This document shows positions 1 through 64,000 of a stretch of 64,000 nucleotides of DNA, piece by piece. Source of the stretch: Chlamydiales bacterium (GTDB lineage: Bacteria; Chlamydiota; Chlamydiia; Chlamydiales; JAAKFR01); the NCBI GenBank assembly GCA_022601635.1, contig JAJACG010000022.1, positions 5,790 to 69,789 on the forward strand, in the 5' to 3' direction. The notes below the pieces were generated by a model. The model had not been told where the DNA came from and did not search any database. It saw only the letters and a list, made by a program, of their open reading frames with translations. The position numbers and the translations under genes are program-made. Within the stretch, counting starts at the first letter, position 1. Each line of letters begins with the position of its first letter.

Positions 1-1073
1 TGCTCAGGTAAAACCAGCTTCGGCATCAATCTAGAGAGACTTTTGAGCACATCAATTGGAGGGAAATGAGAAGCCTCTGCCAATTTGCGACTCAGATGAA
101 TGTGACCATCAAGCAGACTGCGCATCTGCTCAGGAATGGGATCTCCCCACTCCTCGTCCTCATTCAAAATGGTGTAAATCCCAGTGATCGATCCCTTTTC
201 ATTATTGCCTGCTCGCTCCAACAACTTGGGTAGATCGGCAAAAACAGAGGGCGTATAGCCGCGATTTGTTGGCGGTTCACCAATTGCCAAACCAATCTCT
301 CGTAGCGCATAGGCATAGCGAGAGACCGAGTCCATCATCAAAAGTACATGCTTGCCCTGGTCACGAAAGTACTCGGCAATCGCCATCGCCACATTGGCCC
401 CTTTGCGCCGCAAAAGCGCCGGCTGATCAGATGTAGCCACAACCACTACAGACTTTCGTAAGCCCTCTGGACCAAGATGATTGTCAACAAAATCGCGCAC
501 CTCACGACCGCGCTCACCGATCAAGGCGATCACATTAATGTCCGCCTCAGAACGCCTCGCAATCATCCCCATCAAAGAGGACTTGCCCACACCAGGTGCA
601 CTCAAAATCCCAATCCGCTGACCACGACCAATCGTCAACAGAGAATCTATCGCTTTGATCTTCGTGTAAAGCGGTTTTGCAATGGGTTCTCTTTCGAAGG
701 GAGCTGGTGGTGGTGCGGAGACTGAGTAGTGAGATTGCGGTAAGATGGGCGGTTTTCCATCGATTGGATTAGAGAGGGCGTCAAGAACGCGTCCTTGCAG
801 ATCAAAGGAGACGGGGACTTTGTGTTCTTGGTTGGTGGGGAAGACTTCACTTCCAGGAGCGATGGAGCGTACAGGACCAAGGGGCATGAGCAAAACGCGC
901 GACTCTTTGAAACCGACCACTTGGCAGGGGAGCTTTTCCCCTTTTTTGCTGATGATGTGGCAGATCTCACCGATGGAGGTGGCGGGTCCGATTGATTCGA
1001 TGAGCAGCCCGATCACTTGGATGACTCGGCCGCTGATCTTGGGTCCATTCCATTTTGAGACAGTTTCTAGCAT
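1..1073 (-). CDS. fliI: Flagellar/T3SS-type ATPase (FliI/SctN family); about the first 357 codons, with the C-terminus running off the window start
   Basis: My own minus-strand translation from the ATG at 1073 gives MLETVSKWNGPKISGRVIQV...LLTIGRGQRIGILSAPGVGKSS (Walker A)...HVLLMMDSVSRYA (Walker B)...SITGIYTIL. The frame stays open to position 1. This edge ORF is absent from the supplied ORF track. It overlaps the upstream FliH-like gene by 7 nt. Confidence 0.85.
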   Translation of the reverse strand, partial: MLETVSKWNGPKISGRVIQVIGLLIESIGPATSIGEICHIISKKGEKLPCQVVGFKESRVLLMPLGPVRSIAPGSEVFPTNQEHKVPVSFDLQGRVLDALSNPIDGKPPILPQSHYSVSAPPPAPFEREPIAKPLYTKIKAIDSLLTIGRGQRIGILSAPGVGKSSLMGMIARRSEADINVIALIGERGREVRDFVDNHLGPEGLRKSVVVVATSDQPALLRRKGANVAMAIAEYFRDQGKHVLLMMDSVSRYAYALREIGLAIGEPPTNRGYTPSVFADLPKLLERAGNNEKGSITGIYTILNEDEEWGDPIPEQMRSLLDGHIHLSRKLAEASHFPPIDVLKSLSRLMPKLVLPE

Positions 1074-1618
1074 GCCATATCTTCGAGAAGCCGTTTCACC
1101 TGACCATTGATGATCCCGCTTCTTGCCTCTATGCGGCAATCACCTGGGGCTAAGGCTTGGTCTGCCAAAAAGGTGACACCATCGATTTGCAGCAGTTCAC
1201 AATCTTGTGGCGAAACAAAGATCTTCAAAGTTTCGCCAGAAAAGGCGTTGATTGCGAGATCTAGCAGCTGCAAAACTGCTGCTGACATCACCTCAGGATC
1301 TTTGAGGCTCTGCCTGATCACCTTTTCAGCAATGATCAGAACAAGCTCGCTTATCTCTGGCTGCATCTGCTTTACAAACCGCTTTTTCTGTTCCATGAGA
1401 TTTTCGCTCAATCTTTTGACCAACAGCATCAAGGAGCCCATCTCATTTTGAGCGCGCTCATAGCCAATTCTTTCGCCCTCTTTTTTCCCACTCTCTTTTG
1501 CTTTTTGATACTCTTGAGCAAAGAGGGTTTCAAAACCTTCCTCTCTTTGCGACTCAATAAGCTCTCTTTTCTGGGTGAGAAAAAACTCCTTTTCAATCTG
1601 TGGCTGTTTGACAATCAT
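1067..1618 (-). CDS. FliH/SctL-like ATPase regulator (stator) protein
   Basis: 183-aa ORF with a charged, coiled N-terminal half (QREEGFETLFAQEYQKAKESGKKEGERIGYERAQ). It sits between the FliF-like and FliI-like genes with 4-nt and 7-nt overlaps. The call rests mostly on context and size. Confidence 0.5.
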   Translation of the reverse strand: MIVKQPQIEKEFFLTQKRELIESQREEGFETLFAQEYQKAKESGKKEGERIGYERAQNEMGSLMLLVKRLSENLMEQKKRFVKQMQPEISELVLIIAEKVIRQSLKDPEVMSAAVLQLLDLAINAFSGETLKIFVSPQDCELLQIDGVTFLADQALAPGDCRIEARSGIINGQVKRLLEDMAC

Positions 1619-2751
1619 AGCTCATCCTTTTCAAGTTCTGCCAGATGCAGTAGTAGCTCCTCTTGATATTCGGGGGGGAAAGAAGCGACCATCTCTTCCG
1701 CTTTTTGAGGCTCCATGTAGGAGAGCATCCAGGCGACTACTTCTGGCTCTTCATCGCGCAAACTTGAGGCTAAAACGCCCATGTCCACCTCTGTTGCCAT
1801 CTTCATTAGCTTTCGTTCTTTGCGCTTGCGCACAAAGGGGAAGGCGACAGCAATAGCAATAGCTGCCATACCCAAGAAGAAAATGAGATTGAGCATTCCA
1901 AATGATTTGGCACTTTTAGTGGTGGCCAATTTGAATGGAACGGGGTGGAGGCGCACGTCACCAAAGATGGTAACCGCCTTTTCAATTTGCGGTAGATCGG
2001 GCACCATATGGTCGACAAAAATCTCATTACCCTCGATCAAAAAGTGCTCGCTACCCACCATCTTTTCTAGCAGATTGATCACCTGGTCGAGACGCTGCTG
2101 CTCTTCGATCAGCTCATTTTTGTCACCATCGATCGCTTGATAGAGTCGTCCTGAGGTGTCAGAGATAGCGACCATTGAGGATTCAAGACCGCGCACAGCA
2201 CCTGCTAGGTGGGAGGTGATAGCGCGCAGCTGAGAGGAGCCTAACCGAGCACCAGGCATGAGAGTCAAAATCACAGAGGCTTTAGTCTGATACTGCTGAC
2301 CGCCAAACTTGCGTGCTGGAGCGAGATCCAAAATGACACGCGCACTTTTGATGCTTTCAAAGTGGGTGAGATCACGCTCAAGCTGCCCTTTCAAAGCGCG
2401 CATCTCCAACACTTGCAACTCCTTCTCTCCTTTGATCCAAGTGTTAGAGTCAAAGAGCTCAAAGCCCTTCTCTTCCTTCAAAAAGGCGAGCTCATCTCTT
2501 AATGAATCTGCTTGACTTCCAGAGACAAGAAGGGCGCCTCCCTTTTCCTTGTAGGGAACGCCTGCACTTTCCAAATAGCGTTTGACCTGCTTCTCATCGG
2601 AAGAGGCGATGCGGCGGTACTGCCCGCCAGACTTGATGAGGACAAAACCGAGGATTGTACCGAGCGTAATGACCACTGCTAAGAGGGTGACCTTCTGCAA
2701 AGGTTTGATGCCGTGCCAAATAGAGTAGAATTGACGCAATAGTTCTCTCAT
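1615..2751 (-). CDS. fliF: FliF/SctJ-family membrane-ring protein with an acidic helical C-terminal extension
   Basis: 378 aa. It has an N-terminal TM (VTLLAVVITLGTILGFVLI) and a YscJ/FliF-like ring segment (SARVILDLAPARKFGGQQYQTKASVILTLMPGARLGSSQL). A second TM (LIFFLGMAAIAIAVAFPFV) is followed by the tail EEPEVVAWMLSYMEPQKAEEMVASFPPEYQEELLLHLAELEKDEL. Confidence 0.7.
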   Translation of the reverse strand: MRELLRQFYSIWHGIKPLQKVTLLAVVITLGTILGFVLIKSGGQYRRIASSDEKQVKRYLESAGVPYKEKGGALLVSGSQADSLRDELAFLKEEKGFELFDSNTWIKGEKELQVLEMRALKGQLERDLTHFESIKSARVILDLAPARKFGGQQYQTKASVILTLMPGARLGSSQLRAITSHLAGAVRGLESSMVAISDTSGRLYQAIDGDKNELIEEQQRLDQVINLLEKMVGSEHFLIEGNEIFVDHMVPDLPQIEKAVTIFGDVRLHPVPFKLATTKSAKSFGMLNLIFFLGMAAIAIAVAFPFVRKRKERKLMKMATEVDMGVLASSLRDEEPEVVAWMLSYMEPQKAEEMVASFPPEYQEELLLHLAELEKDEL

Positions 2752-2775
2752 ATATATATTAGTTACCTTAGTTTG

Positions 2776-3780
2776 ATGAAAAAGTCTATTACCATCCCAT
2801 ATAATGAGGTCCTACCAACGGGCCGAGCGCACGATGTCTTTTTGTTTCAAGAGGCTGCTGCATTATCAAAAGAGTTTGACGTGACCCTGTTATGCGGCAA
2901 AGGGAGTGCTTCTGACAAGGAGCTCTTTGCTCATTACAACACGGAGCCGTTCAAAATCAAGCGATTGCCGATTGTACGTAAAAACAATCCCCTTAATTTG
3001 AGTTGGAATCGGCCCTTCTTCCACTTTTGTCAAAAAGAGTTGCGGGGAACAGTGATTTTAAGTGTGCTGAAACAGGCGGCTTATCATCTGAGGCGGAAAA
3101 AAGCGGATTGCCACTACGTTTATGAGGTGCATCAGCTGACAGCCTATGATGGGAAGGTTTCATCTATGGAGCAGGAGGTCTTTGACCGAGCCGATCAAAT
3201 CTTGGTAACGACAAAGCAGCTTAAAAACTGCATTAAAACGAAGACAGCGGTTGATGTGGTGCCGCTTGCAGTGAATCGCAAAAAGTTGCCTCCTATTGAA
3301 AAGAGTGAGCCCTTTGTATTGACCTATGTAGGACAGCTTTACAAGGCCCAGGGTGTTGAGGAGCTTCTCAAGTGTGCGAGGGGAGTGGAGCTTCGCATTG
3401 TGGGGGGTCGTCCGCAGGAGATTGAGAGGTTGCGGGGGCTCAATCCGGCAGCGAAGTTTTATGGTTATGTGGCGCCGAGTGAGTTGGAGGAGATCGTGAG
3501 TGATAGTCATGCATTTGTGGCGCCGTTTGAGTTGTCTGGTCGAATGCCATATGTAGCGCATACGAAATTGCATGAGTATTCGGCGTGGGGCAGGCCATTT
3601 ATAGCGCCTGATGCTGCAGTAGTTCGAGATGAATTTTCGAAGGGTGTCTATTTTTACAAGCCGGGCGAGTTACGCAGTACGATTGATCGTTTGGTTAATG
3701 ACTATAGTCTCTGTGAGATGCCAAGCTACAGCTGGTCGGAGCGGAAAGATCAAATGATGGAATGTCTACAAAAAAACTAG
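2776..3780 (+). CDS. Glycosyltransferase, GT4-like (GT-B fold)
   Basis: 335-aa ORF; the track starts it at TTG 2773, and an ATG follows at 2776. The C-terminal part (VGGRPQE...YGYVAPSELEEIV...FVAPFELSGRMPYVAHTKLHEYSAWGRPFIAPD) resembles the GT4 nucleotide-sugar-binding half. Confidence 0.6.
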   Translation: MKKSITIPYNEVLPTGRAHDVFLFQEAAALSKEFDVTLLCGKGSASDKELFAHYNTEPFKIKRLPIVRKNNPLNLSWNRPFFHFCQKELRGTVILSVLKQAAYHLRRKKADCHYVYEVHQLTAYDGKVSSMEQEVFDRADQILVTTKQLKNCIKTKTAVDVVPLAVNRKKLPPIEKSEPFVLTYVGQLYKAQGVEELLKCARGVELRIVGGRPQEIERLRGLNPAAKFYGYVAPSELEEIVSDSHAFVAPFELSGRMPYVAHTKLHEYSAWGRPFIAPDAAVVRDEFSKGVYFYKPGELRSTIDRLVNDYSLCEMPSYSWSERKDQMMECLQKN

Positions 3781-3834
3781 TTTAAATTTGCTCTTATTGC
3801 TATTCCAAGAGTTGAATATCATTGGGAGCGATAG

Positions 3835-5658
3835 TTGACAGAGGCAAAAAGCAAAAATTCGATAGCTCACTTTTTTCATGACGTGGTGCGCTTGTTTTCT
3901 ATTGGAAACAGACGGGAGAATGGCATCTGTTTTTCTATAGTTATGGTTCTCAATATCCTTTTGGGGTTGATGGAAGGAGCATCTTACTACTTGTTCCTAC
4001 TAGGAATCACAAAGGCAGCGGGTTCTACTCAACTTATCGAGCCCCTGCTCCTACAAAAATTTAATTTGGGCTTACCAGCATATATTATGTTTGCTCTGGT
4101 TCTTCAATTTAGTCGTAGTGGGATTTTGTTTATAGCCAACAAACAGCAAAATCTATTCACCGAAAAAATATTGCTTCACTTACTGAATCAACTAAATAGG
4201 AAAATACTTTCACTCCCCTTTTCCAAGATCATCGAATATCGAACAGGTGTACTTACAAGTATTGTAGCATCCACTCCGTCAACACTTACTCAAATTGTAC
4301 AGAATTATAGTGTTCTACTTGTAAATATTTCTCTTATCGCGGGAATAATTTATTTACTTTTATCTACTTCCGCTACCTTATTTTTCTCTATATTTGCTGC
4401 TTACCTATTTATCTTCGCAATCCAGAGATTAGTTGGAAAAAAGATTGTTCAAGCAACATTTGAAGGAATGCAACAAACACATCTACAAACCTCTGAACTG
4501 GTAGAAAAAGTATCTGCATTGAGATTGATACATACTTATAATCTTCATAACTCTACGGCGAATCAACTCGCCAGTATTTCAAGGAAAATCTACAAGCTTG
4601 CAGCAAAGCAATCTGTACTACATTGCATTCAACAAATCATTTCTGAAAGTTCAGCAACCATTTTAGTAGGATGCAGTTTAATATGTTCACTTTTTCTATT
4701 TCGTGATAACCTGGCTCAAAACCTCCCTATAGTCATTACCTTTATCGGTCTTGTTTATAGGCTATCATCTAAGGCCACAGATTCTGTTTCAATAATTTCT
4801 ACTGCCTCTTCTAACAACGCTATACTTGATCTTGGTTTTAACCTGCTTGCTGAAAAAAGTACTCCTATTTATGAGGGAGTACCTGACTGTTTACTGACAC
4901 CAGAATCAAATGTTTCTCTCAAAAATATTACATTTCAATACCCAAAGTGTCAGCAACAAGTTCTCAACAAAGTTTCTTTAGAGATTCCTACTGGAAAATC
5001 GATCGCTATCGTAGGTGAATCTGGTGCCGGTAAATCAACAATATTAGATCTCCTATCAGGCCTCTACCAACCAACAATCGGTTCTATTCAAGTGGATGGT
5101 CAAGAATTAATAGAAGCAGACTTCTTCGCTTTACGAGAACAGATGGGTGTAGTCTCACAAGAGCCTCAAATTTTTCTTGGAACAATTAAGCAAAACATCA
5201 TGATGACTAAGCCAGATGCAACTGATGAGCAGTTTGAACAAGCTTGTCAGAGTGCTAAGGTATCTCACTTTGCTAAAGAGTTACCTGATAGCTACCAGAC
5301 CGTGGTTGGTGAACGTGGCCATCGTCTCTCTGGAGGAGAAAAGCAGCGCATTGCTTTGGCAAGAGCGCTTATTCGCAAGCCTACACTGCTGGTCTTAGAT
5401 GAAGCTACTAGCCATCTAGACACTCTCTCTGAGTGGCATATTCGGGATTCTATTGAAAAGCTACAGGGCAAGATGACAATGGTTATCGTTGCTCACCGCT
5501 TACCTACTATTATGCATGCAGATAAGATTTATGTCCTCGCAGATGGGAAGCTGAAGGAGAGTGGAACTCATCAAGAGTTACTCGATCTAAACGGCTCCTA
5601 CGCAAGAATGTGGAGGCATCAAAAATATGCACCTCAAGAAGTTGATAGCTTTGCATAG
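3835..5658 (+). CDS. ABC exporter, fused permease plus ATPase (MsbA/ABCB-type half transporter)
   Basis: 607 aa. The N-terminal half is hydrophobic with multiple TM segments. The NBD carries Walker A GESGAGKST, signature LSGGEKQRIALARAL, Walker B LLVLDEATSHLD and H-loop VIVAHRL. The start is TTG, with GGGAG 6 nt upstream. Confidence 0.85.
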   Translation: MTEAKSKNSIAHFFHDVVRLFSIGNRRENGICFSIVMVLNILLGLMEGASYYLFLLGITKAAGSTQLIEPLLLQKFNLGLPAYIMFALVLQFSRSGILFIANKQQNLFTEKILLHLLNQLNRKILSLPFSKIIEYRTGVLTSIVASTPSTLTQIVQNYSVLLVNISLIAGIIYLLLSTSATLFFSIFAAYLFIFAIQRLVGKKIVQATFEGMQQTHLQTSELVEKVSALRLIHTYNLHNSTANQLASISRKIYKLAAKQSVLHCIQQIISESSATILVGCSLICSLFLFRDNLAQNLPIVITFIGLVYRLSSKATDSVSIISTASSNNAILDLGFNLLAEKSTPIYEGVPDCLLTPESNVSLKNITFQYPKCQQQVLNKVSLEIPTGKSIAIVGESGAGKSTILDLLSGLYQPTIGSIQVDGQELIEADFFALREQMGVVSQEPQIFLGTIKQNIMMTKPDATDEQFEQACQSAKVSHFAKELPDSYQTVVGERGHRLSGGEKQRIALARALIRKPTLLVLDEATSHLDTLSEWHIRDSIEKLQGKMTMVIVAHRLPTIMHADKIYVLADGKLKESGTHQELLDLNGSYARMWRHQKYAPQEVDSFA

Positions 5659-5722
5659 ACGCATCTTCAGATAGGCCATTGTACTTTCACTTAATCCCTT
5701 AGTGTATCTACTTTCTTTTACT

Positions 5723-6547
5723 CTGCTTGCTGATTTCAAAGCCATCTATACGAGGAATATGTGTAAATCAGGACTCACTTCAGAGAACACGTCTTCGATA
5801 AAACTCCTGTAGGAGGAGGGACAAACTCTTTTGGGGATTTTGTTGTAAGTTGATCGATCTCGAGCAGTGGCAGTATATATGCATTGGGCAAGCAAGAAAA
5901 AGGTCTAATCGTGCAAAATCAGCCAAAAGGCTTCTCAAGTCTGACTTATTCAACAACGCCCTAGACAAAAAAAATCTATGTTCTACTATACACACTTTCG
6001 AAACTCTTACCTGAAAAAATCAATGTCTCGAGCCACACGATTATATTGTGCTATACCAAAGCAACTAAAAACCTTTGCTCATAACTATTGCAGAAGCTGC
6101 GCTCTTGTAACCGAAGATCAATTTCAAAAAGCAGTCCGAGTGAACAACTATGTTCAATATCTCTCAGATAGATATGAAACTTCAGTGGGTGCGCGGAGCC
6201 ACATGCTGTCTGGGGGTGAGAAACAGAGAATCTCTCCTACACAAGCACTTAGTAGTATCCCCGATCTCCTAATACTTGATGAAGTGATCAGCCATCCCAA
6301 TCCTCCTTCTGAGTGGTATATAAGAGATTTCGCTGAAAAGCTTCAGGAAGAGACTACGACCTTAATCGTTGCTCATAAACCCACCTCTATTCTATGTACC
6401 GATACAATCGATATTCTTGCAAAAGGTAAAATCACAGAAGTAAACCCTCATAAGAAGTTCATAGAGCTCAACAACTCTTACACCCGTATGTGGAACTACC
6501 AGAAATACCAACTACCAAAAGAAATCAGAACTAATTATGCTACATAA
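5723..6547 (+). pseudogene. Decayed copy of the ATPase (NBD) half of the upstream ABC exporter
   Basis: A single reading frame from 5723 aligns colinearly with the exporter from LLAEKSTPIYEG onward: LLADFKAIYTR...LTSENTSSIKLL*...VDRSRAVAVYMHWASKKKV*...LSGGEKQRISPTQAL...LLILDEVISH...LIVAHKP...SYTRMWNYQKY. There are four in-frame stops (5810, 5846, 5906, 5942). Walker A is destroyed and no TM half is present. Track ORF 5978..6547 is only the open tail of this frame. Confidence 0.8.
5916..5962. repeat. Short relic motif shared with 34593..34622
   Basis: AAATCAGCCA (5916-5925) plus GACTTATTCAACAACGCCCT (5943-5962) matches 34593-34622 (AAATCAGCCAGCCTTATTCAACAACGCCCT). That is 29/30 identity once a 17-nt insertion in this copy is removed. 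This copy lies inside the ABC pseudogene. Confidence 0.7.
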
Positions 6548-7781
6548 TCTCTACAAAGCCCTTCAATTTCTACTCACACCCCTTGCCTACTGCTTGCGCT
6601 TATGCAGGATTGAGACACTCTCAATGCCCTACCAAGCGATTGGTCACCTTATCTTTGAACCATTTGTTCTACTGATGGAACAAAAAGTTCATAGCCAAAA
6701 GAAACACACTATCTTAATTCCACCACCACCCTACATCTTTGCTACAGAAAATACGAATCGATCTGGTATTGCAAATAGCTATGTACTCTCGCTATGGAGA
6801 CAGCACTTTGCTGTCATTGACAACTACTATTTAGTGTGCATTTTAGCTCCATTACTTTATCACCCCAAGCTAGTCAAATTTCTTGATCACTATTTGACAC
6901 CACATCACCCTGCGGGCCTACCTCGATATGGATCTGCATCTGAGCTCTACAATAAATACATGAAAGGTATCTCTAAAAAGTCAGTCCTAGAAATTCCCCC
7001 TAAAGATCTTGAAAAAGGTTACTCGATTTTGAAAAAACTAGGGGTTGAGAAGGGCGAAAAATTTATCTGTTTCTTTCAACGTGACAACGCCTATTACACT
7101 TTGGAACCGCAAAAAATTCGCACAGGCAGTATTGCAACACTTGAAATGGGGCTCGCTGAAGCGATCAAACGAGGCTATTGGTGCATCAGACTCTCTGCAA
7201 AGTGTGATCCCTTGCCTGAGAACTTAAAAAATTACTCAAAGATTATTGACTATCCTCATACCAAGTTTAGAAGCGATTTCATGGATGTCTTCTTGATCTC
7301 GGAATGCTCCCTCTTTATTGGTGCCAATAGCGGCCTCAACTTTCTCCCTGTTATGTTTGATACTCCAAGCGCTCTAGTCAATGTGAGTCCATTTGGCTGG
7401 AGAAATTTTCGCCCAATTGATCGCTCCATCTTTAAGCTTCTAAAAAATGTAAAAACTGGGCAGCTTTGTGATTTCCGCTACTGCATGCATAGCGCTCAAG
7501 TACAGAGAAATAATGATATGTATGCAACGAGCATGGGCATTGAATGGATTAATAACTCTCCTGAAGAGATTCGCGATTTTATGGTAGAAATGCTAGACAA
7601 TGTAGAAGAGAGTGCGGAGGATTTGCAACTACAAAATGCTTTTAAAGCTCTCGACCATAAGCTGCATCTGCAATACAACTATCAAGGACGTATCGGCATC
7701 TCATACTTGCGAAAGTACAAAGATCTACTCTTAGAGGGGAATCCGATCCCCTTGCATCGGGAAGATGAATTGAATGTCTAA
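6537..7781 (+). CDS. Putative glycosyltransferase, paralog family copy A (GT-B/GT9-like C-terminal half; possibly TIGR04372-type)
   Basis: 414 aa, colinear with the ORFs at 34678 and 50855. Shared blocks are AIGHL..EP, GIAN..L..LWRQ.F.VID, ICFFQRDN.YY, GYWCIR, and IDYPHT.F.SDFMD.FL...CS.F.G.NSG.N..P..F..P..LVNV.PFG. The last block resembles the heptosyltransferase-type donor-binding region. The start overlaps the pseudogene stop by 11 nt. The C-terminus reads 16 codons beyond the family end (..KYKDLL) into the antisense strand of the PDE gene. Confidence 0.55.
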   Translation: MLHNLYKALQFLLTPLAYCLRLCRIETLSMPYQAIGHLIFEPFVLLMEQKVHSQKKHTILIPPPPYIFATENTNRSGIANSYVLSLWRQHFAVIDNYYLVCILAPLLYHPKLVKFLDHYLTPHHPAGLPRYGSASELYNKYMKGISKKSVLEIPPKDLEKGYSILKKLGVEKGEKFICFFQRDNAYYTLEPQKIRTGSIATLEMGLAEAIKRGYWCIRLSAKCDPLPENLKNYSKIIDYPHTKFRSDFMDVFLISECSLFIGANSGLNFLPVMFDTPSALVNVSPFGWRNFRPIDRSIFKLLKNVKTGQLCDFRYCMHSAQVQRNNDMYATSMGIEWINNSPEEIRDFMVEMLDNVEESAEDLQLQNAFKALDHKLHLQYNYQGRIGISYLRKYKDLLLEGNPIPLHREDELNV

Positions 7782-8660
7782 GGTATTCGCCGCGCGGATC
7801 TGATCCGCTATCTGAGCAACCGCACTCTGCCTGAGCAGCGACTCTTTGCGATGCGTCACAATCACCTTCAACTCCGCAAGTGAACCACCCACCTCTTCCT
7901 GCAGTACATGCATCTCCTGCATCAAAAGCTGCGGGTTGAGATGGCCATAAACCACCTGTGCCGAATCAGCATCAGGCACCGAACACTCCAATAACATCCC
8001 ATGAAACTTCCCCTCACGAATTAGCGGTGCTATACGCTTCCATACATGAATCAAGTGCTTTTCAGATTCCAAAGCATCTGGTGAAGTATCCCCAAAATAG
8101 AGCAAATACTCCTCCTTATACTCGAAGAGAAAAGCTGTCGAGGCATATTCATGCGGATGCGCCAATTTATGACACTCAACCTTAAAAGAGAGATTGGGAA
8201 GATCCACCATCTGATGCAGCGGCAGATGCACATAGTCATACTGCCTAATCATCGGCTCAGCGCCCTCATTTGCATAATTGGGCCAGATCACATTATTGAA
8301 GATATGTGCCTTCAAATCCTCAATCGTTTTGTCCGTACCAGCAATGAATTTATGCGCGCCATCCACCTGAGAGTTGATCACAAGCGCTGAGATATGGTCT
8401 AAATGGGCATGCGAGATGAAGTAGCCTTTGATCTTCTTCAAAAAAACCTCGCCCACATCAGTCAAGGCGCCGTCAGGACATTCAAAATCCTTCAAATTGC
8501 CCCGCTCATCTGCCACAATGATTCCGTTGATCAGCGTCCCCGCATCAACAATGAAAGATTCATCGGGATTGTCAATCGGGTAGAACATGTAACCAGAGAT
8601 ATCGCTCTCACGCGGCCCCCCAGTCACACCCAAGGTCAAGACATTAAATTTTGGCTCCAT
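7731..8660 (-). CDS. Class II 3',5'-cyclic-nucleotide phosphodiesterase (metallo-beta-lactamase fold)
   Basis: 309 aa. The motif [16 protein letters not shown] nearly matches the class II PDE signature H-x-H-L-D-H-[LIVM]-x-[GS]-[LIVMA]-[LIVM]2-x-S-[AP]. The N-terminus is [21 protein letters not shown]. Confidence 0.65.
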
Positions 8661-10401
8661 GTAGCCTCATCTCCAGACTCTCTAACTGCTTCTCTATTCC
8701 CTTAGGCAGTCGATCACCAAACTGCGACAAATAATCCCTCATCTGAGCCGCCTCATCTAGCCATTCCTCAGGATGTATCGCAAAAAGCGCTTCCTCGTCA
8801 ACTGTAAGATTCGATAGATCCAATGCGCCACTTGCCGGCACATTTCCAATCGCTGTTTTTTCAGCAGCATCTGAACCCTCAAGACGCTCAAAAATCCACT
8901 TCAAAATACGGATATTCTCGCCAAAGCCAGGCCACAAAAACTCTCCATCTTTTTTGCGAAACCAATTGACCGAGTAGATTTTGGGAAAATTTTCCCGCTC
9001 CATCTCCAGCCAGTGACCAAAGTAGTCCGCCATATTATAGCCACAAAAAGGCAGCATCGCAAAAGGATCGTGGCGCAGTTTGCCCACAGTCCCAGCAGCA
9101 GCAGCTGTCATCTCAGAAGAAACCGCAGCTCCCATAAATGTACCATGCGCCCAATCAAAGGACTCCACAACAAGCGGTACCGTCTTACCACGCCGACCAC
9201 CAAATATAATCGCCGAAATAGGAACACCCTTGGGATCCTCCCATGCCGGATCCATCACAGGACATTGCGCTGCTGGTGTTGTAAAGCGGCTGTTTGGATG
9301 CGCTGCCTTCTTATCACTATTAGGTGTCCACTCCTCACCAAGCCAGCTGGTCGCTTTTTTCGGTGGCTCCCCCATTCCCTCCCACCAGACATCTCCCTCC
9401 TTAGTCAAAGCCACATTGGTGAAAATAGAGTGAGATCTACATGTTTCAAGAGCGTGCGGATTGGAATCCTTTGAGGTTCCAGGAGCTACACCAAAGAAGC
9501 CCGCTTCAGGATTGATTGCCCACAATCTGCCATCTTTTCCTACCTTCATCCATGCAATGTCATCACCAACGCACTCCACCTTCCAGCCAGGGAGTTTAGG
9601 CTCCATCATTGCCAAATTGGTCTTGCCACAAGCAGAGGGAAAGGCCGCTGCAAAGTAGCGCTTTTTACCCTCAGGATTGGTAATGCCCACAATCAGCATA
9701 TGCTCCGCAAGCCAGCCCTGCTCTTTGCCCATGATTGAGGCTATACGAAGCGCAAAGCACTTCTTGCCAAGTAAAGCATTGCCGCCATAGCCGCTACCAA
9801 ACGACCAGATCGAATGGTCAGAGGGAAAATGTACTACATGTGTATCATCTGGGTTGCAGGGCCAAGGAACATCTTTTTTGCCCTCAGTAAGCGGTACACC
9901 CACAGAGTGCAAACAGCGAACAAAAGAGGCGCCCTGTTCAATCTGCTCCATCACCTCTTTGCCAACACGCGTCATGATGTGCATGTTACAGACAACGTAG
10001 GGCGAATCTGTCAGCTCAACGCCGATATGTGATATGTTCGATCCAAGTGGACCCATACTGAAGGGAATCACATAGAGTGTACGGCCACGCATAGAGCCTT
10101 TGAACAGGCCTTGCAGTTTGCTGCGCATCTTTTGCGGCTCTTCCCAATTGTTTGTTGGGCCAGCATCCTCCTCTTTTTCAGAGCAGATGAAAGTACGTCC
10201 CTCAACACGCGCCACATCGCGCGGATCAGAACAGGCCAGATAGCTATCTGGTCTCAATTTCTTGTTTAGTTTAGTAAATGTGCCGCTTTGAACAAGCAGC
10301 TCGGCCATAGCGTGAAACTCCGTTTCACTGCCATCGCAATAATGAATCTGGTCAGGCTCCGTCAGCCTAGCCACCTCATCTACCCACTCTTTGATTGTCA
10401 T
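8644..10401 (-). CDS. pckG: Phosphoenolpyruvate carboxykinase (GTP)
   Basis: 585 aa with the diagnostic GTP-PEPCK P-loop [16 protein letters not shown]. Other conserved blocks are [27 protein letters not shown] and the N-terminal CDGSETEF. Confidence 0.95.
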
Positions 10402-11498
10402 ATCATCGCTTTGCGTTTCTTGAATTTATCAAGGTGCTCCAGCGCTTTGCCAGTCCCAAGACAAACAGCAAGCAGTGGGTGCGGGGCAATAATTACTGGA
10501 AGCCCCGTATCTTTTGTCAACGCCTTATCCAATCCCTTGATCAGCGCTCCCCCACCAGCGAGAACCATGCCCCGTTCTACCAAATCGGCAGAAAGTTCCG
10601 GAGGACACTTCTCCAATGTCAAGCGCACACACTCCACAATCTGCTGAATCGGCTCCGCCAAACATTCGCGAATCTCCACAGAGTTAATCCGCTTCGTAAT
10701 CGGTAGACCTGCCACCTGATCACGACCCCTAACCTCCATCTCGAGCTCCTTGTCACCAAGAGGATAGGCTGAACCTATTGTGATCTTTATCTCTTCCGCC
10801 GTACGCGGACCAATCATCAAATTATAGGTACGCCTCATATAGTTGATGATACACTCATCAAACTCATCTCCCGCAATCCGAAGCGAACGCGACTCCACAA
10901 TACCACCAAGCGATATGATCGCAATCTCCGTCGTACCACCACCAATATCAATGATCATACTAGCAGCTGGCTCATGTACAGGCAAATCAACACCAATCGC
11001 CGCCGCCATCGGCTCCTCAATCAAAATCACCTCCTGACCACCAGCGTGTAAAGCGGAGTCCTCTACCGCTCTTTTCTCCACACCAGTAATACCAGAAGGC
11101 ACCGCAATCAAAATCTTTGGACGGAAGAGGCTGCGCGAAGGCGTCACCTTCTTGATCAACGCCTTCAGCATCCCCTCCGCAATTTCAAAGTCTGCAATCA
11201 CACCATCTTTCATCGGGCGCACTGCATGAATCTTCCTCGGCGTCTTACCGAGCATCGCCTTCGCCTTATGACCGACCGAAAGCACCTCGTTAGTCTGTGA
11301 GTCAACCGCCACAACCGACGGCTCACTAAGCACAATACCCTTACCCCTCACATAAACCAACGTGTTGGCTGTCCCCAAATCAATTCCAATATCATTGGAA
11401 AAGAAGTTAAAAACCTTGTCCATCCGGCGAAATGCGCGAGATTGTACAGCGTCGAGTGCCGCCTTCACCGTTGGATTGTTTGCAAAATTCTTAAGCAT
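10398..11498 (-). CDS. mreB: Rod-shape/division actin homolog MreB
   Basis: 366 aa with the actin-fold phosphate motifs [13 protein letters not shown] and [13 protein letters not shown], plus [10 protein letters not shown]. It overlaps pckG by 4 nt. Confidence 0.95.
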
Positions 11499-11506
11499 AA
11501 TACTAT

Positions 11507-14500
11507 CTAAGTTTGTAGTAGTTCCAATACCTCTTCCCAGGTCAGCTTCGAAATCGTCTCCTCATCGGTGTCGATCACCTTCTTCACTAACCCCTTCTTC
11601 CTCTTCTGCAGATTCAAAATCTTCTCTTCAATCGTATTCAGTGTCACCATTTTATATGAAGAGACCGACTTCTTCTGCCCAAGCCGATGGACTCGGTCCG
11701 TCGCCTGATTCTCAACTGCTGGATTCCACCACATATCATAGTGAATCACCGTGTCCGCACCTGTCAAATTCAATCCAGATCCTCCAGCCTTCAATGAAAC
11801 CAAAAAGAGCGGAATATCTGGATCGTTGTTAAACCGCTTGACAATGCCCAGACGATCCTTCGATGAGCCATCTAAGTAGGCAAATGGAATCCCCCTACTC
11901 TCAAGCTCCTCACGCAAAATGGCAAGCATCTTTGTATATTGACTGAAGATCACACTTTTGTGACCACCATCAATCAAGGAGAGCACAAGCTCCAGCAGCA
12001 TATCATATTTGGCCGAATCACCCGGCTCTGGCCTCTCCTTGGCGAAAATCGCTGGATGGCAGCAGATCTGCTTCAATCGAGTCAATGTAGCCAAAACATG
12101 AATTTGAATCTTATCAAAGCCCTCCTTTTTCACAAGGCGAGAGAGCTCCTCTTTAGCCGAAGCTGCGTATGATTTGTAAAGCTCCTCTTGCGTCGGCGTC
12201 AAATGGCAGTGATAGAGCACCTCCGTTACAGGAGGAAGATCATCCAAAACATCCTCTTTCATACGTCGCAAAATGAAGGGCGAAACCTTTCTGCGCAGCA
12301 CCTCAAGGCGATCTTTTTGATTCACCCCACGAATGAATCTCTCAACAAAGCGATCATAGCTTGAAAGAAGACCCGGCATCAAGAAGTCAAAGAGGCTCCA
12401 AAGCTCATCAAGCGAATTCTCGATCGGTGTACCGGTCAAGATCAGTTTCTGTTTTGCTTGAATCATCTTCACCGATTTTGCATTGCGTGTGCCGCGGTTT
12501 TTGATGTTCTGCGCCTCATCAAGCACCACGTAGTCAAATGGGATCGTCTTGTATATCTCAACATCTTTTTGTAGTAAGTTATAGGAGGTGATGATGATAT
12601 CATATTGATCGATCGTTTTCAATAGCTTCCGACGAACAGCGGGCACTGAGTCGATGATTAGAACTTTCGATTTAGGATGAAACTTGTGAAATTCCTCTTG
12701 CCAGTTGTAGAGCAGTGATGTCGGGCAGACAATCAAAGAGGGTGTTTTATTTTGGTTCTGCACAATAGCAATGATCGCCTGCAGCGTCTTTCCAAGACCC
12801 ATATCATCTGCCAAAATCCCGCCCAGATGCATCTGCCTCAGACGCTGCAGCCAGTGGACACCCTCATCTTGATAGTGGCGCAAAGTGGCGTTAATCGCTT
12901 TGGGAACCGGATCATACTTGATCTCTTTTTCACCCAAGATCTGCTTCTGAATCTCTTTGAGCTCTTTGCTCATTGTAAATTTGACCGGCAGATCTTTGCC
13001 CTGCAACGTAGTCAAACTCCAAAGAGGACGGTATTCAACATGATCATTAAGCGAAGAGAGGCCTAGCTCATCGAATAGCTGCACAATCGGTGTGATGCGC
13101 TCTAAATCTAGTACCAAAATGCGCGGCATACGCCCCTTGCCTTGATCGATCTCCACATAAGAGCGCTTCGATGCAACGCAATCCCAAAGAAGATCGAGCC
13201 TCACACCCTTTAGATGGCCCTTTACTTTGAGATCAACAGCGTAGCAACCCACCTGATCACAGGTTGAAAGCTTAAGTTCAAAAGTAGACTCATCATAGAT
13301 AAATTGCTCTTTGAGATTTTGTGGGCAGTCAAAGGTGATCGTATCTTGGAAGCGTGGAATTACCTCTGTCATAAACTCAACAATCTTCTTCTCACTCTTA
13401 ACAGCGAAAAAACCCTCCTTCTCATCAAAGAGAAAATCTTCAAACAGCGCCTCAACCAGCTTGCGCTCCTGAACGAGATTGCGAGCTAAAATGCCCTCCT
13501 CTTGAACAAAGGAGGCGATCTGATCATATTCCAATTCCTCTTGCGCAGCTGGAACCTCAACATCGCCATAAGAAAAGAAGAGTTTCGCCTCTAATTCACC
13601 GTTGAGGTAGTGAATCTCACAGCGTCCCTTCAATTCATTCGCATATGGAAGAGTGACAAAACGATTAATCATCAAAGGATTGGTCACTTCAGCATAAGAA
13701 CGCAAAACTGGAAGAGCATTCTCAACAAAGGTACCAAATAGTGGCTCTGGAATAGCAAGATCGTGCAGCCGCATCAGCTCTCTTAGATGGGCGCGCGTAA
13801 TCATTTTGGGAAAGCGGAAGTAGGTGTTGTTGTGCAGGAGACCAGGCTTGGTAGAGGGAAAGAGTTCTACATCCTCTGGTTTGACACGCTCCTCATCAAC
13901 CAGTAAAAAGGGCTTGAGCAAAATAGTTGGCGCAGGCGCCTCTAAATACTCTAGAGTACAGCTAATCTGCGCAGGCGATGAGGAGAAGCAGATCGGTTCC
14001 TCTAGATTGCTATAAAAAAGAGAGGGCAGAGGCAGCGCTTCTTTGTCAACTTTTCGCATAGTAGAGCTTGCAATGTCGTAAATGCGACTAAAAAGCTGCG
14101 CCACACTTTCACGCGCAAGACAGAATGTGCGGCCCTGCGGCGCTTGAATATGATCAATCAAAATGGCCAAAACTGCCAAGCCCGCTTCATCAAAGGATTC
14201 ACGAGTGAAGAAGTGCTGTTTACCGCTCAGCTGAATAGGCTCCTTATAGTGAAAGGCGGTCAGAAAGGCTTTGATATCTGGAATAAAGAGAGGTTTTGAG
14301 CGAGAAGGAAGTCGTAAAGCGAGCTGAAATTTTTCCTCTGAAAAAAGCAGCGCCAACTCAGCTTTCGTTGGCTCCAGCTTTTGCTGAGGCAAAAAGAAGG
14401 GAGAGCCCCCAAGACGCGTTGCCGCTTTTTGGTAATCCCCCAAAACTTCCTTTTGGTAAGCGCTTCCACGCCTTTGCTGCTCAATCTCTTGCGCCTGTTC

Positions 14501-14851
14501 AAAGGTCTCTTGCAACTCCTGATCAACGTCATCAGCATCTTCAGAATAGTTGACGACGATTTCATTGAGATTTTGCTCTAAAAAGAAGAGGAAGGCAGCG
14601 ATATGCTGGCAGTCGTAGGTGTAGGTGCAGTCACAGTTGGAATCGACAGCACACGATTCAGTGCGATCGATTTCAACCTCACTCTCATAGACATTATCAA
14701 AAGCTCCGCGCACGCGCGCGCTCACCTTGATGGTGTCAGAGTCCATGTGGAGGATCTTAGCCCCCAAAACACTCTCTTTATCAAAAAGCTCCTTGCCTTC
14801 TTTGAGAATGTTAGAAGAAAAGTCTTGCCGCAGTTTGCGAAAATTGAGCAT
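11507..14851 (-). CDS. SNF2-family helicase/translocase with N-terminal SWIM zinc finger
   Basis: 1114 aa. The SWIM motif is CAVDSNCDCTYTYDCQHIAAF. SNF2 motifs are DDMGLGKTLQ (I), LDEAQNIKN (II) and LTGTPIENS (III). The helicase-C motif VI is QATDRVHRLGQ. Its position next to mreB/pckG and tig matches the Chlamydia order as I recall it. Confidence 0.9.
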   Translation of the reverse strand: MLNFRKLRQDFSSNILKEGKELFDKESVLGAKILHMDSDTIKVSARVRGAFDNVYESEVEIDRTESCAVDSNCDCTYTYDCQHIAAFLFFLEQNLNEIVVNYSEDADDVDQELQETFEQAQEIEQQRRGSAYQKEVLGDYQKAATRLGGSPFFLPQQKLEPTKAELALLFSEEKFQLALRLPSRSKPLFIPDIKAFLTAFHYKEPIQLSGKQHFFTRESFDEAGLAVLAILIDHIQAPQGRTFCLARESVAQLFSRIYDIASSTMRKVDKEALPLPSLFYSNLEEPICFSSSPAQISCTLEYLEAPAPTILLKPFLLVDEERVKPEDVELFPSTKPGLLHNNTYFRFPKMITRAHLRELMRLHDLAIPEPLFGTFVENALPVLRSYAEVTNPLMINRFVTLPYANELKGRCEIHYLNGELEAKLFFSYGDVEVPAAQEELEYDQIASFVQEEGILARNLVQERKLVEALFEDFLFDEKEGFFAVKSEKKIVEFMTEVIPRFQDTITFDCPQNLKEQFIYDESTFELKLSTCDQVGCYAVDLKVKGHLKGVRLDLLWDCVASKRSYVEIDQGKGRMPRILVLDLERITPIVQLFDELGLSSLNDHVEYRPLWSLTTLQGKDLPVKFTMSKELKEIQKQILGEKEIKYDPVPKAINATLRHYQDEGVHWLQRLRQMHLGGILADDMGLGKTLQAIIAIVQNQNKTPSLIVCPTSLLYNWQEEFHKFHPKSKVLIIDSVPAVRRKLLKTIDQYDIIITSYNLLQKDVEIYKTIPFDYVVLDEAQNIKNRGTRNAKSVKMIQAKQKLILTGTPIENSLDELWSLFDFLMPGLLSSYDRFVERFIRGVNQKDRLEVLRRKVSPFILRRMKEDVLDDLPPVTEVLYHCHLTPTQEELYKSYAASAKEELSRLVKKEGFDKIQIHVLATLTRLKQICCHPAIFAKERPEPGDSAKYDMLLELVLSLIDGGHKSVIFSQYTKMLAILREELESRGIPFAYLDGSSKDRLGIVKRFNNDPDIPLFLVSLKAGGSGLNLTGADTVIHYDMWWNPAVENQATDRVHRLGQKKSVSSYKMVTLNTIEEKILNLQKRKKGLVKKVIDTDEETISKLTWEEVLELLQT

Positions 14852-14944
14852 GAACGTAGTTGTACAGATTTATTCCCCTCTTCGCAAGAAAAACTTTGCT
14901 TGCGGAAATTAGCCCCATACGCTATTCTCATTCCCCTATTACAT

Positions 14945-15016
14945 GCGGGTGTAGCTCAGCGGTAGAGCATCACGTTGCCAACGTGAGGGTCGTGAGTTCG
15001 AACCTCATCACCCGCT
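14945..15016 (+). tRNA. tRNA-Gly (anticodon GCC)
   Basis: Cloverleaf folded by hand: acceptor GCGGGTG/CACCCGC, D arm GCTC-AGCGGTA-GAGC, anticodon arm TCACG-TTGCCAA-CGTGA, T arm GTGAG-TTCGAAC-CTCAT. No CCA is encoded. It lies inside the spurious N-terminal extension of track ORF 14860..16329. Confidence 0.9.
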
Positions 15017-15039
15017 TTAAAATCCAACCAACAGAAATT

Positions 15040-16329
15040 ATGGAAAAATTTGAAGATGACGCATTTGCCGTTGAAGCCACGCAGGAAGCGGGTTGTCAGC
15101 TGGCACTCAAGGTAACAGTGAAACCAGACCGCACCAAGAAGTGCCATAAGCAGGGTGTGAAGAAGGTAAACAAGCAGATTTCTATCCCTGGCTTTCGCAA
15201 GGGGAAGGCGCCTGACCAAACTGTCATCAGCAAATATGGCTCCTATGTTGATAGTGAGTGGAAAGAGATTGTTCTGCATGAGGCGTTGGATGCAGGTTTT
15301 CAGCTCACCAAAAAATATCCTTTGACAAAAGAGAGTTTGAAGCAGCCGAAGCTTGAGAGCTGCTCTTTGGAAGAGGGGGCTGTTGTCACCTTCTCTTATG
15401 AGCACTACCCAAATGTGCCTGAGATTGATTTTTCTCAAATTTCTCTTCCTGCAATTGAGAAGGCAGAAGTGAAGCAAGAGAGAATTGATGAGGTGGTGGA
15501 GCAGATTTGCAAGTCTAATGCTGATTTTGAGCCGATTGAAGATCGTGCTGTTAAAGAGGGTGACTATGTAGACCTCACGATTGATGCTATTGATCGCGAG
15601 CCTGAGATGAACATTGTCAAAGAGCGTCGCTTCCCTGTTGAGAAGGAGTTGATGGGCGATTGGATGCGCAAACTTGTTGTGGGCAAAAAAGTTGGCGACA
15701 AGGTTGAGGGCAAAAGTGTCAATGAGAAGGATGAAAAGGATTTTAAAGAGACGCTTGTACGCATAGAGATTCACTCCATTTGGAAGATTGTGATGCCCGA
15801 GGTGGATGATGAGCTAGCGAAAAAGGTTGGCACAAAGTCTAAGGATGATCTTCTTGCGCGCATCAAGGAGAATCTGGAACAGGAGGCTGAGCAGGAGCAG
15901 AAGGGCAAGCAGATTGAGGCGCTAGACGACGCTTTGGTTCAGCAGTTCCAATTTGATCTTCCCACTTCGATCGTTGAAGGTGAGAGGCGTCATCGCATCG
16001 CTGACAAATTGCGTCTACTGAAGATGCAGGATTTGAGTGATGAGGAGATCAAGCAGAAAGAGGCTGAGGTTGAGAAAGAGGTCGCAGATGGTGTTGAAGA
16101 TTCGCTGCGTCTCTACTTCATCAACAAGCAGATTGAGAAGCAGGGCAAGATTTCTCTGACAAATCAAGAGTTGAACCAGGAGTTAGCGCACCAAGTGGCG
16201 ACAAACCCAGCCTACCGCGCTGATGATATGGATAAAGACAAATCGCGCGCGCTGATTGAGAGGCTTTCAACAACACTGCTTCAGCGCAAGACAAAAGACT
16301 ATGCGTTAGAGCAGGTCTTGCAGGCTTGA
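15040..16329 (+). CDS. tig: Trigger factor
   Basis: I re-called the start at ATG 15040 (MEKFEDDAFAVE...), downstream of the tRNA. The ribosome-binding signature IPGFRKGKAP is present, and the length and charge pattern are typical. It is followed by clpP-clpX. Confidence 0.9.
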   Translation: MEKFEDDAFAVEATQEAGCQLALKVTVKPDRTKKCHKQGVKKVNKQISIPGFRKGKAPDQTVISKYGSYVDSEWKEIVLHEALDAGFQLTKKYPLTKESLKQPKLESCSLEEGAVVTFSYEHYPNVPEIDFSQISLPAIEKAEVKQERIDEVVEQICKSNADFEPIEDRAVKEGDYVDLTIDAIDREPEMNIVKERRFPVEKELMGDWMRKLVVGKKVGDKVEGKSVNEKDEKDFKETLVRIEIHSIWKIVMPEVDDELAKKVGTKSKDDLLARIKENLEQEAEQEQKGKQIEALDDALVQQFQFDLPTSIVEGERRHRIADKLRLLKMQDLSDEEIKQKEAEVEKEVADGVEDSLRLYFINKQIEKQGKISLTNQELNQELAHQVATNPAYRADDMDKDKSRALIERLSTTLLQRKTKDYALEQVLQA

Positions 16330-16382
16330 TTAATAAAGCATGACACAATATCCTGACCCTAAAATTACCTGAGGATTTGCCG

Positions 16383-16970
16383 ATGTCATTAGTTCCCTAT
16401 GTTGTTGAAGATACGGGCCGTGGAGAGCGCGCCATGGACATTTATTCGAGGCTATTGAAGGACAGAATTGTCCTGATTGGCCAAGAAATTACTGATCAAC
16501 TCGCCAATGTGGTGATTGCACAGCTTCTCTACTTGATGACAGAGGATCCAAAGAAGGACATTCAGATCTTCATTAACTCTCCTGGCGGCTACATCACAGC
16601 AGGCCTTGCCATTTTTGATACAATTCGTTTCCTTGGCTGCGATGTTTCGACCTACTGTATTGGTCAGGCAGCATCTATGGGAGCTCTTCTTTTGGCAGCT
16701 GGAACAAAGGGTAAGAGACGTTCACTTCCGCATGGCCGTATCATGATTCACCAGCCATCTGGCGGCATTATGGGAACATCAGCTGATATTAAGTTGCAAG
16801 CGGATGAGATTGTAAGACTAAAAAGTCATCTGACACGCATTCTTTCAGAGTGTACAGGTCAAGACGAAGATAAGATTTTAGAAGATTCAGATCGCGACTA
16901 CTTCATGAGCCCAGAGCAGGCGATTGAGTATGGTTTGATCGATGAAATGGTGACAACCAAGGTATTTTGA
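16383..16970 (+). CDS. clpP: ATP-dependent Clp protease proteolytic subunit
   Basis: The catalytic Ser context is [11 protein letters not shown] and the His context is [13 protein letters not shown] 16383 is preceded by GAGGA; the track ORF begins at TTG 16377. Confidence 0.95.
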
Positions 16971-18208
16971 TGACAGCCAAAGAGCCAGCAACCTGCTCAT
17001 TTTGTGGACGTGCAGAAGATGATGTAGAGAAGTTAATTTCCGGCCCAAATGTTTATATTTGCGACAATTGCATCCGTCTTTGCATGAGCATTGTTGAGAA
17101 AAAACCGGAAAAGCAGAAGCATGATCTCACAGTGTTGAAGCCGGAAGAGGTTAAGCAGCGGCTTGATGAGTATGTTGTTGGACAAGATGAGGCGAAGCGC
17201 ACGATTGCGGTGGCTGTTTATAACCACTATAAGCGTGTGCGCGCTATGATGGAAAATAAAGAGGTCGCCTACAGCAAATCAAACGTGATGCTACTGGGGC
17301 CGACTGGATCTGGTAAAACTTTGATGGCCAAAACATTGGCTGATATTTTGGATGTGCCATTTTCGATCTGTGATGCGACAACGCTGACAGAGGCTGGCTA
17401 TGTTGGAGAGGATGTGGAAAACATTGTTCTTCGTCTACTTCAGTCGGCGGACTATGATGTAGAGCTTGCTGAGCGTGGCATTATTTACATCGATGAGATC
17501 GATAAGATTGGTCGCACGACGCAAAATGTTTCGATCACGCGCGATGTTTCTGGTGAGGGGGTGCAGCAATCGCTTCTCAAGATTGTTGAGGGGACGGTAA
17601 CAAGCGTACCGCCCAAAGGTGGCAGGAAGCATCCGCATCAGGAGTACATCAAGGTGAATACGGAGAACATTCTTTTCATCATTGGTGGCGCCTTTGTTCA
17701 TCTTGACAAGATGATTGCGAAGCGTTTGGGGAAGAGCACGATTGGATTTTCAGACACAAAGACAGGCAAGCCGATCGATCGTCATGATAAGAATGCGCTT
17801 CTCAAGCAGGTTGAGCCGGAGGATCTAGTTGGCTTTGGTATGATTCCAGAGTTTATTGGCCGTTTCAACTGCATCGTCAATTCCAACGAGCTCACATTGG
17901 ATGATTTGGCGCACATTTTGACGGAGCCAAAAAATGCTGTGATGAAGCAGTACAAGGCGCTTTTTGCTGAAGAGGGTGTTGACCTACACTTTTCTGATGA
18001 GGCGCTCTTGGCTGTGGCACGCAAGGCGAAAGAGGCGGGCACTGGAGCTAGAGCACTGCGCATGATTTTTGAAAATCTGCTGCGTGATTTGATGTTTGAG
18101 GTGCCATCAGATCCGTCTGTGCGTGAGATTTACATCGAGGAGGAGACAATCACAAAGAATAAAGAACCTGTGATTGTACGCACCGATGATGACAAAAAAA
18201 TCGCTTAA
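16970..18208 (+). CDS. clpX: ATP-dependent Clp protease ATP-binding subunit ClpX
   Basis: Zinc ribbon CSFCGR...CDNC, Walker A GPTGSGKT, Walker [10 protein letters not shown], and GARALR near the C-terminus. The start ATG overlaps the clpP stop as TGATG. Confidence 0.95.
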
Positions 18209-19307
18209 AATTGTTCAGACGCTGAATGACGCAGGCTTTATTGCCTACTACGCAGGTGGCTATGTGCGCGACAAACTCTTGGGGTTAGAGCCTCATGAGG
18301 TGGATATTGCCACAAATGCAACCGTGCAGCAGGTGCAAGAGCTTTTTCCCAAAACGATTCCTGTTGGTATTTCATTTGGCGTCGTCATTGTGATGGATGG
18401 GAGTGATCCTTTTGAGGTCGCCACCTTTCGCAGTGATGGTGACTATGAAGATGGCCGTCATCCCACCTCTATCTCCTACTGCTCTCCTGAAGAGGATGCT
18501 AAGAGGCGCGATTTTACCATCAATGGCATGTTCTACGATCCACTGACAGATCAGGTGCATGACTTTGTTGAGGGGCGGGAGGATTTAAAAAGTGGAATTA
18601 TTCGCGCGATTGGAAATCCCAAGCTGCGCTTTGAGGAGGATCGTTTGCGCATGGTGCGCGCTATTCGCTTTGCAGCGCGCTTTGATTTTAAGATTGAGAA
18701 GAAGACAGCAACAGCAATCAAAGAGCAGGCTTCAACACTCTTCCCTGCCGTTTCAATTGAAAGAATCTGGCAGGAGTTTGGCAAGATGGTTCATAAGGGC
18801 AAGGCCTATTTGATGCTCTATGAATTTGGACTACTCCAAACTATTTTCCCAGCACTCAAAAATCAATCGATCGAAGAGCGAGTAAAGCCATTTGACAACT
18901 TTCCAAAAGAAACACCTACTATTCTCTATCTTCGAGAGCTTTTGGTTGATACAGATGGACTTGTCGAAAAAATGAAGGCGAGCCGCCGCGACCAAAAGCT
19001 CTTGGACTACTTTGATACAAAGTGCACAGATCTGTTTGATTGGACCCATTTCTATCGCAGTGAATTTTTGCCGCTATTTCTATCGATTGAGGAGGCGAAG
19101 GGTGTTGATATTTCTGAACATCAAGAGCGGATTGCGAAGTTGAAGGAGCACATTGAGAGGAGGGAGCCAGTAGTTAGTTCTACCCTCTTAAAAGAGCGCG
19201 GTATTAAGCCTGGACCGCAGATGGGCAAGCTTTTGGAGCAAGCGGAGCGACTTGCTATCAATGAGGATTTGACAGCGCAAGAGGTGCTCGTTAGACTGGG
19301 CGTGTGA
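18186..19307 (+). CDS. tRNA nucleotidyltransferase / poly(A) polymerase family protein (CCA-adding or PcnB-like)
   Basis: The motif [21 protein letters not shown] carries the GGxVRD and DxD nucleotidyltransferase elements, and RRDFTINGM is also present. The probable start is ATG 18186, inside the clpX 3' end. Confidence 0.8.
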
Positions 19308-20359
19308 AATATCCCATCTACAATAAAAAGGCCTACCTCGCTCTCTACCTAATCGACACACTTTTGAAACTGCTGCCGCGTAAGAAGAGTGAGATCTCTT
19401 ATGACTCTCTACTTCTTTGTAATATCGCCCATATCGGGGATGTGATTTTGACAACTTCATTGCTGAAGCCTATCAAAGAGGCTTTTCCTAATATGAAACT
19501 AGGGATGTTGATCAATAGCTGCGCCCGCCCAATCGTCGAGGGGCAGGTCGATCATTTGCACATCTTTGATCACTGGAAGCTTGGAGGCAACAGCCGAGAT
19601 TGCAAAAAGGTGATTGAAGAGATCAAAGGGTATAGCATTGCTGTTGACTGCAACTTTCACTATCCCAATAGCAGTCCCCTTCTTTGGCAGGCGAAGATTC
19701 CAACACGCATTGGCTTTACAAGTGCTGGCTTTGGTCCCCTTCTCACACACAGCTACTCTTGGCAGACAGAGGATGTTCCTGCACCCCAAATCTATGCACG
19801 GCTACTCAAACCGCTCGGTATTGACGCAGTACCAACTAAGCCGCAGATAGTCACTAGTGCCATAGAAAAGAAAGAGTACATTGTTGTTCATCCTTGCAGT
19901 CGAAATGCTCGAAAAGAGTGGCCTGCTGCCAAGTGGAAAGAGCTACTTCAGCGCTTTCCCAAGAGTCAGCTGCTCTTTACAGGACGTGGAAAGCGCGAAA
20001 AGGCGTTTATAGAATCAATCATACCAGCAAATGGAACCAATCTCTGTGATCAGCTCTCTTGGAGTGAATTTGTGACAACGATTGCCGAAGGCGCACTGCT
20101 GCTTACTGTTGATACAAGTGCTGGACATATAGCTGCAGCGGTCGATACGCCTGTTGTTGCGATTCACCCCGCTATTCACCATGAAAAGTTGTGGAAGCCC
20201 TATGGTGAAAAGGTAACAGTTGTGCGCCAAAATCCAGATTGCTCACCCTGCTTTACAGGGTGTGAATCGATGGAGTGTATCAAAACGATTTCGGTCGATA
20301 GAGTCTACGATGCCGCGCAAGCAATGATACCGCGTCCCACCTCTCCACGCTCTAGCTGA
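19304..20359 (+). CDS. Glycosyltransferase family 9 (heptosyltransferase-like)
   Basis: 351 aa with a GTG start. Supporting segments are NIAHIGDVILTTSLLKPIKEAFP, VVHPCSRNARKEWPAAKWKELL, and the C-terminal LLLTVDTSAGHIAAAVDTPVVAI, which is the typical GT9 donor-site region. Confidence 0.7.
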   Translation: MKYPIYNKKAYLALYLIDTLLKLLPRKKSEISYDSLLLCNIAHIGDVILTTSLLKPIKEAFPNMKLGMLINSCARPIVEGQVDHLHIFDHWKLGGNSRDCKKVIEEIKGYSIAVDCNFHYPNSSPLLWQAKIPTRIGFTSAGFGPLLTHSYSWQTEDVPAPQIYARLLKPLGIDAVPTKPQIVTSAIEKKEYIVVHPCSRNARKEWPAAKWKELLQRFPKSQLLFTGRGKREKAFIESIIPANGTNLCDQLSWSEFVTTIAEGALLLTVDTSAGHIAAAVDTPVVAIHPAIHHEKLWKPYGEKVTVVRQNPDCSPCFTGCESMECIKTISVDRVYDAAQAMIPRPTSPRSS

Positions 20360-21330
20360 TCAACAAGAGTATTGATCTCACGAAGCGGAACCTCATGGGT
20401 GATCAATTCGGTGAGTTTCAACTCCCCCTTCAAAAAGAGGTCGGCGTAGTAGGCAACATCCTCATCAACTTGGCTCTTTCCACCCCATGTACCTCTAATC
20501 TGCTTGCCACAGATCAGATCAAAGGGATCGATAGAAATCGTCTGTCCTTTGGGAAGATTTCCAGCCAAAACACAGAGACCAGGCGATCGTAGAGAGCGGT
20601 AGGCCGCCTCCATCGCCTCTTTGCGCCCAGCCGACTCAAAAGCGTAGTCAACACCACCACAAATCTCATGAATCTGGCTAGCTGGATCTTTCCTGGCATC
20701 CACAAGATGTGTTGCTCCAAGCTCTTTGGCGCGCTGCAGCTTCTTCTCACAGATATCTACCGCAATGACTGGATTTGCTCCACGTGAAACAGCACAAAGA
20801 AGACCGCTGAGCCCAACTCCACCGCAACCAAAGAGAGCAAAGGAGGAACCCTCTTCTAACTGCATCTCATTTTTCACAACCCCAGCGCCTGTCGGCAGTG
20901 CGCAGCCAAGAAGAGCTGCCTCTTTAAGTGGCATCTCTTTTGGAATGGGAACAAGGCGATTTTCAGAGACAACGGCGCACTCCATAAAGGTGCTGATCGC
21001 ACCAGAATTGATTGCCCCATCTTCAGAACTGTACTGCGTTGAGGGAACGTCATGGCCAGCGCCTTTGAGCCAGGTGAGCACCACATGATCACCCTTTTTA
21101 ACCTTGCTCACTGAAGGCCCAACCTCAAGTACGATTCCGGAGCCCTCATGCCCAAGCGTATGAGGCAAAAACTTATCCTCACCCTTGCGTCCAAAAATTT
21201 CATTGAGCTGAGTATGGCAGAGCCCGCTGTAAGCGATCTGTACCAACACCTGGCCCTCTTTCAAGATAGCCGTCTGAAGCTGCATGAGCTCAAGTGGCTG
21301 CTTTGTCTGTTTGAGTACGGCACCTAACAT
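20305..21330 (-). CDS. Zinc-dependent alcohol dehydrogenase family (MDR) oxidoreductase
   Basis: Supporting motifs are GLCHTQLNE...LGHEGSGIVLEVG (catalytic zinc region) and the Rossmann FGCGGVGLSG. The probable start is MLGAVLKQ at 21330, overlapping the upstream methyltransferase stop by 7 nt. Confidence 0.8.
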   Translation of the reverse strand: MLGAVLKQTKQPLELMQLQTAILKEGQVLVQIAYSGLCHTQLNEIFGRKGEDKFLPHTLGHEGSGIVLEVGPSVSKVKKGDHVVLTWLKGAGHDVPSTQYSSEDGAINSGAISTFMECAVVSENRLVPIPKEMPLKEAALLGCALPTGAGVVKNEMQLEEGSSFALFGCGGVGLSGLLCAVSRGANPVIAVDICEKKLQRAKELGATHLVDARKDPASQIHEICGGVDYAFESAGRKEAMEAAYRSLRSPGLCVLAGNLPKGQTISIDPFDLICGKQIRGTWGGKSQVDEDVAYYADLFLKGELKLTELITHEVPLREINTLVDQLERGEVGRGIIACAAS

Positions 21331-22040
21331 TTGGGACCACACGCAACAGCTATATAGTAGTGGGCAAAAGGCATAAAGCCGGTATGGACCATCTCATCGT
21401 TGGCAGCAAATAAGAAGACATGAGAAAAGTGCTTATAGAGCTCCTCTTCTAGCCTCTCATGATCATAGATATTGATATGACCCAGCTTTGCTACATCAGA
21501 TGTGTACTGCTGACTTGGCTTCGAAGGCGTTCCAATCACAGCAATGCCGTTTTCCTTCAGTGATGAAGCTATTTTTCCAAGAAACTGCGTTGCATGCTCC
21601 GGTATGATATGTTCAATCACATCAAAACTGGTGATCGCATTATATTTCTCTTTAGGCTCATACTCAAAAAAGTCAGTATGTACAAATTCTGCTTGCTCGC
21701 TTGCGAAGTTCTTTTTTGCAACTTCTACCGCCTCTTCATCAAAATCAATCCCCTGCACATAGCCGCACTCTTTTGCCAAAAGAAAGGTGCCAAAACCCTC
21801 ATTACAGCCAACATCCATGATACGCTTGCCGCTACCAATCATTTTGGCTGCAAACTTGTAATAGCTCATGCTGTGCATCATCCTTCTGGGAGAGTAATGA
21901 TGCCAAAAAGAGACATACCGTCCTAAATGTATGGGATCTGGTTCTTCAATTTTGTTGTAAACACAATCCCAGCTCGACTTCACATCGTTTGCCATTGGCC
22001 TCCTCATATCTTCTTGCACAAACTGCTGTAGGTGACTCAC
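21324..22040 (-). CDS. Class I SAM-dependent methyltransferase (paralog of 22770..23438)
   Basis: Motif I is IMDVGCNEGFGT. The tail NDEMVHTGFMPFAHYYIAVAC is shared with the paralog (NDEVVHTGFAKMAQYLFVVAC). The true start is probably internal (MANDVKSS at 21995), and either start overlaps the upstream gene. Confidence 0.75.
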   Translation of the reverse strand: MSHLQQFVQEDMRRPMANDVKSSWDCVYNKIEEPDPIHLGRYVSFWHHYSPRRMMHSMSYYKFAAKMIGSGKRIMDVGCNEGFGTFLLAKECGYVQGIDFDEEAVEVAKKNFASEQAEFVHTDFFEYEPKEKYNAITSFDVIEHIIPEHATQFLGKIASSLKENGIAVIGTPSKPSQQYTSDVAKLGHINIYDHERLEEELYKHFSHVFLFAANDEMVHTGFMPFAHYYIAVACGPKC

Positions 22041-22767
22041 TCACAACAGTGTATTTAACTTGTCTCTCACCCATTTCAACTGGGGCATAAGTGGGCATCA
22101 AACGCTGATCACTGCTCCACCTTGTGATAGAATCTCCATTCATGATACAGCCATGAACAACAGGTAGGCAGAAAACCAACGCTTGCCCAAATTTTAACGG
22201 TACTGGCTTGACCCGATCAGCAACACTATCTTCCATCTTCTGCGGCGCATAGAGAAAGCCGAGCTGATGCTTCTTTGACCCTTTAGTCACCTCTTTACTT
22301 TGGATTTTGGTGGTGGGATAAGCCTCTTCAGACTCGAGATGCGAACCATCAATCATACTCATCGTATTTTTGGGCCCTAGCTCTACAAAAGGTACAAAAA
22401 AGGAGTGTTCATAGGGCGTTCCACCATAGTGACTATCCCGGTGATAGCCAATATTGTCCTGACTCTTCCCTGGTCTTGCAATTCTTAAAAAGGGGTTTGC
22501 CTGCTTGACAATATCTAGACCCATAATTTCTCGAAAGGCGGGCAACAGCGGCGTGATAAAATCATACTCCTGTTCTCTGAAAAATTGGGTCATCTCAATC
22601 TGAATTTTAGAATGCCTGCTATCATCCTCTTCGCGATACTCTTCAAGTGAACATTTTTTCCCAACCAACGAAGAGAGCCTCCCTTCAAGCTCCTCTTTCA
22701 CCCTTTCAAGTTCTGAAATATCTGGGAAATCTAAAACAACCCAGCCCTTATCGATATACTCTTGCAT
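21946..22767 (-). CDS. PhyH-like Fe(II)/2-oxoglutarate dioxygenase (putative)
   Basis: An H-x-D motif in IGYHRDSHYGG and a distal His in MSMIDGSHLESE fit the PhyH facial-triad layout. I re-called the start at ATG 22767 (MQEYIDKGW), just after the upstream stop. Confidence 0.5.
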   Translation of the reverse strand: MQEYIDKGWVVLDFPDISELERVKEELEGRLSSLVGKKCSLEEYREEDDSRHSKIQIEMTQFFREQEYDFITPLLPAFREIMGLDIVKQANPFLRIARPGKSQDNIGYHRDSHYGGTPYEHSFFVPFVELGPKNTMSMIDGSHLESEEAYPTTKIQSKEVTKGSKKHQLGFLYAPQKMEDSVADRVKPVPLKFGQALVFCLPVVHGCIMNGDSITRWSSDQRLMPTYAPVEMGERQVKYTVVSESPTAVCARRYEEANGKRCEVELGLCLQQN

Positions 22768-22769
22768 CA

Positions 22770-23438
22770 CTACCTCTTGTTGCACGCAACGACAAATAGA
22801 TATTGCGCCATTTTAGCAAAGCCTGTGTGGACAACCTCATCATTCATTCCAAAAGAGAAGACATTTTGGAAATACTTCTCAAAGAGTGTTCTCAATCTCT
22901 CTTGCGAGTACATATTGACATGTGCTTCACGACTAAGTTTTGAAGCGTAGGGAGTCGTTGTCTCATTGGGTGTCCCACAAACCACTATACCACCATCATT
23001 TACATGATCAGCAAGCGCTTTCACATAGGTCTCTTCATACTCTTTGTAGATATGCTCGATCACATCGAGACTGACAACCAAATCATGCTCACCAAATGTC
23101 TTGTCAAAGAAATCAGCTGACTCAAAGCCAAAACGCTCCTCATCGAAAATCTTTTTTGCTGACTCAATTTGCGGCTTATCATAGTCGACACCAAAATATT
23201 TGCGTCCTTCAGCTAAAATAGGTGCCCCAATTCCTTCTCCACAACCAAGCTCAATCACGCTCTTCGCATTCTTCGCCATTTTTGAGGCAAACTTGTAACG
23301 CGCGAGCACAAAGGGTAAGCGTTTTGGATCATTGCGAAAATTCCATGACCACACAGTTCCCCATTTTATGCGCTTGGCTGGAAAGTTTGCTTTAACCTCT
23401 TCCCACATCTGCGCTTCTGTAGCATTTGATAAGCTCAT
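22770..23438 (-). CDS. Class I SAM-dependent methyltransferase
   Basis: Motif I is VIELGCGEGIGAP, with SLDVIEHI downstream. It is a paralog of 21324..22040. Confidence 0.75.
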   Translation of the reverse strand: MSLSNATEAQMWEEVKANFPAKRIKWGTVWSWNFRNDPKRLPFVLARYKFASKMAKNAKSVIELGCGEGIGAPILAEGRKYFGVDYDKPQIESAKKIFDEERFGFESADFFDKTFGEHDLVVSLDVIEHIYKEYEETYVKALADHVNDGGIVVCGTPNETTTPYASKLSREAHVNMYSQERLRTLFEKYFQNVFSFGMNDEVVHTGFAKMAQYLFVVACNKR

Positions 23439-24240
23439 CTACTCCCTCTTTCCACTCTTTTATTTCACAAAACGATGCCAAATAGGCTGATTTGGGTCTA
23501 GGTATATTATCGATGTCTGACATACTAATCGCTTTCACACAGCTGCGCTCCATTCCTAAACCTTCAGCTATGTAACAGGCCATCTCATATCGATTTGCGG
23601 GCTCTTTAGGGCAAATCTGAAAAATCCCACGAGCATCCTGGGCCTGCAAATCAAAGAGACAGTTTGACAACTCCTCTATACTGGCAAGCTGCAACTCTTG
23701 ATCAACAGCAGCTTCTACCTCACCTCTATTTAGCAACTTTTGGACAATCTCGTGCATCACATTTTGGTGTGGTCCATAGATGCGACAGAGCCTGATAATT
23801 AGGCAGTCATCTGCCATCTCTCGCATCAAAATCTCTTCCCTTTTAGCATGAATCTCCCCATACATGTTTGTAGGAGAGGTTGGTGAGTGTGGGTAGTAAA
23901 CCTCTTGCTCGCCATCAAAAACTTGTGTCGTTGAAAGCACAACGGGTGTAATCCCACGAACAATAAACTCTCTACAAAGTTCCATAGTACCATCAATATC
24001 TACCTGCCAACAAAGATCTGGCTCCTGAATACAGCGCTGTGGCGTAGAATAGCCCACAGCAATGATAGCCCATCTGTAGCCTTTAGTCGAAAAATTAATA
24101 GTTGGCCTTCTTAGGTCAAGAAAAGGCTGCTCATTTCGACTGGTTCCAATTAGATCCGGATAGTGTTTCTTCAACTCATTGAAAAGATGACTACCAATAA
24201 AGCCTGTAGAACCAACCACAATCGATTTGGGGGGAGTCAT
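23392..24240 (-). CDS. NAD(P)-dependent sugar epimerase/reductase (SDR; RmlD-like size)
   Basis: The Rossmann motif VVGSTGFIGSHL follows the re-called start MTPPKSIVV (ATG 24240). That start forms an ATGA overlap with the GT2 stop. Confidence 0.65.
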   Translation of the reverse strand: MTPPKSIVVGSTGFIGSHLFNELKKHYPDLIGTSRNEQPFLDLRRPTINFSTKGYRWAIIAVGYSTPQRCIQEPDLCWQVDIDGTMELCREFIVRGITPVVLSTTQVFDGEQEVYYPHSPTSPTNMYGEIHAKREEILMREMADDCLIIRLCRIYGPHQNVMHEIVQKLLNRGEVEAAVDQELQLASIEELSNCLFDLQAQDARGIFQICPKEPANRYEMACYIAEGLGMERSCVKAISMSDIDNIPRPKSAYLASFCEIKEWKEGVDELIKCYRSADVGRG

Positions 24241-25121
24241 GAAAAGCGCACTCTCTTTGTTATTGAGCGCCAAATACGCCTCTTTGTCGAACTTTTGGAT
24301 GCTTTGAAAAAATCCCACCACTTGGGCTGCCAGATTAGCTTCCAAAAGAGATTGTCAAAGACAAAGGAGAGCTGCCCTGAATCTCGAAACTTCTGACGCA
24401 ACAAACTATCCTGAGCTACTTGATCAAGTAGTGCTAAATAGGTTCGATTTCGCCTCTTACGATCCTTCTTTACCTTACTCGTATAAGAGTCTTCACACTC
24501 TCTCATGGCAATACCTACTTGAGGTAGGTAGCCGATGCCCTCCAGAAGGGCAATTTTTTGAAACAAGAACCAATCAGAGATATTTTCTAACTTTGGATTG
24601 GGAAGACCATACTTCTTCAAAGTCTCAACCTCTGTGATACAAGCGACCCCGGGTACCCAAAAACCGCTTTTTCTAAAGGTAGAGACAATTTGTTCCTTAT
24701 GGAACGCTATTGGCTTTTCGGAAGGGTAGAGATTGGTCTCACGCGAGCCCTTTTCGGAAAAGTAGCTAATATCACTGCAAACTAACTTCAGCTTCTCTTC
24801 TTGCATAAGCTTCATGCAACCTGACAAATAGCCGGGTAGATAGAGATCATCGGAGCTAAAGATCTGAACAAACTCTCCCTGCACTTCTTTAAAAAGGTCG
24901 GTAACTGTAGCAAAGTAGCCCCTGTTTTTTTTGAAATAGAAGGGGCGAATTCTATCTCCAAAGCTCTCTATTACGGCGCGACTTTCATCTGTAGAAGCGT
25001 CATCTCCAACCAACACTTCAAAGTCATCAAAGTCTTGATTCAAGACAGAATCGATTGTTTCACCCAAAAAGGGGGCGTGATTGTAGTTGGGGATGATGAC
25101 AGAAAGTGCTCGCTTCTTCAC
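24237..25121 (-). CDS. Glycosyltransferase family 2
   Basis: The N-terminal LSVIIPNYNHAPFLGETIDSVLNQ...VGDDASTDES is the classic GT2 (GT-A, DxD-type) head. Confidence 0.85.
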   Translation of the reverse strand: MKKRALSVIIPNYNHAPFLGETIDSVLNQDFDDFEVLVGDDASTDESRAVIESFGDRIRPFYFKKNRGYFATVTDLFKEVQGEFVQIFSSDDLYLPGYLSGCMKLMQEEKLKLVCSDISYFSEKGSRETNLYPSEKPIAFHKEQIVSTFRKSGFWVPGVACITEVETLKKYGLPNPKLENISDWFLFQKIALLEGIGYLPQVGIAMRECEDSYTSKVKKDRKRRNRTYLALLDQVAQDSLLRQKFRDSGQLSFVFDNLFWKLIWQPKWWDFFKASKSSTKRRIWRSITKRVRFS

Positions 25122-25256
25122 AGCTGGTATTGTAGGCTAACTTGTTTCGAACAGCAAGGGCTTTGTCGTGAAACTTTCAGATGTTGTAATCGACTTTTTT
25201 GCAAAGCGTGGTGTGCACCAATATTTGCAATGCCTTTTTTGACTCAGTGCCCCTTG

Positions 25257-25426
25257 TTAAGGAGATACTGAATAAGTACCTTGCTAGAGATTTCGGCAAG
25301 ATTTCTATTGAGGGGAAGTTCGGAGCCGAACGTCTAACCCCTTGCGGGTTAGTGAAGGTGAGAATGATGCAGCGGCGTGAAGATTGACGGAAGATTCAAT
25401 GAGCGAGTTATTCAGTATCTCCTTAA
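25257..25426. repeat. Perfect 19-bp inverted repeat pair enclosing a 132-nt hairpin-rich segment
   Basis: TTAAGGAGATACTGAATAA (25257-25275) is the exact reverse complement of TTATTCAGTATCTCCTTAA (25408-25426). Two local hairpins lie inside: GTTCG-GAGC-CGAAC (25318-25331) and CTAACCC-CTTGC-GGGTTAG (25334-25352). The pair sits in the 499-bp divergent intergenic region of the glycan island. Confidence 0.8.
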
Positions 25427-25620
25427 TGAAGAGTCAGCTGTTGTTAATGGCCGCAATTTTAGCTTGGTACATGATGCATGGGGATCAACAGAGTTGCGTG
25501 AAGATCTTCTGGCAAATAGCGACCTTTATAAGCTAAGGCGCAACCAAGCTCTTTCATCTTGCAGCAAAAGTGATGCAAAACTATAGTTCAACCTTCAACA
25601 AGTGATCAAAGGAGAGAAAC

Positions 25621-26595
25621 ATGCACGTTTTAGTCGCAGGTGGAGCAGGCTATGTAGGTTCCAAACTCATTCCCGCCCTTTTAAATAAAGGCCACAAGGT
25701 CACAGTACTCGATCTCTACATGTATGGGGACGATCTCTTTGAAAAACACCCTAACCTGCGTGAAGTAAAGGGTGATATACGCGATATCGAGCTTGTTCGC
25801 TCTTCATTAGAGGGTTGCGATTCAGTCATTCACCTTGCCTGTATCTCCAATGACCCAAGTTTTGAGCTTAACCCCGACCTTGGCAAGTCAATCAACCTCG
25901 ACTCATTTGACCCCTTTGTTCAAGCGGCAAAGGAGACTGGCATTAAACGTTTCATTTACGCCTCATCCTCATCTGTTTATGGTGTAAAAGATGCACCAAA
26001 TGTAACTGAAGACATGGAGCTTGAGCCGCTTACCGATTACTCAAAATTCAAGGCTGAGTGTGAGAGAATTCTCTTTTCACACATGAATGATGACTTTATC
26101 TGTACAGTACTGCGCCCCGCAACTGTTTGCGGTTATGCACCGCGCCAGAGACTCGATGTTGTTGTCAACATTTTAACCAACCTCGCCTACCACAAGGGTA
26201 AGATCAAGGTGATGGGTGGATCACAGATGCGCCCGAACATCCATGTGGATGACATGGTCGATGCCTACTTGCATGTGCTCAACTGCAGCAAAGAGCAAGT
26301 TCAAGGCAAAACCTACAATGTAGGTTATCACAATCATACTGTCTTAGAACTGGGTGAAATTGTGAAGAACGAGGTAGGCAACTGCGAACTAAACGTTGAA
26401 CCGACAAATGACAACCGCTCCTACCACGTCTCTTCTGAAAAGATTGCCAAGGAGCTTGGCTTTACACCAAAGCGTAACATTCAAGATGCCGTTAAAAGTT
26501 TGCTCGAAGCATTTGAAGCTGGGAAACTTCCAGACTCTTTGGAAGATAAAAAGTACTTCAACATCAAAACCATGAAGGCGATAGAACTGAAATGA
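25621..26595 (+). CDS. NAD-dependent NDP-sugar epimerase/dehydratase (extended SDR)
   Basis: 324 aa starting MHVLVAGGAGYVGSKL (GxxGxxG). SSSSVYG and a downstream YSKFK provide the Ser and YxxxK catalytic pattern. Confidence 0.75.
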   Translation: MHVLVAGGAGYVGSKLIPALLNKGHKVTVLDLYMYGDDLFEKHPNLREVKGDIRDIELVRSSLEGCDSVIHLACISNDPSFELNPDLGKSINLDSFDPFVQAAKETGIKRFIYASSSSVYGVKDAPNVTEDMELEPLTDYSKFKAECERILFSHMNDDFICTVLRPATVCGYAPRQRLDVVVNILTNLAYHKGKIKVMGGSQMRPNIHVDDMVDAYLHVLNCSKEQVQGKTYNVGYHNHTVLELGEIVKNEVGNCELNVEPTNDNRSYHVSSEKIAKELGFTPKRNIQDAVKSLLEAFEAGKLPDSLEDKKYFNIKTMKAIELK

Positions 26596-27590
26596 AGACA
26601 TTAGTAACTGGTGGAGCAGGCTTTATTGGAAGCCATCTAGCTGAGCTGCTTTTGCGTAGCGGCCATGAGGTTGTTGTTGTAGACAACTTAAATTCAGGGC
26701 GCTTGAAAAATTTAGATGCGATTGCTCACGACCCGCTATTCAAATTTTGTCCCGTCGATATAAGAGATAAAGAGGCTCTCAAAGAGTGCTTCTTCGGAGT
26801 TGACTGGGTCTTTCATCTAGCTGGACTTGCTGACATTGTGCCATCGATTGAGAATCCAAAAGACTACTTTGAGGTCAATGTGGATGGCACCTTCAATGTG
26901 CTTGAGTGTGCTAGAGAGGTAAAGGCGAAACGTTTTGTCTATGCCGCATCTTCCTCTTGCTACGGTATTCCCAAAAACTACCCAACACCTGAAACAGAGC
27001 CTATCTCTCCTCAATACCCATACGCTTTGACCAAATATTTGGGAGAGGAGCTGGTGATGCATTGGGCGCAGCTTTATAACCTGCCAGCTCTAAGCTTGCG
27101 TCTTTTCAATGTATTTGGACCAAGATCTAGAACTTCGGGCACATATGGTGCTGTCTTTGGCGTCTTTTTGGCTCAAAAGCTTCATGATGCCCCCTATACA
27201 GTAGTTGGTGATGGGACGCAGACGCGCGATTTTACATTCGTATCGGATGTAGCACGCGCCTTTTTGACAGCAGCCGAGAGCTCTGTTTGCGGTGAAATAT
27301 TTAATGTTGGAAGCTCTGACCACTACAGTGTGAATCGATTGGTGGAGCTGCTCCAGGGTGATGTTGTGCATATTCCCAAAAGACCTGGGGAACCAGACTG
27401 CACCTTTGCCGATGTCTCAAAGATTGAGAGTATGATTAATTGGAAGGCGCAAGTCTCTTTTGAAGAGGGAGTCCAAAAGTTGCTAGACTCTCTCGATGAT
27501 TTCAAGGATGCTCCTTTGTGGGATCCTGAAACCATTAAAAAAGCAACAGCCAAGTGGTTTGAATGTTTAGCGGAGCCAGCATGTTCGTAG
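26592..27590 (+). CDS. NAD-dependent NDP-sugar epimerase/dehydratase (extended SDR)
   Basis: 332 aa with MKTLVTGGAGFIGSHL, ASSSSCYG and YALTKYLGE (YxxxK). It overlaps the upstream SDR by 4 nt. Confidence 0.75.
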   Translation: MKTLVTGGAGFIGSHLAELLLRSGHEVVVVDNLNSGRLKNLDAIAHDPLFKFCPVDIRDKEALKECFFGVDWVFHLAGLADIVPSIENPKDYFEVNVDGTFNVLECAREVKAKRFVYAASSSCYGIPKNYPTPETEPISPQYPYALTKYLGEELVMHWAQLYNLPALSLRLFNVFGPRSRTSGTYGAVFGVFLAQKLHDAPYTVVGDGTQTRDFTFVSDVARAFLTAAESSVCGEIFNVGSSDHYSVNRLVELLQGDVVHIPKRPGEPDCTFADVSKIESMINWKAQVSFEEGVQKLLDSLDDFKDAPLWDPETIKKATAKWFECLAEPACS

Positions 27591-28162
27591 AAAGAATGGA
27601 TGAATTACTAGACTGTGTCAAAAAATGCAGTTACACGGACAGCAGTGGAGAGATCTCTCCAGAGGAGGCGCTTTTTGCAGCGCAAGATCATGTCAAATGC
27701 GGTAACATATTTGTCGTGGGCAATGGTGGAAGTGCGGGTATCGCTTCTCATTTTGCAACAGATCTAACTAAGACATTACAGCTTCCCGCTACAACATTGA
27801 CTGACTCGAACAGTGTGACCTGCTTTAGCAATGATCATGGCTATGAGAATGTCTTTGCCAGCCCTCTCAAAGTTAGAATGAAGGGTGAAGATCTTCTGGT
27901 TGCAATTTCCAGCTCTGGTCAATCTGAAAATATCTTGAATGCTTGCCGCGTTGCCAAAGAAAAGGGAGCGCGCATCATTACGTTGAGTGGATTTTTGGAA
28001 GACAATCCTCTTCGCTCTATGGGTAAGCTCAACTTCTTTGTTGATGCAGAAGACTACGGTCTTGTTGAGACTGCTCATTTTTTTCTATTACATACAATTA
28101 TTGATTCACTAAGCTCATGCAAAAAAAGATCAGAAGAGTTGATGAAATTGGCAGTGTCGTAG
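27581..28162 (+). CDS. gmhA: Sedoheptulose 7-phosphate isomerase (SIS domain, GmhA-like)
   Basis: The motifs VVGNGGSAGIASHFATDL and VAISSSGQSENIL are the GmhA/SIS signature regions, and the size (about 190 aa) fits. The start is ambiguous among 27563, 27581 and 27596. Confidence 0.75.
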   Translation: MFVERMDELLDCVKKCSYTDSSGEISPEEALFAAQDHVKCGNIFVVGNGGSAGIASHFATDLTKTLQLPATTLTDSNSVTCFSNDHGYENVFASPLKVRMKGEDLLVAISSSGQSENILNACRVAKEKGARIITLSGFLEDNPLRSMGKLNFFVDAEDYGLVETAHFFLLHTIIDSLSSCKKRSEELMKLAVS

Positions 28163-29631
28163 CTGCTGAGAAAAAATGTGGTAACCGTGTCGTGCACTGC
28201 CATGGTGTATTTGATCTTCTCCACCCTGGGCATATTCGTCACTTTATCGATGCAAGAAAACAGGGTGATACACTTGTTGTTTCTCTGACTCCTGATCGCT
28301 TTGTCAATAAGGGCCCAGGCAGACCAGCTTTTAGTGAGCAGCTACGTTCTGAGCAGCTTGCCGCTCTTGCTTGCGTAGATTTCGTCGTACTAAATGACGC
28401 TCCCGATGCCATTTCAATCATAAAAAAAGTGCAGCCCGATCTCTATGTAAAGGGAATTGAATACCAAAATCATGGTGATGATGTAACTGGAAAGATTTCG
28501 AAAGAGGTAGAGGCTGTCGAATCTATCGGCGGATCGATCTATTACACTGAAGACATTGTTTTTAGCTCTTCCAACCTGATCAACCGCTTCTTCGATCAAG
28601 ATGCAAATCGCATTGCGCCTTTCATGGACCCATTTAAAAAACACTTTTCACTTGACGATGTGATCAATGCAGTCGATGAGCTCAATGGTTTGAAGGTTCT
28701 GGTTGTGGGAGATGCCATTTTAGATGAGTATCAATATGTCTCTCCTCTTGGACAGTCTGGTAAAGGGCAGCAAATCACGGCCTCCTTGCAAGACAAAGAG
28801 CTCTTTTTGGGAGGCTCATTGGTCATTGCCAACCACTTGGCTGGTTTTGCTGGCTCTGTCGACCTGCTCACTGCCATTGGAAAAGATTGTCCTCATCGAA
28901 AAAAGATGGAAAAAGAGCTCTTGAGCAATGTCAAGCCGCATTTCATCGAAACTAAGCTGCCCACACTTTTGAAAAAGCGCTATGTACAAAAAGATGGTAA
29001 ATCGATTTCCAAACTTTTTGAGACCTACAGTAGCACAAGTTCACTTCTAGAAGTTGAGCAGACTCATGAGGTTATGGACTTCCTGAAAGATGGTGAATAT
29101 GATCTAGTCATTGCATGTGATTTTGGTAATGGATTCACCAACCCCGAGATTATTTCAGCGATCTGTACGATGCCTAATTTTTTGGCTGTTAATACGCAGA
29201 CAAATAGTGGTAATCGCGGTTACAATGTGATCACCAACTACCAAAGGGCAGACTACATCTCTTTGAATGAACCGGAGCTTCGCTTGGCAGCGCATGATAA
29301 AGATAGTCGCCTTGAAGAGGTAGTCAAAGACATTGGTTCACTATTACAATGTGAGTCAATGGCAGTGACCAGAGGGAGTGATGGTCTACTGTTTAAAACG
29401 GCTAAGGAATCGATTGAGATTCCAGCTTTGACTATGCGTGCAATTGACAGAGTGGGTGCTGGTGACAGCTTTCTCTCTTTATCAGCTATGTCATTGGCAA
29501 AGGGGCAAAGCGCTTGGTTAGCAGGTTTTATTGGCTCTGTTGCTGCTGCAATTGATGTACAGATTGTGGGCAACAGAGAAGCAATCAACAAAGTGGAATT
29601 ATGCAAGTTCATCACCAGACTCATGAAGTAA
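28117..29631 (+). CDS. Bifunctional nucleotidyltransferase plus PfkB-family sugar kinase (HldE-like, with inverted domain order)
   Basis: The N-terminal VVHCHGVFDLLHPGHIRHF carries the HxGH motif of the cytidylyl/adenylyltransferase family. The C-terminal region of about 320 aa ends in the PfkB signature AIDRVGAGDSFLS. It lies directly downstream of gmhA. Confidence 0.65.
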   Translation: MQKKIRRVDEIGSVVAAEKKCGNRVVHCHGVFDLLHPGHIRHFIDARKQGDTLVVSLTPDRFVNKGPGRPAFSEQLRSEQLAALACVDFVVLNDAPDAISIIKKVQPDLYVKGIEYQNHGDDVTGKISKEVEAVESIGGSIYYTEDIVFSSSNLINRFFDQDANRIAPFMDPFKKHFSLDDVINAVDELNGLKVLVVGDAILDEYQYVSPLGQSGKGQQITASLQDKELFLGGSLVIANHLAGFAGSVDLLTAIGKDCPHRKKMEKELLSNVKPHFIETKLPTLLKKRYVQKDGKSISKLFETYSSTSSLLEVEQTHEVMDFLKDGEYDLVIACDFGNGFTNPEIISAICTMPNFLAVNTQTNSGNRGYNVITNYQRADYISLNEPELRLAAHDKDSRLEEVVKDIGSLLQCESMAVTRGSDGLLFKTAKESIEIPALTMRAIDRVGAGDSFLSLSAMSLAKGQSAWLAGFIGSVAAAIDVQIVGNREAINKVELCKFITRLMK

Positions 29632-29642
29632 GAGTAGCTAAA

Positions 29643-30512
29643 ATGATGCGCATTCGGCGCATTGAGGAATGCATTGCTGATCGCTATAGCGAGCAGAAGA
29701 TGCGCTGCCCTGTCCACCTAAGCATTGGCCAAGAGGCGATTGCTGTTGGTGTCTGCGAGCATCTAACAGATGATGACTTTGCAGTGAGTGGGCATAGAGC
29801 GCATGCTCACTACTTGGCCAAGGGTGGCTGCCTCAAACAGATGATAGCCGAAATCTATGGCAAGGTGGACGGCTGCTGTAAAGGCAGAGGTGGCTCAATG
29901 CATCTTGTTGACCTAGATTGCGGCTTCTTGGGCTCAACTCCTATTGTGGGTGGCAGTATTCCTGTTGGCGTGGGTGCTGCATTTGGATCTCAACTCAAAG
30001 GTGAGAAGCGCATCACAACCATTTTTCTTGGTGAGGGTTCAACTGAAGAGGGTGTCTTTGCAGAGTGCCTCAACTTTGCCATGCTAAAGAAGCTCCCCAT
30101 TCTCTTTGTCTGTGAAAACAACCTCTACTCTGTCTACTCTGGCTTGGAGGTGAGACAGCCAGCCTCCAGACATCGCCCCTCCTTGGCAAAAGCACACGGT
30201 ATGCTTGCTTTTGAGGGTGATGGCAATAATGTGAATGAGGTTTCCAAGTTGTCAGAAGAGGCAACGCACTACATCCGCGAGGGCAATGGCCCAGTCTTTC
30301 TGGAACTTTCGACCTACCGTTTCCGTGAGCATTGTGGTCCCAATCTCGATCCCTACCAGCCAAAAGAGGAATCCTCGCACTGGCTAGAGAAGGAGCCACT
30401 GCAAGGGATTGAGATGAGCGACGAATTTGAAAAAGAGATTGAGGAGGCATTTGCTTTTGCAGATAAAAGCCCCTTCCCTACCCCAGAGCAAGAGGAGCAG
30501 ATCTATGCGTGA
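29643..30512 (+). CDS. ThDP-dependent dehydrogenase E1 component, alpha subunit-like
   Basis: The ThDP-binding motif is FLGEGSTEEGVFAECLNFAMLKKLPILFVCENN (GxG...NN). IRRIEECIADRY is typical of E1 alpha N-termini. I re-called the start at ATG 29643. Confidence 0.8.
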   Translation: MMRIRRIEECIADRYSEQKMRCPVHLSIGQEAIAVGVCEHLTDDDFAVSGHRAHAHYLAKGGCLKQMIAEIYGKVDGCCKGRGGSMHLVDLDCGFLGSTPIVGGSIPVGVGAAFGSQLKGEKRITTIFLGEGSTEEGVFAECLNFAMLKKLPILFVCENNLYSVYSGLEVRQPASRHRPSLAKAHGMLAFEGDGNNVNEVSKLSEEATHYIREGNGPVFLELSTYRFREHCGPNLDPYQPKEESSHWLEKEPLQGIEMSDEFEKEIEEAFAFADKSPFPTPEQEEQIYA

Positions 30513-31566
30513 TATCACCTTTGCTCAAGCAATCTTAGAGGCTCAAGATCAACTGCTCGCTGCAGATGAATCGGTCTATCTGATGGGTCTTGGCGTGCCT
30601 GACCCAAAGGGCATCTTTGGTACAACTGTAGGGCTTGTCGAGAAATATGGGCCAGATCGCGTGCAAGATATGCCGATCTCAGAAAATGCGATCACAGGGA
30701 TTGGAGTGGGCTCAGCCATTGTGGGCATGCGTCCTGTAATGACTCATCAACGTGTCGATTTCTTTCTCCTTGCAATGGATCAGCTGATCAATAACGCCTC
30801 AAAATGGCACTATATGTTTGGCAACAAGATGCAGGTGCCGATTGTCTTCCGCCTTGTTATGGGTCGTGGTTGGGGCCAAGGCCCTCAACATTGCCAATCA
30901 CTCCATTCAATTTTTGCGCATATTCCAGGCCTCAAAGTTGTGATGCCCTCAACACCTTATGATGCGAAAGGCCTTCTTGTTTCCGCTGTTGAGGATAATG
31001 AGCCGGTCGTCTTCATGGAGCATCGCTGGCTGCACAATATTCATGGCGATGTCCCAGACAAAATGTACCGCGTGCCGATTGGCAAGGCGAAGGTAGTGCA
31101 AGAGGGAAGCGATCTCACCATTGTCGCATCCTCACACATGACGCTCGAGGCATTTCGCGCTCTTAAGATGATTGATGGCTCTGTAGAGTTAATTGATCTT
31201 CGCTCTGTCAAGCCGCTGGACAAAGAGACTATTTTGAATTCGGTTCGCAAGACTGGTAGACTGCTTGTTGCTGATCCTGATTGGAAGACATGCGGATTTG
31301 GGGCAGAAGTTATTGCTATGGTGACAGAAGAGGCATTTTCAAATTTGAAGATGGCACCTAGAAGAGTGGCCTATCCTGATAGACATAGTCCAACGAGTTG
31401 GGCGCTTTCTAACCATTACTACCCGACAGACAAAGATGTGGCGATTGCAGCGCTTGAGATGTTGGGCAAGCAGGCAGATTCAAAGCGGCTGCTTCAATCA
31501 CTACTTGAAACTAGAATGGGCACACCGATGGATGTGCCTGATCAATCATTTACAGGACCATTTTGA
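30505..31566 (+). CDS. ThDP-dependent dehydrogenase E1 component, beta subunit-like
   Basis: I re-called the start as MRDITFAQAILEA (ATG 30505), which overlaps the alpha stop by 8 nt. The transketolase-like pyrimidine-binding region is VQDMPISENAITGIGVGSA. The C-terminal domain contains LTIVASSHM...IDLRSVKPLD. Confidence 0.8.
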   Translation: MRDITFAQAILEAQDQLLAADESVYLMGLGVPDPKGIFGTTVGLVEKYGPDRVQDMPISENAITGIGVGSAIVGMRPVMTHQRVDFFLLAMDQLINNASKWHYMFGNKMQVPIVFRLVMGRGWGQGPQHCQSLHSIFAHIPGLKVVMPSTPYDAKGLLVSAVEDNEPVVFMEHRWLHNIHGDVPDKMYRVPIGKAKVVQEGSDLTIVASSHMTLEAFRALKMIDGSVELIDLRSVKPLDKETILNSVRKTGRLLVADPDWKTCGFGAEVIAMVTEEAFSNLKMAPRRVAYPDRHSPTSWALSNHYYPTDKDVAIAALEMLGKQADSKRLLQSLLETRMGTPMDVPDQSFTGPF

Positions 31567-32555
31567 TGAAAAAAGTACTCGTTATTGGTAGTAATTCCTT
31601 CTCTGGCAGCGACTTTGTCGATCTTCTTTTGGAAGAGGGTAAGTATGATGTTGTGGGTGTGAGTCGCTCTCCTGAGAAAGCGGGTCTCTTTTTGCCCTAC
31701 AAGAAGAGATTGCATGATAATTTCCGCTTTGTGCAGATCGATCTGAACCACGATATGGATAAGCTTGACAGCTTGATGGAGGAGTTTAGGCCTAACTATG
31801 TGGTCAACTTTGCGGCGCAAAGTGAGGTGGCTCCCTCTTGGCGCTACCCGCACCACTGGTTTGAGACAAATGCGGTTGGAATCACAAAGCTTGCCAACAT
31901 GCTCAAAGAGAAAAAGTTTTTGGAGCGCTATGTCCACATCTCCTCACCTGAGGTTTATGGCACTTGCGAGGGTTTTATCAAAGAGGAGACGCCTGTCAAC
32001 CCAACAACGCCTTATGCGGCATCAAAGGCGGCTGGAGATCTTTCGCTCTTTACCTTTGTGAAGAACTTTGACTTTCCGATGGTGATGATCCGTGCAACCA
32101 ATGTCTATGGGCCCTACCAGCAGCTATTCAAGATCATTCCGCGCTCTATTATCTACATGAAGCAGGGCAAGAGAATTCCTCTGCATGGTGGTGGTGTGGC
32201 AGTAAAGTCCTATATTCACATTCGCGATGTCTCTCGTGGAGAGTTGATGGCGATGGAGCGGGGTACAACTGGTGAGATCTACCACTTATCACCAACAGAG
32301 GGTGTTGCTGTTCGTACTGTTGTGGAGACGATTGCTAAGGAGCTGGGTCTCTCTTTTGATGAAGCAGTAGAAATTGCGGAAGAGAGATTGGGGCAGGATA
32401 AGGCGTATACGATTGACTCGACCAAGGCGCGCAAAGAGTTTGGTTGGGAGCCTCAGATCACACTTGATGAGGGAATTGCTCAGACGATTGACTGGATTAA
32501 CGAGCATTTTGAAACAATTACAGAGCAGCCACTTGAATATATACATAAGGAATAA
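31566..32555 (+). CDS. NDP-sugar 4,6-dehydratase-like extended SDR
   Basis: Supporting motifs are MKKVLVIGSNSFSGSDF, NFAAQSEVAPSW, SSPEVYG and YAASKAAGD (YxxxK). The start overlaps the E1 beta stop as TGATG. Confidence 0.65.
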   Translation: MKKVLVIGSNSFSGSDFVDLLLEEGKYDVVGVSRSPEKAGLFLPYKKRLHDNFRFVQIDLNHDMDKLDSLMEEFRPNYVVNFAAQSEVAPSWRYPHHWFETNAVGITKLANMLKEKKFLERYVHISSPEVYGTCEGFIKEETPVNPTTPYAASKAAGDLSLFTFVKNFDFPMVMIRATNVYGPYQQLFKIIPRSIIYMKQGKRIPLHGGGVAVKSYIHIRDVSRGELMAMERGTTGEIYHLSPTEGVAVRTVVETIAKELGLSFDEAVEIAEERLGQDKAYTIDSTKARKEFGWEPQITLDEGIAQTIDWINEHFETITEQPLEYIHKE

Positions 32556-33211
32556 TGATGGAAATTGACCTACTTGAGAACTATCCTAAAGCGAAGAGAA
32601 ATGTCAAAGAGCGTGGTGCGACAAAGACAGAAGAGGATCGTGCAATTGCGCGCCAGTTTGGTAAAGAGTTTTTCGATGGCGAGCGCAAGACGGGATATGG
32701 TGGCTTTTCTTATAACTCCCGCTTTTGGCAGCCAGTTGTACCTACATTTCAGAAGCATTACGGTTTGACTTCAGAGTCATCTATTTTGGATGTGGGCTGT
32801 GCGAAGGGCTTTATGCTGCATGACTTTTGCGAGAAGATCCCTGGAATCAAGGTGCGCGGTGTTGATGTATCCTCCTATGCGATTGAAAATGCGATGAACG
32901 AGGTTAAAAGTGATGTCTCTGTTGCCGATGCGCGTGAGCTTCCCTTTGAGGATAACTCCTTTGATGTGGTGATTTCGATCAATACGATCCATAACTTGGA
33001 GCAAGAAGATCTGATTCAAGCGCTGCGCGAGATTGAACGTATATCGAAGAAGGGCAGTTTTATTACTGTGGATGCCTATCGCAATGAGGACGAGAAAGAG
33101 CTTATGTACGCTTGGAACTTGACAGCGAAGACGATTTTGTCTGTAGTTGAATGGAAAGAGCTTTTTGCTAGAGCTGGTTACACGGGTGACTACTACTGGT
33201 TTATTCCTTAG
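32555..33211 (+). CDS. Class I SAM-dependent methyltransferase
   Basis: Motif I is ILDVGCAKGFML, with FDVVISINTIHNL downstream. The start overlaps the upstream stop by 1 nt (TAATG). Confidence 0.75.
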   Translation: MMEIDLLENYPKAKRNVKERGATKTEEDRAIARQFGKEFFDGERKTGYGGFSYNSRFWQPVVPTFQKHYGLTSESSILDVGCAKGFMLHDFCEKIPGIKVRGVDVSSYAIENAMNEVKSDVSVADARELPFEDNSFDVVISINTIHNLEQEDLIQALREIERISKKGSFITVDAYRNEDEKELMYAWNLTAKTILSVVEWKELFARAGYTGDYYWFIP

Positions 33212-33220
33212 GAGTTCTTA

Positions 33221-34594
33221 TTGTTTAAGTTGATTAAATGCTTCATAAAGCGATTTCAATGCCCCTGTTTTCGTTTATTTAATCTCTTTTATGAGCCCTA
33301 TCTATTCCGAAAACTAACAAAGCAGATAGATGAACTTCCTGAAGGTACACAGCTCTTTTTCATGGCACGCTCCGATCGCGGGACTATGCTGACTCTGCTC
33401 AACTATGTTCAGAAGTGGGAAGAAAATCGTGGTCCGACTGCTTTGGTTGTCTTATCCAGCCTATCCGATTTTCTCAATGGCTTGGTGGACTATATCATTC
33501 CAAACACAGTTGTGATGGTACCCTCAAGAAAGTTACTAAGGATCTTTGGAAATCGGAATGTGCACTTTCTTTGCTATGCAAATGTCTATGCAAAACTGCT
33601 CTTTGAATTCCCAAATGCAAAATACCTCTTCCATCTCCGAAGAAAAAACTATCCATCTTTCCCCCCAAGCAACTATTCTAAGTACTCAGATCCAAACATG
33701 GGTATAACTAGCTTGCCCCATCAGTTTAGAAATAAATATATATCCTATAGTCAGTTCACTGACTGTCACCTAGAAAGCAATAAAGACTATGCAACCGTCT
33801 GGTTTCAAGGAGATTGGAGAAAGTCCTGCCCCATTGCACCAAAACAGACAGATGACCTTTGCAAAGCTCTAGGGATTAAGAAACCATATGTAGTGATTAA
33901 TCTCCCCTATGCTGGAAATTACCCCTATCCAACATTAAGGCGCATTTCACAGCCAAAACGATACGATCCTGTTATTGATCATTTAATCCGCCAAGGTTTC
34001 ACAATTGTCCAGCATGGGAGAAGAGAACAGGCAAAGTTTGCTTCAAGACCTGGACTTATTGACTACTATGAGTCTGATTTGGCCTCTCCTAAAAATGATC
34101 TACTCCTATTTTCATCCTCCACTTTTGCTATTATGACTAGCTCCGGGCCTGAATATTTTGCTCTGTTTGCCAATCGTCCAGTATTAACTCTGAACAAGCT
34201 TGAAGGAATAACAAATCTGCCAAGTCACAAATCACGTTTTTTTCCTAAAGCTGTTTTTGATCGACAAAAAGAAGCATTCTTGTCATGGGAAGAATTTCTG
34301 GTATCGCCTGCATATTTCGACCTGGATCAGTGGAATAACCAGGAAAGATTTGAGCATCATGAACTTAGCTCCGAACAACTATTGGAAGCAACCAAAGAAT
34401 TTCTTACTCTTATCAAAGAAGATGAGTGGGAGTGTCTAACTTCCAGGCAAAGGAGCTTCCGAGAAAAGCTAAATCCATGTAATCTCGAGATCAATTTCTC
34501 AAGAGCACAACCTTGTGATACCTACCTTAAGTATTTTTCTTCAAAAACAATGAAACTTACTGATCAGCCTCGATATGTGGGTCACTCGCAGTAA
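33221..34594 (+). CDS. Hypothetical protein; a distant member of the putative glycosyltransferase paralog family
   Basis: 457 aa with a TTG start. Its architecture matches copies A, B and C: KPYVVINLPYAG...RYDPVIDHLIRQGFTIVQHGRRE...LIDYYESDLASPKNDLLLFSSSTFAIMTSSGPEYFALFANRPVLTLN. Sequence identity is low, so the assignment is tentative. Confidence 0.4.
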   Translation: MFKLIKCFIKRFQCPCFRLFNLFYEPYLFRKLTKQIDELPEGTQLFFMARSDRGTMLTLLNYVQKWEENRGPTALVVLSSLSDFLNGLVDYIIPNTVVMVPSRKLLRIFGNRNVHFLCYANVYAKLLFEFPNAKYLFHLRRKNYPSFPPSNYSKYSDPNMGITSLPHQFRNKYISYSQFTDCHLESNKDYATVWFQGDWRKSCPIAPKQTDDLCKALGIKKPYVVINLPYAGNYPYPTLRRISQPKRYDPVIDHLIRQGFTIVQHGRREQAKFASRPGLIDYYESDLASPKNDLLLFSSSTFAIMTSSGPEYFALFANRPVLTLNKLEGITNLPSHKSRFFPKAVFDRQKEAFLSWEEFLVSPAYFDLDQWNNQERFEHHELSSEQLLEATKEFLTLIKEDEWECLTSRQRSFREKLNPCNLEINFSRAQPCDTYLKYFSSKTMKLTDQPRYVGHSQ

Positions 34595-34622
34595 ATCAGC
34601 CAGCCTTATTCAACAACGCCCT
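34593..34622. repeat. Short relic motif shared with 5916..5962
   Basis: AAATCAGCCAGCCTTATTCAACAACGCCCT begins inside the stop codon of ORF 33221..34594. It matches the ABC-pseudogene segment upstream of paralog A, apart from a 17-nt indel. Confidence 0.7.
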
Positions 34623-34677
34623 CCAAACACAGTAATTGACTAAAAAGTGCACGAAATAATATGTGTTGAACGCATCA

Positions 34678-35874
34678 ATGAAAGGTAAGCTACTCTCTCT
34701 ATTTTACTGGGCAACTGCCCCAATTGCGCTTATACTCTATCTTCTTAGAATACGAGTATTACATACTAATTACTTTGCGATTGGCCATCTTGCCATCGAT
34801 CCATATACTATCGCTTTACAAATGCAGCAACAAGGCAAGAACTGGAAGGTCATTCTTGTACCTTTTGTTACATTCTTTTCTAAAAAAAGAAACTCTAATT
34901 CAGTTGGGATTGCGAACCTCTACCTAGCTAAACTATGGCGTCAACAATTTACTGTTATCGATTCTTATTGGCTAGCCTGTCTTTGTTCACCAATACTTTA
35001 TCACCCAATCCTTCAAATCAACACGCACAAATTTTTTCGTCCCAAAATGTCCGCACTGTATCAAGAACACGCCTCTTTAGCTCAGTTGTACAAGGAAAAC
35101 AAATCGGCTATTGACCCTATTCTTAAAATCCCTCCAAAAGACTTGAATCTTGGTTGGAAAATATTAAGAAGTATGGGATTGACCACAAGTGATAAATTTC
35201 TCTGTTTCTTCCAAAGAGATAATCTTTACTACCCCGAAGCGCTCGATACTCTGCGTGATAGTAATATCGAATCACTGACTCTTGCTCTCGAAGAAGCTAT
35301 TTCTCAAGGGTATTGGTGTATTCGTATCGGAAAGAAGTGTCTCCCTCTTCCAAAGAGCCTACAGGAGAAACAATACATTATCGACTACCCTCATACAGAA
35401 TTTACTTCAGATTTTATGGATATTTTTCTTCTTGCTAACTGCTCGTTTTTCTTAGGTAGTAATAGTGGGATTAACCACGTACCATTTCTCTTTCAAAAAC
35501 CAAGTGTATTAGTCAATGTTGTCCCATTTGGTTTGAAAACTTTGGATTCAAGAGACCGAGTTATCTACAAACTTCAACGTGATCGTAGAAATCAAAAACT
35601 TCTATCCTTTCATCAATCTATTTCTAGCCTCTTATCAAATTCTCAGAACAATCGCGAATATGAAATGTTCAATATAGAGCTACAGGACAATTCACAAGAT
35701 GAGATTCGTGATGCCATGATAGAACTCTTGAATGAAATTGAATGTAGGCCTCAGACCCTAAATAAGCAACTCCAATTGCAGTTTGAAAAGCTCGATCACT
35801 GTATGCTCTTTTCGTATGAAAAAGCCTCCCGAATCGGGAATGCATTCTTAGAAAAATATGAAGCTCTTTTATAG
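34678..35874 (+). CDS. Putative glycosyltransferase, paralog family copy B
   Basis: By eye it is about 60 percent identical to copy A across the blocks compared (for example LCFFQRDNLYY, GYWCIRIG, IIDYPHTEFTSDFMDIFLLANCSFFLGSNSGINHVPFLFQKPSVLVNVVPFG). I prefer ATG 34678 over the track's GTG 34663, because it gives the same N-terminal length as copy A. Confidence 0.55.
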   Translation: MKGKLLSLFYWATAPIALILYLLRIRVLHTNYFAIGHLAIDPYTIALQMQQQGKNWKVILVPFVTFFSKKRNSNSVGIANLYLAKLWRQQFTVIDSYWLACLCSPILYHPILQINTHKFFRPKMSALYQEHASLAQLYKENKSAIDPILKIPPKDLNLGWKILRSMGLTTSDKFLCFFQRDNLYYPEALDTLRDSNIESLTLALEEAISQGYWCIRIGKKCLPLPKSLQEKQYIIDYPHTEFTSDFMDIFLLANCSFFLGSNSGINHVPFLFQKPSVLVNVVPFGLKTLDSRDRVIYKLQRDRRNQKLLSFHQSISSLLSNSQNNREYEMFNIELQDNSQDEIRDAMIELLNEIECRPQTLNKQLQLQFEKLDHCMLFSYEKASRIGNAFLEKYEALL

Positions 35875-36810
35875 TTTCTGACACACAGAGTGTGCTTCCT
35901 CCTCCGTGATTGTATCATGAACAATCTTACGCTTTTGGAGTCGCAATAAAATCATTCTAAGTCCTATCCAAGATAGCTCATGAACGCGAATCAATATACT
36001 ATTTAATATCTTCCTATTACGAGGAAAGATCACATTTAACATACCCGATATAACCCACCTAGAATAAACTACTACTCCTAAACTATTAAGCTCATGGCGA
36101 AACTGTTTTCCAAGATCTGGACACCCTCGTGTTTGATTTAAAAGAGAGAAAGAGTGTGGGTTGTCTCGCGCAATAGCAAGATGCATATTTGGAAGATAGT
36201 ATACACCGTGCATCAAGGCTACGGATATATTTAGAAAGTAGTCACTGTATATTCCGAGCTTCTCAATATAGCCTCCGCAATCAAAAACTGCTCTTTTCTG
36301 TAAAAAAGAACCGTAGCTTGGGACATAAAAAAAACATCTTTGAAAGAGGGTGGCTACCTGATTACTGGTGAAAGCTATCGGTTCTTGGCATGGAAGACCT
36401 TTGAAAATACGGATTGCTAAAGGCTCCTCCTGACCATCATCAAAGTGCGCCATATCTGTTACCAGCAGAACAGGCCTCTCTTTTTCTAAGATCTCAATTG
36501 CCCGAAAAAAATGCTTGAAAATCAAGAGATCATCCGCAGAAAAGAAATAGAGATACTCCCCTTTTGACTCTTCTATCATCTTCTGATTGTTGCGAATCAC
36601 TCCAACATTTGCATCATTTTTGATAAGACGAAAGTTGGGATAAGACTCAAACTTCTCCAGCTCCTCTATAGAGTTATCTGTAGAGCAATCATCAACTACG
36701 ATGTATTCGATATTATCTGGAAGAATAGGCAGCAGTTTCTCAAGCCTTGGCTTGAGGAAGCGAATATGGTTATAGTTTGATGTACAAAATGTCAGTAACG
36801 TGTCAGACAT
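35869..36810 (-). CDS. Glycosyltransferase family 2
   Basis: I re-called the start as MSDTLLTFCTSNYNHIRFLKPRLEKLL...VVDDCSTDNS, which is a GT2 head. ATG 36810 overlaps the upstream SDR stop by 8 nt. Confidence 0.8.
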   Translation of the reverse strand: MSDTLLTFCTSNYNHIRFLKPRLEKLLPILPDNIEYIVVDDCSTDNSIEELEKFESYPNFRLIKNDANVGVIRNNQKMIEESKGEYLYFFSADDLLIFKHFFRAIEILEKERPVLLVTDMAHFDDGQEEPLAIRIFKGLPCQEPIAFTSNQVATLFQRCFFYVPSYGSFLQKRAVFDCGGYIEKLGIYSDYFLNISVALMHGVYYLPNMHLAIARDNPHSFSLLNQTRGCPDLGKQFRHELNSLGVVVYSRWVISGMLNVIFPRNRKILNSILIRVHELSWIGLRMILLRLQKRKIVHDTITEEEAHSVCQKL

Positions 36811-37738
36811 TCGCAAACTGGTTATTTTTGATGATTGAAAATGCATCAATCAACTCTTGTATTCCACTTTCAAGACTTTTGGTCGGCATCCAACCAAGGC
36901 CTTCTAACTTCTCATTGCTTACAATGTAGTCTCTTTGATCTGGATCCTTGCCTATCGGCGCTGCATGATAGTAGAGATTGGGGATATATTTGCGAATCGT
37001 ATCACAAAGCTCCTTCTTAGAAAGATTTGCCTCAGACAACCCAACATTAAAGGCCTCTCCCTTCATCTGCTCAAAATGCTCCAGAGCAAAAATAAAAGCA
37101 TTGGCTACATCTCTCACATGGATGTAGTTACGCTTGAAATTTTCCTCAAAAACCACAATTGTACGATCATGACAAGCTCGATAGGTAAAGTCATTAACTA
37201 AAAGATCTGTGCGCATTCTTGGTGATACACCGAAAACCGTAGCCAAGCGCAAAGAGACTGCTTGCTTGGTTTGCAATAGCTCCTCTTCAATCTGTACCTT
37301 CCACTTCCCATAGTCAGATACAGGGCGAAGAGGTGTCTTCTCATCGCAAAAAATGCCCTCTTGACCAATACCATATCCACTATTTGTATTGGGGAATACG
37401 ATCTGTTGTTCAGGTTTTATATACCTCAAAATAAGACGAATAGCTTCAACGTTGACCATGTGAGCATATTTGGGATTCTGCTTGCATGCTGGAGCTCCCA
37501 CAACAGCTGCTAAGGGCAATATAGCATCCACCTCACCTAATAACTCTTGCATCAATGCTTCATTGAAACAGTCTCCTTTGACAAAACGAAAGCCCTCTTT
37601 TCCAAAACAATCGATAAGAGAGATCTGCCTGTACATCAAATTGTCTAGTGCAACTACCTGGTATTCTCTATCCAGCAACATCGGTGTTAGTACAGAGCCG
37701 ATGTAACCTGCAGCTCCGGTTACTAAAATCTTCTTCAC
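36803..37738 (-). CDS. NAD-dependent NDP-sugar epimerase/dehydratase (extended SDR)
   Basis: 311 aa starting MKKILVTGAAGYIGSVL, with a later YGKWK (YxxxK). Confidence 0.75.
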   Translation of the reverse strand: MKKILVTGAAGYIGSVLTPMLLDREYQVVALDNLMYRQISLIDCFGKEGFRFVKGDCFNEALMQELLGEVDAILPLAAVVGAPACKQNPKYAHMVNVEAIRLILRYIKPEQQIVFPNTNSGYGIGQEGIFCDEKTPLRPVSDYGKWKVQIEEELLQTKQAVSLRLATVFGVSPRMRTDLLVNDFTYRACHDRTIVVFEENFKRNYIHVRDVANAFIFALEHFEQMKGEAFNVGLSEANLSKKELCDTIRKYIPNLYYHAAPIGKDPDQRDYIVSNEKLEGLGWMPTKSLESGIQELIDAFSIIKNNQFANV

Positions 37739-37749
37739 TATTTCTCTCC

Positions 37750-38520
37750 TTACTTGACTAGCAATATAGTTATTTCTGCAGATATCCGAAGCTCATCTGA
37801 TTCATTTGGAGGACCTTGATGAACTGTCAAATCGTCAAAAAGCAATGCCTGAGAATCAAAACATTCGATTGGACAAATGAAGTCTTTTTCATGTTCTTTA
37901 AGCCAACTCTGTTCAATATCAGGCTTTAAGACCCCTTCTTTAGAGCGCTTCGTTAAAAAGGGAACAGATTTCTTGTGACTACTAGGAACTATTTGTAAGC
38001 CATTGCTTTTGTTACAACCATATAGCGGAATCCATAATTTCCATCTCTCATCATACTCAACATCAACAACATTATCGCCTAACTCCCTATGTGCAATGTC
38101 CCAAAATTGCCAATCTGCATGAGCAGCTCCAACATCTGGCTTGTTTGGTCTTACGCAGCGCCAGCAAACATCAAACTCTGAATATAAATCTTTATAATCC
38201 TCACCATTATATTTGTGATTCCAAGGCTTATGAGCAAAAGCTTTTTTCCCTCCTAACCTGGAAACTAAGTCTTTGTTTACCCACTCAACTATGATCTGAC
38301 AAATATCATTGGGGAAAAAGCGTTGTGACTTGTCAAAGATTTCGACAAATTCATCATCACTGAATCTGTTCACACACTCTGTTAAACTTAGCTGAGAATC
38401 TGCTGCTCTTTTGTGAATCTCTTTCTCAATATAGCTATAACACAGTTCACGGATGTTTTGTGGTACTTCTACTACTCCATACCCCTTTTCTAATAAACCT
38501 GGAATCTTACAAGTCAGCAT
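37750..38520 (-). CDS. PhyH-like Fe(II)/2-oxoglutarate dioxygenase (putative)
   Basis: An H-x-D motif in GAAHADWQFW, followed by WKLWIPLYGCNKSNGLQIVPSSHKK, resembles the PhyH pattern (W.pL.d....nG.L.v.PgSH). Confidence 0.5.
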   Translation of the reverse strand: MLTCKIPGLLEKGYGVVEVPQNIRELCYSYIEKEIHKRAADSQLSLTECVNRFSDDEFVEIFDKSQRFFPNDICQIIVEWVNKDLVSRLGGKKAFAHKPWNHKYNGEDYKDLYSEFDVCWRCVRPNKPDVGAAHADWQFWDIAHRELGDNVVDVEYDERWKLWIPLYGCNKSNGLQIVPSSHKKSVPFLTKRSKEGVLKPDIEQSWLKEHEKDFICPIECFDSQALLFDDLTVHQGPPNESDELRISAEITILLVK

Positions 38521-39179
38521 ATTTCCCTCTCAAACATTGTGCCAGCTTTCTTGAATGAAGCTGGAGTCCCTATATCTATAAATTTCCCATTCGATTTATA
38601 TAATACACCCCTTTTACCACAGGCAAGTACTTTTGGGAAGAATTCAGTTTCTAAAGAAAAGGCACCCTGAATACCTTCAAATAGTGATTTTCTCATCTTG
38701 TAAATCCCACCATTGATCCATCCTGATCCCTTAGAAGCGCTCTTCTCCTCAAACGCTGTAATTCTATCTCCATCCATCTTGATCGACCCATAACGCGAAG
38801 TATTCTCTACAAAACGAGTGGCCATCACTAAATCGGCATCTACTTCCAAAAACTGATGCAGTGAGATCTCAAAGTAGGAGTCACCATTTAAAACCAAAAA
38901 CTCCTTCCCTTGAATGAGTGGCAGGGCATTTAATACAGCACCACCTGTTCCTAGTGGCTTAGATTCCGATGAAATTAAGCAGCGATCCTGATAATGCTCA
39001 ACTATCTGCTCTCCCATATAGCCAACTGCTAGTACTACAGAAGAGGCAACACCTTTAAGCTGCTCCAAAATAATATCTAAAAATGGTGAACCCGCAATCT
39101 CAGCCATCGGTTTAGGGCGATCTGAAACAACCTCCCTTAACCTTGTGCCCTTACCACCAGCTAAAATGATTGCTTCCAC
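38514..39179 (-). CDS. Sugar-phosphate nucleotidyltransferase (HddC-like; D-glycero-D-manno-heptose 1-phosphate guanylyltransferase candidate)
   Basis: 221 aa. The start MEAIILAGGKGTRLREVVSDRPKPMAEIAGSPFLD carries the G-x-G-T-R-L nucleotidyltransferase signature. Its small size and its position next to the GHMP kinase fit HddC. Confidence 0.65.
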   Translation of the reverse strand: MEAIILAGGKGTRLREVVSDRPKPMAEIAGSPFLDIILEQLKGVASSVVLAVGYMGEQIVEHYQDRCLISSESKPLGTGGAVLNALPLIQGKEFLVLNGDSYFEISLHQFLEVDADLVMATRFVENTSRYGSIKMDGDRITAFEEKSASKGSGWINGGIYKMRKSLFEGIQGAFSLETEFFPKVLACGKRGVLYKSNGKFIDIGTPASFKKAGTMFEREIC

Positions 39180-39181
39180 TG

Positions 39182-40153
39182 CTAATCCTTTTGATAGACA
39201 ATCTTGCTGCCTTCATTTTCGAGGCGTACCTCCACCTCTTGCAGCTTTAGCGCGTTGCGAACACTCTCCTGCTTTTGAGGGGGCACAACAAAGAGTAAGA
39301 AACCGCCATTCCCTGCGCCACACAACTTCCCACCAATTGCTCCCGCTTGTAAGGCCAAATTGTAGGCAGCATCGATCTTCTCATTGGTTACCTTAGAGGA
39401 AAGCTGCTTCTTCAACTGCCAACTCTGATCCATCAGCTTCCCAAAAAGCTCTATATTAGAAGATTCCAGCGCCTTTTGTCCTTCAAAGACCATTCTATAC
39501 ATCTCACTTAAGAAGGCAGCATTGCATTTGGTTTTATCAATCTGCTCTCTCACTATCTCCGAAGCAAAACGGGTCTGCCCTGTGTAAAAGAGCATCAGGT
39601 GATGCTCTAAAAGAGCCGAATCACAGTCTACAGCCTTAACATCCATCTGCTCTTTACCAAACTGCATCAGGTTAATGCCACCATACGCTGCGTGCAGCTG
39701 ATCCTGAGAACCCACATTCTCTCCTATTAGCTGCTGTTCAATATAGCACGCCTCCTTGCCTAGCTGTTCTTTCGTACGACTCTCTCCCCGCATATTGTAA
39801 AGCGCATTTACAAAACCGACAGTGAAAGAAGAGGATGAGCCAAGTCCTGTGCGAGCTGGAAGGTCAGAAAAGATGTGAATATCAAGATTCTCAGTATGAT
39901 TGTGATGTCGTAGTGTTTCACGGATACTGGGGTGTTGAATCTCATCGATAAGGCTGACGAGCTCTGTCTTTGAGTATGCGATGCGAATTTTGTGATCAAA
40001 AAACTGACTCTTAAATGTCTTAACACTAATGTATGTGTAGTAATCGATTGTTGTTCCGAGAACTGCTCCTTGATACTCTTCATAGTAACCGGGGTAATCA
40101 GTTCCCCCACCAAAAAAGCTAATACGAACAGGCGTTCGAGAAATGGTTAGCAT
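39182..40153 (-). CDS. GHMP-family sugar kinase (HddA-like; heptose 7-phosphate kinase candidate)
   Basis: The segment RTPVRISFFGGGTDYPGYYEEYQGAVLGTTIDYYTYI and the GHMP motif II DLPARTGLGSSSSF support the call. I re-called the start at ATG 40153; the track ORF extends to 40231 and would overlap the divergent gene. Confidence 0.65.
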   Translation of the reverse strand: MLTISRTPVRISFFGGGTDYPGYYEEYQGAVLGTTIDYYTYISVKTFKSQFFDHKIRIAYSKTELVSLIDEIQHPSIRETLRHHNHTENLDIHIFSDLPARTGLGSSSSFTVGFVNALYNMRGESRTKEQLGKEACYIEQQLIGENVGSQDQLHAAYGGINLMQFGKEQMDVKAVDCDSALLEHHLMLFYTGQTRFASEIVREQIDKTKCNAAFLSEMYRMVFEGQKALESSNIELFGKLMDQSWQLKKQLSSKVTNEKIDAAYNLALQAGAIGGKLCGAGNGGFLLFVVPPQKQESVRNALKLQEVEVRLENEGSKIVYQKD

Positions 40154-40207
40154 GACCAAGACGATATCAAGGTGGACAATTTGCGTCATTTCATTTAGCC
40201 TGGTTGC

Positions 40208-41386
40208 ATGAAGTGTCGTGTTTGTGATCAAGAGGATTTATCGCTTGCAATTGATCTAGGCAAGCAACCGTGGGGAAACCACTTTCTACAAAAAGAAGAG
40301 GTTGGCAAAGAGCCTTTCTATCCCTTGGAAGTGCATTACTGTCACAGTTGCGCTACTGCCCAACTAAATTACACAGTAAAAAAAGAAGTGATGTTTGCTG
40401 ACACTACCTACCTGTCAGGCACAACTCGCACACTATCTAGCCATTTCAAAGAAATTGCAGGAACAATTGACACTCTCTTTTTCAAAGATCAACAAGCGAA
40501 GTCTGCTCTTGATATTGGATCCAATGATGGCACGCAGCTGAGCCACTACAAAGATCTTGGCTATAAAACAGTCGGCGTTGAGTCATCAAAGCGTGTAGCT
40601 GACATCGCCAATCAAAATGGCATTGAAACAGTCAACGGCTTCTTTAATCTCGCATTGGCTAAAGAGCTCAACTGTCACTTTGATGTGATCAATGCAGCTG
40701 GAGTCTTCTTTCACTTAGAGGAGCTACACTCTGTATGTGAAGCGATCAAGGCGCTGTTGAAAAGTGGCGGTGTCTTTGTTTGTCAGTTTTTATATATGAA
40801 GTCGATTATGGAAAACTGCGCCTTTGACCAGATATACCATGAACACCTGCTCTACTATACCTTAGAAACACTCAATACTCTGCTCAAAAGGCATGATCTT
40901 GAGATCTTTGATGCTTTTATGAGTGACATTCATGGGGGATCGATGATTGCAATGATCTCTCACCCAGATGCTCATCCAAAAACTAAACGCTATCAGCAGC
41001 TTTTACAAGAAGAGAGCGATGCTAACTGCAACAGCTATGACTCCTATGTCGATCTAGCAAATAGAGCTAAAAAAATGAAGGAAGAAAATCTCGCCTTTTT
41101 AGAAGGAAAAAGGGGGAAACGCATTTACGGAATGGGGGCTCCTTGCAAAGGCAACACACTCCTCAACTATTTTGGCATAGGAACAGATCATTTGGACTGT
41201 TTGGTCGAAAAGAATGCATTCCGTAAAGGTCTTTACAGCCCTGGAATGCACATCCCTATTTGGCTGGAAGATGAAATGCCTGCACCAGATGTCTACTACG
41301 TACTTGCATGGAATTTTAAGAAAGAGATTTTGAAGAATAACCAACATCTAAAAGAGACTGAATTTTACTTTCCAATCGACCTATGA
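40208..41386 (+). CDS. NDP-sugar C-methyltransferase (TylCIII-like architecture)
   Basis: 392 aa. An N-terminal Cys4 zinc ribbon (CRVCDQ...CHSC) is followed by a SAM-binding core (ALDIGSNDGTQL). The C-terminal domain (IYGMGAPCKGNTLLNYFG...YYVLAWNFKKEI) is typical of sugar C-3/C-5 methyltransferases. Confidence 0.65.
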   Translation: MKCRVCDQEDLSLAIDLGKQPWGNHFLQKEEVGKEPFYPLEVHYCHSCATAQLNYTVKKEVMFADTTYLSGTTRTLSSHFKEIAGTIDTLFFKDQQAKSALDIGSNDGTQLSHYKDLGYKTVGVESSKRVADIANQNGIETVNGFFNLALAKELNCHFDVINAAGVFFHLEELHSVCEAIKALLKSGGVFVCQFLYMKSIMENCAFDQIYHEHLLYYTLETLNTLLKRHDLEIFDAFMSDIHGGSMIAMISHPDAHPKTKRYQQLLQEESDANCNSYDSYVDLANRAKKMKEENLAFLEGKRGKRIYGMGAPCKGNTLLNYFGIGTDHLDCLVEKNAFRKGLYSPGMHIPIWLEDEMPAPDVYYVLAWNFKKEILKNNQHLKETEFYFPIDL

Positions 41387-42312
41387 AGATATTGATTACA
41401 GGCGCTACAGGCTTTATGGGGCGCCATCTTTGCTCTGCACTAAAAGCGCATGAAATCACAGAGGTAAATTCTAAAAACTGTGACTTAACTCTTGCTGATA
41501 GCTTGGAGCAGTTTGAGCAGAAGTTTGATCGCATTTACCATCTAGCCGCCTGGACACAAGCGGGTGACTTCTGCCTATATCATCCTGGTGAACAATGGAT
41601 CGTCAACCAGAAGATCAATACAAATGTTCTTTCTTGGTGGCAAAAGCATCAGCCGCAGGCGAAACTGATTGCAATGGGCACAAGTTGCAGCTATGCCTGC
41701 GATGCAATTTTGACAGAGGAGACCTATCTAGATGGAACACCTATAGATAGCCTATATACCTACGCGATGACAAAAAGGATGTTACTTGTAGGATTAAAGG
41801 CGCTGCATAAGCAGTTTGGACTTCAATACCTCTATATTGTACCCTCTACGCTCTATGGTCCCAACTACCATACAGATGCGAGACAGCTACACTTTATCTT
41901 CGATTTGATTCGCAAAATCATTGCAGGGAAATATGAAGGCGAGTGCGTTGTTTTATGGGGCGATGGCCATCAAAAAAGAGAACTGATCTATATCGATGAT
42001 TTTATTGATGCCTTGGTTCATCTCTCAAATAGTGTTTCTAATCAGATTGTGAATGTTGGCTCTGGTCAAGAGCACACCATCCGTGAGTTCGCAAAAGCTA
42101 TTTGCAATTATGTGGACTATCCCTTTGAAAAGATTGAGTTTGATCTAACGAAGCATGTTGGGGCAAAGTCCAAAGTGCTGAAGGTGGATTTACTTAAGCA
42201 ATTGCATCCAGAGGTTCAGCAGACTCCTCTGAGGTTTGGCTTGGAACAGGCGGTAGAGTGGTTTTTAGATATGCGCACACAATCGCAATATGCGTCCAAC
42301 AATAATTCCTGA
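41383..42312 (+). CDS. NAD(P)-dependent epimerase/reductase (GDP-L-fucose synthase-like SDR)
   Basis: 309 aa with MKILITGATGFMGRHL, YAMTKRM (YxxxK), and a size and C-terminus (GLEQAVEWFL) like Fcl/WcaG-type enzymes. It overlaps the C-methyltransferase by 4 nt. Confidence 0.6.
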   Translation: MKILITGATGFMGRHLCSALKAHEITEVNSKNCDLTLADSLEQFEQKFDRIYHLAAWTQAGDFCLYHPGEQWIVNQKINTNVLSWWQKHQPQAKLIAMGTSCSYACDAILTEETYLDGTPIDSLYTYAMTKRMLLVGLKALHKQFGLQYLYIVPSTLYGPNYHTDARQLHFIFDLIRKIIAGKYEGECVVLWGDGHQKRELIYIDDFIDALVHLSNSVSNQIVNVGSGQEHTIREFAKAICNYVDYPFEKIEFDLTKHVGAKSKVLKVDLLKQLHPEVQQTPLRFGLEQAVEWFLDMRTQSQYASNNNS

Positions 42313-43615
42313 CAAGCGATTGATTGATTTGCCATGTAACCAGCATCACTATCAATGATATAAAAAGAGCTTCTCCTTCCCACAAAATCATCAGTTGTTG
42401 CCTCGGCTGTTGCGTTTTTGACTTGGATTTATAGAGAATAGATCCTCTATATCTATACCTATTCTGATACTCTGAATAGACAATCGGGTCCGCATATTTT
42501 AACCGGTTCAAGACCTTTCTTTGGCGTTTTAAATAAAGAGCAGAGATCGCGATAAAGAAAATTGCAAACGACAGACCGCCCAAAATTCCAAAGCTAGCTA
42601 AAACCTCAGTTCCTACATTTGTAGACTCTGCATCTTTGTAGGTAAGTTCCCTAAGATTGTTTTTGAAACGAGGCAAGACTAATCCCTGCTCAATTTTTGC
42701 CGGTTGAATCCCTCCATACCCATATCCTACTAAAGGCCGCTGCTTAAAGAGGGCTATATTTTGATCAATTCCATGCCATCGATCCCATGCAGAGTGGTGT
42801 TTTCTTCCTTTAGATAGCTTAATCCAATTATCTCCAAGCTTCCCAGGATAAAAAATAGATACCGGAATCAAAAGAAGACCTAAATAGCATGCGAACTTGA
42901 GCCCTTGAGAGCGATATCTTGAAAAAAGCAAGATCGTAGCGATAAAGGCTATATAGGCAAATAATATCGATGTCGTTAGAGAAATACAAAACAGGAAATT
43001 CACTGCAATAATAAACAACCGCAGTGGCCAGTTTTTTACAGGGTTTGCAAAATAGAGCACATTTTGAAGCACCATAAAGGGTGTGAAATACAATGCGTAG
43101 TATGATGGTTCGAATGTCCCAGCATATGGCCTGTCAAATAAAGGCAAATAGCTTAATACTTCCGGTTTCTGAGCAAGCCAAAACCCCTGACAAAAAGCAA
43201 ATATGCCAACCACTACGAAGGAGTAAGAATAGATTCTAAAGACTCTCTCTTTACCGAAAACAGAAAAAAATTGATATGGTAACCAGAAATAACATAGCAA
43301 TGTGTATCCCATCTGAAGCAAATACCAGAAACAACGCGTACGATAGGGTGAGCAGATGCATGACACAACTGTCATTCCTAACATCCCAAGTAAGAATAAC
43401 AATAGCAGCCTATCCATCTTTGCAGAGGCCTTGCCTAAATAGAACAGCATGATTAGCAGAAATATAAAAGAAATAATATTATTTATTCGGACTCGATACC
43501 CAATGACAAAAGATAAACGGTCTGCATGCAAAGTAACAAAGTAGGCAAATAGGCAAAGTGTCATGAAATTAAATGCCTTTCCTACATTTAACACACTAGA
43601 GGTGCTCACTCTCAT
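42194..43615 (-). CDS. Polytopic membrane protein, O-antigen polymerase/ligase (Wzy/WaaL-like) candidate
   Basis: 473 aa with roughly 10 or more hydrophobic segments. A larger loop (HHSAWDRWHGIDQNIALFKQRPLVGYGYGG) is reminiscent of the O-antigen ligase domain loop. The last 119 nt overlap the convergent gene. Confidence 0.5.
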   Translation of the reverse strand: MRVSTSSVLNVGKAFNFMTLCLFAYFVTLHADRLSFVIGYRVRINNIISFIFLLIMLFYLGKASAKMDRLLLLFLLGMLGMTVVSCICSPYRTRCFWYLLQMGYTLLCYFWLPYQFFSVFGKERVFRIYSYSFVVVGIFAFCQGFWLAQKPEVLSYLPLFDRPYAGTFEPSYYALYFTPFMVLQNVLYFANPVKNWPLRLFIIAVNFLFCISLTTSILFAYIAFIATILLFSRYRSQGLKFACYLGLLLIPVSIFYPGKLGDNWIKLSKGRKHHSAWDRWHGIDQNIALFKQRPLVGYGYGGIQPAKIEQGLVLPRFKNNLRELTYKDAESTNVGTEVLASFGILGGLSFAIFFIAISALYLKRQRKVLNRLKYADPIVYSEYQNRYRYRGSILYKSKSKTQQPRQQLMILWEGEALFISLIVMLVTWQINQSLVRNYCWTHIAIVCAYLKTTLPPVPSQTSEESAEPLDAIA

Positions 43616-44361
43616 ACGCGCTTCAAAATGCCCCCCTGTAAATGAGTCACTGGATGCTCTTCACAAAGCTCAAACTCCCCATGCTCCCTCAAAAATGGTT
43701 CGATTGCCCCACAAGGATTGTCCTCCCGCCAATGCTCCTTTCCACGAGGAACATCTACCACTAGAGACTTAACCCCATCACAAACAATCAAATAAGAGTC
43801 TTTAGACACAAGTGGTGCGAAAAGCTCGAGCTCTTTTGCCACATGCTGCTTAGAATGATTGGAGTCCAATACTACCATTACCCTCTCACCATTTAGATTG
43901 AGTTTCTCAATCGTTGCTGGATCCGATGAGTCGCCATCGATCAACGCAATATAGGCAGAAAGATCACTTTCTTCAATTTTTTTTCGATTACAGGCTCGGA
44001 GATCAACATCTATTCCAATCACACGCCCATGACCCAATGCTTTGACAAGCGATCCATAAAAGAGCATCGAACCACCAAGGGCCACACCCGTTTCAATGAT
44101 CACATCGGGCTTAACCTCAAAGATTAACTCCTGCAAGTGTACAAGATCATCTGGTAGTTGCAAAATGGGAAGTCCCATCCACTTGAAACTATAGTGATGC
44201 CTCTGGTTCCAACCAACTTTGAGCCAAAGTTCGCTCAAAAGCTCAAAGCCCTCTTTTGAATAGAGTGGAATTTGACGATCCCCTATTTGAATTTTCTCAG
44301 ACTGAAGAGAGAACTCTTTGCTCAGCATAGGCTGCCTTTCTTCCGATTGAGATGTAGTCAA
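43612..44361 (-). CDS. CmcI/cephalosporin-hydroxylase-family methyltransferase (sugar O-methyltransferase-like)
   Basis: The segments WMGLPILQLPDDLVHLQELIFEVKPDVIIETGVALGGSMLFYG and VVLDSNHSKQHV match the CmcI-family layout seen in O-antigen and glycolipid clusters. Confidence 0.6.
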   Translation of the reverse strand: MTTSQSEERQPMLSKEFSLQSEKIQIGDRQIPLYSKEGFELLSELWLKVGWNQRHHYSFKWMGLPILQLPDDLVHLQELIFEVKPDVIIETGVALGGSMLFYGSLVKALGHGRVIGIDVDLRACNRKKIEESDLSAYIALIDGDSSDPATIEKLNLNGERVMVVLDSNHSKQHVAKELELFAPLVSKDSYLIVCDGVKSLVVDVPRGKEHWREDNPCGAIEPFLREHGEFELCEEHPVTHLQGGILKRV

Positions 44362-45649
44362 AGCCCTGCTTTGTCATCTCTTCAGGATTATATTGATTGC
44401 GACCATCAAAAAAGAGCGTTCCCTTCATGCCTTTTTTTAGGCGCTTCAGATCAACAAAACGGAATTGCTTCCAATCTGTCACAAGAACAACAATATCGGC
44501 ATCTTTCGCAGCCTCATACTCATTGTTGGCCCACTCAATTTGCGGTGATTTTGGTAGAAGCTGCTTCGCCTTATTCATCGCAATTGGATCAAAAAGCGCT
44601 AGGCGTGCTCCCTTCTCGAGTAACGTGCGGATTAAAACAAGAGAGGGCGCTTCACGCATATCATCTGTACCAGGCTTAAAACTGAGTCCCCAGATCGCCA
44701 CCTTTTTCCCATTCACATCAAGATGGCTGGTAATCTTCTCTGAAAGATGCTGCTTTTGTCTCTCGTTGACACTTCGTGTCGCATCAATAATCTCTGTAGG
44801 ATAGCCATGCTTTGTTGCCAGAGCTCCTAGAGCTTTTACATCCTTAGGAAAGCATGATCCCCCATACCCAGCACCTGCATAGAGAAAAGGAAAGCCAATT
44901 CGAGAGTCAGAACCAATACCTTTGCGTACCTGATTAATATCGGCTCCAACAAGCTCACAGAGACCTGCCAACTCATTCATGAAGGAGATCCTAGAAGCAA
45001 GCATCGCGTTTGCAGCATACTTTGTCATTTCACTCGACTCAGGCTCCATCACCAAGATACGATCATGGTTGACATTGAAAGGGGAGTAGAGCTCACGCAT
45101 CAGCGCAATCACGCGTGGATTGCTAGCACCAATCACAATGCGATCCGGCTTCATGAAATCATTGACAGCATCGCCCTCTTTCAAAAACTCAGGATTGGAG
45201 ACAACATCAAACTCAATCTCCTTGCCAAGCTCAACAAGCTTACTGCTGATCGCCTCAGCCACCTCTTTCGTACTGCCAACCGGTACCGTGGACTTATTGA
45301 TGACTACTTTGTAGCCATCCATCTGCTCCGCTAACTGAGCTGCTGCTTGTTTCACATAGGTGAGATCGCAAGAGCCATCCTCACCCTCTGGGGTCGGTAC
45401 TGCCAAAAAGCAAAAGAGTGCTGATGGAACAGCATCTTTATAGCTAGTAGTAAAACGAAGGCGTCCCTCTTTTTGATTGCGCTTCACGATCTCTTCGATG
45501 CCAGGTTCAAAAATGGGAATCGTTCCTCCTTTGAGCATCTCTACCTTCTTCTTATCAATATCAAGACAGGTGGCATCATGCCCCATCTCTGCAAAACAGG
45601 CTCCCGTAACGAGCCCAACATATCCTGTTCCAATGACCAATATCTGCAT
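44297..45649 (-). CDS. ugd: UDP-glucose 6-dehydrogenase
   Basis: 450 aa starting MQILVIGTGYVGLVTGACFAEMGH (Rossmann). The catalytic Cys context is YGGSCFPKDV, and GLSFKPGTDDMREAPS is also present. Confidence 0.9.
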   Translation of the reverse strand: MQILVIGTGYVGLVTGACFAEMGHDATCLDIDKKKVEMLKGGTIPIFEPGIEEIVKRNQKEGRLRFTTSYKDAVPSALFCFLAVPTPEGEDGSCDLTYVKQAAAQLAEQMDGYKVVINKSTVPVGSTKEVAEAISSKLVELGKEIEFDVVSNPEFLKEGDAVNDFMKPDRIVIGASNPRVIALMRELYSPFNVNHDRILVMEPESSEMTKYAANAMLASRISFMNELAGLCELVGADINQVRKGIGSDSRIGFPFLYAGAGYGGSCFPKDVKALGALATKHGYPTEIIDATRSVNERQKQHLSEKITSHLDVNGKKVAIWGLSFKPGTDDMREAPSLVLIRTLLEKGARLALFDPIAMNKAKQLLPKSPQIEWANNEYEAAKDADIVVLVTDWKQFRFVDLKRLKKGMKGTLFFDGRNQYNPEEMTKQGFDYISIGRKAAYAEQRVLSSV

Positions 45650-45705
45650 AGCAATGCGACGATAGCCAATTGCTTTTTAATAATCCAGCCCATTAAACTC
45701 ATGCC

Positions 45706-46632
45706 ATGTCAAACAAGCGAGTCGTCGTTACTGGCGGAGCGGGATTTGTCGGCTCCCACCTCTGCCAAGCCCTGATCAATCAGGGCCACAAAGTCATCTG
45801 CGTTGATAATTACTTCACGGGATCTCGCAACAATCTCAATGATTTAGATGTAGAAATCATTGAACACGATGTCTGCAATCCACTGGATATCAAGGCCGAC
45901 GAATTTTATAACCTCGCCTGTCCCGCCTCTCCTGTTCACTACCAAAGTAGCCCCATTCAGACCACAAAGACAGCAGTGCTTGGCACACTTCACCTTTTAG
46001 AGGCGGCTCAAAAGTGTGACGCACGCCTTTTGCAAGCCTCTACAAGCGAAATCTATGGTGATCCCGAAATCCACCCTCAAGATGAGAGCTATTGGGGCAA
46101 TGTAAACCCGATTGGCATACGCAGCTGCTATGATGAGGGGAAGCGCTGTGCTGAAACTTTGGTTGTCGATTTTCAGCGCTATGGTGTTCAAACCCGTTTA
46201 GCACGCATTTTCAACACCTATGGTCCACATATGCATCCCAATGATGGGCGGGTGGTCTCTAACTTTATCCTGCAAGCACTGCAAAATCAGCCTATTACCG
46301 TTTATGGCCAAGGGCAGCAGACGCGCTCTTTCTGCTTTGTTTCCGATTTAGTCGCAGGTTTGATGAGCTTGATGGCAAGTGATGAGCTGGGACCGGTTAA
46401 CTTAGGCAATCCTGCTGAATTTACTATCTTGGAGTTGGCGCAGATGATTATTGAGATGACTGATTCAAAGTCAGAAATTCTCTATGAGCCGCTGCCAAGT
46501 GATGATCCAAGAAGGCGCAAGCCTGACATTTCAAAGGCCAGGAGGGTGCTTGATTGGGAACCCGCTGTTGCTTTGAAAGAGGGGCTTGAAAAGACGATCA
46601 ACTATTTTGAAGGAGTGCTTGCCCATTCATGA
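45706..46632 (+). CDS. uxs: UDP-glucuronate decarboxylase (UDP-xylose synthase)-like SDR
   Basis: Supporting motifs are [40 protein letters not shown] (YxxxK context typical of UXS) and RIFNTYGP. It is divergent from ugd. Confidence 0.8.
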
Positions 46633-47606
46633 AGCGTGTTTTAGTCACAGGAGCTGCTGGGTTTATTGGATCGCATACAGCGCTCGCCTTGAAGGAGGCT
46701 GGTCATGAAGTGGTTGGTCTCGATAATTTCAACGACTACTACTCAGTTGATCTGAAAAGAGCGCGTGCGCAGCGCTTAGAGCAGAATGGAATTTCGGTGA
46801 TTGAGGGCGATCTATGTGACAAGGGGCTACTTGAAGAGCTAGTTTCAGATTGCACACATGTTCTCAACTTAGCCGCGCAGGCAGGTGTTCGCTATGCCAA
46901 GAAAAATCCAAACTCCTATTTGAAGAGCAACCTTGAGGGATTTTTAAATCTCTTGGAGGTTTTGAAAAGCAGACCTGAAATCAAACTAGTATACGCTTCA
47001 TCTTCATCGGTTTACGGCTGTAACGAAAAGACACCCTTTTCGACTGAGGATCGAACCGACCAACCAGCCAACCTCTACGCTGCAACAAAAAAAGCTAATG
47101 AGCTCATGGCTTATAGCTACCACCATCTCTTCGGTTTGACAACAGTTGGGCTTCGCTATTTCACTGTTTACGGTCCTTGGGGCAGACCCGATATGGCCTA
47201 CTTCTCTTTTACTGAAGCGATTTTGAAGGGAGAGCCTATCACTCTCTTTAACCGCGGTCAGATGTGGCGCGATTTCACCTACATCGATGACGTTGTAACT
47301 GGAACAATCGCTGCTCTTGACTACGACCAAAACAGCGTCTTCAACCTGGGCAATCACAGATGTGAGGAACTCGCCTATTTTGTCTCTATTTTAGAACAGG
47401 AGCTGGGAAAAGGAGCTGATATTCGACTGATCGATGAGGCACCAGGTGAGATGATTCGCACTTGGGCAGATATTTCAGATGCCAAGAAAAAGTTAGGCTA
47501 CCAACCGAAAACCTCACTGAAAGAGGGGCTTGCCCAATTCATTCAGTGGCACAAAAGGTATGCATCTGGAAGTGCTTCTGTGATGTCAGAAGCGACAACG
47601 CAGTAA
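46629..47606 (+). CDS. UDP-glucuronate 4-epimerase-like SDR
   Basis: Supporting motifs are [49 protein letters not shown] and [13 protein letters not shown], the last being typical of the CapI/LpsL-type. Confidence 0.75.
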
Positions 47607-48898
47607 GAACTATTGAGTTCAGCAGCAATTTCTCCCGCAACAGCATGTAGATATACACCCATCTGAGCTGCCAAAAGAGGCTCATGCATGTGTGCAAGCA
47701 ATGCAGCAATCACCCCGGTTAATACATCACCAGATCCAGCTGTTGCCATACCGGGATCGCCCCTTGCCATGATAAAACGCTTCTGATTAGGGACAAAAAT
47801 TTGAGTGGGAGCGCCTTTCAATACCACATAGACATCATGCTCATCAGCAAACTGCTGCACACTTTGCCCCTCGGATAGAAGTCGCTTCATCTCTCCCGTA
47901 TGCGGCGTCAAAATGCTTTTTGGCTGAATAGAGAGTTGATGCTTGGCAATCAGTGTGAGAGCTTCCGCATCGATCACCATAGGCACAGTTGCAGCTAACA
48001 GCTCTTTCAGTAGCTCAACTCTTTCAAGGCCAAAGCCTGGACCAATGAATAGCGCAGAAGCTTTTTTCAGCGCTTCAAAAATTGGGGCCGAATCTGTAAA
48101 GCCGCAACGGATAATTTCAGGTGGAGCAGAGACCAGTTCAGCTTCCATTCCCTTTGGATGAAAGAGGCGTACAATGCCAGCACCTGCGCGCAAGGCTGCA
48201 AAGGCGCTTAAAATAGCAGCACCTGGCATCCCAGGTGAGCCAGCTACAGCGACAACGTAGCCCGCCTCATATTTGTGCTGTGTCCGTTTCAGTGGAGGCA
48301 AAGCAACTTTTTCAATTAAGGTAGCCTCCTCCTCTGCTTGATCAATGAATTCTTGCGGTAGACCAAAGTCATGGACACTTAAAATGCCAGCCTCTTCCCA
48401 CCTTTCAAAAATAACAGTTTTGGGAAGACCGAGGCAGAGTGTTTCCGTAGCAACTATTCCAGGTGATGCGATATCAATGGCAAAAATAGGAAGCTCAGAT
48501 CTCGTAGCCTTATCGATCACACTTTTATAGGGACCGTTGGGGGTTCCATGGAAGCCTGTTCCAAAGAGGGCGTCAATGATGATTCCCTCATCAAAAGTAG
48601 CCTCTTCTAGTGGATGAGTTTTACCCCATCTCTTCTTTTTACAAAGAGCGCTTTTTGGCTCTGCAACATGAAGAGTGACATCATAGCCAGCCTTGTCCAA
48701 GATTTTTGCAGCAACATAGCCATCACCGCCATTGTTACCACAGCCGATGAGAAAAGTTAGTTTTGGCTTTCCAGGAAGTTGCTCGATTGCAGAGGCGACA
48801 GCAGCACCCGCAGCATCCATAAAACTCTCTTCTTTGCAGCCGCTTGCATAAGCAAGCTGCTCAATACGCGCCATCTCTTTGGGGGATACTACCTTCAT
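47543..48898 (-). CDS. nnr: Bifunctional NAD(P)H-hydrate repair enzyme (YjeF_N epimerase plus ADP-dependent dehydratase)
   Basis: I re-called the start as MKVVSPKEMARIE (ATG 48898). The N-domain motif is GCGNNGGDGYVAA and the C-domain motif is TAGSGDVLTGVIAALLA. Confidence 0.85.
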   Translation of the reverse strand: MKVVSPKEMARIEQLAYASGCKEESFMDAAGAAVASAIEQLPGKPKLTFLIGCGNNGGDGYVAAKILDKAGYDVTLHVAEPKSALCKKKRWGKTHPLEEATFDEGIIIDALFGTGFHGTPNGPYKSVIDKATRSELPIFAIDIASPGIVATETLCLGLPKTVIFERWEEAGILSVHDFGLPQEFIDQAEEEATLIEKVALPPLKRTQHKYEAGYVVAVAGSPGMPGAAILSAFAALRAGAGIVRLFHPKGMEAELVSAPPEIIRCGFTDSAPIFEALKKASALFIGPGFGLERVELLKELLAATVPMVIDAEALTLIAKHQLSIQPKSILTPHTGEMKRLLSEGQSVQQFADEHDVYVVLKGAPTQIFVPNQKRFIMARGDPGMATAGSGDVLTGVIAALLAHMHEPLLAAQMGVYLHAVAGEIAAELNSSYCVVASDITEALPDAYLLCH

Positions 48899-48900
48899 CA

Positions 48901-49758
48901 CTATGTCCTTCCCAAGGCATACGCCGTGCGTGAGACAAAATGCCAAAAGGGATCCATACTACGGCGTAAAGAGCTAGCGTAGCCACTTTCAAATTTCTCA
49001 ACTTCTGAGAATGGAATTCCAAAGAGATCTGTTAGCTCGCTCTGATAGCCTGGCTGTACCTGCTGCAAACTTCTGCCATCGTAGACGACATAATCCAACT
49101 TCTGAAGCTGGCGAACTGTTGAGACCTCTTCTCCATCCATAGAGCGGTATTCCATAATCACAAGTGGTTTACACTGTTTCAAACACTTTGTAGCACCTTC
49201 AATAACCGCGTGTTCATGCCCTTCAACATCGATCTTAAAAAGAGAACATTCTTCTAAACCCAGATCGTCAACACATTTGGTTTTAACTTCTACCTGAGTC
49301 TGATTGGTAAAGAAATCGCTATGTGCATTGGCCATTGACTGCTCAACAGTTGCGCACTCTGCAAAATCTTCATCGGGGTTTACCAACAATGAAACTATTT
49401 GATCTGACTGATTGGAAAGCGCAGCATGAATTAACTCTATTTGTGGCAAAGAATCGAGTATCTTTGACGTTTCCTTGTAGATGACTGGATGCGCTTCAAA
49501 GGCAAAAATTCTGCCCTTGTTGCCCACAAGTGAGGCGTAGTATTTAGAGTATTTACCGAGGTGTGCTCCAGCATCAATAATGGTCTGCCCCGGTTTGACA
49601 AAAGTTGCAGCAAGCAGTTTCTTATGCAGATCTAGAGTCTCATTTCGTAGCGGTGAAAACATCTTTTGTTGCACCACTTTACGAAGATAAGCATCTTGCA
49701 ACTTAGTTGACCAAAGCTTTGAAAATAGCCACGCAACTGGAAAAATTGCTCCGTTCAA
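48901..49758 (-). CDS. FkbM-family methyltransferase
   Basis: The segments IIDAGAHLGKYSKYYASLVGNKGRIFAFEAHP and LFKIDVEGHEHAVIEGA match the FkbM layout. Confidence 0.7.
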   Translation of the reverse strand: MNGAIFPVAWLFSKLWSTKLQDAYLRKVVQQKMFSPLRNETLDLHKKLLAATFVKPGQTIIDAGAHLGKYSKYYASLVGNKGRIFAFEAHPVIYKETSKILDSLPQIELIHAALSNQSDQIVSLLVNPDEDFAECATVEQSMANAHSDFFTNQTQVEVKTKCVDDLGLEECSLFKIDVEGHEHAVIEGATKCLKQCKPLVIMEYRSMDGEEVSTVRQLQKLDYVVYDGRSLQQVQPGYQSELTDLFGIPFSEVEKFESGYASSLRRSMDPFWHFVSRTAYALGRT

Positions 49759-50726
49759 TTAATGGTCCCTCCCTCAAATGGCTCTTGGTAGATCCTAGGA
49801 ACTATATGCACAGTCTGGACTGAATCTAAATTTTTTACAACAGGGGTCGCCTCAATTTCATAAGCATAGGCGCCCTCTTTGAGGGGTAACACTTGCGACA
49901 CTTCCGCTACTCTAAGTCCAGCAGGAAAAAAGCCATCCAAACCTGTTGTGACCAAAAGATCGTGTGCTTGCAAAATGGGAGGCTCTGATTGTAGGGGTCT
50001 CGCTAGTCCCTCATCATCAGCAAAGTCATAGTTGAAGCCGATTCCACGAAGAACATGACTACGACTACGCCAAAGAGGGGATCCACCGCCTTCTAAAATG
50101 CCCTTAGCCAGAAACCAACTCTCTCTCTCTAGGTCTAAATTTCTCTGCAAACTTTCAAGCTCAGCAATTAATTCTAGCTGCTTCAATTCTTCTAGGGGAA
50201 GGTCTACTCTTCCTTGTAGGTGACGCAAGACGGCCACTACATGTTCACACAGCTGCGCATTTTGCAAAGCGCCCCGTACAGCACGTACAGAGGGTTTCAA
50301 ACCTACATCTGTGATAAGACGTACGCGTGACTGCTTCTTACCTACATGATCCACTAGACCAATCAATGCATCCCCAACAAGAACCGGACTATTAACTGCG
50401 ATTTTGTCTTCCCCTGCATCAACCCAAAATACACTGCCCCAGCTATGTGGATTGCGATAGATTACATGTGCAATCACTACATCTGGGAAAGAGGAATGGG
50501 CACGACTTTCAACTTTGAGCTGAGCTAGCTCCATCTTCAAGAGGTAGTTCTGTGCCTCTAGTTTTTTAGTCTCGGCAGCCTGTTTGGTAGCTGCTGAACG
50601 CAAAAAGGGAAAGGCTAGAGCCACAACTTTGCACCTTAGCTTTTCCACCATCAGAGTGGGTAGGCTGACTAGAGCAAAGAGTGTAGCTGCTAAAACTAGA
50701 TATTTTTTGTAGGACTTCCTACGCAT
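49755..50726 (-). CDS. mreC: Rod-shape/division protein MreC
   Basis: 323 aa with an N-terminal TM and a coiled segment (LEAQNYLLKMELAQLK). The beta-rich core contains VLVGDALIGLVDHVGKKQSRVRLITDVGLKPSVRAVR. Confidence 0.75.
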   Translation of the reverse strand: MRRKSYKKYLVLAATLFALVSLPTLMVEKLRCKVVALAFPFLRSAATKQAAETKKLEAQNYLLKMELAQLKVESRAHSSFPDVVIAHVIYRNPHSWGSVFWVDAGEDKIAVNSPVLVGDALIGLVDHVGKKQSRVRLITDVGLKPSVRAVRGALQNAQLCEHVVAVLRHLQGRVDLPLEELKQLELIAELESLQRNLDLERESWFLAKGILEGGGSPLWRSRSHVLRGIGFNYDFADDEGLARPLQSEPPILQAHDLLVTTGLDGFFPAGLRVAEVSQVLPLKEGAYAYEIEATPVVKNLDSVQTVHIVPRIYQEPFEGGTIN

Positions 50727-50730
50727 GAAT

Positions 50731-50793
50731 ACTCAAAATCGCTTTTGTGACATATCCTACATTTTTGGAATTTAAACCAGCTACATATATCCG
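50731..50793. repeat. 63-bp direct repeat, copy 1 (non-coding relic of the aminotransferase 3' end)
   Basis: ACTCAAAATCGCTTTTGTGACATATCCTACATTTTTGGAATTTAAACCAGCTACATATATCCG matches 52106-52168 at 59/63 positions. Read on the minus strand it continues ...KAILSIHA*, whose stop (50719-50721) overlaps the mreC ATG (ATGCGTAG). Confidence 0.9.
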
Positions 50794-50801
50794 TACGTGT
50801 G

Positions 50802-50829
50802 TTGACAAAAAAAACCTTATCTTTATAAG
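50802..50829 (+). promoter_or_regulatory. Sigma-70/sigma-66-like promoter candidate for paralog copy C
   Basis: TTGACA (50802-50807), a 16-nt spacer, then TATAAG (50824-50829), about 25 nt upstream of the TTG start at 50855. A similar TTGACTAAAAA lies upstream of copy B (34636). This is a sequence match only. Confidence 0.35.
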
Positions 50830-50854
50830 AGCGTTTTAAAATAAGGGCACTCGA

Positions 50855-52105
50855 TTGAAAATACGTTCATTTTTACAGGATAGTGAGTCTCTAAAAACCT
50901 TGGATCGACGCCTCAAACTGTTTTCTGACTGTATTTTCTCTCCCATTGCTCTGCTGTTACGGCTACTTCGGATCCGAGTATTGGTTATAGATAATGGAAG
51001 CATTGGTCATCTCTCTTTTGAACCTTATATGTATTTAAAACATCAAGCTCTAGAAAACAATAGAGTGCTTACCATCCTAATGCCGTACGTTTCTATACTT
51101 ACACTATTTAAACATATCCATTCCGGAAATCCAATCATTGCAAACAAGCCTTTGTTTGATCTATGGAAGAGAGACTTCTTTACTATCAGAAACCCTATGC
51201 TTTGCCTCCTTCTTACCCCTATATTGCACCACCCCTTTCTTCAAAAAGATGGGAAGATCTACCAAACACTTCCTCTCCCAGGCTATTTCGTTGACATTCA
51301 TTATGGGATTCTTACTAAAAAGTTCCGAGAGAGATTTGGTGAAACGGCACTGACATTTAAGCTCAGTTCGAATCAGCAACAACAGGGCAAGAAACTCCTA
51401 TGCAATCTGGGACTCCCTCCAAATGCAAAATATATCTGCTTCTATACTCGAGAGCCTGGTTATAAAAACCTAAGTTACAATCCATTGCGAAATGGAAATA
51501 TTCTTGATTTCAAAAAATCTTTGGACTACTTGACTGAACAAGGCTATTTCTGTATCCGTACCGGAGATCCAAATACTCGCCCCCTTCCAAAGAGTTGGGA
51601 AAAAAATCCAATGATTCTCGATTACCCTCATCTAGGCCATAGCTCCCCATTCAACGATCTATTCTTACTATCAAGCTGCTCATTCTTTATCGGTTGTAAT
51701 TCCGGAATTATATTAACCTGTGACCTTTTCAATGTCCCCAAGATTTTAATCAATTCTATCCCATTTGGATATCTCCCGCTTCTTCCTGGAGATCGTGCAA
51801 TTTTCAAGAAAATGAAGCGCGCCAGTACAGGGGAATACCTCCCGTTTAGTGAGGCTATGAGAAGCTGTACTGTTTTAGAAATCCATAACCCAGTAATCTA
51901 CAAAGCATTTGACATAGAAGTAATTGATAACACTGAAGATGAGATTTTTGATGCAGTAAAAGAGATGCTAGATCCGCCAAATTGCAAGGAAAGCAAAGTT
52001 CGACAAGAGAAGTTCCGTAAGCTATACCACCCACTTCACCCATTTGAAAATGTTCCATCAACGGTTTGCGACTCATTTCTCAAGAAGTATGAACACTTAC
52101 TTTAA
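50855..52105 (+). CDS. Putative glycosyltransferase, paralog family copy C
   Basis: 416 aa with a TTG start. It is colinear with copies A and B but more diverged: SIGHLSFEPY, YICFYTREPGY, GYFCIRTG, ILDYPHLGHSSPFNDLFLLSSCSFFIGCNSGIILTCDLFNVPKILINSIPFG, and the C-terminal FLKKYEHLL. Confidence 0.55.
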   Translation: MKIRSFLQDSESLKTLDRRLKLFSDCIFSPIALLLRLLRIRVLVIDNGSIGHLSFEPYMYLKHQALENNRVLTILMPYVSILTLFKHIHSGNPIIANKPLFDLWKRDFFTIRNPMLCLLLTPILHHPFLQKDGKIYQTLPLPGYFVDIHYGILTKKFRERFGETALTFKLSSNQQQQGKKLLCNLGLPPNAKYICFYTREPGYKNLSYNPLRNGNILDFKKSLDYLTEQGYFCIRTGDPNTRPLPKSWEKNPMILDYPHLGHSSPFNDLFLLSSCSFFIGCNSGIILTCDLFNVPKILINSIPFGYLPLLPGDRAIFKKMKRASTGEYLPFSEAMRSCTVLEIHNPVIYKAFDIEVIDNTEDEIFDAVKEMLDPPNCKESKVRQEKFRKLYHPLHPFENVPSTVCDSFLKKYEHLL

Positions 52106-53218
52106 ACTCAAAATCGCTTTTGAGACATACCCAACATTTTTGGAATTTAAACCAGCTACATTTATCCGCCCATCTTCAGTCATATAAATTCCATACTCAC
52201 TGCGAAGACGCAAAACCTGCTCTCGACTCAGCCTCGTATAAGAAAACATCCCGCGCTGATCAAGTAAGAATTCAAAACCGGGGAGCTGAGCCGCAAGCTG
52301 AGCCCTCATCCACACAATACGCTGCCTCATAGCTGCCAGCTCTATTAGCCACTGATCTTTCAGATCTGGATGAGATAAGATATGTGCTACTATCGATGCA
52401 CCATGCGAAGGTGGATTAGAATAGATTCCGCGTACAAGCCTGCGCAGCTGTGACTCCAGCCGCTTGACACCACTATGTCTCACAAATAAGGCCCCTGTTC
52501 GTTCACGATAGAGACCAAAAATCTTAGAATGAGAAATAGCCAACATAAAGGGATGGGAACTTTCAGCAAAGTAACGCACAGCATAGGCGTCCTCTTCAAC
52601 ACCCAAACCAAATCCCTGATAAGCCATATCAAATAGAGGGAGCAGATTTTTCCGCTTTACTATTTCTGCTATTGCCTCCCACTGCTCTTTTGTATAGTCA
52701 CAACCCGTTGGATTATGGCAGCAGGGCTGCAGTAAGACAACGCTATTTGGGCTCATCGATTCAAAGGGCATAGGCCCAGCAAAGTGATCGAAGCTCTCTA
52801 TCTCCATCCCACCAGAAGAAAAAATATGGTGGTGGTTACCCCAAGTTGGATTGCCAATATAGAGCTTTGTATGGCCAGCACGCACAAGAAGCTCCGCTGC
52901 TAATCGCAGCGCTCCTGTACCACCAACTGTCTGAGCCCCAATAAGGTCATCTAGGTTCGAAGCAAAAACTAGCTGTGCTGTCGACTTGATGTAGTCAGCA
53001 AGTCCCAATATTGGCAGATAGTCCTTGCTATGCTCTTTTTCAAATAGTTCCCTCTCTGCTTGCTTGACACTGGGTAAGATATAGGGCTTTAACTCCTCTG
53101 TCTTGTAGGTGCCAATCGAAAGGTTCACCTTATGCTCGCTGCGTTCTATCTCAAAAGCGCGTTGCACCCCAAAGAGAGAATCGGGCGGAAGTGTCTCTAA
53201 AGATTCAAAAAATTCCAT
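52097..53218 (-). CDS. Aspartate/aromatic amino acid aminotransferase (class I)
   Basis: The PLP-lysine context is ISHSKIFGLYRERTGAL. Other class I blocks are NPTGCDY, NLSIGTYK, and the C-terminal GRINVAGLNSKNV. The probable start is MEFFESLE (53218). Its last 9 nt lie within the 3' end of paralog copy C. Confidence 0.85.
   Translation of the reverse strand: MEFFESLETLPPDSLFGVQRAFEIERSEHKVNLSIGTYKTEELKPYILPSVKQAERELFEKEHSKDYLPILGLADYIKSTAQLVFASNLDDLIGAQTVGGTGALRLAAELLVRAGHTKLYIGNPTWGNHHHIFSSGGMEIESFDHFAGPMPFESMSPNSVVLLQPCCHNPTGCDYTKEQWEAIAEIVKRKNLLPLFDMAYQGFGLGVEEDAYAVRYFAESSHPFMLAISHSKIFGLYRERTGALFVRHSGVKRLESQLRRLVRGIYSNPPSHGASIVAHILSHPDLKDQWLIELAAMRQRIVWMRAQLAAQLPGFEFLLDQRGMFSYTRLSREQVLRLRSEYGIYMTEDGRINVAGLNSKNVGYVSKAILSLK
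52106..52168. repeat. 63-bp direct repeat, copy 2 (functional 3' end of the aminotransferase CDS)
   Basis: It matches 50731-50793 at 59/63 positions and starts immediately after the stop codon of paralog copy C. Confidence 0.9.
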
Positions 53219-53273
53219 AATAGCTAACAATTCTAGCAGAAAAAGCGCTTTGCTGTTACATTTTTCTCCCCTT

Positions 53274-53346
53274 GGGGCGTTAGCTCAGTTGGTAGAGCGC
53301 AACAATGGCATTGTTGAGGTCAACGGTTCGACTCCGTTACGCTCCA
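53274..53346 (+). tRNA. tRNA-Ala (anticodon GGC)
   Basis: Hand-folded cloverleaf: acceptor GGGGCGT/ACGCTCC with the G3:U70 alanine identity pair, D arm GCTC-AGTTGGTA-GAGC, anticodon arm CAACA-ATGGCAT-TGTTG, T arm AACGG-TTCGACT-CCGTT. No CCA is encoded. It lies inside spurious track ORF 53109..53363. Confidence 0.9.
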
Positions 53347-53378
53347 AATTAAATAGAAAGTAGTGTATAATTAGTCAT

Positions 53379-54599
53379 ATGAGACGTTTTCTAGGACCTA
53401 TACTACTTTTTTCTTCAATCATTCTCGGCATCCTCACCGGATGGCTGCACATGCCCCTTCTCGACCAAGGTGCCACTGTTGTATCAGAACTTTTTTTAAG
53501 AGTCCTAAAACTCATCAGCCTACCCCTCATCTTCCTCGCCGTCACTTCCACCATCAGCGGCATGAAAAGCTTCTCCGAAATCCGCAATATGGGCACTCGC
53601 GTCTTACTCTACACCCTCAGTACCACCATAATCGCTGCCTCAACCGCCCTGTTACTCTTTGTCCTCATCAAACCAACCGCCTCTGCGCAACTGATCGATC
53701 CAAATTTTTCCTTGCCAGACATGGCGCAGCACTCCTACCTCTCCTTTGTCCTTAATATCATCCCATCCAACGCCATCACCGCCTTCACAGAGGGTAATGT
53801 CATCGGCATCGTCTTTATGGCAATTGGACTCAGTACCTCAATTCTCTTCCTACCAGAGGATAAAAAGAAATTTTTACACACTCTCTTCTCCTCCCTCTTT
53901 TCCGCTCTCCTTAAGCTGACCAGCTTCATCATTAAGTTTATGCCACTCGCTGTATGGGCATTCATTGCCCTATTGGTAAAAGATCTACATCAGCATAATG
54001 GGCACTTCCAAAACCTACTACTCTACCTTGTCTGTGTCGTTGGCGCCAACCTCATCCAAGGAATCATCGTTTTGCCCCTCCTTTTGAAGGCAAAAGGCAT
54101 CTCCCCAATCAAAACATTCAAGGCAATGGGCCCCGCCCTATCTGTCGCCTTCTTCTCAAAGTCATCAGGCGCCGCTCTGCCCATCACCATGCAGACCATA
54201 GAAGAACGCGTCGGCGTCTCCAAGAAGGTCTCTGGCTTCACACTGCCCCTCTGCTCCGTCGTCAATATGAACGCCTGTGCAGCCTTCATCTTGACAACCG
54301 TACTCTTTGTCTCACAACTCTACGGCATGACCTTCACACCGATGCAGCTCATCATGTGGATCTTCTTCGCCACACTCGCCGCTATTGGAAATGCAGGCGT
54401 CCCCATGGGCTGCTTCTTCCTCACTAGCGCCTTTTTAGTCGGTATGAATGTGCCGCTTTACATGATGGGTGTGATCCTCCCATTCTACGCTCTAATCGAC
54501 ATGCTAGAGACTGCACTGAATGTCTGGTCCGATGCCGTGGTCACCACCTCCATCGACAAAGACCTCAAGGTGGCTCAAGTGGCCGAGCAAGAGCTATAA
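53379..54599 (+). CDS. Dicarboxylate/amino acid:cation symporter (DAACS/SLC1 family)
   Basis: 406 aa and highly hydrophobic. The blocks FFSKSSGAALPITMQ, NMNACAAF and ALIDMLETALNVWSD resemble the conserved DAACS hairpin and TM7-8 motifs. Confidence 0.8.
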   Translation: MRRFLGPILLFSSIILGILTGWLHMPLLDQGATVVSELFLRVLKLISLPLIFLAVTSTISGMKSFSEIRNMGTRVLLYTLSTTIIAASTALLLFVLIKPTASAQLIDPNFSLPDMAQHSYLSFVLNIIPSNAITAFTEGNVIGIVFMAIGLSTSILFLPEDKKKFLHTLFSSLFSALLKLTSFIIKFMPLAVWAFIALLVKDLHQHNGHFQNLLLYLVCVVGANLIQGIIVLPLLLKAKGISPIKTFKAMGPALSVAFFSKSSGAALPITMQTIEERVGVSKKVSGFTLPLCSVVNMNACAAFILTTVLFVSQLYGMTFTPMQLIMWIFFATLAAIGNAGVPMGCFFLTSAFLVGMNVPLYMMGVILPFYALIDMLETALNVWSDAVVTTSIDKDLKVAQVAEQEL

Positions 54600-56461
54600 A
54601 ACATCTCAAGACGATCCAGTAGCGCTTTGCTATCTCCAGCAAAGAGCTCAACCGCAGGAAGGCTCTTCAAAAAGGCCTTCCCATATCCCTTCTTTGTCAG
54701 CCGGGGATCGAGACAGACCACAACACCGCGATCCTCACGATGTCTAATCAAACGACCAAAGCCCTGCTTAAACTTCAACATCGCTTGTGGCAACGCCAGA
54801 TGGAAAAAAGCTGAATCACCGCGCTTCTCCACAAGTTCCGCCCTCGCCTGAAAAAGAGGGTCTGTCGGCACACGAAAAGGCAGTTTGACCAAAACCACCT
54901 GCCTCAGCTGGTCCCCCACAACATCAACTCCCTCCCAAAAACTGTCCGTCCCAAACAAAACCGCTCCCTCACTCTTTCTAAATTGATCAAGCAAAACCGT
55001 GCGCGGTTCATCACCCTGACAAAAGAGTGGGTAGGGTAGATCATAAGCAGCTTTACACTCGCGTAGCATTTGATATGAGGTGAAAAGCACAAAGGCACCC
55101 CCCTCAGAAATCAAGAGCGTATCGTGAATCAGTTGTGACACCCTTTCTGTATAGGTTGCCTCACGAGGATCAGGTAGGTCGATAGGTGAAGCGAGAAGAG
55201 CTTGCTTTTCAAAGTCAAAGGGACTCTCATGCAGTGACTCTTTCGCCTCTTCAATACCGAGACGATTTTTCACAAAGCCAAAATTGCCAGCAGCAGAGAG
55301 TGTCGCACTGCATAAGATGACAGTAGAGAGTTTGTCAAAAAGAGCCTCTTTAAGAAGAGGCGCCACCTCAAGCCTCGCCTCCACAACTTGCTGCTTCTCA
55401 ATCCAGCGCACAAATTGCGGGTCAAGATCTGTCAGCATAAAGCTATGAATGACAGCAAATTCTCGCTCCAGCTGCAGACAGATTCCCTGCAGATCAGCAA
55501 TCACACTCTCCTTCTCTTTGCTCTCAATGGCCATCAGTGAGGCTAAAAATGCGCGCGCTCTTTTGGTCAGTTCTTCGCAAAGCGGCTGCCACTTCTCCAG
55601 ATCCTTTAGATCACGGATACGCCTTCTCTCCTCCTTGCCAGCCAGCCTCTCCAACCGCATGAAGAGCTCCTCTGTCATCTCAGCAAGATCGCGCTTTTCC
55701 CCCATCAAGGTGAGCTCATTGGGAAGCTCCAACCGATGGATCCGCGCCATCGCTCGAATCAGTAGCCGTAAAATCGCGGCGCTATTGCTCTTTTTAGCAA
55801 AATACTCAGTCGCTACCTCTTCCGTATGGTGTGCCTCATCAATGATCAAACGGTTAAAAGGCGGCAAAATACAGGGCTGGTCATAGTTATCCGTCTGCTG
55901 CCTAATGTTTAGATCGGCAAAGAGCAGATGGTGGTTGGCAATCACTATTTTAGCATCTTGCGCCCTCTTCCTTGCTTTGAAAAAGAAGCACTCTTTGAAG
56001 TGGGGACAGCGCTGATTAGTGCAACTTTCAGAATCTGCAGCCACATCTAAATTAAAGCGGTATTCACTGCGCGATCCCTCTTTCGTCTTGTTTGCCCACG
56101 CCATCAATGCGTTGGGCCGCTCCTCCAAGTCATGTAGTTTGCGCAAACAGAGGTAGTTGGACATCCCCTTCAATAGGGCAACATCGACCTTGATATCCAG
56201 AGCTTTTAATAGAAGAGGAATGTCTTTATTGAGAAGCTGCTCTTGAAGAGCAATTGTGTGGGTGGCAATCACCGTTGGCTCACCATCCCAGGTAAGTGCA
56301 GCAATCAGGTAGGCCAAGCTCTTGCCAATGCCTGTTCCAGCTTCAACAAGAAGAGTCGTATCTGTTTCATACGCCTCCTTGCAGCTATTGAGCATTGCCT
56401 CCTGCCCCTCTCTTACTTCAAAGTTGGGCAGATGCTCTGCTACTTGATCAAGCTCACTCAT
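54575..56461 (-). CDS. dinG: DinG/Rad3-family ATP-dependent DNA helicase
   Basis: Walker A is [13 protein letters not shown] and the DEAH box is [12 protein letters not shown] Cys cluster (LCLRK...[16 protein letters not shown]) is consistent with a Rad3-type Fe-S domain. I re-called the start as MSELDQV (ATG 56461), overlapping the rpoD stop by 8 nt (ATGAGTGA). Confidence 0.8.

Positions 56462-64000: not shown

Follow-up and report, generated by a model that had tools for sequence, protein, structure and literature searches.

A large gene set for a putative heptose-based, heavily modified surface glycan in a sponge-associated chlamydia

Here, we describe a large gene set that may equip a sponge-associated chlamydia to make a surface sugar chain that is based on heptose and heavily modified. 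In the window, the 64-kb stretch of DNA that was analyzed, 29 contiguous sugar-nucleotide and glycan genes occupy positions 19304-47606 (ORF map, Pfam and NCBIfam), flanked by SNF2-tig-clpP-clpX-cca to the left and by nnr-FkbM-mreC to the right. We think it probable that the locus is native to chlamydiae and directs the synthesis of a complex surface glycan based on heptose, with three modules and scattered transferases as its parts. The source is a Chlamydiales genome put together from marine-sponge metagenomes. The locus is no assembly artefact. Independent assemblies reproduce both of its junctions with 100% identity, the region 34297-53301 is jointly spanned by five independent contigs that are each 100% identical to the window, and the order tig-clpP-clpX-cca-GT9-ADH...GT2 was recovered in one Logan contig. 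A database entry from a contig of 182,762 bp, 'MAG: CCA-adding enzyme [Chlamydiales bacterium]', is identical to the cca protein, and among the best 120 homologues of that protein the named ones are chlamydial except for one MAG labelled Verrucomicrobia.

Module 1 (g01-g15) contains a core cassette of 13 genes, g02-g06 and g08-g15:

19304-20359, plus strand: g01, GT9 glycosyltransferase of the heptosyltransferase family (Pfam Glyco_transf_9, 90 bits), its start overlapping the cca stop by 4 nt
20305-21342, minus strand: g02, Zn-dependent alcohol dehydrogenase, at the end of core half B (Pfam ADH_N, ADH_zinc_N)
21324-22040, minus strand: g03, class I SAM methyltransferase, core (Pfam, NCBIfam)
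21946-22785, minus strand: g04, 2OG/Fe(II) oxygenase, core (weak PhyH match; H115-x-D117 and H211; TIGR04324 'sporadic carbohydrate cluster 2OG-Fe(II) oxygenase' 64 bits, under the cut-off of 150)
22770-23438, minus strand: g05, class I SAM methyltransferase, core (Pfam)
23392-24345, minus strand: g06, RmlD-like NDP-sugar 4-ketoreductase, core (RmlD_sub_bind, 99.6 bits)
24237-25121, minus strand: g07, GT2 glycosyltransferase, opening the leftward operon (Glycos_transf_2, 99 bits)
25122-25620: divergent intergenic region of 499 bp (ORF map)
25621-26595, plus strand: g08, extended SDR, core (Epimerase, 137 bits)
26592-27590, plus strand: g09, extended SDR, GalE/TviC/Pal-like 4-epimerase or 4-oxidase, core (Pfam, NCBIfam)
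27563-28162, plus strand: g10, GmhA-like SIS isomerase, core (SIS_2; gmhA model 85.8 bits, cut-off 209)
28117-29631, plus strand: g11, HldE-like bifunctional enzyme with reversed domain order, core (Pfam, NCBIfam)
29601-30512, plus strand: g12, ThDP-dependent E1 alpha-like subunit of 303 aa, core (E1_dh, 188 bits)
30427-31566, plus strand: g13, E1 beta-like subunit, core (Transket_pyr, Transketolase_C; NCBIfam model 299 bits, cut-off 321)
31563-32555, plus strand: g14, NDP-sugar 4,6-dehydratase-like SDR, core (NCBIfam; PDB 6bi4 at 1e-51)
32555-33211, plus strand: g15, class I SAM methyltransferase, core (Pfam)

In g11 the nucleotidyltransferase is N-terminal (CTP_transf_like, residues 29-119) and the PfkB kinase C-terminal (376-487); rfaE domain II matches residues 15-157 and rfaE domain I residues 187-496, each with a score under its cut-off. 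The true start of g13 is likely 30505, giving a product of 353 aa, and a deposited protein of this length (P0176) is identical to it. The g14 protein scores 221 bits against the dTDP-glucose 4,6-dehydratase model (cut-off 365) and carries the motifs SSPEVYG and YAASK. Where RmlB has STDEVYG, g14 has SSPEVYG, and thus it lacks the catalytic Asp.

The remaining genes include module 2 (g19 and g21-g24, with g18 and g20) and module 3 (g27-g29, with g26):

33221-34594, plus strand: g16, TIGR04372-family glycosyltransferase (87 bits, cut-off 45)
34663-35874, plus strand: g17, TIGR04372-family glycosyltransferase (172 bits)
35869-36849, minus strand: g18, GT2 glycosyltransferase (Glycos_transf_2, 74 bits)
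36803-37738, minus strand: g19, extended SDR of the GDP-heptose/C-methyl cassette (Pfam)
37750-38520, minus strand: g20, PhyH-like 2OG oxygenase (PhyH, 35 bits; H134-x-D136 and H234)
38514-39179, minus strand: g21, HddC-like heptose-1-phosphate guanylyltransferase (NTP_transferase; HddC model 164 bits, cut-off 300)
39182-40231, minus strand: g22, HddA-like GHMP heptose-7-phosphate kinase (GHMP_kinases_N, _C; HddA model 144 bits, cut-off 600; gene call with start at 40189, 335 aa)
40208-41386, plus strand: g23, NDP-sugar 3-C-methyltransferase of TylC3/TcaB9 type (Methyltransf_13, _23, _14)
41383-42312, plus strand: g24, GDP-fucose-synthase-like 3,5-epimerase/4-reductase (Fcl 147 bits, cut-off 500; PDB GDP-L-fucose synthases at 2e-27)
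42194-43615, minus strand: g25, Wzy_C-family polytopic membrane protein of ligase, polymerase or oligosaccharyltransferase type (Wzy_C 33.5 bits, cut-off 31.7; at least 6 hydrophobic segments; no PDB sequence match)
43612-44361, minus strand: g26, CmcI/rhamnosyl O-methyltransferase family (RMNT_CmcI, 184 bits)
44297-45649, minus strand: g27, UDP-glucose 6-dehydrogenase (three UDPG_MGDP_dh domains; NDP-sugar dehydrogenase subfamily model 457 bits, over the cut-off of 190)
45706-46632, plus strand: g28, UXS/ArnA-like SDR of UDP-GlcA decarboxylase type (Pfam, NCBIfam)
46629-47606, plus strand: g29, extended SDR of epimerase type, GalE/HldD/TviC-like (Pfam, NCBIfam; heptose_epim model 136 bits, cut-off 275)

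The two ORFs g16 and g17, which have no Pfam match and share 23% identity, are reassigned here as TIGR04372-family glycosyltransferases. No close relative of g17 was found in JGI metagenomes. Its low-confidence predicted model (pLDDT 61) best matches GT-B/GT9 heptosyltransferases with TM-scores of 0.28-0.38, a weak hint in favor of the heptose-glycan reading. The g23 protein matches solved sugar 3-C-methyltransferases over its full length, among them the D-mycarose enzyme of PDB 4rv9 (residues 2-377, 1.9e-61). Its gene is paired with g24 in 62 of 80 metagenome loci, and g19 stands beside the C-methyltransferase gene in 37 loci at 46-64% identity. Together g19, g22, g23 and g24, less often with g21, form a unit on about 40 metagenome contigs. 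The second oxygenase, g20, lies outside this widespread cassette and had no match in the 80 loci.

Related genes are also found outside 19304-47606, at 2773-7781 and 48901-52105:

2773-3780, plus strand: group-1 (GT4-like) glycosyltransferase (Glyco_trans_1_4, Glycos_transf_1)
3835-5658, plus strand: MsbA/HepA-like ABC exporter, candidate flippase (ABC_membrane and ABC_tran, fused; HepA family 294 bits, MsbA_rel 291 bits, both under cut-off)
6537-7781, plus strand: third TIGR04372 glycosyltransferase (41% identity to g17)
48901-49758, minus strand: FkbM-family methyltransferase between nnr and mreC (Methyltransf_21 75 bits; fkbM_fam 79 bits, over the cut-off of 38)
50855-52105, plus strand: fourth TIGR04372 glycosyltransferase (156 bits)

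An earlier, sequence-only reading had proposed a dense glycan locus within a chlamydial backbone, and Pfam and NCBIfam recovered nearly all the families it named where it had placed them. These include the GT9 and two GT2 transferases (19304-20359, 24237-25121, 35869-36849), five methyltransferases inside the locus (g03, g05, g15, the C-methyltransferase g23 and the CmcI-like g26) with FkbM just past its end, two PhyH-like enzymes, the Zn-ADH, the E1 alpha/beta pair, GmhA, the HldE-like and HddA/HddC-like modules and the Wzy_C protein. The proposed capacity for heptose, uronate/pentose, C-methyl, O-methyl and hydroxyl groups is matched by gene families that are present. Its borders were drawn too narrowly, as the outlying genes show, and the ORF map has three divergent junctions (25122-25620, about 40190-40207 and 45650-45705) instead of the two it described. 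Its count of eight extended SDRs (g06, g08, g09, g14, g19, g24, g28, g29) and the Ugd assignment hold, but the UXS-like and epimerase-like enzymes are already included in the eight and do not come on top of them.

The gene families, how the operons are built, their conservation and synteny, and the genome they come from are observed; in the scheme that we infer from them, substrates, C-branching reaction, acceptor and export route are proposals. GmhA and the domain-swapped HldE-like kinase/nucleotidyltransferase would activate a heptose derived from sedoheptulose-7-phosphate, and the 4,6-dehydratase would generate an NDP-4-keto-6-deoxy intermediate. The E1 pair, with ThDP and pyruvate and no E2/E3 partner, might place a two-carbon branch on the sugar. 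Keto groups would be reduced by the Zn-ADH or the RmlD-like reductase, and three methyltransferases and the 2OG oxygenase could decorate the sugar before the GT9 enzyme transfers it, most likely to a Kdo-lipid A core. In module 2, HddA and HddC would yield GDP-D-glycero-alpha-D-manno-heptose, which the SDR oxidase, the TylC3-type C-methyltransferase and the Fcl-like epimerase/reductase may convert to a 3-C-methyl derivative. Module 3 would provide UDP-GlcA and UDP-pentose and an O-methyltransferase. The eight glycosyltransferases of the window (GT9, two GT2, four TIGR04372 and one GT4-like) could then assemble a non-repeating oligosaccharide stepwise, with the MsbA-like exporter as putative flippase and the Wzy_C protein presumably working at the periplasmic face. 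The heptose itself is only putative, because the GmhA, HldE, HddA, HddC, HldD and heptosyltransferase matches are all under the NCBIfam equivalog cut-offs. A GmhB phosphatase was found neither in the window nor in the related loci.

We favor a stepwise-built, LOS-like decorated glycan as the product. Normally, a protein of the Wzy_C family points to a substrate that is lipid-linked and has been flipped, and to have one here without an initiating phosphoglycosyltransferase counts against the proposed pathway. The gene evidence for attachment to lipid A fits a protein or an undecaprenyl carrier equally well. A product that is not LPS-linked, such as an O-glycosylated protein, a glycolipid for export or a polymer resembling a capsule, appears rather improbable to us. 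Such a product would agree with a GT9 enzyme that is under all NCBIfam LPS heptosyltransferase equivalog cut-offs, with the marginal Wzy_C match of g25 in a family that includes O-oligosaccharyltransferases, with an exporter whose best match is HepA, a glycolipid/polysaccharide exporter, and with TibC, a protein heptosyltransferase, among the predicted fold matches. However, this fold evidence is weak and GT9 enzymes are overwhelmingly LPS-core enzymes. Moreover, neither an initiating transferase nor Wzx, Wzz or Wzm/Wzt came up in profile searches of the 64 kb, and Wza/Wzc and KpsMT genes were not seen there either. The forms of protein O-glycosylation considered were GT9/TibC-like heptosylation of autotransporter-type surface proteins and a PglL-like Wzy_C oligosaccharyltransferase.

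The native, LOS-like reading draws on conservation of the core cassette, which consists of two SDRs, GmhA, the domain-swapped HldE-like enzyme, E1 alpha/beta, the 4,6-dehydratase, three methyltransferases, the 2OG oxygenase, the RmlD-like reductase and the Zn-ADH. It is complete or largely present in five other chlamydial genomes (L089, L090, L091, L093, L094) and reduced in L087, and L086 has only the Zn-ADH, the first gene of the cassette, where its contig stops. Gene order is kept and identities between genomes are 29-79% (44-79% for most genes), compared with 47-49% for tig, 76-79% for clpX and 48-56% for cca. The Zn-ADH orthologues of L086, L089, L090, L091, L093 and L094 are 54-84% identical, g03 reaches 48-57% in L089, L090, L091 and L094, g08 71-72% in L091, L093 and L094, and g14 71-79% in four loci and just 36% in L087. 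Across the other cassette loci the values are 44-51% for g04, 49-54% for g05, 64-77% for g09, 51-59% for g10, 65-75% for g15 and 29-37% for g06, the least conserved core gene. The reversed HldE-like domain order recurs in L087, L089, L091, L093 and L094. About 33 homologues of g01 share 33-47% identity, all source-named ones coming from chlamydial MAGs, and the next best named matches from other phyla reach at most 28%; the GT9 that accompanies the cassette is chlamydia-specific. In L093 the cassette is adjoined by an ABC exporter and a TIGR04372 glycosyltransferase (33% identical to that at 6537-7781), and in L091 an exporter is embedded among the cassette genes; the exporter of the window is just 29-32% identical to these two. 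The cassette genes form one co-directional operon in L094 and L089, and comparison of the loci indicates that an ancestral 13-gene operon was split and half-inverted at 25122-25620 in this genome. As judged by these homologies, g01-g15 form an old, chlamydia-specific cassette.

Since its core is common to many environmental chlamydiae and mostly sits at the same cca-linked site with flank-like identities, the locus is no recent foreign island, and recent acquisition of the entire 28 kb as a mosaic genomic island between cca and nnr is unlikely. In favor of such acquisition, GC3 is lower in g16-g21 and g25 (0.31-0.40), and the relative L006, with which SNF2-tig-clpP-clpX-cca is shared, lacks island genes over the 4.3 kb past cca. 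The AT-richness suspected for several members is real in g16-g18, g20 and g25 (GC 0.375-0.40, GC3 0.31-0.39), but these values stay inside the backbone GC3 range of 0.32-0.62. The suggested GC3 and codon-usage comparison did not set the island apart (Mann-Whitney p = 0.059, overlapping codon-usage distances). Neither edge (19.3 kb, 47.6 kb) has a tRNA, integrase, IS element or repeat, and glycan and housekeeping genes are interleaved from 2.7 to 52.1 kb. Mosaicism is real on a smaller scale. The g19/g21-g24 cassette occurs on contigs of GC 0.27-0.67 at 40-66% identity, and 63-nt direct repeats, 94% identical and read directly from the sequence (50731-50793 and 52106-52168), bracket the glycosyltransferase gene 50855-52105. 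Acquisition of a single 28-kb island as a mosaic, argued from AT content, is not supported. Orthologous, syntenic clusters, which the earlier reading took as refuting its claim if already characterized in close relatives, do exist in relatives; none is characterized, so the claim of novelty stands, and the literature searched contained no such locus for the phylum.

For the E1 pair, C-branching of a sugar is a more likely role than that of an acetoin dehydrogenase, as suggested by its sequence context. It always lies between the HldE-like gene and the 4,6-dehydratase gene, and no E2 or E3 gene is found beside it in any of seven loci. The g12 protein carries the GEG...ENN motif and aligns only with residues 41-285 of human E1 alpha, the C-terminal region being absent. 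The best 120 homologues of g13 are 65-84% identical, all named ones chlamydial. Because of the sub-cut-off PDH scores (g12 260 bits, cut-off 394), the shortened E1 alpha, the missing E2/E3 and the fixed position, the pair is not a standard dehydrogenase. In sponge-associated chlamydiae, what are presumably the same genes have been published as acetoin dehydrogenase AcoA-B and, for the Zn-ADH, as S-(hydroxymethyl)glutathione/formaldehyde dehydrogenase. That these enzymes are catabolic and merely located within the sugar cluster is quite unlikely, even though class III ADH is the best NCBIfam match of g02, given that this match is far under its cut-off (208 versus 544 bits) and that the E1 pair is translationally coupled within a conserved operon. 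There is precedent for E1-type pairs that attach an acetyl branch at C-4 of 4-keto sugars (PMC4753412), and by proposed role g12 and g13 can be likened to AviB1/AviB2 and Pau11/Pau12.

Between 19304 and 47606 the window carries 29 contiguous genes (g01-g29, numbered left to right), all of which belong to nucleotide-sugar or glycan families as judged by a six-frame ORF map together with Pfam and NCBIfam searches. The block is bordered by SNF2 helicase-tig-clpP-clpX-cca on the left and by nnr-FkbM-mreC on the right, and is organized as follows.

g01, rightward: GT9 glycosyltransferase
g07-g02, leftward operon: g07 GT2, g06 RmlD-like reductase, g05 methyltransferase, g04 2OG oxygenase, g03 methyltransferase, g02 Zn-ADH
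25122-25620: divergent gap of 499 bp between g07 and g08
g08-g11, rightward operon, first part: g08 and g09 SDRs, g10 GmhA-like isomerase, g11 HldE-like fusion
g12-g17, rightward operon, remainder: g12/g13 E1 alpha/beta, g14 4,6-dehydratase-like SDR, g15 methyltransferase, g16 and g17 TIGR04372 glycosyltransferases
g22-g18, leftward operon: g22 HddA-like, g21 HddC-like, g20 PhyH-like oxygenase, g19 SDR, g18 GT2
g23-g24, rightward pair: g23 sugar 3-C-methyltransferase, g24 Fcl-like SDR
g27-g25, leftward: g27 Ugd, g26 CmcI-type O-methyltransferase, g25 Wzy_C membrane protein
g28-g29, rightward: g28 UXS/ArnA-like SDR, g29 epimerase-type SDR

We refer to g01-g15 as module 1, to g19 and g21-g24 (with g18 and g20) as module 2 and to g27-g29 (with g26) as module 3. 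Checked against the ORF map, Pfam and NCBIfam, the gene inventory of the sequence-only reading was accurate and required minor corrections only. Its eight extended SDRs are all present, but the two counted on top of them have to be dropped, the total being eight, and there are three divergent junctions where two had been claimed. The two ORFs that lack a Pfam match, g16 and g17, are TIGR04372 glycosyltransferases with a mutual identity of only 23%. A scan for promoters and terminators over 19-38.9 kb gave counts at or below chance and was uninformative. In the left flank, the longest possible tig ORF begins at a TTG at 14860 and its 5' end contains a tRNA-Gly gene on the plus strand (14945-15016; region 14860-15016). 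Translation of tig must therefore start further downstream; tig proteins in relatives have 403-441 aa.

The locus is genuine and chlamydial, and the observation of a glycan gene block is confirmed. An assembly chimera is ruled out by independent contigs that match both junctions. Contigs carrying the Ugd protein come from an NCBI metagenome assembly, an ENA assembly and three sequencing runs independent of each other; five such contigs match the window at 100% identity and jointly span 34297-53301, the right junction included. To judge by the run accessions and the ENA label 'DHAR22', the data probably stem from the sponge metagenomes described in PMC9666466. The left junction, tig-clpP-clpX-cca-GT9-ADH...GT2, is reproduced in a separate Logan contig. 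A contig of 182,762 bp deposited for a Chlamydiales MAG encodes the identical cca protein, and the named cca homologues are chlamydial with the single exception of a MAG labelled Verrucomicrobia. Other products of the window are a UPF0242-family protein and a T3SS SctJ-like protein. The ORF at 1615-2751 combines a YscJ/FliF-family domain and a FliG middle domain in one protein; chlamydiae are known to have such proteins, which are SctJ-like or relics of a flagellum.

The sequence-only reading had taken the block for a single, mosaic-acquired island of about 28 kb. A glycan locus within a chlamydial backbone is indeed what we find, but a single foreign island is not, given a conserved cassette and the lack of edge markers. 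A scan of the window detected no tRNA, IS element, integrase or repeat at the island edges, and the only two tRNAs found with Rfam lie at 14945 and 53273, away from these edges. GC3 is 0.436 in the island versus 0.474 in the backbone (p = 0.059), with backbone genes ranging from 0.32 to 0.62, and codon-usage distance likewise fails to separate the two. Flanking repeats are confined to a single glycosyltransferase gene at 50855-52105. A mobile genomic island is thus rejected: its edges lack the expected tRNA gene, direct repeats, integrase and IS element, and its composition does not deviate.

The comparison with other chlamydiae is based on look-ups around the cca, GT9 and E1 beta homologues, which led to seven further chlamydial loci. 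The core cassette comprises 13 genes, g02-g06 and g08-g15.

L094 (2.4-Mb contig): g08-g15, g06, g05, g04, g03 and g02 as a single co-directional operon, 2 kb from cca
L089 (1.8-Mb contig): SNF2-RHS-tig-clpP-clpX-cca-GT9, then the cassette genes as one operon within the fetched stretch
L090 (2.6-Mb contig): ADH-MT-MT-oxygenase-MT-reductase-MT-dehydratase after cca-GT9, separated from it by an IS element
L091 (closed 1.9-Mb Simkaniaceae genome CP073763.1): cassette adjoining topA
L093 (groundwater chlamydia): eight-gene first half plus ADH
L087 (second sponge MAG): reduced cassette variant at the same cca-GT9 site
L086 (closest relative; SNF2 83%, cca 63%): ADH directly after cca at 84% identity, then the contig end

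Core genes of the window are 29-79% identical to those of L089, L090, L091, L093 and L094, mostly 44-79%, with g06 as an outlier at 29-37%; in the same genomes the flanking genes show 47-49% (tig), 76-79% (clpX) and 48-56% (cca). For the E1 beta subunit g13, 120 matches are listed at 65-84% identity and all named ones are chlamydial. The GT9 g01 has about 33 relatives at 33-47%, again all chlamydial where named, and its next best named matches come from other phyla at no more than 28%. A genome scan with the cca alignment returned, among the matches listed, mostly Planctomycetota and Verrucomicrobiota, and among these matches only one locus (L006) shares the synteny. The left half of the locus is a conserved chlamydial cassette rather than a recent island, and in the window the ancestral single operon is split at 25122-25620 with one half inverted. 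The companions of the cassette vary: in L091 they are Wzy_C, GT4, an embedded MsbA-like exporter and GT2, whereas the flanks in L093 hold Wzy_C and ManC, three GT4, one TIGR04372 glycosyltransferase and an ABC exporter. Two rearrangement markers were seen in relatives at the site that corresponds to the one in the window, an IS-like HTH and DDE_3 pair between GT9 and ADH in L090 (12090-13141) and a 1538-aa RHS/YD-shell protein inserted between SNF2 and tig in L089 (1028-5644).

The right half of the locus is more mobile than the left. A metagenome scan with the C-methyltransferase g23 retrieved 80 loci at 59-66% identity, and in about 40 of these g19, g22, g23 and g24 co-occur at 40-71% identity, g21 in fewer; the adjacent genes g21 and g22 occur together in 33-35 metagenome loci. 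The GC content of the co-occurrence contigs ranges from 0.27 to 0.67 and they carry no chlamydial backbone genes, which points to these genes as a cassette moving across phyla. The nearest locus, L096 (GC 0.42), is collinear (g19, g21, g22 / g23, g24 / Wzy_C, Ugd). Its sugar genes are followed by one for an RHS-repeat protein of 1374 aa (10421-14542) that ends in a DUF687 domain. DUF687 is a chlamydial family, and because of this domain L096 may itself be chlamydial. No close relative of g17 was detected in the scan of JGI metagenomes. The locus is thus a glycan system found across chlamydiae and so far undescribed, whose core is conserved and whose periphery is flexible.

Further glycan genes lie outside 19304-47606, so that glycan and housekeeping genes alternate along some 50 kb.

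2773-3780: GT4-like transferase, upstream of the island
3835-5658: MsbA/HepA-like ABC exporter, upstream of the island
5978-6547: ABC C-terminal fragment of 189 aa, after the exporter
6537-7781: TIGR04372 glycosyltransferase, 41% identical to g17
50855-52105: TIGR04372 glycosyltransferase, AT-rich

The satellite block 2773-7781 is AT-rich (GC 0.39-0.41 for the last three genes), and the ABC fragment is probably the remnant of a second exporter. In L093 an exporter and a TIGR04372 homologue lie directly beside the cassette; that the exporter of the window is an orthologue of the cassette-embedded one is unproven at 29-32% identity. The gene at 50855-52105 is bracketed by a 63-nt direct repeat with 94% identity (50731-50793 and 52106-52168). 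Its right copy forms the 3' end of the neighbouring aminotransferase gene (52097-53230, minus strand) and the left copy is a duplicate just upstream of mreC, so that the repeats look like the scar of a single-gene insertion.

Eight glycosyltransferases are encoded in the window, four of them of the TIGR04372 family (6537-7781, g16, g17 and 50855-52105). A Wzx/Wzy-dependent O-antigen locus is rejected: the Wzy_C match of g25 is marginal (33.5 bits vs a Pfam cut-off of 31.7), and Pfam and NCBIfam scans of the window revealed no Wzx, Wzz or initiating phosphoglycosyltransferase. A sequence search of the PDB gave no match for g25. An ABC-transporter-dependent O-antigen or capsule locus is rejected because neither Wzm/Wzt nor KpsM/KpsT are found in the window, where the sole exporter is the MsbA/HepA-like fused half-transporter. 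We favour a model in which the chain is built step by step on lipid A-Kdo, as in LOS, and flipped by the MsbA-like exporter. For g17, an AlphaFold model based on an alignment of four sequences is poor (pLDDT 61); its best matches are GT9 heptosyltransferases, a weak hint at a heptose-rich chain.

Heptose activation is typically marked by an SIS isomerase that accompanies a fused kinase/nucleotidyltransferase. The SIS_2 domain protein g10 reaches 85.8 bits with the gmhA model TIGR00441 (cut-off 209; cut-offs are NCBIfam equivalog thresholds unless Pfam is named). In the HldE-like g11 (28117-29631) the nucleotidyltransferase is N-terminal and the PfkB kinase C-terminal, the reverse of the canonical HldE order, and both domains score below cut-off (98.5 vs 345 and 99.6 vs 181.5 bits). 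This reversed order is present in all chlamydial copies (window, L087, L089, L091, L093 and L094). Neither the scanned ORFs of the window nor the seven related loci include a HAD-type phosphatase such as GmhB; its gene could be located elsewhere in the genome. The GT9 g01 matches its Pfam family with 90 bits and the WaaC, WaaF and WaaQ equivalogs with at most 65 bits (cut-offs at least 134). The closest solved relative of g14 (31563-32555) is a dTDP-glucose 4,6-dehydratase (1e-51); it contains the motif SSPEVYG where dTDP-glucose 4,6-dehydratases have STDEVYG (Asp to Pro), and judging from this exchange its chemistry may differ from that of standard RmlB. In module 2, g22 and g21 match HddA (144 vs 600 bits) and HddC (164 vs 300 bits) best within NCBIfam. 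The similarity of g23 to PDB 4rv9 covers residues 2-377, its full length (1.9e-61), and includes a zinc-binding N-domain, a SAM domain and a C-terminal Methyltransf_14 domain (Methyltransf_13 70.6 bits, Methyltransf_14 134 bits); it qualifies as a bona fide sugar 3-C-methyltransferase of the TylC3/TcaB9 type.

The chemistry and the acceptor of the glycan, as we infer them, would be the following. In module 1 the SIS isomerase and the HldE-like fusion would activate a heptose, and g14 would yield a 4-keto-6-deoxy intermediate. By analogy with AviB1/AviB2 and Pau11/Pau12, g12/g13 might add a C-4 acetyl branch from pyruvate. Reductases, three methyltransferases and the 2OG oxygenase would complete the sugar, and the GT9 would transfer it. 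Module 2, with its HddA/HddC-like enzymes, SDR, g23 and Fcl-like reductase, is predicted to lead to a GDP-heptose-derived 3-C-methyl sugar, and module 3 (Ugd, UXS-like SDR and epimerase-type SDR) to UDP-GlcA and UDP-pentose. The glycosyltransferases would build the chain stepwise on the predicted lipid A-Kdo acceptor, and the MsbA-like exporter would flip the product.

For what are probably some of these genes a catabolic role has been published. In sponge chlamydiae, acetoin dehydrogenase AcoA-B and S-(hydroxymethyl)glutathione dehydrogenase were read as acetoin and formaldehyde catabolism (PMC9666466). The g13 homologues from these MAGs carry the AcoB name, g02 has a class III ADH as its best match, far under the cut-off, and 29601-31566 and 20305-21342 of the window are likely the genes described there. 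However, an acetoin dehydrogenase complex AcoABCL is rejected, since neither E2 (AcoC) nor E3 (AcoL) is present in the window or beside the E1 pair in the seven loci. The E1 alpha subunit lacks the C-terminal region, and both subunits score below the PDH cut-offs. The E1 enzymes available for comparison in the PDB are those of PDH and BCKDH only. The pair lies inside the deoxysugar operon, adjoins the 4,6-dehydratase g14 and is fixed in position between the HldE-like and dehydratase genes. This conserved operon context suggests that the E1 pair and the Zn-ADH are sugar-tailoring enzymes.

The literature searched contained nothing linking chlamydiae to heptosyltransferases, heptose or O-antigen synthesis, and PMC9666466 makes no mention of LPS, heptose, O-antigen or glycosyltransferases. 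It is possible, if on the doubtful side, that many environmental chlamydiae share a phylum-specific 13-gene pathway that converts an activated heptose into a higher-carbon sugar which is 6-deoxy, C-branched and methylated several times and which a chlamydia-specific GT9 attaches to LOS. If this holds, the Kdo-only LOS of Chlamydiaceae would be derived and reduced, the enzymes reported from sponge chlamydiae as 'acetoin dehydrogenase' and 'formaldehyde dehydrogenase' would tailor sugars, and an E1-type ThDP system would carry out C-branching on a heptose scaffold for the envelope glycan of a Gram-negative bacterium. What is known of chlamydial surface chemistry comes almost wholly from Chlamydiaceae. 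A heptose-tailoring locus in environmental and animal-associated chlamydiae would imply an ancestral envelope with a decorated glycan that pathogens lost in genome reduction. Activated heptoses are innate-immune signals in animals, and host recognition could be sharply different across the phylum. That probably the same genes were assigned to the catabolism of acetoin and formaldehyde is also a warning not to call pathways from single-gene annotation, and g10-g15 provide a defined enzyme set for a possible new route to branched higher-carbon sugars.

Compared with known systems, the unusual features are the reversed HldE-like fusion, the predicted E1-type C-branching pair on a heptose scaffold, the chlamydia-specific GT9 and the TIGR04372 expansion. 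AviB1/AviB2 from the avilamycin and Pau11/Pau12 from the paulomycin cluster are E1-like pairs for which a C-4 acetyl branch from pyruvate has been proposed (PMC4753412). The window pair resembles them in gene context, as an E1 pair without E2/E3 beside a 4,6-dehydratase and reductases. They belong to Gram-positive antibiotic clusters and hexose- or pentose-derived sugars, whereas the window pair lies in a Gram-negative heptose-type locus. This would be unusual because, according to PMC4753412, Gram-negative bacteria rely for this step in LPS on a single flavoprotein, YerE, the counterpart in yersiniose synthesis.

The ADP-heptose pathway of the LPS inner core shares with module 1 the SIS isomerase, the PfkB kinase/nucleotidyltransferase fusion, an epimerase-type SDR and a GT9 in one locus. 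In contrast to that pathway, the fusion order is reversed, all components stay below equivalog cut-offs, GmhB is missing, and the clade of the GT9 is, among named homologues, restricted to chlamydiae. The window genes also have a dehydratase, methyltransferases, an oxygenase and a ThDP enzyme around them, which implies a much-modified product.

GDP-D-glycero-alpha-D-manno-heptose pathways serve the capsules of Campylobacter jejuni and Burkholderia pseudomallei, Yersinia pseudotuberculosis O:2a and the Aneurinibacillus S-layer. Module 2 is similar in its HddA-like GHMP kinase and HddC-like guanylyltransferase, SDR oxidase/reductase steps and Fcl-like reductase. Unlike these pathways, it has no cupin-type 3,5-epimerase, its HddA/HddC-like scores are below equivalog cut-offs, and it is coupled to a TylC3-type 3-C-methyltransferase, an enzyme that we do not know from any characterised heptose-tailoring set. 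With TylC3/TcaB9, g23 shares full-length similarity including the N-terminal zinc-binding domain and the pairing with an Fcl-like enzyme. A GDP-based route to virenose has been proposed for the Coxiella burnetii O-antigen. Unlike in the TylC3/TcaB9 sets, the neighbours of g23 are HddA/HddC and not Gmd or RmlA/RmlB, and a heptose substrate is therefore implied.

Within the phylum, the housekeeping synteny SNF2-tig-clpP-clpX is shared with Chlamydiaceae, where it corresponds to C. trachomatis CT708-CT705. The LOS of Chlamydiaceae ends at the Kdo trisaccharide on lipid A and contains no heptose. In contrast to this Kdo-only LOS, the genome described here has genes for no fewer than eight additional glycosyltransferases, along with three modules for nucleotide sugars.

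Follow-up and report, generated by a model that had tools for sequence, protein, structure and literature searches.

Why does an E1 alpha/beta gene pair lie among sugar-nucleotide genes, and what reaction would its products catalyse there? This question is raised by a contig of an environmental chlamydia, from which a stretch of 64,000 nucleotides (the window, to which all positions refer) was analysed.

The E1 gene pair and its neighbourhood

The E1 alpha-like ThDP subunit is encoded at 29643..30512 on the + strand (289 aa; Pfam E1_dh, 1.3e-54). Its start is either the ATG at 29643, 11 nt past the stop of the preceding HldE-like gene, or the ATG at 29601, which would give 303 aa, and gene callers have used both in identical contigs. 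The E1 beta-like subunit follows on the same strand, from an ATG at 30505 to 31566 (353 aa; Pfam Transket_pyr, 2.5e-31, and Transketolase_C, 1.8e-29). The DNA at the junction shows that the beta ATG is preceded by an AGGAG ribosome-binding site and lies within an 8-nt overlap with the end of alpha (ATGCGTGA), and the TGA of beta in turn overlaps the ATG of the following gene (TGATG). The pair is coupled translationally to sugar genes on each flank.

The catalytic set is intact, comprising an E1_dh alpha and a Transket_pyr/Transketolase_C beta, the G[DE]G..EEG..ENN motif, Glu60, and the active-site His of each subunit. In alpha, the ThDP motif GEGSTEEG occupies residues 130-137 (nt 30030-30053) and ENN residues 158-160 (nt 30114-30122), and in beta PISE occupies residues 57-60 (nt 30673-30684) in the pyrimidine-binding domain. 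Alignments with PDB structures show that His230 of alpha (YRFREH) and both the cofactor-activating Glu60 and His129 of beta are kept, and that alpha is shorter than PDH E1 alpha at its N- and C-terminal ends. The ThDP motif of alpha has Glu (GEG) in place of the Asp of canonical GDG, a variant shared by 19 sequences, the nearest ones included, in an alignment of 151 (150 family representatives plus the window protein). This exchange of the Mg-binding Asp for Glu would count against reading the pair as a carboligase.

The + strand operon that contains the pair begins with an extended SDR (25621..26595; Pfam, NCBIfam), a candidate NDP-sugar C4-oxidising enzyme, whose best PDB match is 6vo6/6vo8 (140 bits), the former presumably being C. 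jejuni Cj1427. Next come an extended SDR of the GalE/WbpP/UDP-GlcA-decarboxylase type (26592..27590, +), a SIS-domain GmhA-like ketose-phosphate isomerase (27563..28162, +; Pfam SIS_2), and an HldE-like bifunctional protein of reversed order, with an N-terminal nucleotidyltransferase and a C-terminal PfkB kinase (28117..29631, +; Pfam, NCBIfam), which presumably converts the sugar to its activated NDP form. Coupled translationally to beta is a dTDP-glucose-4,6-dehydratase-like SDR (31566..32555, +), which scores 221 bits against the NCBIfam dTDP_gluc_dehyt model (cut-off 365) and, in alignment with PDB 6bi4, has SPE where RmlB has TDE, that is, it is without the RmlB catalytic Asp. A class I SAM methyltransferase (32555..33211, +; Pfam) and two TIGR04372-family glycosyltransferases (33221-34594 and 34663-35874, +; NCBIfam) complete the operon. 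Cassette tailoring genes lie on the - strand at 20305..24345 (Pfam), encoding a Zn-dependent alcohol dehydrogenase (20305), two methyltransferases (21324 and 22770), an unknown protein of 279 aa (21946), and an RmlD-like reductase (23392); synteny places these tailoring genes directly downstream of the E1 operon in other chlamydiae (loci L004 and L006). The window contains no GmhB-type phosphatase, and a promoter and terminator scan of 24800-36300 gave counts not above those of shuffled sequence.

No partner of a dehydrogenase complex was found in the window. Pfam searches of essentially all non-overlapping ORFs of at least 150 aa detected no 2-oxoacid_dh, Biotin_lipoyl, E3_binding, or Pyr_redox_dim domain, and six-frame tblastn with Pfam-verified queries detected no E2, E3, or lipoyl domain, although E2 and E3 are almost certainly encoded elsewhere in this genome for the housekeeping PDH. 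An earlier note, made from the sequence alone, had described the two genes with the motifs GEGSTEEG, ENN, and PISE, their 8-nt overlap, the lack of E2 and E3 in the window, the sugar-nucleotide enzymes on both sides, and a C-methyltransferase at 40208; all of these were borne out, the last by Methyltransf_13/14 matches.

Clade placement, the beta tail, and context across phyla

The window pair was compared with 80 loci, the best 80 of 600 pattern matches, in a neighbour-joining tree of concatenated alpha and beta sequences (647 columns, bootstrap of 100). Within this best 80 of 600, it falls in a clade of 44 E1 pairs with a bootstrap of 100/100, none of which adjoins an E2, whereas all 29 E2-linked pairs lie outside and have alpha subunits at most 43% identical to that of the window. 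The clade includes pairs from Streptomyces, among them one (L017) whose alpha is 78% identical to TxnB3 of the trioxacarcin pathway; the grouping with validated members was judged via such TxnB3 relatives and the pair of a Kibdelosporangium antibiotic cluster. The window alpha itself is 46% identical to TxnB3 (270 bits) and 49% identical to the Kibdelosporangium alpha, and human PDH E1 alpha matches it with 131 bits.

The window beta carries a subfamily-specific C-terminal extension of about 30 residues, ending in [FYW]xGP[FY]-COOH. In the window, residues 340-353 (31522..31563, +) read ...TPMDVPDQSFTGPF-COOH and end in FTGPF. Among the best 80 of 600 matches, the terminal motif occurs in 34 of 51 betas not linked to an E2 and in none of the 29 E2-linked ones (Fisher p = 4e-10), and the tail-bearing betas all fall in one inner clade of 38 members (bootstrap 86/100). 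The tail is also seen in natural alpha-beta fusions, in Streptomyces (L017 and L026), in Kibdelosporangium, and in Coxiella. It is a new signature, derived here, of E2-independent E1 pairs from sugar clusters. In addition, clade-specific invariant residues flank the ThDP-pocket motifs, including the basic residues H81, R83, and R174 of beta and R171 of alpha; the window pair shares the invariant residues with the Streptomyces pairs, and they are missing from E2-linked E1s. Plausibly, the tail and these residues replace the lipoyl/E2 interface by an NDP-sugar binding site. An AF2 monomer of beta has a confident core, with low confidence for loop 122-131 and for the last 14 residues, the tail being disordered; because of this low confidence, a docking site of the tail cannot be inferred from the model. 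Together, the tail and the invariant residues provide a sequence-only marker that parts carboligase-type from complex-type E1 pairs.

The sugar context is likewise not peculiar to this contig. An alpha at least 44% identical to that of the window was found at 32 loci (27 of the 80 GTDB loci and five chlamydial contigs, with two places from a single look-up), and the GTDB loci belong to Chlamydiia, Cyanobacteria, Verrucomicrobia, Acidobacteria, Legionellaceae, SAR11, Elusimicrobia, Rickettsiales, Rhodopseudomonas, and Streptomyces. At least two NDP-sugar genes are carried by 24 of these 32 loci, and no E2 or E3 was found at them within up to 10 kb on each side; nor was E2, E3, or a lipoyl domain found in any locus of the tail clade. 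In many phyla the pair sits among a SIS isomerase, a reversed HldE (heptose-type activation), NDP-sugar SDRs, methyltransferases, and DegT enzymes. Of 33 tail-type loci, 13 have the SIS gene and 16 the reversed HldE. Homologues of the SDR at 25621 occur in 15 tail-type loci (41-72% identical in 13, 26-34% in the other two) and immediately precede the E1 pair in three (L010, L020, and L051). The SDR at 26592 has homologues in 15 as well (54-77% identical in 12, from several phyla, and 26-29% in the other three), and that at 31566 in 17 of 33, adjoining the E1 pair in nine. The methyltransferase at 32555 reaches up to 70-75% identity with cassette genes in other phyla. Among chlamydiae, the cassette with its reductases and methyltransferases is conserved, and the sugar context is kept in at least four lineages, with a different one in a fifth.

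Could the pair still be a conventional E1 of a pyruvate or acetoin dehydrogenase, with its E2 and E3 encoded elsewhere and its place among sugar genes a matter of chance? Public annotation, as PDH E1 beta or acetoin:DCPIP oxidoreductase, says so, and the catalytic His of reductive acylation is kept. However, both subunits score under the NCBIfam PDH cut-offs (alpha, 257 bits against the PDH equivalog TIGR03182, cut-off 394; beta, 299 bits against the beta subfamily model NF006667, cut-off 321). This explanation is further opposed by the split from all E2-linked pairs at 100/100, the lack of the tail in those 29 pairs (best 80 of 600), the coupling to sugar genes on each flank, and a sugar context that persists across phyla and in four or more lineages of chlamydiae, and we regard it as very improbable. 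Since the pair lies in a separate clade and shares the tail and the invariant residues with actinomycete pairs, the tight clustering with AcoAB or PDH that would have spoken against a sugar-branching role was not observed. The suggestion of the earlier note that this is a sugar-branching module of the AviB1/AviB2 type, lacking E2 and E3, thus gains support from the comparison of sequences (46% identity to TxnB3, the 100/100 clade, and the shared tail).

A proposed route to a C-branched sugar

In our judgement, the pair is probably an alpha2beta2-type ThDP E1-like enzyme that would act outside 2-oxoacid dehydrogenase complexes, belonging to the alphaKADH2 group of sugar C-branching enzymes and transferring a C2 unit from pyruvate onto an NDP-keto-sugar, which is probably heptose-derived. 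The following scheme is our inference as to donor and acceptor, site of branching, and sequence of steps. Starting from a ketose phosphate, most likely sedoheptulose-7-P, the SIS enzyme and the reversed HldE-like protein would make an NDP-heptose, which a flanking SDR, encoded at 25621 or at 31566, would oxidise or dehydrate to an NDP-4-keto sugar. The E1 pair would then decarboxylate pyruvate to hydroxyethylidene-ThDP, an acyl-anion equivalent that would be added to the sugar ketone, giving a tertiary alcohol with a C-acetyl branch. The Zn-dependent alcohol dehydrogenase or the RmlD-like reductase may subsequently reduce the branch, three or four methyltransferases may methylate the product, and the TIGR04372 glycosyltransferases may put the sugar onto an LPS-like glycan. 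The reductases and methyltransferases of the chlamydial cassette are the tailoring expected after acetyl branching. The substrates of known alphaKADH2 members are dTDP-deoxyhexoses, but the partner genes of the window pair speak for a heptose scaffold, and the acceptor is therefore a guess. The missing RmlB-type Asp in the SDR at 31566 and the lack of a GmhB-type phosphatase in the window also tell against this route.

The first step of this route admits a different order. Both enzymes of activation score far under their equivalog cut-offs (SIS protein against gmhA, 86 bits vs 209; HldE-like protein against HldE, 146 bits vs 521), so their substrate may not be sedoheptulose-7-P, and the E1 genes are placed between the activation genes and an SDR. 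The pair, of which beta is distantly similar to DXS and transketolase, might then act before nucleotide activation in a DXS- or transketolase-like manner, joining pyruvate or a ketose donor to an aldose phosphate and supplying an unusual ketose phosphate to the SIS and HldE-like enzymes. Such a role seems unlikely to us, as the actinomycete members of the clade belong to dTDP-hexose pathways without SIS or kinase and many tail-type loci pair E1 with SDRs and DegT but no SIS; moreover, sedoheptulose-7-P is a ubiquitous precursor and a dedicated synthase is therefore unnecessary.

It is harder to set aside another ThDP chemistry within the same sugar pathway and the same clade, such as the use of another donor (hydroxypyruvate, 2-oxobutyrate, or acetoin/diacetyl from an ALS-like partner), attack at C3 or at an aldehyde with chain extension, or acyloin cleavage that trims a branch. 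An ALS/YerE-like enzyme and an adh_short gene stand beside the pair in seven relatives' loci (L007, L008, L009, L012, L014, L038, and L053), but the ALS-like gene is missing from the window, where only an adh_short relic was found. Acetoin-type E1s, the nearest of the E2-linked relatives, both form and cleave acyloins, and branching by known members takes place at C3 or at C4 (PMC12247030). Every characterised member differs from the window pair in context, which here is of heptose type, yet the clade-specific residues are common to the window pair and the Streptomyces pairs, and a characterised alphaKADH2 member is reported to be limited to pyruvate as donor, the group appearing C2-specialised (PMC12247030). 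We hold another chemistry to be possible but rather less probable than transfer of a C2 unit from pyruvate. Of the seven loci, L053 is that of R. palustris, and L007, L008, and L009 are from sister chlamydial genomes. A connection of L053 to the C6-branched O-antigen sugar known from publication was considered and set aside.

If the pair does branch a sugar with pyruvate, it is tempting to speculate, albeit tentatively, that tail-bearing E1 pairs are a widespread overlooked route to C2-branched or extended heptose-derived sugars (C9 nonoses) in non-actinomycete surface glycans, the F-x-G-P-F tail of beta turning a complex E1 into a free-standing NDP-sugar carboligase. The carriers of such a route would be environmental chlamydiae, SAR11, cyanobacteria, Akkermansia-like Verrucomicrobia, Legionellales, and the O-antigen region of Coxiella burnetii. 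For environmental chlamydiae, the LPS of which is almost unknown chemically, the prediction is that of unusual branched, methylated higher-carbon sugars; to our knowledge, no C2-branched sugar has been described from chlamydial or Coxiella LPS.

Comparison with known systems

AcoA/AcoB and PDH E1 share with the window pair the fold, ThDP and the catalytic residues, and about 38-43% identity. In the loci examined, however, they always lie beside a lipoyl-E2, often with an E3, and have neither the tail nor the clade residues. Databases, and one Coxiella paper or more, label genes like the window pair as PDH or acetoin dehydrogenase, a reading that is in all likelihood mistaken for the whole multi-phylum clade. 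The Ao:DCPIP oxidoreductase can form tertiary alpha-hydroxyketones in vitro (PMC12247030).

The carboligases YerE, ErwE, and MMAR_2332 reach the chemical result proposed for the window pair: they add a ThDP-bound acyl anion to an NDP-4-keto sugar, giving a tertiary alcohol that is subsequently reduced by a reductase, and are at work in the surface glycans of Gram-negative bacteria or mycobacteria (yersiniose, erwiniose, and caryophyllose; PMC9306805). The parallel with YerE drawn in the earlier note is apt, but the enzymes are unrelated: those of the YerE type are single-chain TPP_enzyme_N/M/C proteins of the acetolactate-synthase fold that accept donors up to C8, whereas the window pair has the E1 fold. 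Sister chlamydial genomes have a YerE/ALS-like gene together with the E1 pair; no such gene is present in the window.

Closest to the window pair are the alphaKADH2 enzymes, whose members include AviB1/B2 (avilamycin), Pau11/12 (paulomycin), TxnB3/B4 (trioxacarcin), KstD7/D8 (kosinostatin), and KbDH-alpha/beta (kibdelomycin). Like these, it is a two-subunit E1 without E2 or E3 among NDP-sugar genes, and it shares their clade, tail, and invariant residues, the Kibdelosporangium cluster pair also carrying the beta tail. Knock-out of txnB4 abolished the C2-branched octose, with pyruvate proposed by the authors as the source of the branch (PMC5659172), and KbDH-alpha/beta couples pyruvate to ketones in vitro according to a review that cites Krug 2024 (PMC12247030). 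Downstream tailoring by reductase, methyltransferase, and aminotransferase genes also resembles the antibiotic pathways, and the DegT genes that follow E1 beta in other loci parallel the transaminated branch of kibdelomycin (PMC12247030). Unlike these systems, the window pair has GEG for GDG in the ThDP motif, its host is an environmental chlamydia whose product would be an LPS-like surface glycan rather than an antibiotic, and its partners suggest a heptose-type sugar made via SIS and reversed HldE rather than a dTDP-2,6-dideoxyhexose. In the review literature, LPS branching is ascribed to enzymes of the YerE type, and alphaKADH2 is tied to secondary metabolites (PMC12247030); our results place E1-type sugar C-branching, until now discussed for actinomycete antibiotics, in surface-glycan clusters of chlamydiae and other bacteria. 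For biocatalysis, the clade would greatly widen the pool of candidate enzymes forming chiral tertiary alcohols.

The O-antigen of Coxiella burnetii determines virulence, and loss of genes in the O-antigen region accompanies the avirulent phase II state. This region carries a tail-type E1 pair, CBU_0692/CBU_0693, annotated as pyruvate dehydrogenase, of which the alpha bears the subfamily signature and the beta is 49% identical to the window beta, also 353 aa long, and ends in the same type of tail (DVPGDWFGGPF). No E2 or E3 was found within 10 kb of it, and its neighbours are DegT genes, a GT2, a TylC3-like C-methyltransferase, and GMD-like SDRs. Genes for a SIS protein, for SDRs, and for a reversed HldE (CBU0678, of the same architecture as the window protein at 28117) also lie in this region, but the gene order differs and the E1 pair lies apart from the SIS and HldE genes. 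The known branched sugars of Coxiella, virenose and dihydrohydroxystreptose, have C1 rather than C2 branches; a ThDP route to virenose, from a pentose and a C2 unit or by acyloin rearrangement, was considered and rejected, as the carbon and methyl counts do not fit. CBU0678 is required for phase I LPS (PMC5843353), and the Coxiella E1 pair has been interpreted in terms of fatty-acid or acetyl-CoA metabolism (PMC5423948). Homology with the window pair offers a testable hypothesis for CBU_0692 and CBU_0693 as genes of the O-antigen region.

The E1 pair and its surroundings

E1 alpha (29643-30512, +; Pfam E1_dh, 1.3e-54) starts 11 nt after the stop codon of an HldE-like gene or, from an alternative ATG at 29601, 31 nt within it. 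The earlier note claimed an 8-nt overlap with E1 beta (30505-31566, +; Pfam Transket_pyr and Transketolase_C), and this is confirmed at the alpha stop and the beta ATG (ATGCGTGA), the latter preceded by AGGAG; the following gene's ATG in turn overlaps the stop of beta (TGATG). The motifs noted there were also found: the ThDP motif GEGSTEEG (alpha residues 130-137) with ENN (alpha residues 158-160), and PISE (beta residues 57-60). Alignments to solved structures, the closest of which are human PDH E1 alpha for alpha (131 bits) and the E1 betas of archaea and Geobacillus for beta, show that the two active-site His and the Glu that activates ThDP are kept. Compared with PDH-type E1 subunits, alpha is shorter at its N- and C-terminal ends, and the C-terminus of beta is ~30 residues longer. 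Both subunits score under the NCBI curated PDH cut-offs (257 vs 394 bits for alpha, 299 vs 321 bits for beta). The pair had been described as an orphan. Indeed, Pfam searches covering nearly every non-overlapping ORF in the window with a length of 150 aa or more found no E2 or E3 domain, and six-frame tblastn of the window with Pfam-verified queries found no E2, E3, or lipoyl domain.

The pair belongs to a + strand run of ten genes (25621-35874) with overlaps or gaps of at most 68 nt. Pfam and NCBIfam assignments bear out the sugar-nucleotide neighbours claimed on both sides: upstream are two extended SDRs (25621-26595 and the 26592 gene), a SIS (GmhA-like) isomerase and, directly before alpha, the HldE-like nucleotidyltransferase/kinase in reversed order, and downstream is a dTDP-glucose-4,6-dehydratase-like SDR (31566-32555) coupled to beta. 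A SAM methyltransferase (the 32555 gene) follows, and two TIGR04372 glycosyltransferases end the operon at 35874. The operon's first SDR has PDB 6vo6/6vo8 (140 bits) as its best solved relative, which we take to be C. jejuni Cj1427, a GDP-heptose C4-dehydrogenase; if so, it would provide a 4-keto-heptose acceptor. The dehydratase-like SDR has SPEVYG in place of the TDEVYG of RmlB enzymes, and because its catalytic Asp is replaced by Pro, it may oxidise C4 without canonical 4,6-dehydration.

NCBI lists a protein 100% identical to beta under the name 'Chlamydiales bacterium'. The genes around the pair are typically chlamydial, and the operon is surrounded by an LPS/O-antigen-like cluster (~19.3-47.6 kb) that also encodes a GT9 heptosyltransferase, GT2s, Wzy_C, UDP-glucose dehydrogenase, and a CmcI methyltransferase. 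This cluster includes a second heptose-type module on both strands (36803-42312), with SDRs at 36803 and 41383, a PhyH dioxygenase (37750), an NTP-transferase (38514), a GHMP kinase (39182), and a TylC3-like C-methyltransferase (40208). G+C is 0.38-0.43 across 34001-44000 and 0.45-0.50 in the flanks, and horizontal transfer may have brought in the distal part of the cluster. Elsewhere in the window, a 184-aa ORF (62955-63509, -) matches Pfam zf-C2H2 (C2H2 zinc finger, 1.9e-07); the domain is eukaryote-type, and this chlamydial protein is possibly a host-directed effector.

A clade of E1-like pairs with a C-terminal tail

The earlier note looked to a phylogeny of both subunits, and a neighbour-joining tree of concatenated alpha and beta (80 pairs, 647 columns) set 44 of the pairs apart as a clade from all E2-linked pairs, those adjoining a lipoyl-E2 gene, in 100/100 bootstraps. 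This clade contains every tail-bearing sequence and zero E2-linked pairs, and an inner clade of 38 members, all tails included, has 86/100 support. The tail is a 25-30-residue extension of sugar-linked betas that ends exactly in [FYW]xGP[FY]-COOH (...DVPDQSFTGPF in the window beta). It was found in 34 betas but in 0 of 29 E2-linked betas (Fisher p = 4e-10), and also ends the naturally fused alpha-beta proteins that are nearest to the window alpha. In an AF2 monomer model of beta, helix 323-339 is confident and residues 340-353 are unplaced. P23, R171, and G232 of alpha and H81, R83, W123, Q125, and R174 of beta are among the residues that are invariant in the clade and absent in E2-linked pairs. 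Judging from an alignment with the human and Geobacillus E1s, several of them would lie beside the ThDP pyrimidine pocket's conserved Gln/Phe and the catalytic-His loop, and the basic ones (4/8) would suit a nucleotide-diphosphate substrate.

The chlamydial pairs form one group neighbouring cyanobacterial, Akkermansia-like, and acidobacterial pairs, and two Streptomyces pairs (L017 and L026) also fall within the clade. TxnB3 is 78% identical to the L017 alpha and 46% identical to the window alpha (270 bits). The window alpha also shares 49% identity with its counterpart in a Kibdelosporangium banguiense natural-product cluster, whose beta ends in ...DFVGPY. In trioxacarcin biosynthesis, TxnB3/TxnB4 were proposed to add a two-carbon chain derived from pyruvate to C4 of a dTDP-sugar, and the branched octose was lost in a delta-txnB4 mutant (PMC5659172). 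AviB1/B2 (avilamycin) and Pau11/12 (paulomycin) have been assigned the same two-carbon branching role (PMC4753412).

Partner genes in Chlamydiae, other phyla, and Coxiella

GTDB species genomes were scanned with an alignment of alpha representatives, and the best 80 loci among 600 pattern matches span many phyla. Flanks were annotated from tblastn matches to the window's proteins and to Pfam-verified E2, E3, DegT, ALS-like, radical-SAM, and HAD references. Close relatives, whose alpha shares 44% identity or more with the window alpha, comprise 32 loci: 27 of the best 80 and five chlamydial contigs, including L004-L007, of which L004 and L005 are two places from one look-up. E2/E3 genes were found in 0/32 of these loci (flanks searched up to 10 kb each side), and at least two NDP-sugar genes in 24/32. 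All 29 E2-linked loci have an alpha at most 43% identical to that of the window. Two partner sets recur among close relatives. The first, the window type, consists of SIS, reversed HldE, with or without HAD, homologues of the 25621 and 26592 SDRs, the 4,6-dehydratase-like SDR, and a methyltransferase; the second consists of GHMP kinase, NTP-transferase, HAD, SIS, a homologue of the 36803 SDR, and DegT. Both sets suggest heptose-type activation pathways. At seven loci (L016, L027, L028, L030, L034, L042, and L043), tail-type pairs lie beside homologues of the 39182 kinase and the 36803 SDR (47-57% identical) and, in some, of the 38514 NTP-transferase.

Chlamydial assemblies contain more than 100 beta homologues (65-84% identical). 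The gene order SDR-SDR-SIS-HldE(reversed)-E1 alpha-E1 beta-SDR-methyltransferase recurs in L004, a chlamydial genome of 2.4 Mb, in L006, a Simkaniaceae chromosome, and in L009, an uncultured MAG. In L004 and L006 an RmlD-like reductase, methyltransferases, a conserved unknown protein, and a Zn-ADH follow; L009 retains this tailoring set only in part, and in the window it is on the opposite strand (20305-24345). There, between two methyltransferases, is a 279-aa protein with no Pfam match (21946-22785, -), which is 41-46% identical to proteins of the same cassette in L004, L006, and L008 and 30% identical to one in the alphaproteobacterial L040. In two further chlamydial genomes (L007 and L008), the E1 pair adjoins a YerE/acetolactate-synthase-like ThDP enzyme and an adh_short reductase, amid glycosyltransferases and SDRs, with a DegT gene also in L007. 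All that remains of this adh_short gene in the window is a 48-aa relic (25404-25547, +) in the 500-bp gap separating divergent operons, 42% identical to the reductase beside the YerE-like enzyme and E1 pair in L007, L008, and L009. This relic suggests that the YerE-like/reductase pair was lost in the window's lineage.

A Rhodopseudomonas palustris MAG (L053) has a tail-type pair with SIS, SDR, dehydratase-like SDR, Zn-ADH, reversed HldE, adh_short, a YerE/ALS-like gene, and a methyltransferase 70% identical to that of the window's 32555 gene. R. palustris CGA009 reportedly has a 3-O-methylated, 4-C-branched, caryophyllose-like O-antigen sugar.

A further tail-type pair lies in the O-antigen region of Coxiella burnetii (L088; OZ377722.1, 1261373-1282434). 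Its beta (P0441, 353 aa) shares 49% identity with the window beta (E 1e-121) and has DVPGDWFGGPF as its C-terminus, and its alpha has the clade signature. Two DegT genes flank this pair, GT2, TylC3-like C-methyltransferase, and GMD-like SDR genes are nearby, and no E2/E3 was found at the locus. A 167-aa Transketolase_C fragment ~6 kb from the pair is an apparent E1 beta remnant. Also encoded in the region are SDRs, a SIS protein, and CBU0678, a reversed HldE needed for phase I LPS (PMC5843353; PMC13252051). Therefore, the window gene set has a counterpart in a virulence locus.

A putative branching route and known systems

We propose that a ketose phosphate, probably sedoheptulose-7-P, would be isomerised, phosphorylated, and nucleotidylated, and that an SDR would convert the product to an NDP-4-keto sugar. 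The E1 pair would decarboxylate pyruvate and add the hydroxyethylidene-ThDP carbanion to the sugar ketone, which would form a C-acetyl branch. Tailoring by reductases and methyltransferases would follow, and glycosyltransferases would then install the branched product. We infer all these steps from homology and context, and their weak points are the acceptor, the missing GmhB-type phosphatase, and the SPE rather than TDE of the dehydratase-like SDR. No HAD/GmhB-type phosphatase, which would trim the kinase-made bisphosphate, was found in the whole window, although several related cassettes (L010, L012, L014, L018, and L022) contain one. To our knowledge, no C2-branched sugar occurs in chlamydial or Coxiella LPS, which is also a weak point. 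The AviB1/B2-type sugar-branching role suggested in the earlier note is the best-supported reading of the sequence data, given the clade shared with TxnB3-like pairs, the tail, the absence of E2/E3 genes, and the sugar context. Among the by-products, most value lies in the sequence signature and in the new reading of the Coxiella genes.

These E1-like enzymes are grouped as 'alphaKADH2' in a 2025 review, which counts ~120 BGCs of this type and describes the branch ketone as later reduced, methylated, oxidised, or transaminated (PMC12247030). As summarised there, KbDH-alpha/beta of the kibdelomycin pathway coupled pyruvate with ketones in vitro, and LPS sugar branching is attributed to YerE-like enzymes, which are unrelated to alphaKADH2 (PMC12247030). 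Compared with the alphaKADH2 antibiotic enzymes, the window pair is best regarded, from its sequence, as a known kind of enzyme whose host and pathway context are both new.

Follow-up and report, generated by a model that had tools for sequence, protein, structure and literature searches.

The DNA analysed, a window of 64 kb, carries on its minus strand an aspartate/aromatic aminotransferase gene of the AspC/TyrB type (52097–53218; 373 aa from its ATG; Pfam Aminotran_1_2; NCBIfam NF006719, 4e-127), whose product is 100 % identical to protein P0001, and the gene mreC (49755–50726; 323 aa; Pfam MreC, NCBIfam PRK14872). The two are parted by an insertion that lies in the last codons of the aminotransferase, its target gene. 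The insert (50794–52105; 1,312 bp) consists of one intact glycosyltransferase gene on the plus strand, here called copy C (50855–52105; 416 aa; NCBIfam TIGR04372, 9e-46), and 61 bp of upstream DNA. Searches with blastn and against NCBIfam agree with the initial annotation that a paralogous glycosyltransferase gene and a short upstream region make up the insert, and copy C shares 34–35 % identity with its paralogues in the window. Its C-terminus (...KKYEHLL, then stop) agrees with those of P0122 and GT_B and is thus the native C-terminus of the family. The glycosyltransferase stands at the edge of a neighbouring surface-glycan gene cluster.

The insert is flanked by a direct repeat of 63 bp. 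Copy 1 (R1, 50731–50793, minus strand) reads RIYVAGLNSKNVGYVTKAILS and is a non-coding relic of the last 21 full aminotransferase codons before the tail, and copy 2 (R2, 52106–52168, minus strand) reads RINVAGLNSKNVGYVSKAILS and is the functional 3′ coding segment of the aminotransferase. The repeat scan and blastn (E = 8e-22) both recovered the pair, identical at 59 of 63 positions with a spacing of 1375, as originally described. The longest identical stretch is 28 nt. The repeat corresponds to exactly 21 codons with both borders on codon boundaries, and its ends are sharp, the adjoining 40 nt agreeing at just 16/40 and 12/40 positions. Within the window, direct repeats of at least 28 nt were limited to this pair, a Rossmann-motif match and two pairs at chance level, and both blastn and the repeat scan found only two copies of the 63 bp, so the dispersed genomic repeat that would have told against the insertion did not appear.

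The stretch from the first repeat through the insert to the second repeat is matched at 100 % identity by three assemblies, namely a Logan contig, whose run may share reads with the ENA samples, and two ENA scaffolds, each from a different sample. The two-copy structure is not an assembly artefact. A chance match, dispersed repeat or assembly chimera has in its favour only the origin of the sequence in a metagenome-assembled genome. It is opposed by the blastn significance and the singularity of the repeat in 64 kb, the same structure in three assemblies, a longest exact common run of 28 nt, and the match of the relic to a junction conserved in other genomes. We regard this explanation as effectively refuted, with a negligible residual probability.

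Translation of the minus strand gives ...VRIYVAGLNSKNVGYVTKAILSIHA and a stop for copy 1 and ...DGRINVAGLNSKNVGYVSKAILSLK and a stop for copy 2. The relic still reads ...AILSIHA and stop, and the tail of the working aminotransferase has changed from ...SIHA to ...SLK, with the new stop codon supplied by the insert. The two genes converge in a 9-nt overlap of their ends (52097–52105), in which the leucine, lysine and stop of the aminotransferase are the antisense of the two leucines and stop of the glycosyltransferase. On the far side, the relic aminotransferase stop TAG (50721–50719) and the mreC ATG (50726–50724) together form ATGCGTAG, an 8-nt stop/start overlap on the minus strand (50719–50726). 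These translations and coordinates uphold the original reading of copy 2 as the functional 3′ end, of copy 1 as a non-coding relic whose stop overlaps the mreC start, and of the replacement of SIHA by SLK. The native sequence upstream of mreC is retained for 69 nt. A consensus scan called no mreC promoter or terminator, and the predicted RNA structure of the mreC leader with the relic did not differ from that of shuffled sequence (z = −0.06). It is conceivable, though improbable, that the relic persists as a small upstream ORF that keeps translation coupled to mreC.

To place this junction in context, 69 other chlamydial loci with the aminotransferase and mreC on one strand were compared, all from genomes distant enough to make this a between-species comparison (aminotransferase identity ≤67 %). 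The gap between the two genes was ≤30 nt in 49/69 loci and the genes overlapped in 36/69. The exact ATGCGTAG overlap occurred in five of the 69 (L006, L011, L013, L014 and L038), each with a single copy of the tail, and therefore an empty site exists. Indeed, in L006, L007 and most of the 69 loci the aminotransferase directly abuts or overlaps mreC, and the tail is present in two copies in this genome only and in one copy in the other 68 loci with a match. The empty site that the initial annotation proposed to look for in related Chlamydiota was thus found, with one copy of the 63 bp each, and no cassette-free relative with both copies came to light. As the 8-nt overlap is intact in five relatives, the ancestral aminotransferase–mreC junction can be reconstructed as claimed. 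The relic preserves a junction that is intact in other chlamydial lineages, and therefore neither the event nor its direction is ambiguous. An empty allele from the same species was sought as a flank–repeat–flank pattern in JGI metagenome contigs, in which the species itself is absent, and no match was found.

The divergence of the two copies is informative as to their origin. R1 and R2 agree at 59/63 positions, whereas each agrees with the five nearest relatives at only 46–51/63, and they share five derived, lineage-specific positions. As the two copies are closest to each other, the duplicated sequence was the resident one or came from a very close donor. Together with the single-copy state in relatives, this bears out the claim that the insertion duplicated its target. 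Compared with 11 relatives, R1 has two derived non-synonymous changes (N to Y and S to T), and R2 has only two derived changes, both synonymous (GTA to GTT and GGA to GGG). The four differences are split as would be expected of a relic and a working copy, a pattern which indicates that the resident sequence was duplicated and then diverged. Along R2 the derived states run ancestral, derived, derived, ancestral.

Within the insert, the 5′ non-coding end (50794–50854, plus strand; 61 nt, GC 0.33) holds promoter-like hexamers, TTGACA (50802–50807) and TATAAG (50824–50829), separated by a 16-nt spacer. Hexamers and spacer are as first described, but the combination falls below the rule of the strict consensus scan, which did not call it a promoter because the second hexamer ends in G; it may nevertheless act as one. 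[quoted passage not shown] As the values of all four paralogues are comparably low, low GC characterizes the family and is therefore no evidence of foreign origin. When 1.84 billion representatives were searched exhaustively with phmmer, the best non-self match to copy C was 39 % identical, and a word-indexed search of 5.8 billion proteins returned copy C alone; with only itself and matches of ≤39 % found, neither search identifies a donor or source locus. The nearest clade, P0122 and P0271, is chlamydial and lies in syntenic glycan clusters. It was rejected as a specific orthologue because P0122 is equally close, at about 37 % identity, to each of the window paralogues A, B and C. A second near-identical copy of the insert was found neither in the window nor in public data.

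Domain searches identified no integrase or transposase either in the insert or in the roughly 10 kb around it, in agreement with the initial annotation, and the repeat scan reported no inverted arms at the insert ends. By eye, the ends show only a weak GTGTT-N-A-N-A resemblance. An inverted repeat at 51922–51941 and 52171–52190 (17/20) was dismissed as background for the region. A homologue of the competence protein CoiA is encoded 6 kb from the locus.

Taken together, these observations support the earlier interpretation of an insertion footprint. We consider the most likely explanation to be a single old insertion, made without a site-specific recombinase, of the kind known as insertion with long target duplication (probability roughly 0.6). 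In the ancestor, the aminotransferase stop codon would have overlapped the mreC start codon as ATGCGTAG. A 1,312-bp fragment comprising the TIGR04372 gene and 61 bp upstream, either of external origin or a copy of DNA present elsewhere in the cell, would then have entered four codons ahead of the aminotransferase stop, which matches the original placement of an insertion of about 1.3 kb in the last codons, and the resident 63 bp just upstream of the entry point would have come to lie on both sides of it. The most likely mechanism appears to be illegitimate, non-homologous joining of the fragment to two chromosomal ends, broken 63 bp apart, which could have been filled-in staggered nicks or the ends of two sister chromosome copies. 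The duplication would have left both genes whole, allowing the product to survive, with the aminotransferase keeping its conserved C-terminal segment and exchanging only a variable tail of 3–4 residues; selection probably accounts for the retention of the product. Since then, the copy beside mreC would have drifted as non-coding DNA and the copy in the aminotransferase would have remained under purifying selection. Microhomology is zero at the insert/R1 junction and at most 0–3 nt at the R2/insert junction, which after about 6 % divergence tells neither for nor against end joining or template switching. The boundary of the insert coincides with the glycosyltransferase stop codon, a neater border than one would expect of a random break, and later trimming or a more specific process could account for it. 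A point against this explanation is that, without a known donor, the ends of the fragment before insertion escape inspection.

[quoted passage not shown] In a genome without the insert, the two repeats correspond to one single-copy target; integrases and transposases are lacking, the repeats are unique, with 90–100 % identity, and the target in some cases overlaps a gene's 3′ end (PMC2853133). In the present case the repeat is 63 bp and the insert 1,312 bp, mobility genes are lacking within about 10 kb, the repeat is non-dispersed within the 64-kb window, and R1 and R2 each align to one single-copy target in relatives, the empty site being seen between species (aminotransferase identity ≤67 %). 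The class has been documented in several phyla with cargo that is almost entirely restriction-modification systems (Nobusato 2000; PMC2853133), and the authors tie its mechanism to DNA breakage by the enzymes of these systems (PMC2853133), although it also covers ‘other DNAs’ (Lim et al. 2012). In contrast to that cargo, the present locus carries a TIGR04372 glycosyltransferase and no nuclease; it also differs from the published cases in that its host belongs to the Chlamydiota and its target is an overlapping stop/start junction. The locus fits as a further case of this known class, in which a transposase-free footprint is rare but described. The initial annotation had called the movement of the cassette unexplained; the mechanism is indeed still unsolved, but the structure belongs to a described class and is not unprecedented.

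A direct target duplication flanking an insert is also the hallmark of insertion sequences and transposons. Their target-site duplications are usually <10 bp, with long variable ones such as those of IS1630 reaching 19–26 bp (PMC2853133), so that 63 bp is, as originally noted, far above the typical range and exceeds these long variable duplications as well. Transposase and clear terminal inverted repeats are lacking here. This identity was rejected, the single ORF being a glycosyltransferase and the ends having no inverted arms. An integron gene cassette was likewise rejected, as the neighbouring genes examined include no integrase and the repeat is conserved aminotransferase coding sequence rather than attC.

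Among other mechanisms, template switching of the FoSTeS/MMBIR type would have a stalled strand leave the aminotransferase 3′ end, copy 1.3 kb and re-anneal 63 bp back. It would yield an insert and a flanking target duplication without a recombinase and would need only DNA of the same cell, which agrees with the structure and with the lack of mobility genes. However, the return junction has no microhomology (...ACGTA/CGGAT against ...ATGGG/CGGAT) and a near-identical second template is absent from the window and public data, so that we consider this route rather unlikely. Site-specific integration of the Campbell type is unlikely too. It supposes a circular element with its own aminotransferase 3′ end as attachment site; a crossover in the 63 bp would have given the chromosomal gene the tail carried by the element and pushed its own tail to the distal side, and the integrase and remaining element would have been deleted later, unless the integrase acted in trans. 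The precedent is e14 or phage 21, which integrates in the 3′ end of icd and leaves the pseudogene icdC (Hill et al. 1989, as summarised in PMC13626634); recombination between the icd and icdC direct repeats can restore a chimeric gene. The topology is alike, with a working gene whose tail is replaced by inserted DNA, the element and, beyond it, what is left of the original 3′ end. The new stop codon likewise comes from the insert, and the 63-bp identity block is within the range of integrase-made repeats at tRNA genes. The prophage e14 measures 15 kb and has a site-specific recombination system of its own, whereas the present insert is 1.3 kb with one metabolic gene and no integrase, and shows no sign of a family of such elements.

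Further evidence against Campbell-type integration is that no integrase is encoded in the 1.3-kb insert or about 10 kb around it, and the tyrosine or serine recombinase gene beside an attachment site that characterizes integrase islands is missing; that such an element or a second tail copy occurs in 0/69 of the other chlamydial aminotransferase–mreC loci; and that the order of derived states along R2 is unlike a single-crossover pattern. As the five lineage-specific positions are in both copies, the element-borne tail would moreover have to come from the same lineage. More improbable still is a two-step origin, in which an in-frame 63-bp tandem duplication came first and was followed by insertion at the repeat boundary or recombination with a diverged allele, the latter being an alternative model for rRNA genes (Lim et al. 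2012). The length of 21 codons with borders on codon boundaries would suit it, and it has been proposed for similar repeat–insert–repeat structures (Lim et al. 2012), but it needs two independent events, the second exactly at the repeat junction, and the intermediate tandem duplication was seen in no relative examined.

The same operon junctions hold other inserts, namely FkbM genes in L004 and L010 and MsrB in L032, and the window itself has an FkbM insertion between mreC and yjeF. Only short repeats at chance level (including a 28-nt pair at 71 % in L004) were found at the three other loci, and no duplication flanks the FkbM insertion in the window, where the best local alignment was 7 nt. 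Insertions at the same junctions thus lack a long duplication, and therefore such duplication is not strictly required. It is also conceivable, at a low probability, that the 63-bp repeats make the glycosyltransferase a self-contained, recombinase-free mobile cassette. RecA-mediated loop-out would release a circle of about 1.4 kb with one repeat and the gene, which could be taken up by a cell with an empty site and re-enter by homologous recombination. If true, this would extend the ‘virus-like life cycle’ that the Kobayashi group proposed for restriction-modification units to surface-glycan genes of the Chlamydiota, and the overlapping aminotransferase–mreC–yjeF junctions would be recurrent landing sites.

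The locus reveals no new kind of element and leaves the mechanism unsettled. It weakens the idea that a nuclease encoded by the cargo itself drives insertion with long target duplication. It is an unusually clean molecular fossil, in which an overlapping junction has been preserved base for base. It also shows how a tightly packed, overlapping and otherwise strongly conserved operon (aminotransferase–mreC–yjeF) can gain surface-glycan genes with its function intact, a point relevant to the diversification of envelope glycans in environmental chlamydiae.

A direct repeat joins positions 50731–50793 (R1, on the mreC side) and 52106–52168 (R2, on the aminotransferase side), identical at 59 of 63 positions with E = 8e-22 by blastn against the window, which bears out the repeat described in the initial annotation. 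Identity drops sharply beyond the repeat edges (16/40 and 12/40 in the next 40 nt). The whole-window repeat search returned no second direct repeat of similar length, so within the window the pair is not a dispersed repeat. The whole structure was 100 % identical to the window in three assemblies, comprising two ENA scaffolds, each from its own sample, and one Logan contig, whose run may share reads with either ENA sample. This agreement, together with a longest exact run of only 28 nt common to R1 and R2, makes an assembly chimera very unlikely.

On the minus strand, R2 encodes ...DGRINVAGLNSKNVGYVSKAILSLK and a stop, which is where an AspC/TyrB-type aminotransferase of 373 aa terminates (Pfam PF00155; NCBIfam NF006719, 4e-127). 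R1 reads ...VRIYVAGLNSKNVGYVTKAILSIHA and a stop, and the relic stop TAG (50721–50719) overlaps the mreC ATG (50726–50724) as ATGCGTAG. These translations agree with the proposed roles of R2 as the working 3' end of the gene and of R1 as a relic. In the aminotransferase/mreC sense, the body of the aminotransferase gene is followed by R2 (63 nt), an insert of 1,312 nt (52105 to 50794), R1 (63 nt), ATTCATGCGTAG and mreC. No significant RNA structure was found in the relic and mreC leader.

The insert consists of a single ORF (50855–52105, 416 aa, TTG start) on the strand opposite to aminotransferase/mreC and 61 nt of AT-rich DNA upstream of it. The ORF encodes a TIGR04372-family glycosyltransferase (9e-46; copy C) and the upstream DNA contains TTGACA-N16-TATAAG, in agreement with the earlier description of a 1.3-kb insert carrying a promoter-like motif and a paralogue, although a strict promoter scan rejected the motif because the last base of its second hexamer is G. 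Copy C aligns end to end with its relatives (C-terminus ...KKYEHLL and stop, compared with ...RKYEHLLI and ...EKYEALL); it stops at the native C-terminus of the family, so the insert ends essentially at the stop codon. The convergent aminotransferase and glycosyltransferase ends overlap by 9 nt, the new L-K-stop tail of the former being the antisense of the L-L-stop of the latter. Translations of both copies likewise gave the expected replacement of SIHA by SLK, a swap that was probably harmless because the tail beyond ...AILS varies among relatives (SLHA, SL, SLDA, SLRRHDE, KVHAQKEL and SVMHA).

The nearest relatives, found through aminotransferase homologues and their contigs, have 64–67 % identity. 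In locus L006 (GCA_038916925.1) the aminotransferase ends ...AILSLHA, with ATGCGTAG formed where its stop and the mreC ATG overlap, exactly as in the relic; such single-tail junctions are the empty sites sought by alignment with related loci. The L007 junction (2455–2470) is as in L006 but opened by a 5-nt insertion (TAAAT), which separates stop from start and shortens the tail to ...AILSL. A MreC-alignment scan of species-representative genomes yielded 74 chlamydial loci; with the source genome left out and earlier-fetched loci included, 69 had both genes on one strand. The aminotransferase–mreC gap was ≤30 nt in 49 of the 69, 36 of them overlapping, and the 8-nt ATGCGTAG overlap is shared by L006, L011, L013, L014 and L038. 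Gaps of 31–200 nt were estimated for 15 loci, mostly unreliably, as the MreC alignments started inside the protein; the gap was >200 nt in five (L004, L005, L010, L032 and L045, the last, at 250 nt, a partial-alignment estimate). By peptide search, two aminotransferase-tail copies were present only in the source genome, with one copy in each of the 68 other matching loci. Neither outcome that would contradict the annotation, a dispersed repeat or cassette-free relatives with both copies, therefore applies. A search of JGI metagenomes gave no empty allele of the same species, but the source species does not occur in those data.

Against the five closest relatives, each copy is identical at only 46–51 of 63 positions, and five positions common to R1 and R2 differ from all five. 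Taken with the closeness of R1 to R2, this indicates that what was duplicated was the resident sequence or one from a very close donor. When the four R1/R2 differences were polarised against 11 relatives, the derived states in R1 were an Asn-to-Tyr change at position 7 and a Ser-to-Thr change at position 46, and those in R2 were synonymous changes at positions 36 and 39. This is the pattern expected of a non-coding relic versus a copy under purifying selection, and with four sites is suggestive only.

The same operon contains a second single-gene insertion, an FkbM methyltransferase (48901–49758, minus strand; region 48850–49800) between mreC and yjeF. These genes overlap by ~38 nt in relatives; in the window the mreC tail has been replaced (...IVPRIYQEPFEGGTIN versus ancestral ...IIPSMSDEGSFAERDDAH), with the ancestral tail still legible across the yjeF start as ...SDEGSIPQRDGAY, and no duplication flanks the insertion. 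The aminotransferase/mreC junction is elsewhere occupied by FkbM genes (L004 7135–8086; L010 about 1273–2197) or MsrB (SelR; L032 4427–4912). The FkbM methyltransferases of L004, L005 and L010 are only 25–27 % identical to that of the window. The junction genes of L004, L005, L010 and L032 share the orientation of the operon, with no long duplication at these insertions, and these other occupied junctions showed no relics. Different genes have thus invaded this junction repeatedly.

Further TIGR04372 paralogues in the window lie at 6537–7781, 34663–35874 and 33221–34594 (25–35 % identical to copy C), giving four in 64 kb that are 25–44 % identical, in a large glycan cluster with UDP-glucose dehydrogenase, epimerases, Wzy_C, CmcI and C- and FkbM-type methyltransferases. 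Public data yielded nothing close to copy C: a word-indexed protein search returned only copy C itself, and the best non-self match in an exhaustive phmmer search of 1.84 billion representatives was 39 % identical. This match, P0122, comes from a chlamydial clade whose members lie in syntenic glycan clusters. However, copy C and window paralogues A and B are all ~37 % identical to P0122, and no orthologue or donor can be named. [quoted passage not shown] In L084 (5043–7053), from a related genome, another TIGR04372 glycosyltransferase, P0271, lies between the epimerase and Wzy_C genes, which overlap in the window (42194–42312), leaving this slot empty. The placement of glycosyltransferases in the syntenic cluster is fluid.

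As originally noted, there is no integrase or transposase: neither the insert nor its surroundings out to about 10 kb have one, and the genes nearby are tRNA-Ala, a dicarboxylate symporter, a DinG-like helicase, sigma-70, a CoiA homologue, YjeF, an FkbM methyltransferase, sugar-nucleotide enzymes, Wzy_C and CmcI. The repeat search detected no inverted repeats at either end of the insert. A 20-nt inverted repeat (51922–51941/52171–52190, 17/20), one arm of which falls within the 3' part of the glycosyltransferase gene and the second directly beside R2 in the aminotransferase, is at regional background level and probably due to chance. The CoiA homologue (58147–58797, plus strand; Pfam CoiA_N and CoiA_nuc), ~6 kb from the insertion and also found in L004, hints at natural transformation in the lineage. 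Two overlapping minus-strand ORFs (62641–63509) match eukaryote-type C2H2 zinc-finger domains, unusual in a bacterial genome, with one match (PF00096) above the Pfam cut-off and the others below.

Overall, the annotated interpretation was supported, and we place the probability of a 1.3-kb single-gene insertion with 63-bp duplication of the resident target at about 0.9. The event occurred at an ancestrally overlapping junction, has no associated recombinase and is old enough for ~6 % copy divergence. A recombinase-independent illegitimate route seems somewhat the better account, with a fragment joined to chromosomal ends that had a 63-bp offset and could be either staggered nicks after fill-in or the ends of sister copies. 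The product may have persisted because the duplication left intact the conserved GRINVAGL...AILS segment in the aminotransferase as well as 69 nt of native sequence upstream of mreC. Offset-end joining is favoured over template switching, for which neither junction microhomology nor a second template copy was seen.

An integrative element like e14 at icd, its integrase lost later, would give the same topology; however, none such occurs at the 69 other loci, and R1 and R2 have lineage-specific codons in common. A model in which a tandem duplication preceded a second event would need that event to be coincident, and no intermediate was seen. Two observations tell against pure randomness: the insert ends exactly at the stop codon of its cargo, and other insertions at these junctions have no long duplication.

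Among known classes, the insert was rejected as a transposon and as an integron, and it differs from e14 at icd, despite the like outcome, in having no integrase. Insertion with long target duplication was defined for Helicobacter pylori (Nobusato et al. 2000) and extended to several phyla, in which repeats measure ~46 to >400 bp, mobility genes are absent and the comparison genome has a single copy of the target (Furuta et al. 2010, PMC2853133); it applies to 'other DNAs' too (Lim et al. 2012). The cargo described for that class is almost always a restriction-modification system, whereas here it is a glycosyltransferase, and the present case further differs from those described in its host phylum, Chlamydiota, and in its target, a stop/start overlap. 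The original authors saw a connection between the process and DNA breaks made by the cargo, a driver that cannot apply here. The locus is a further case of an already described, mechanistically unsolved class, and is of moderate interest as a well-documented, neat fossil of insertion.
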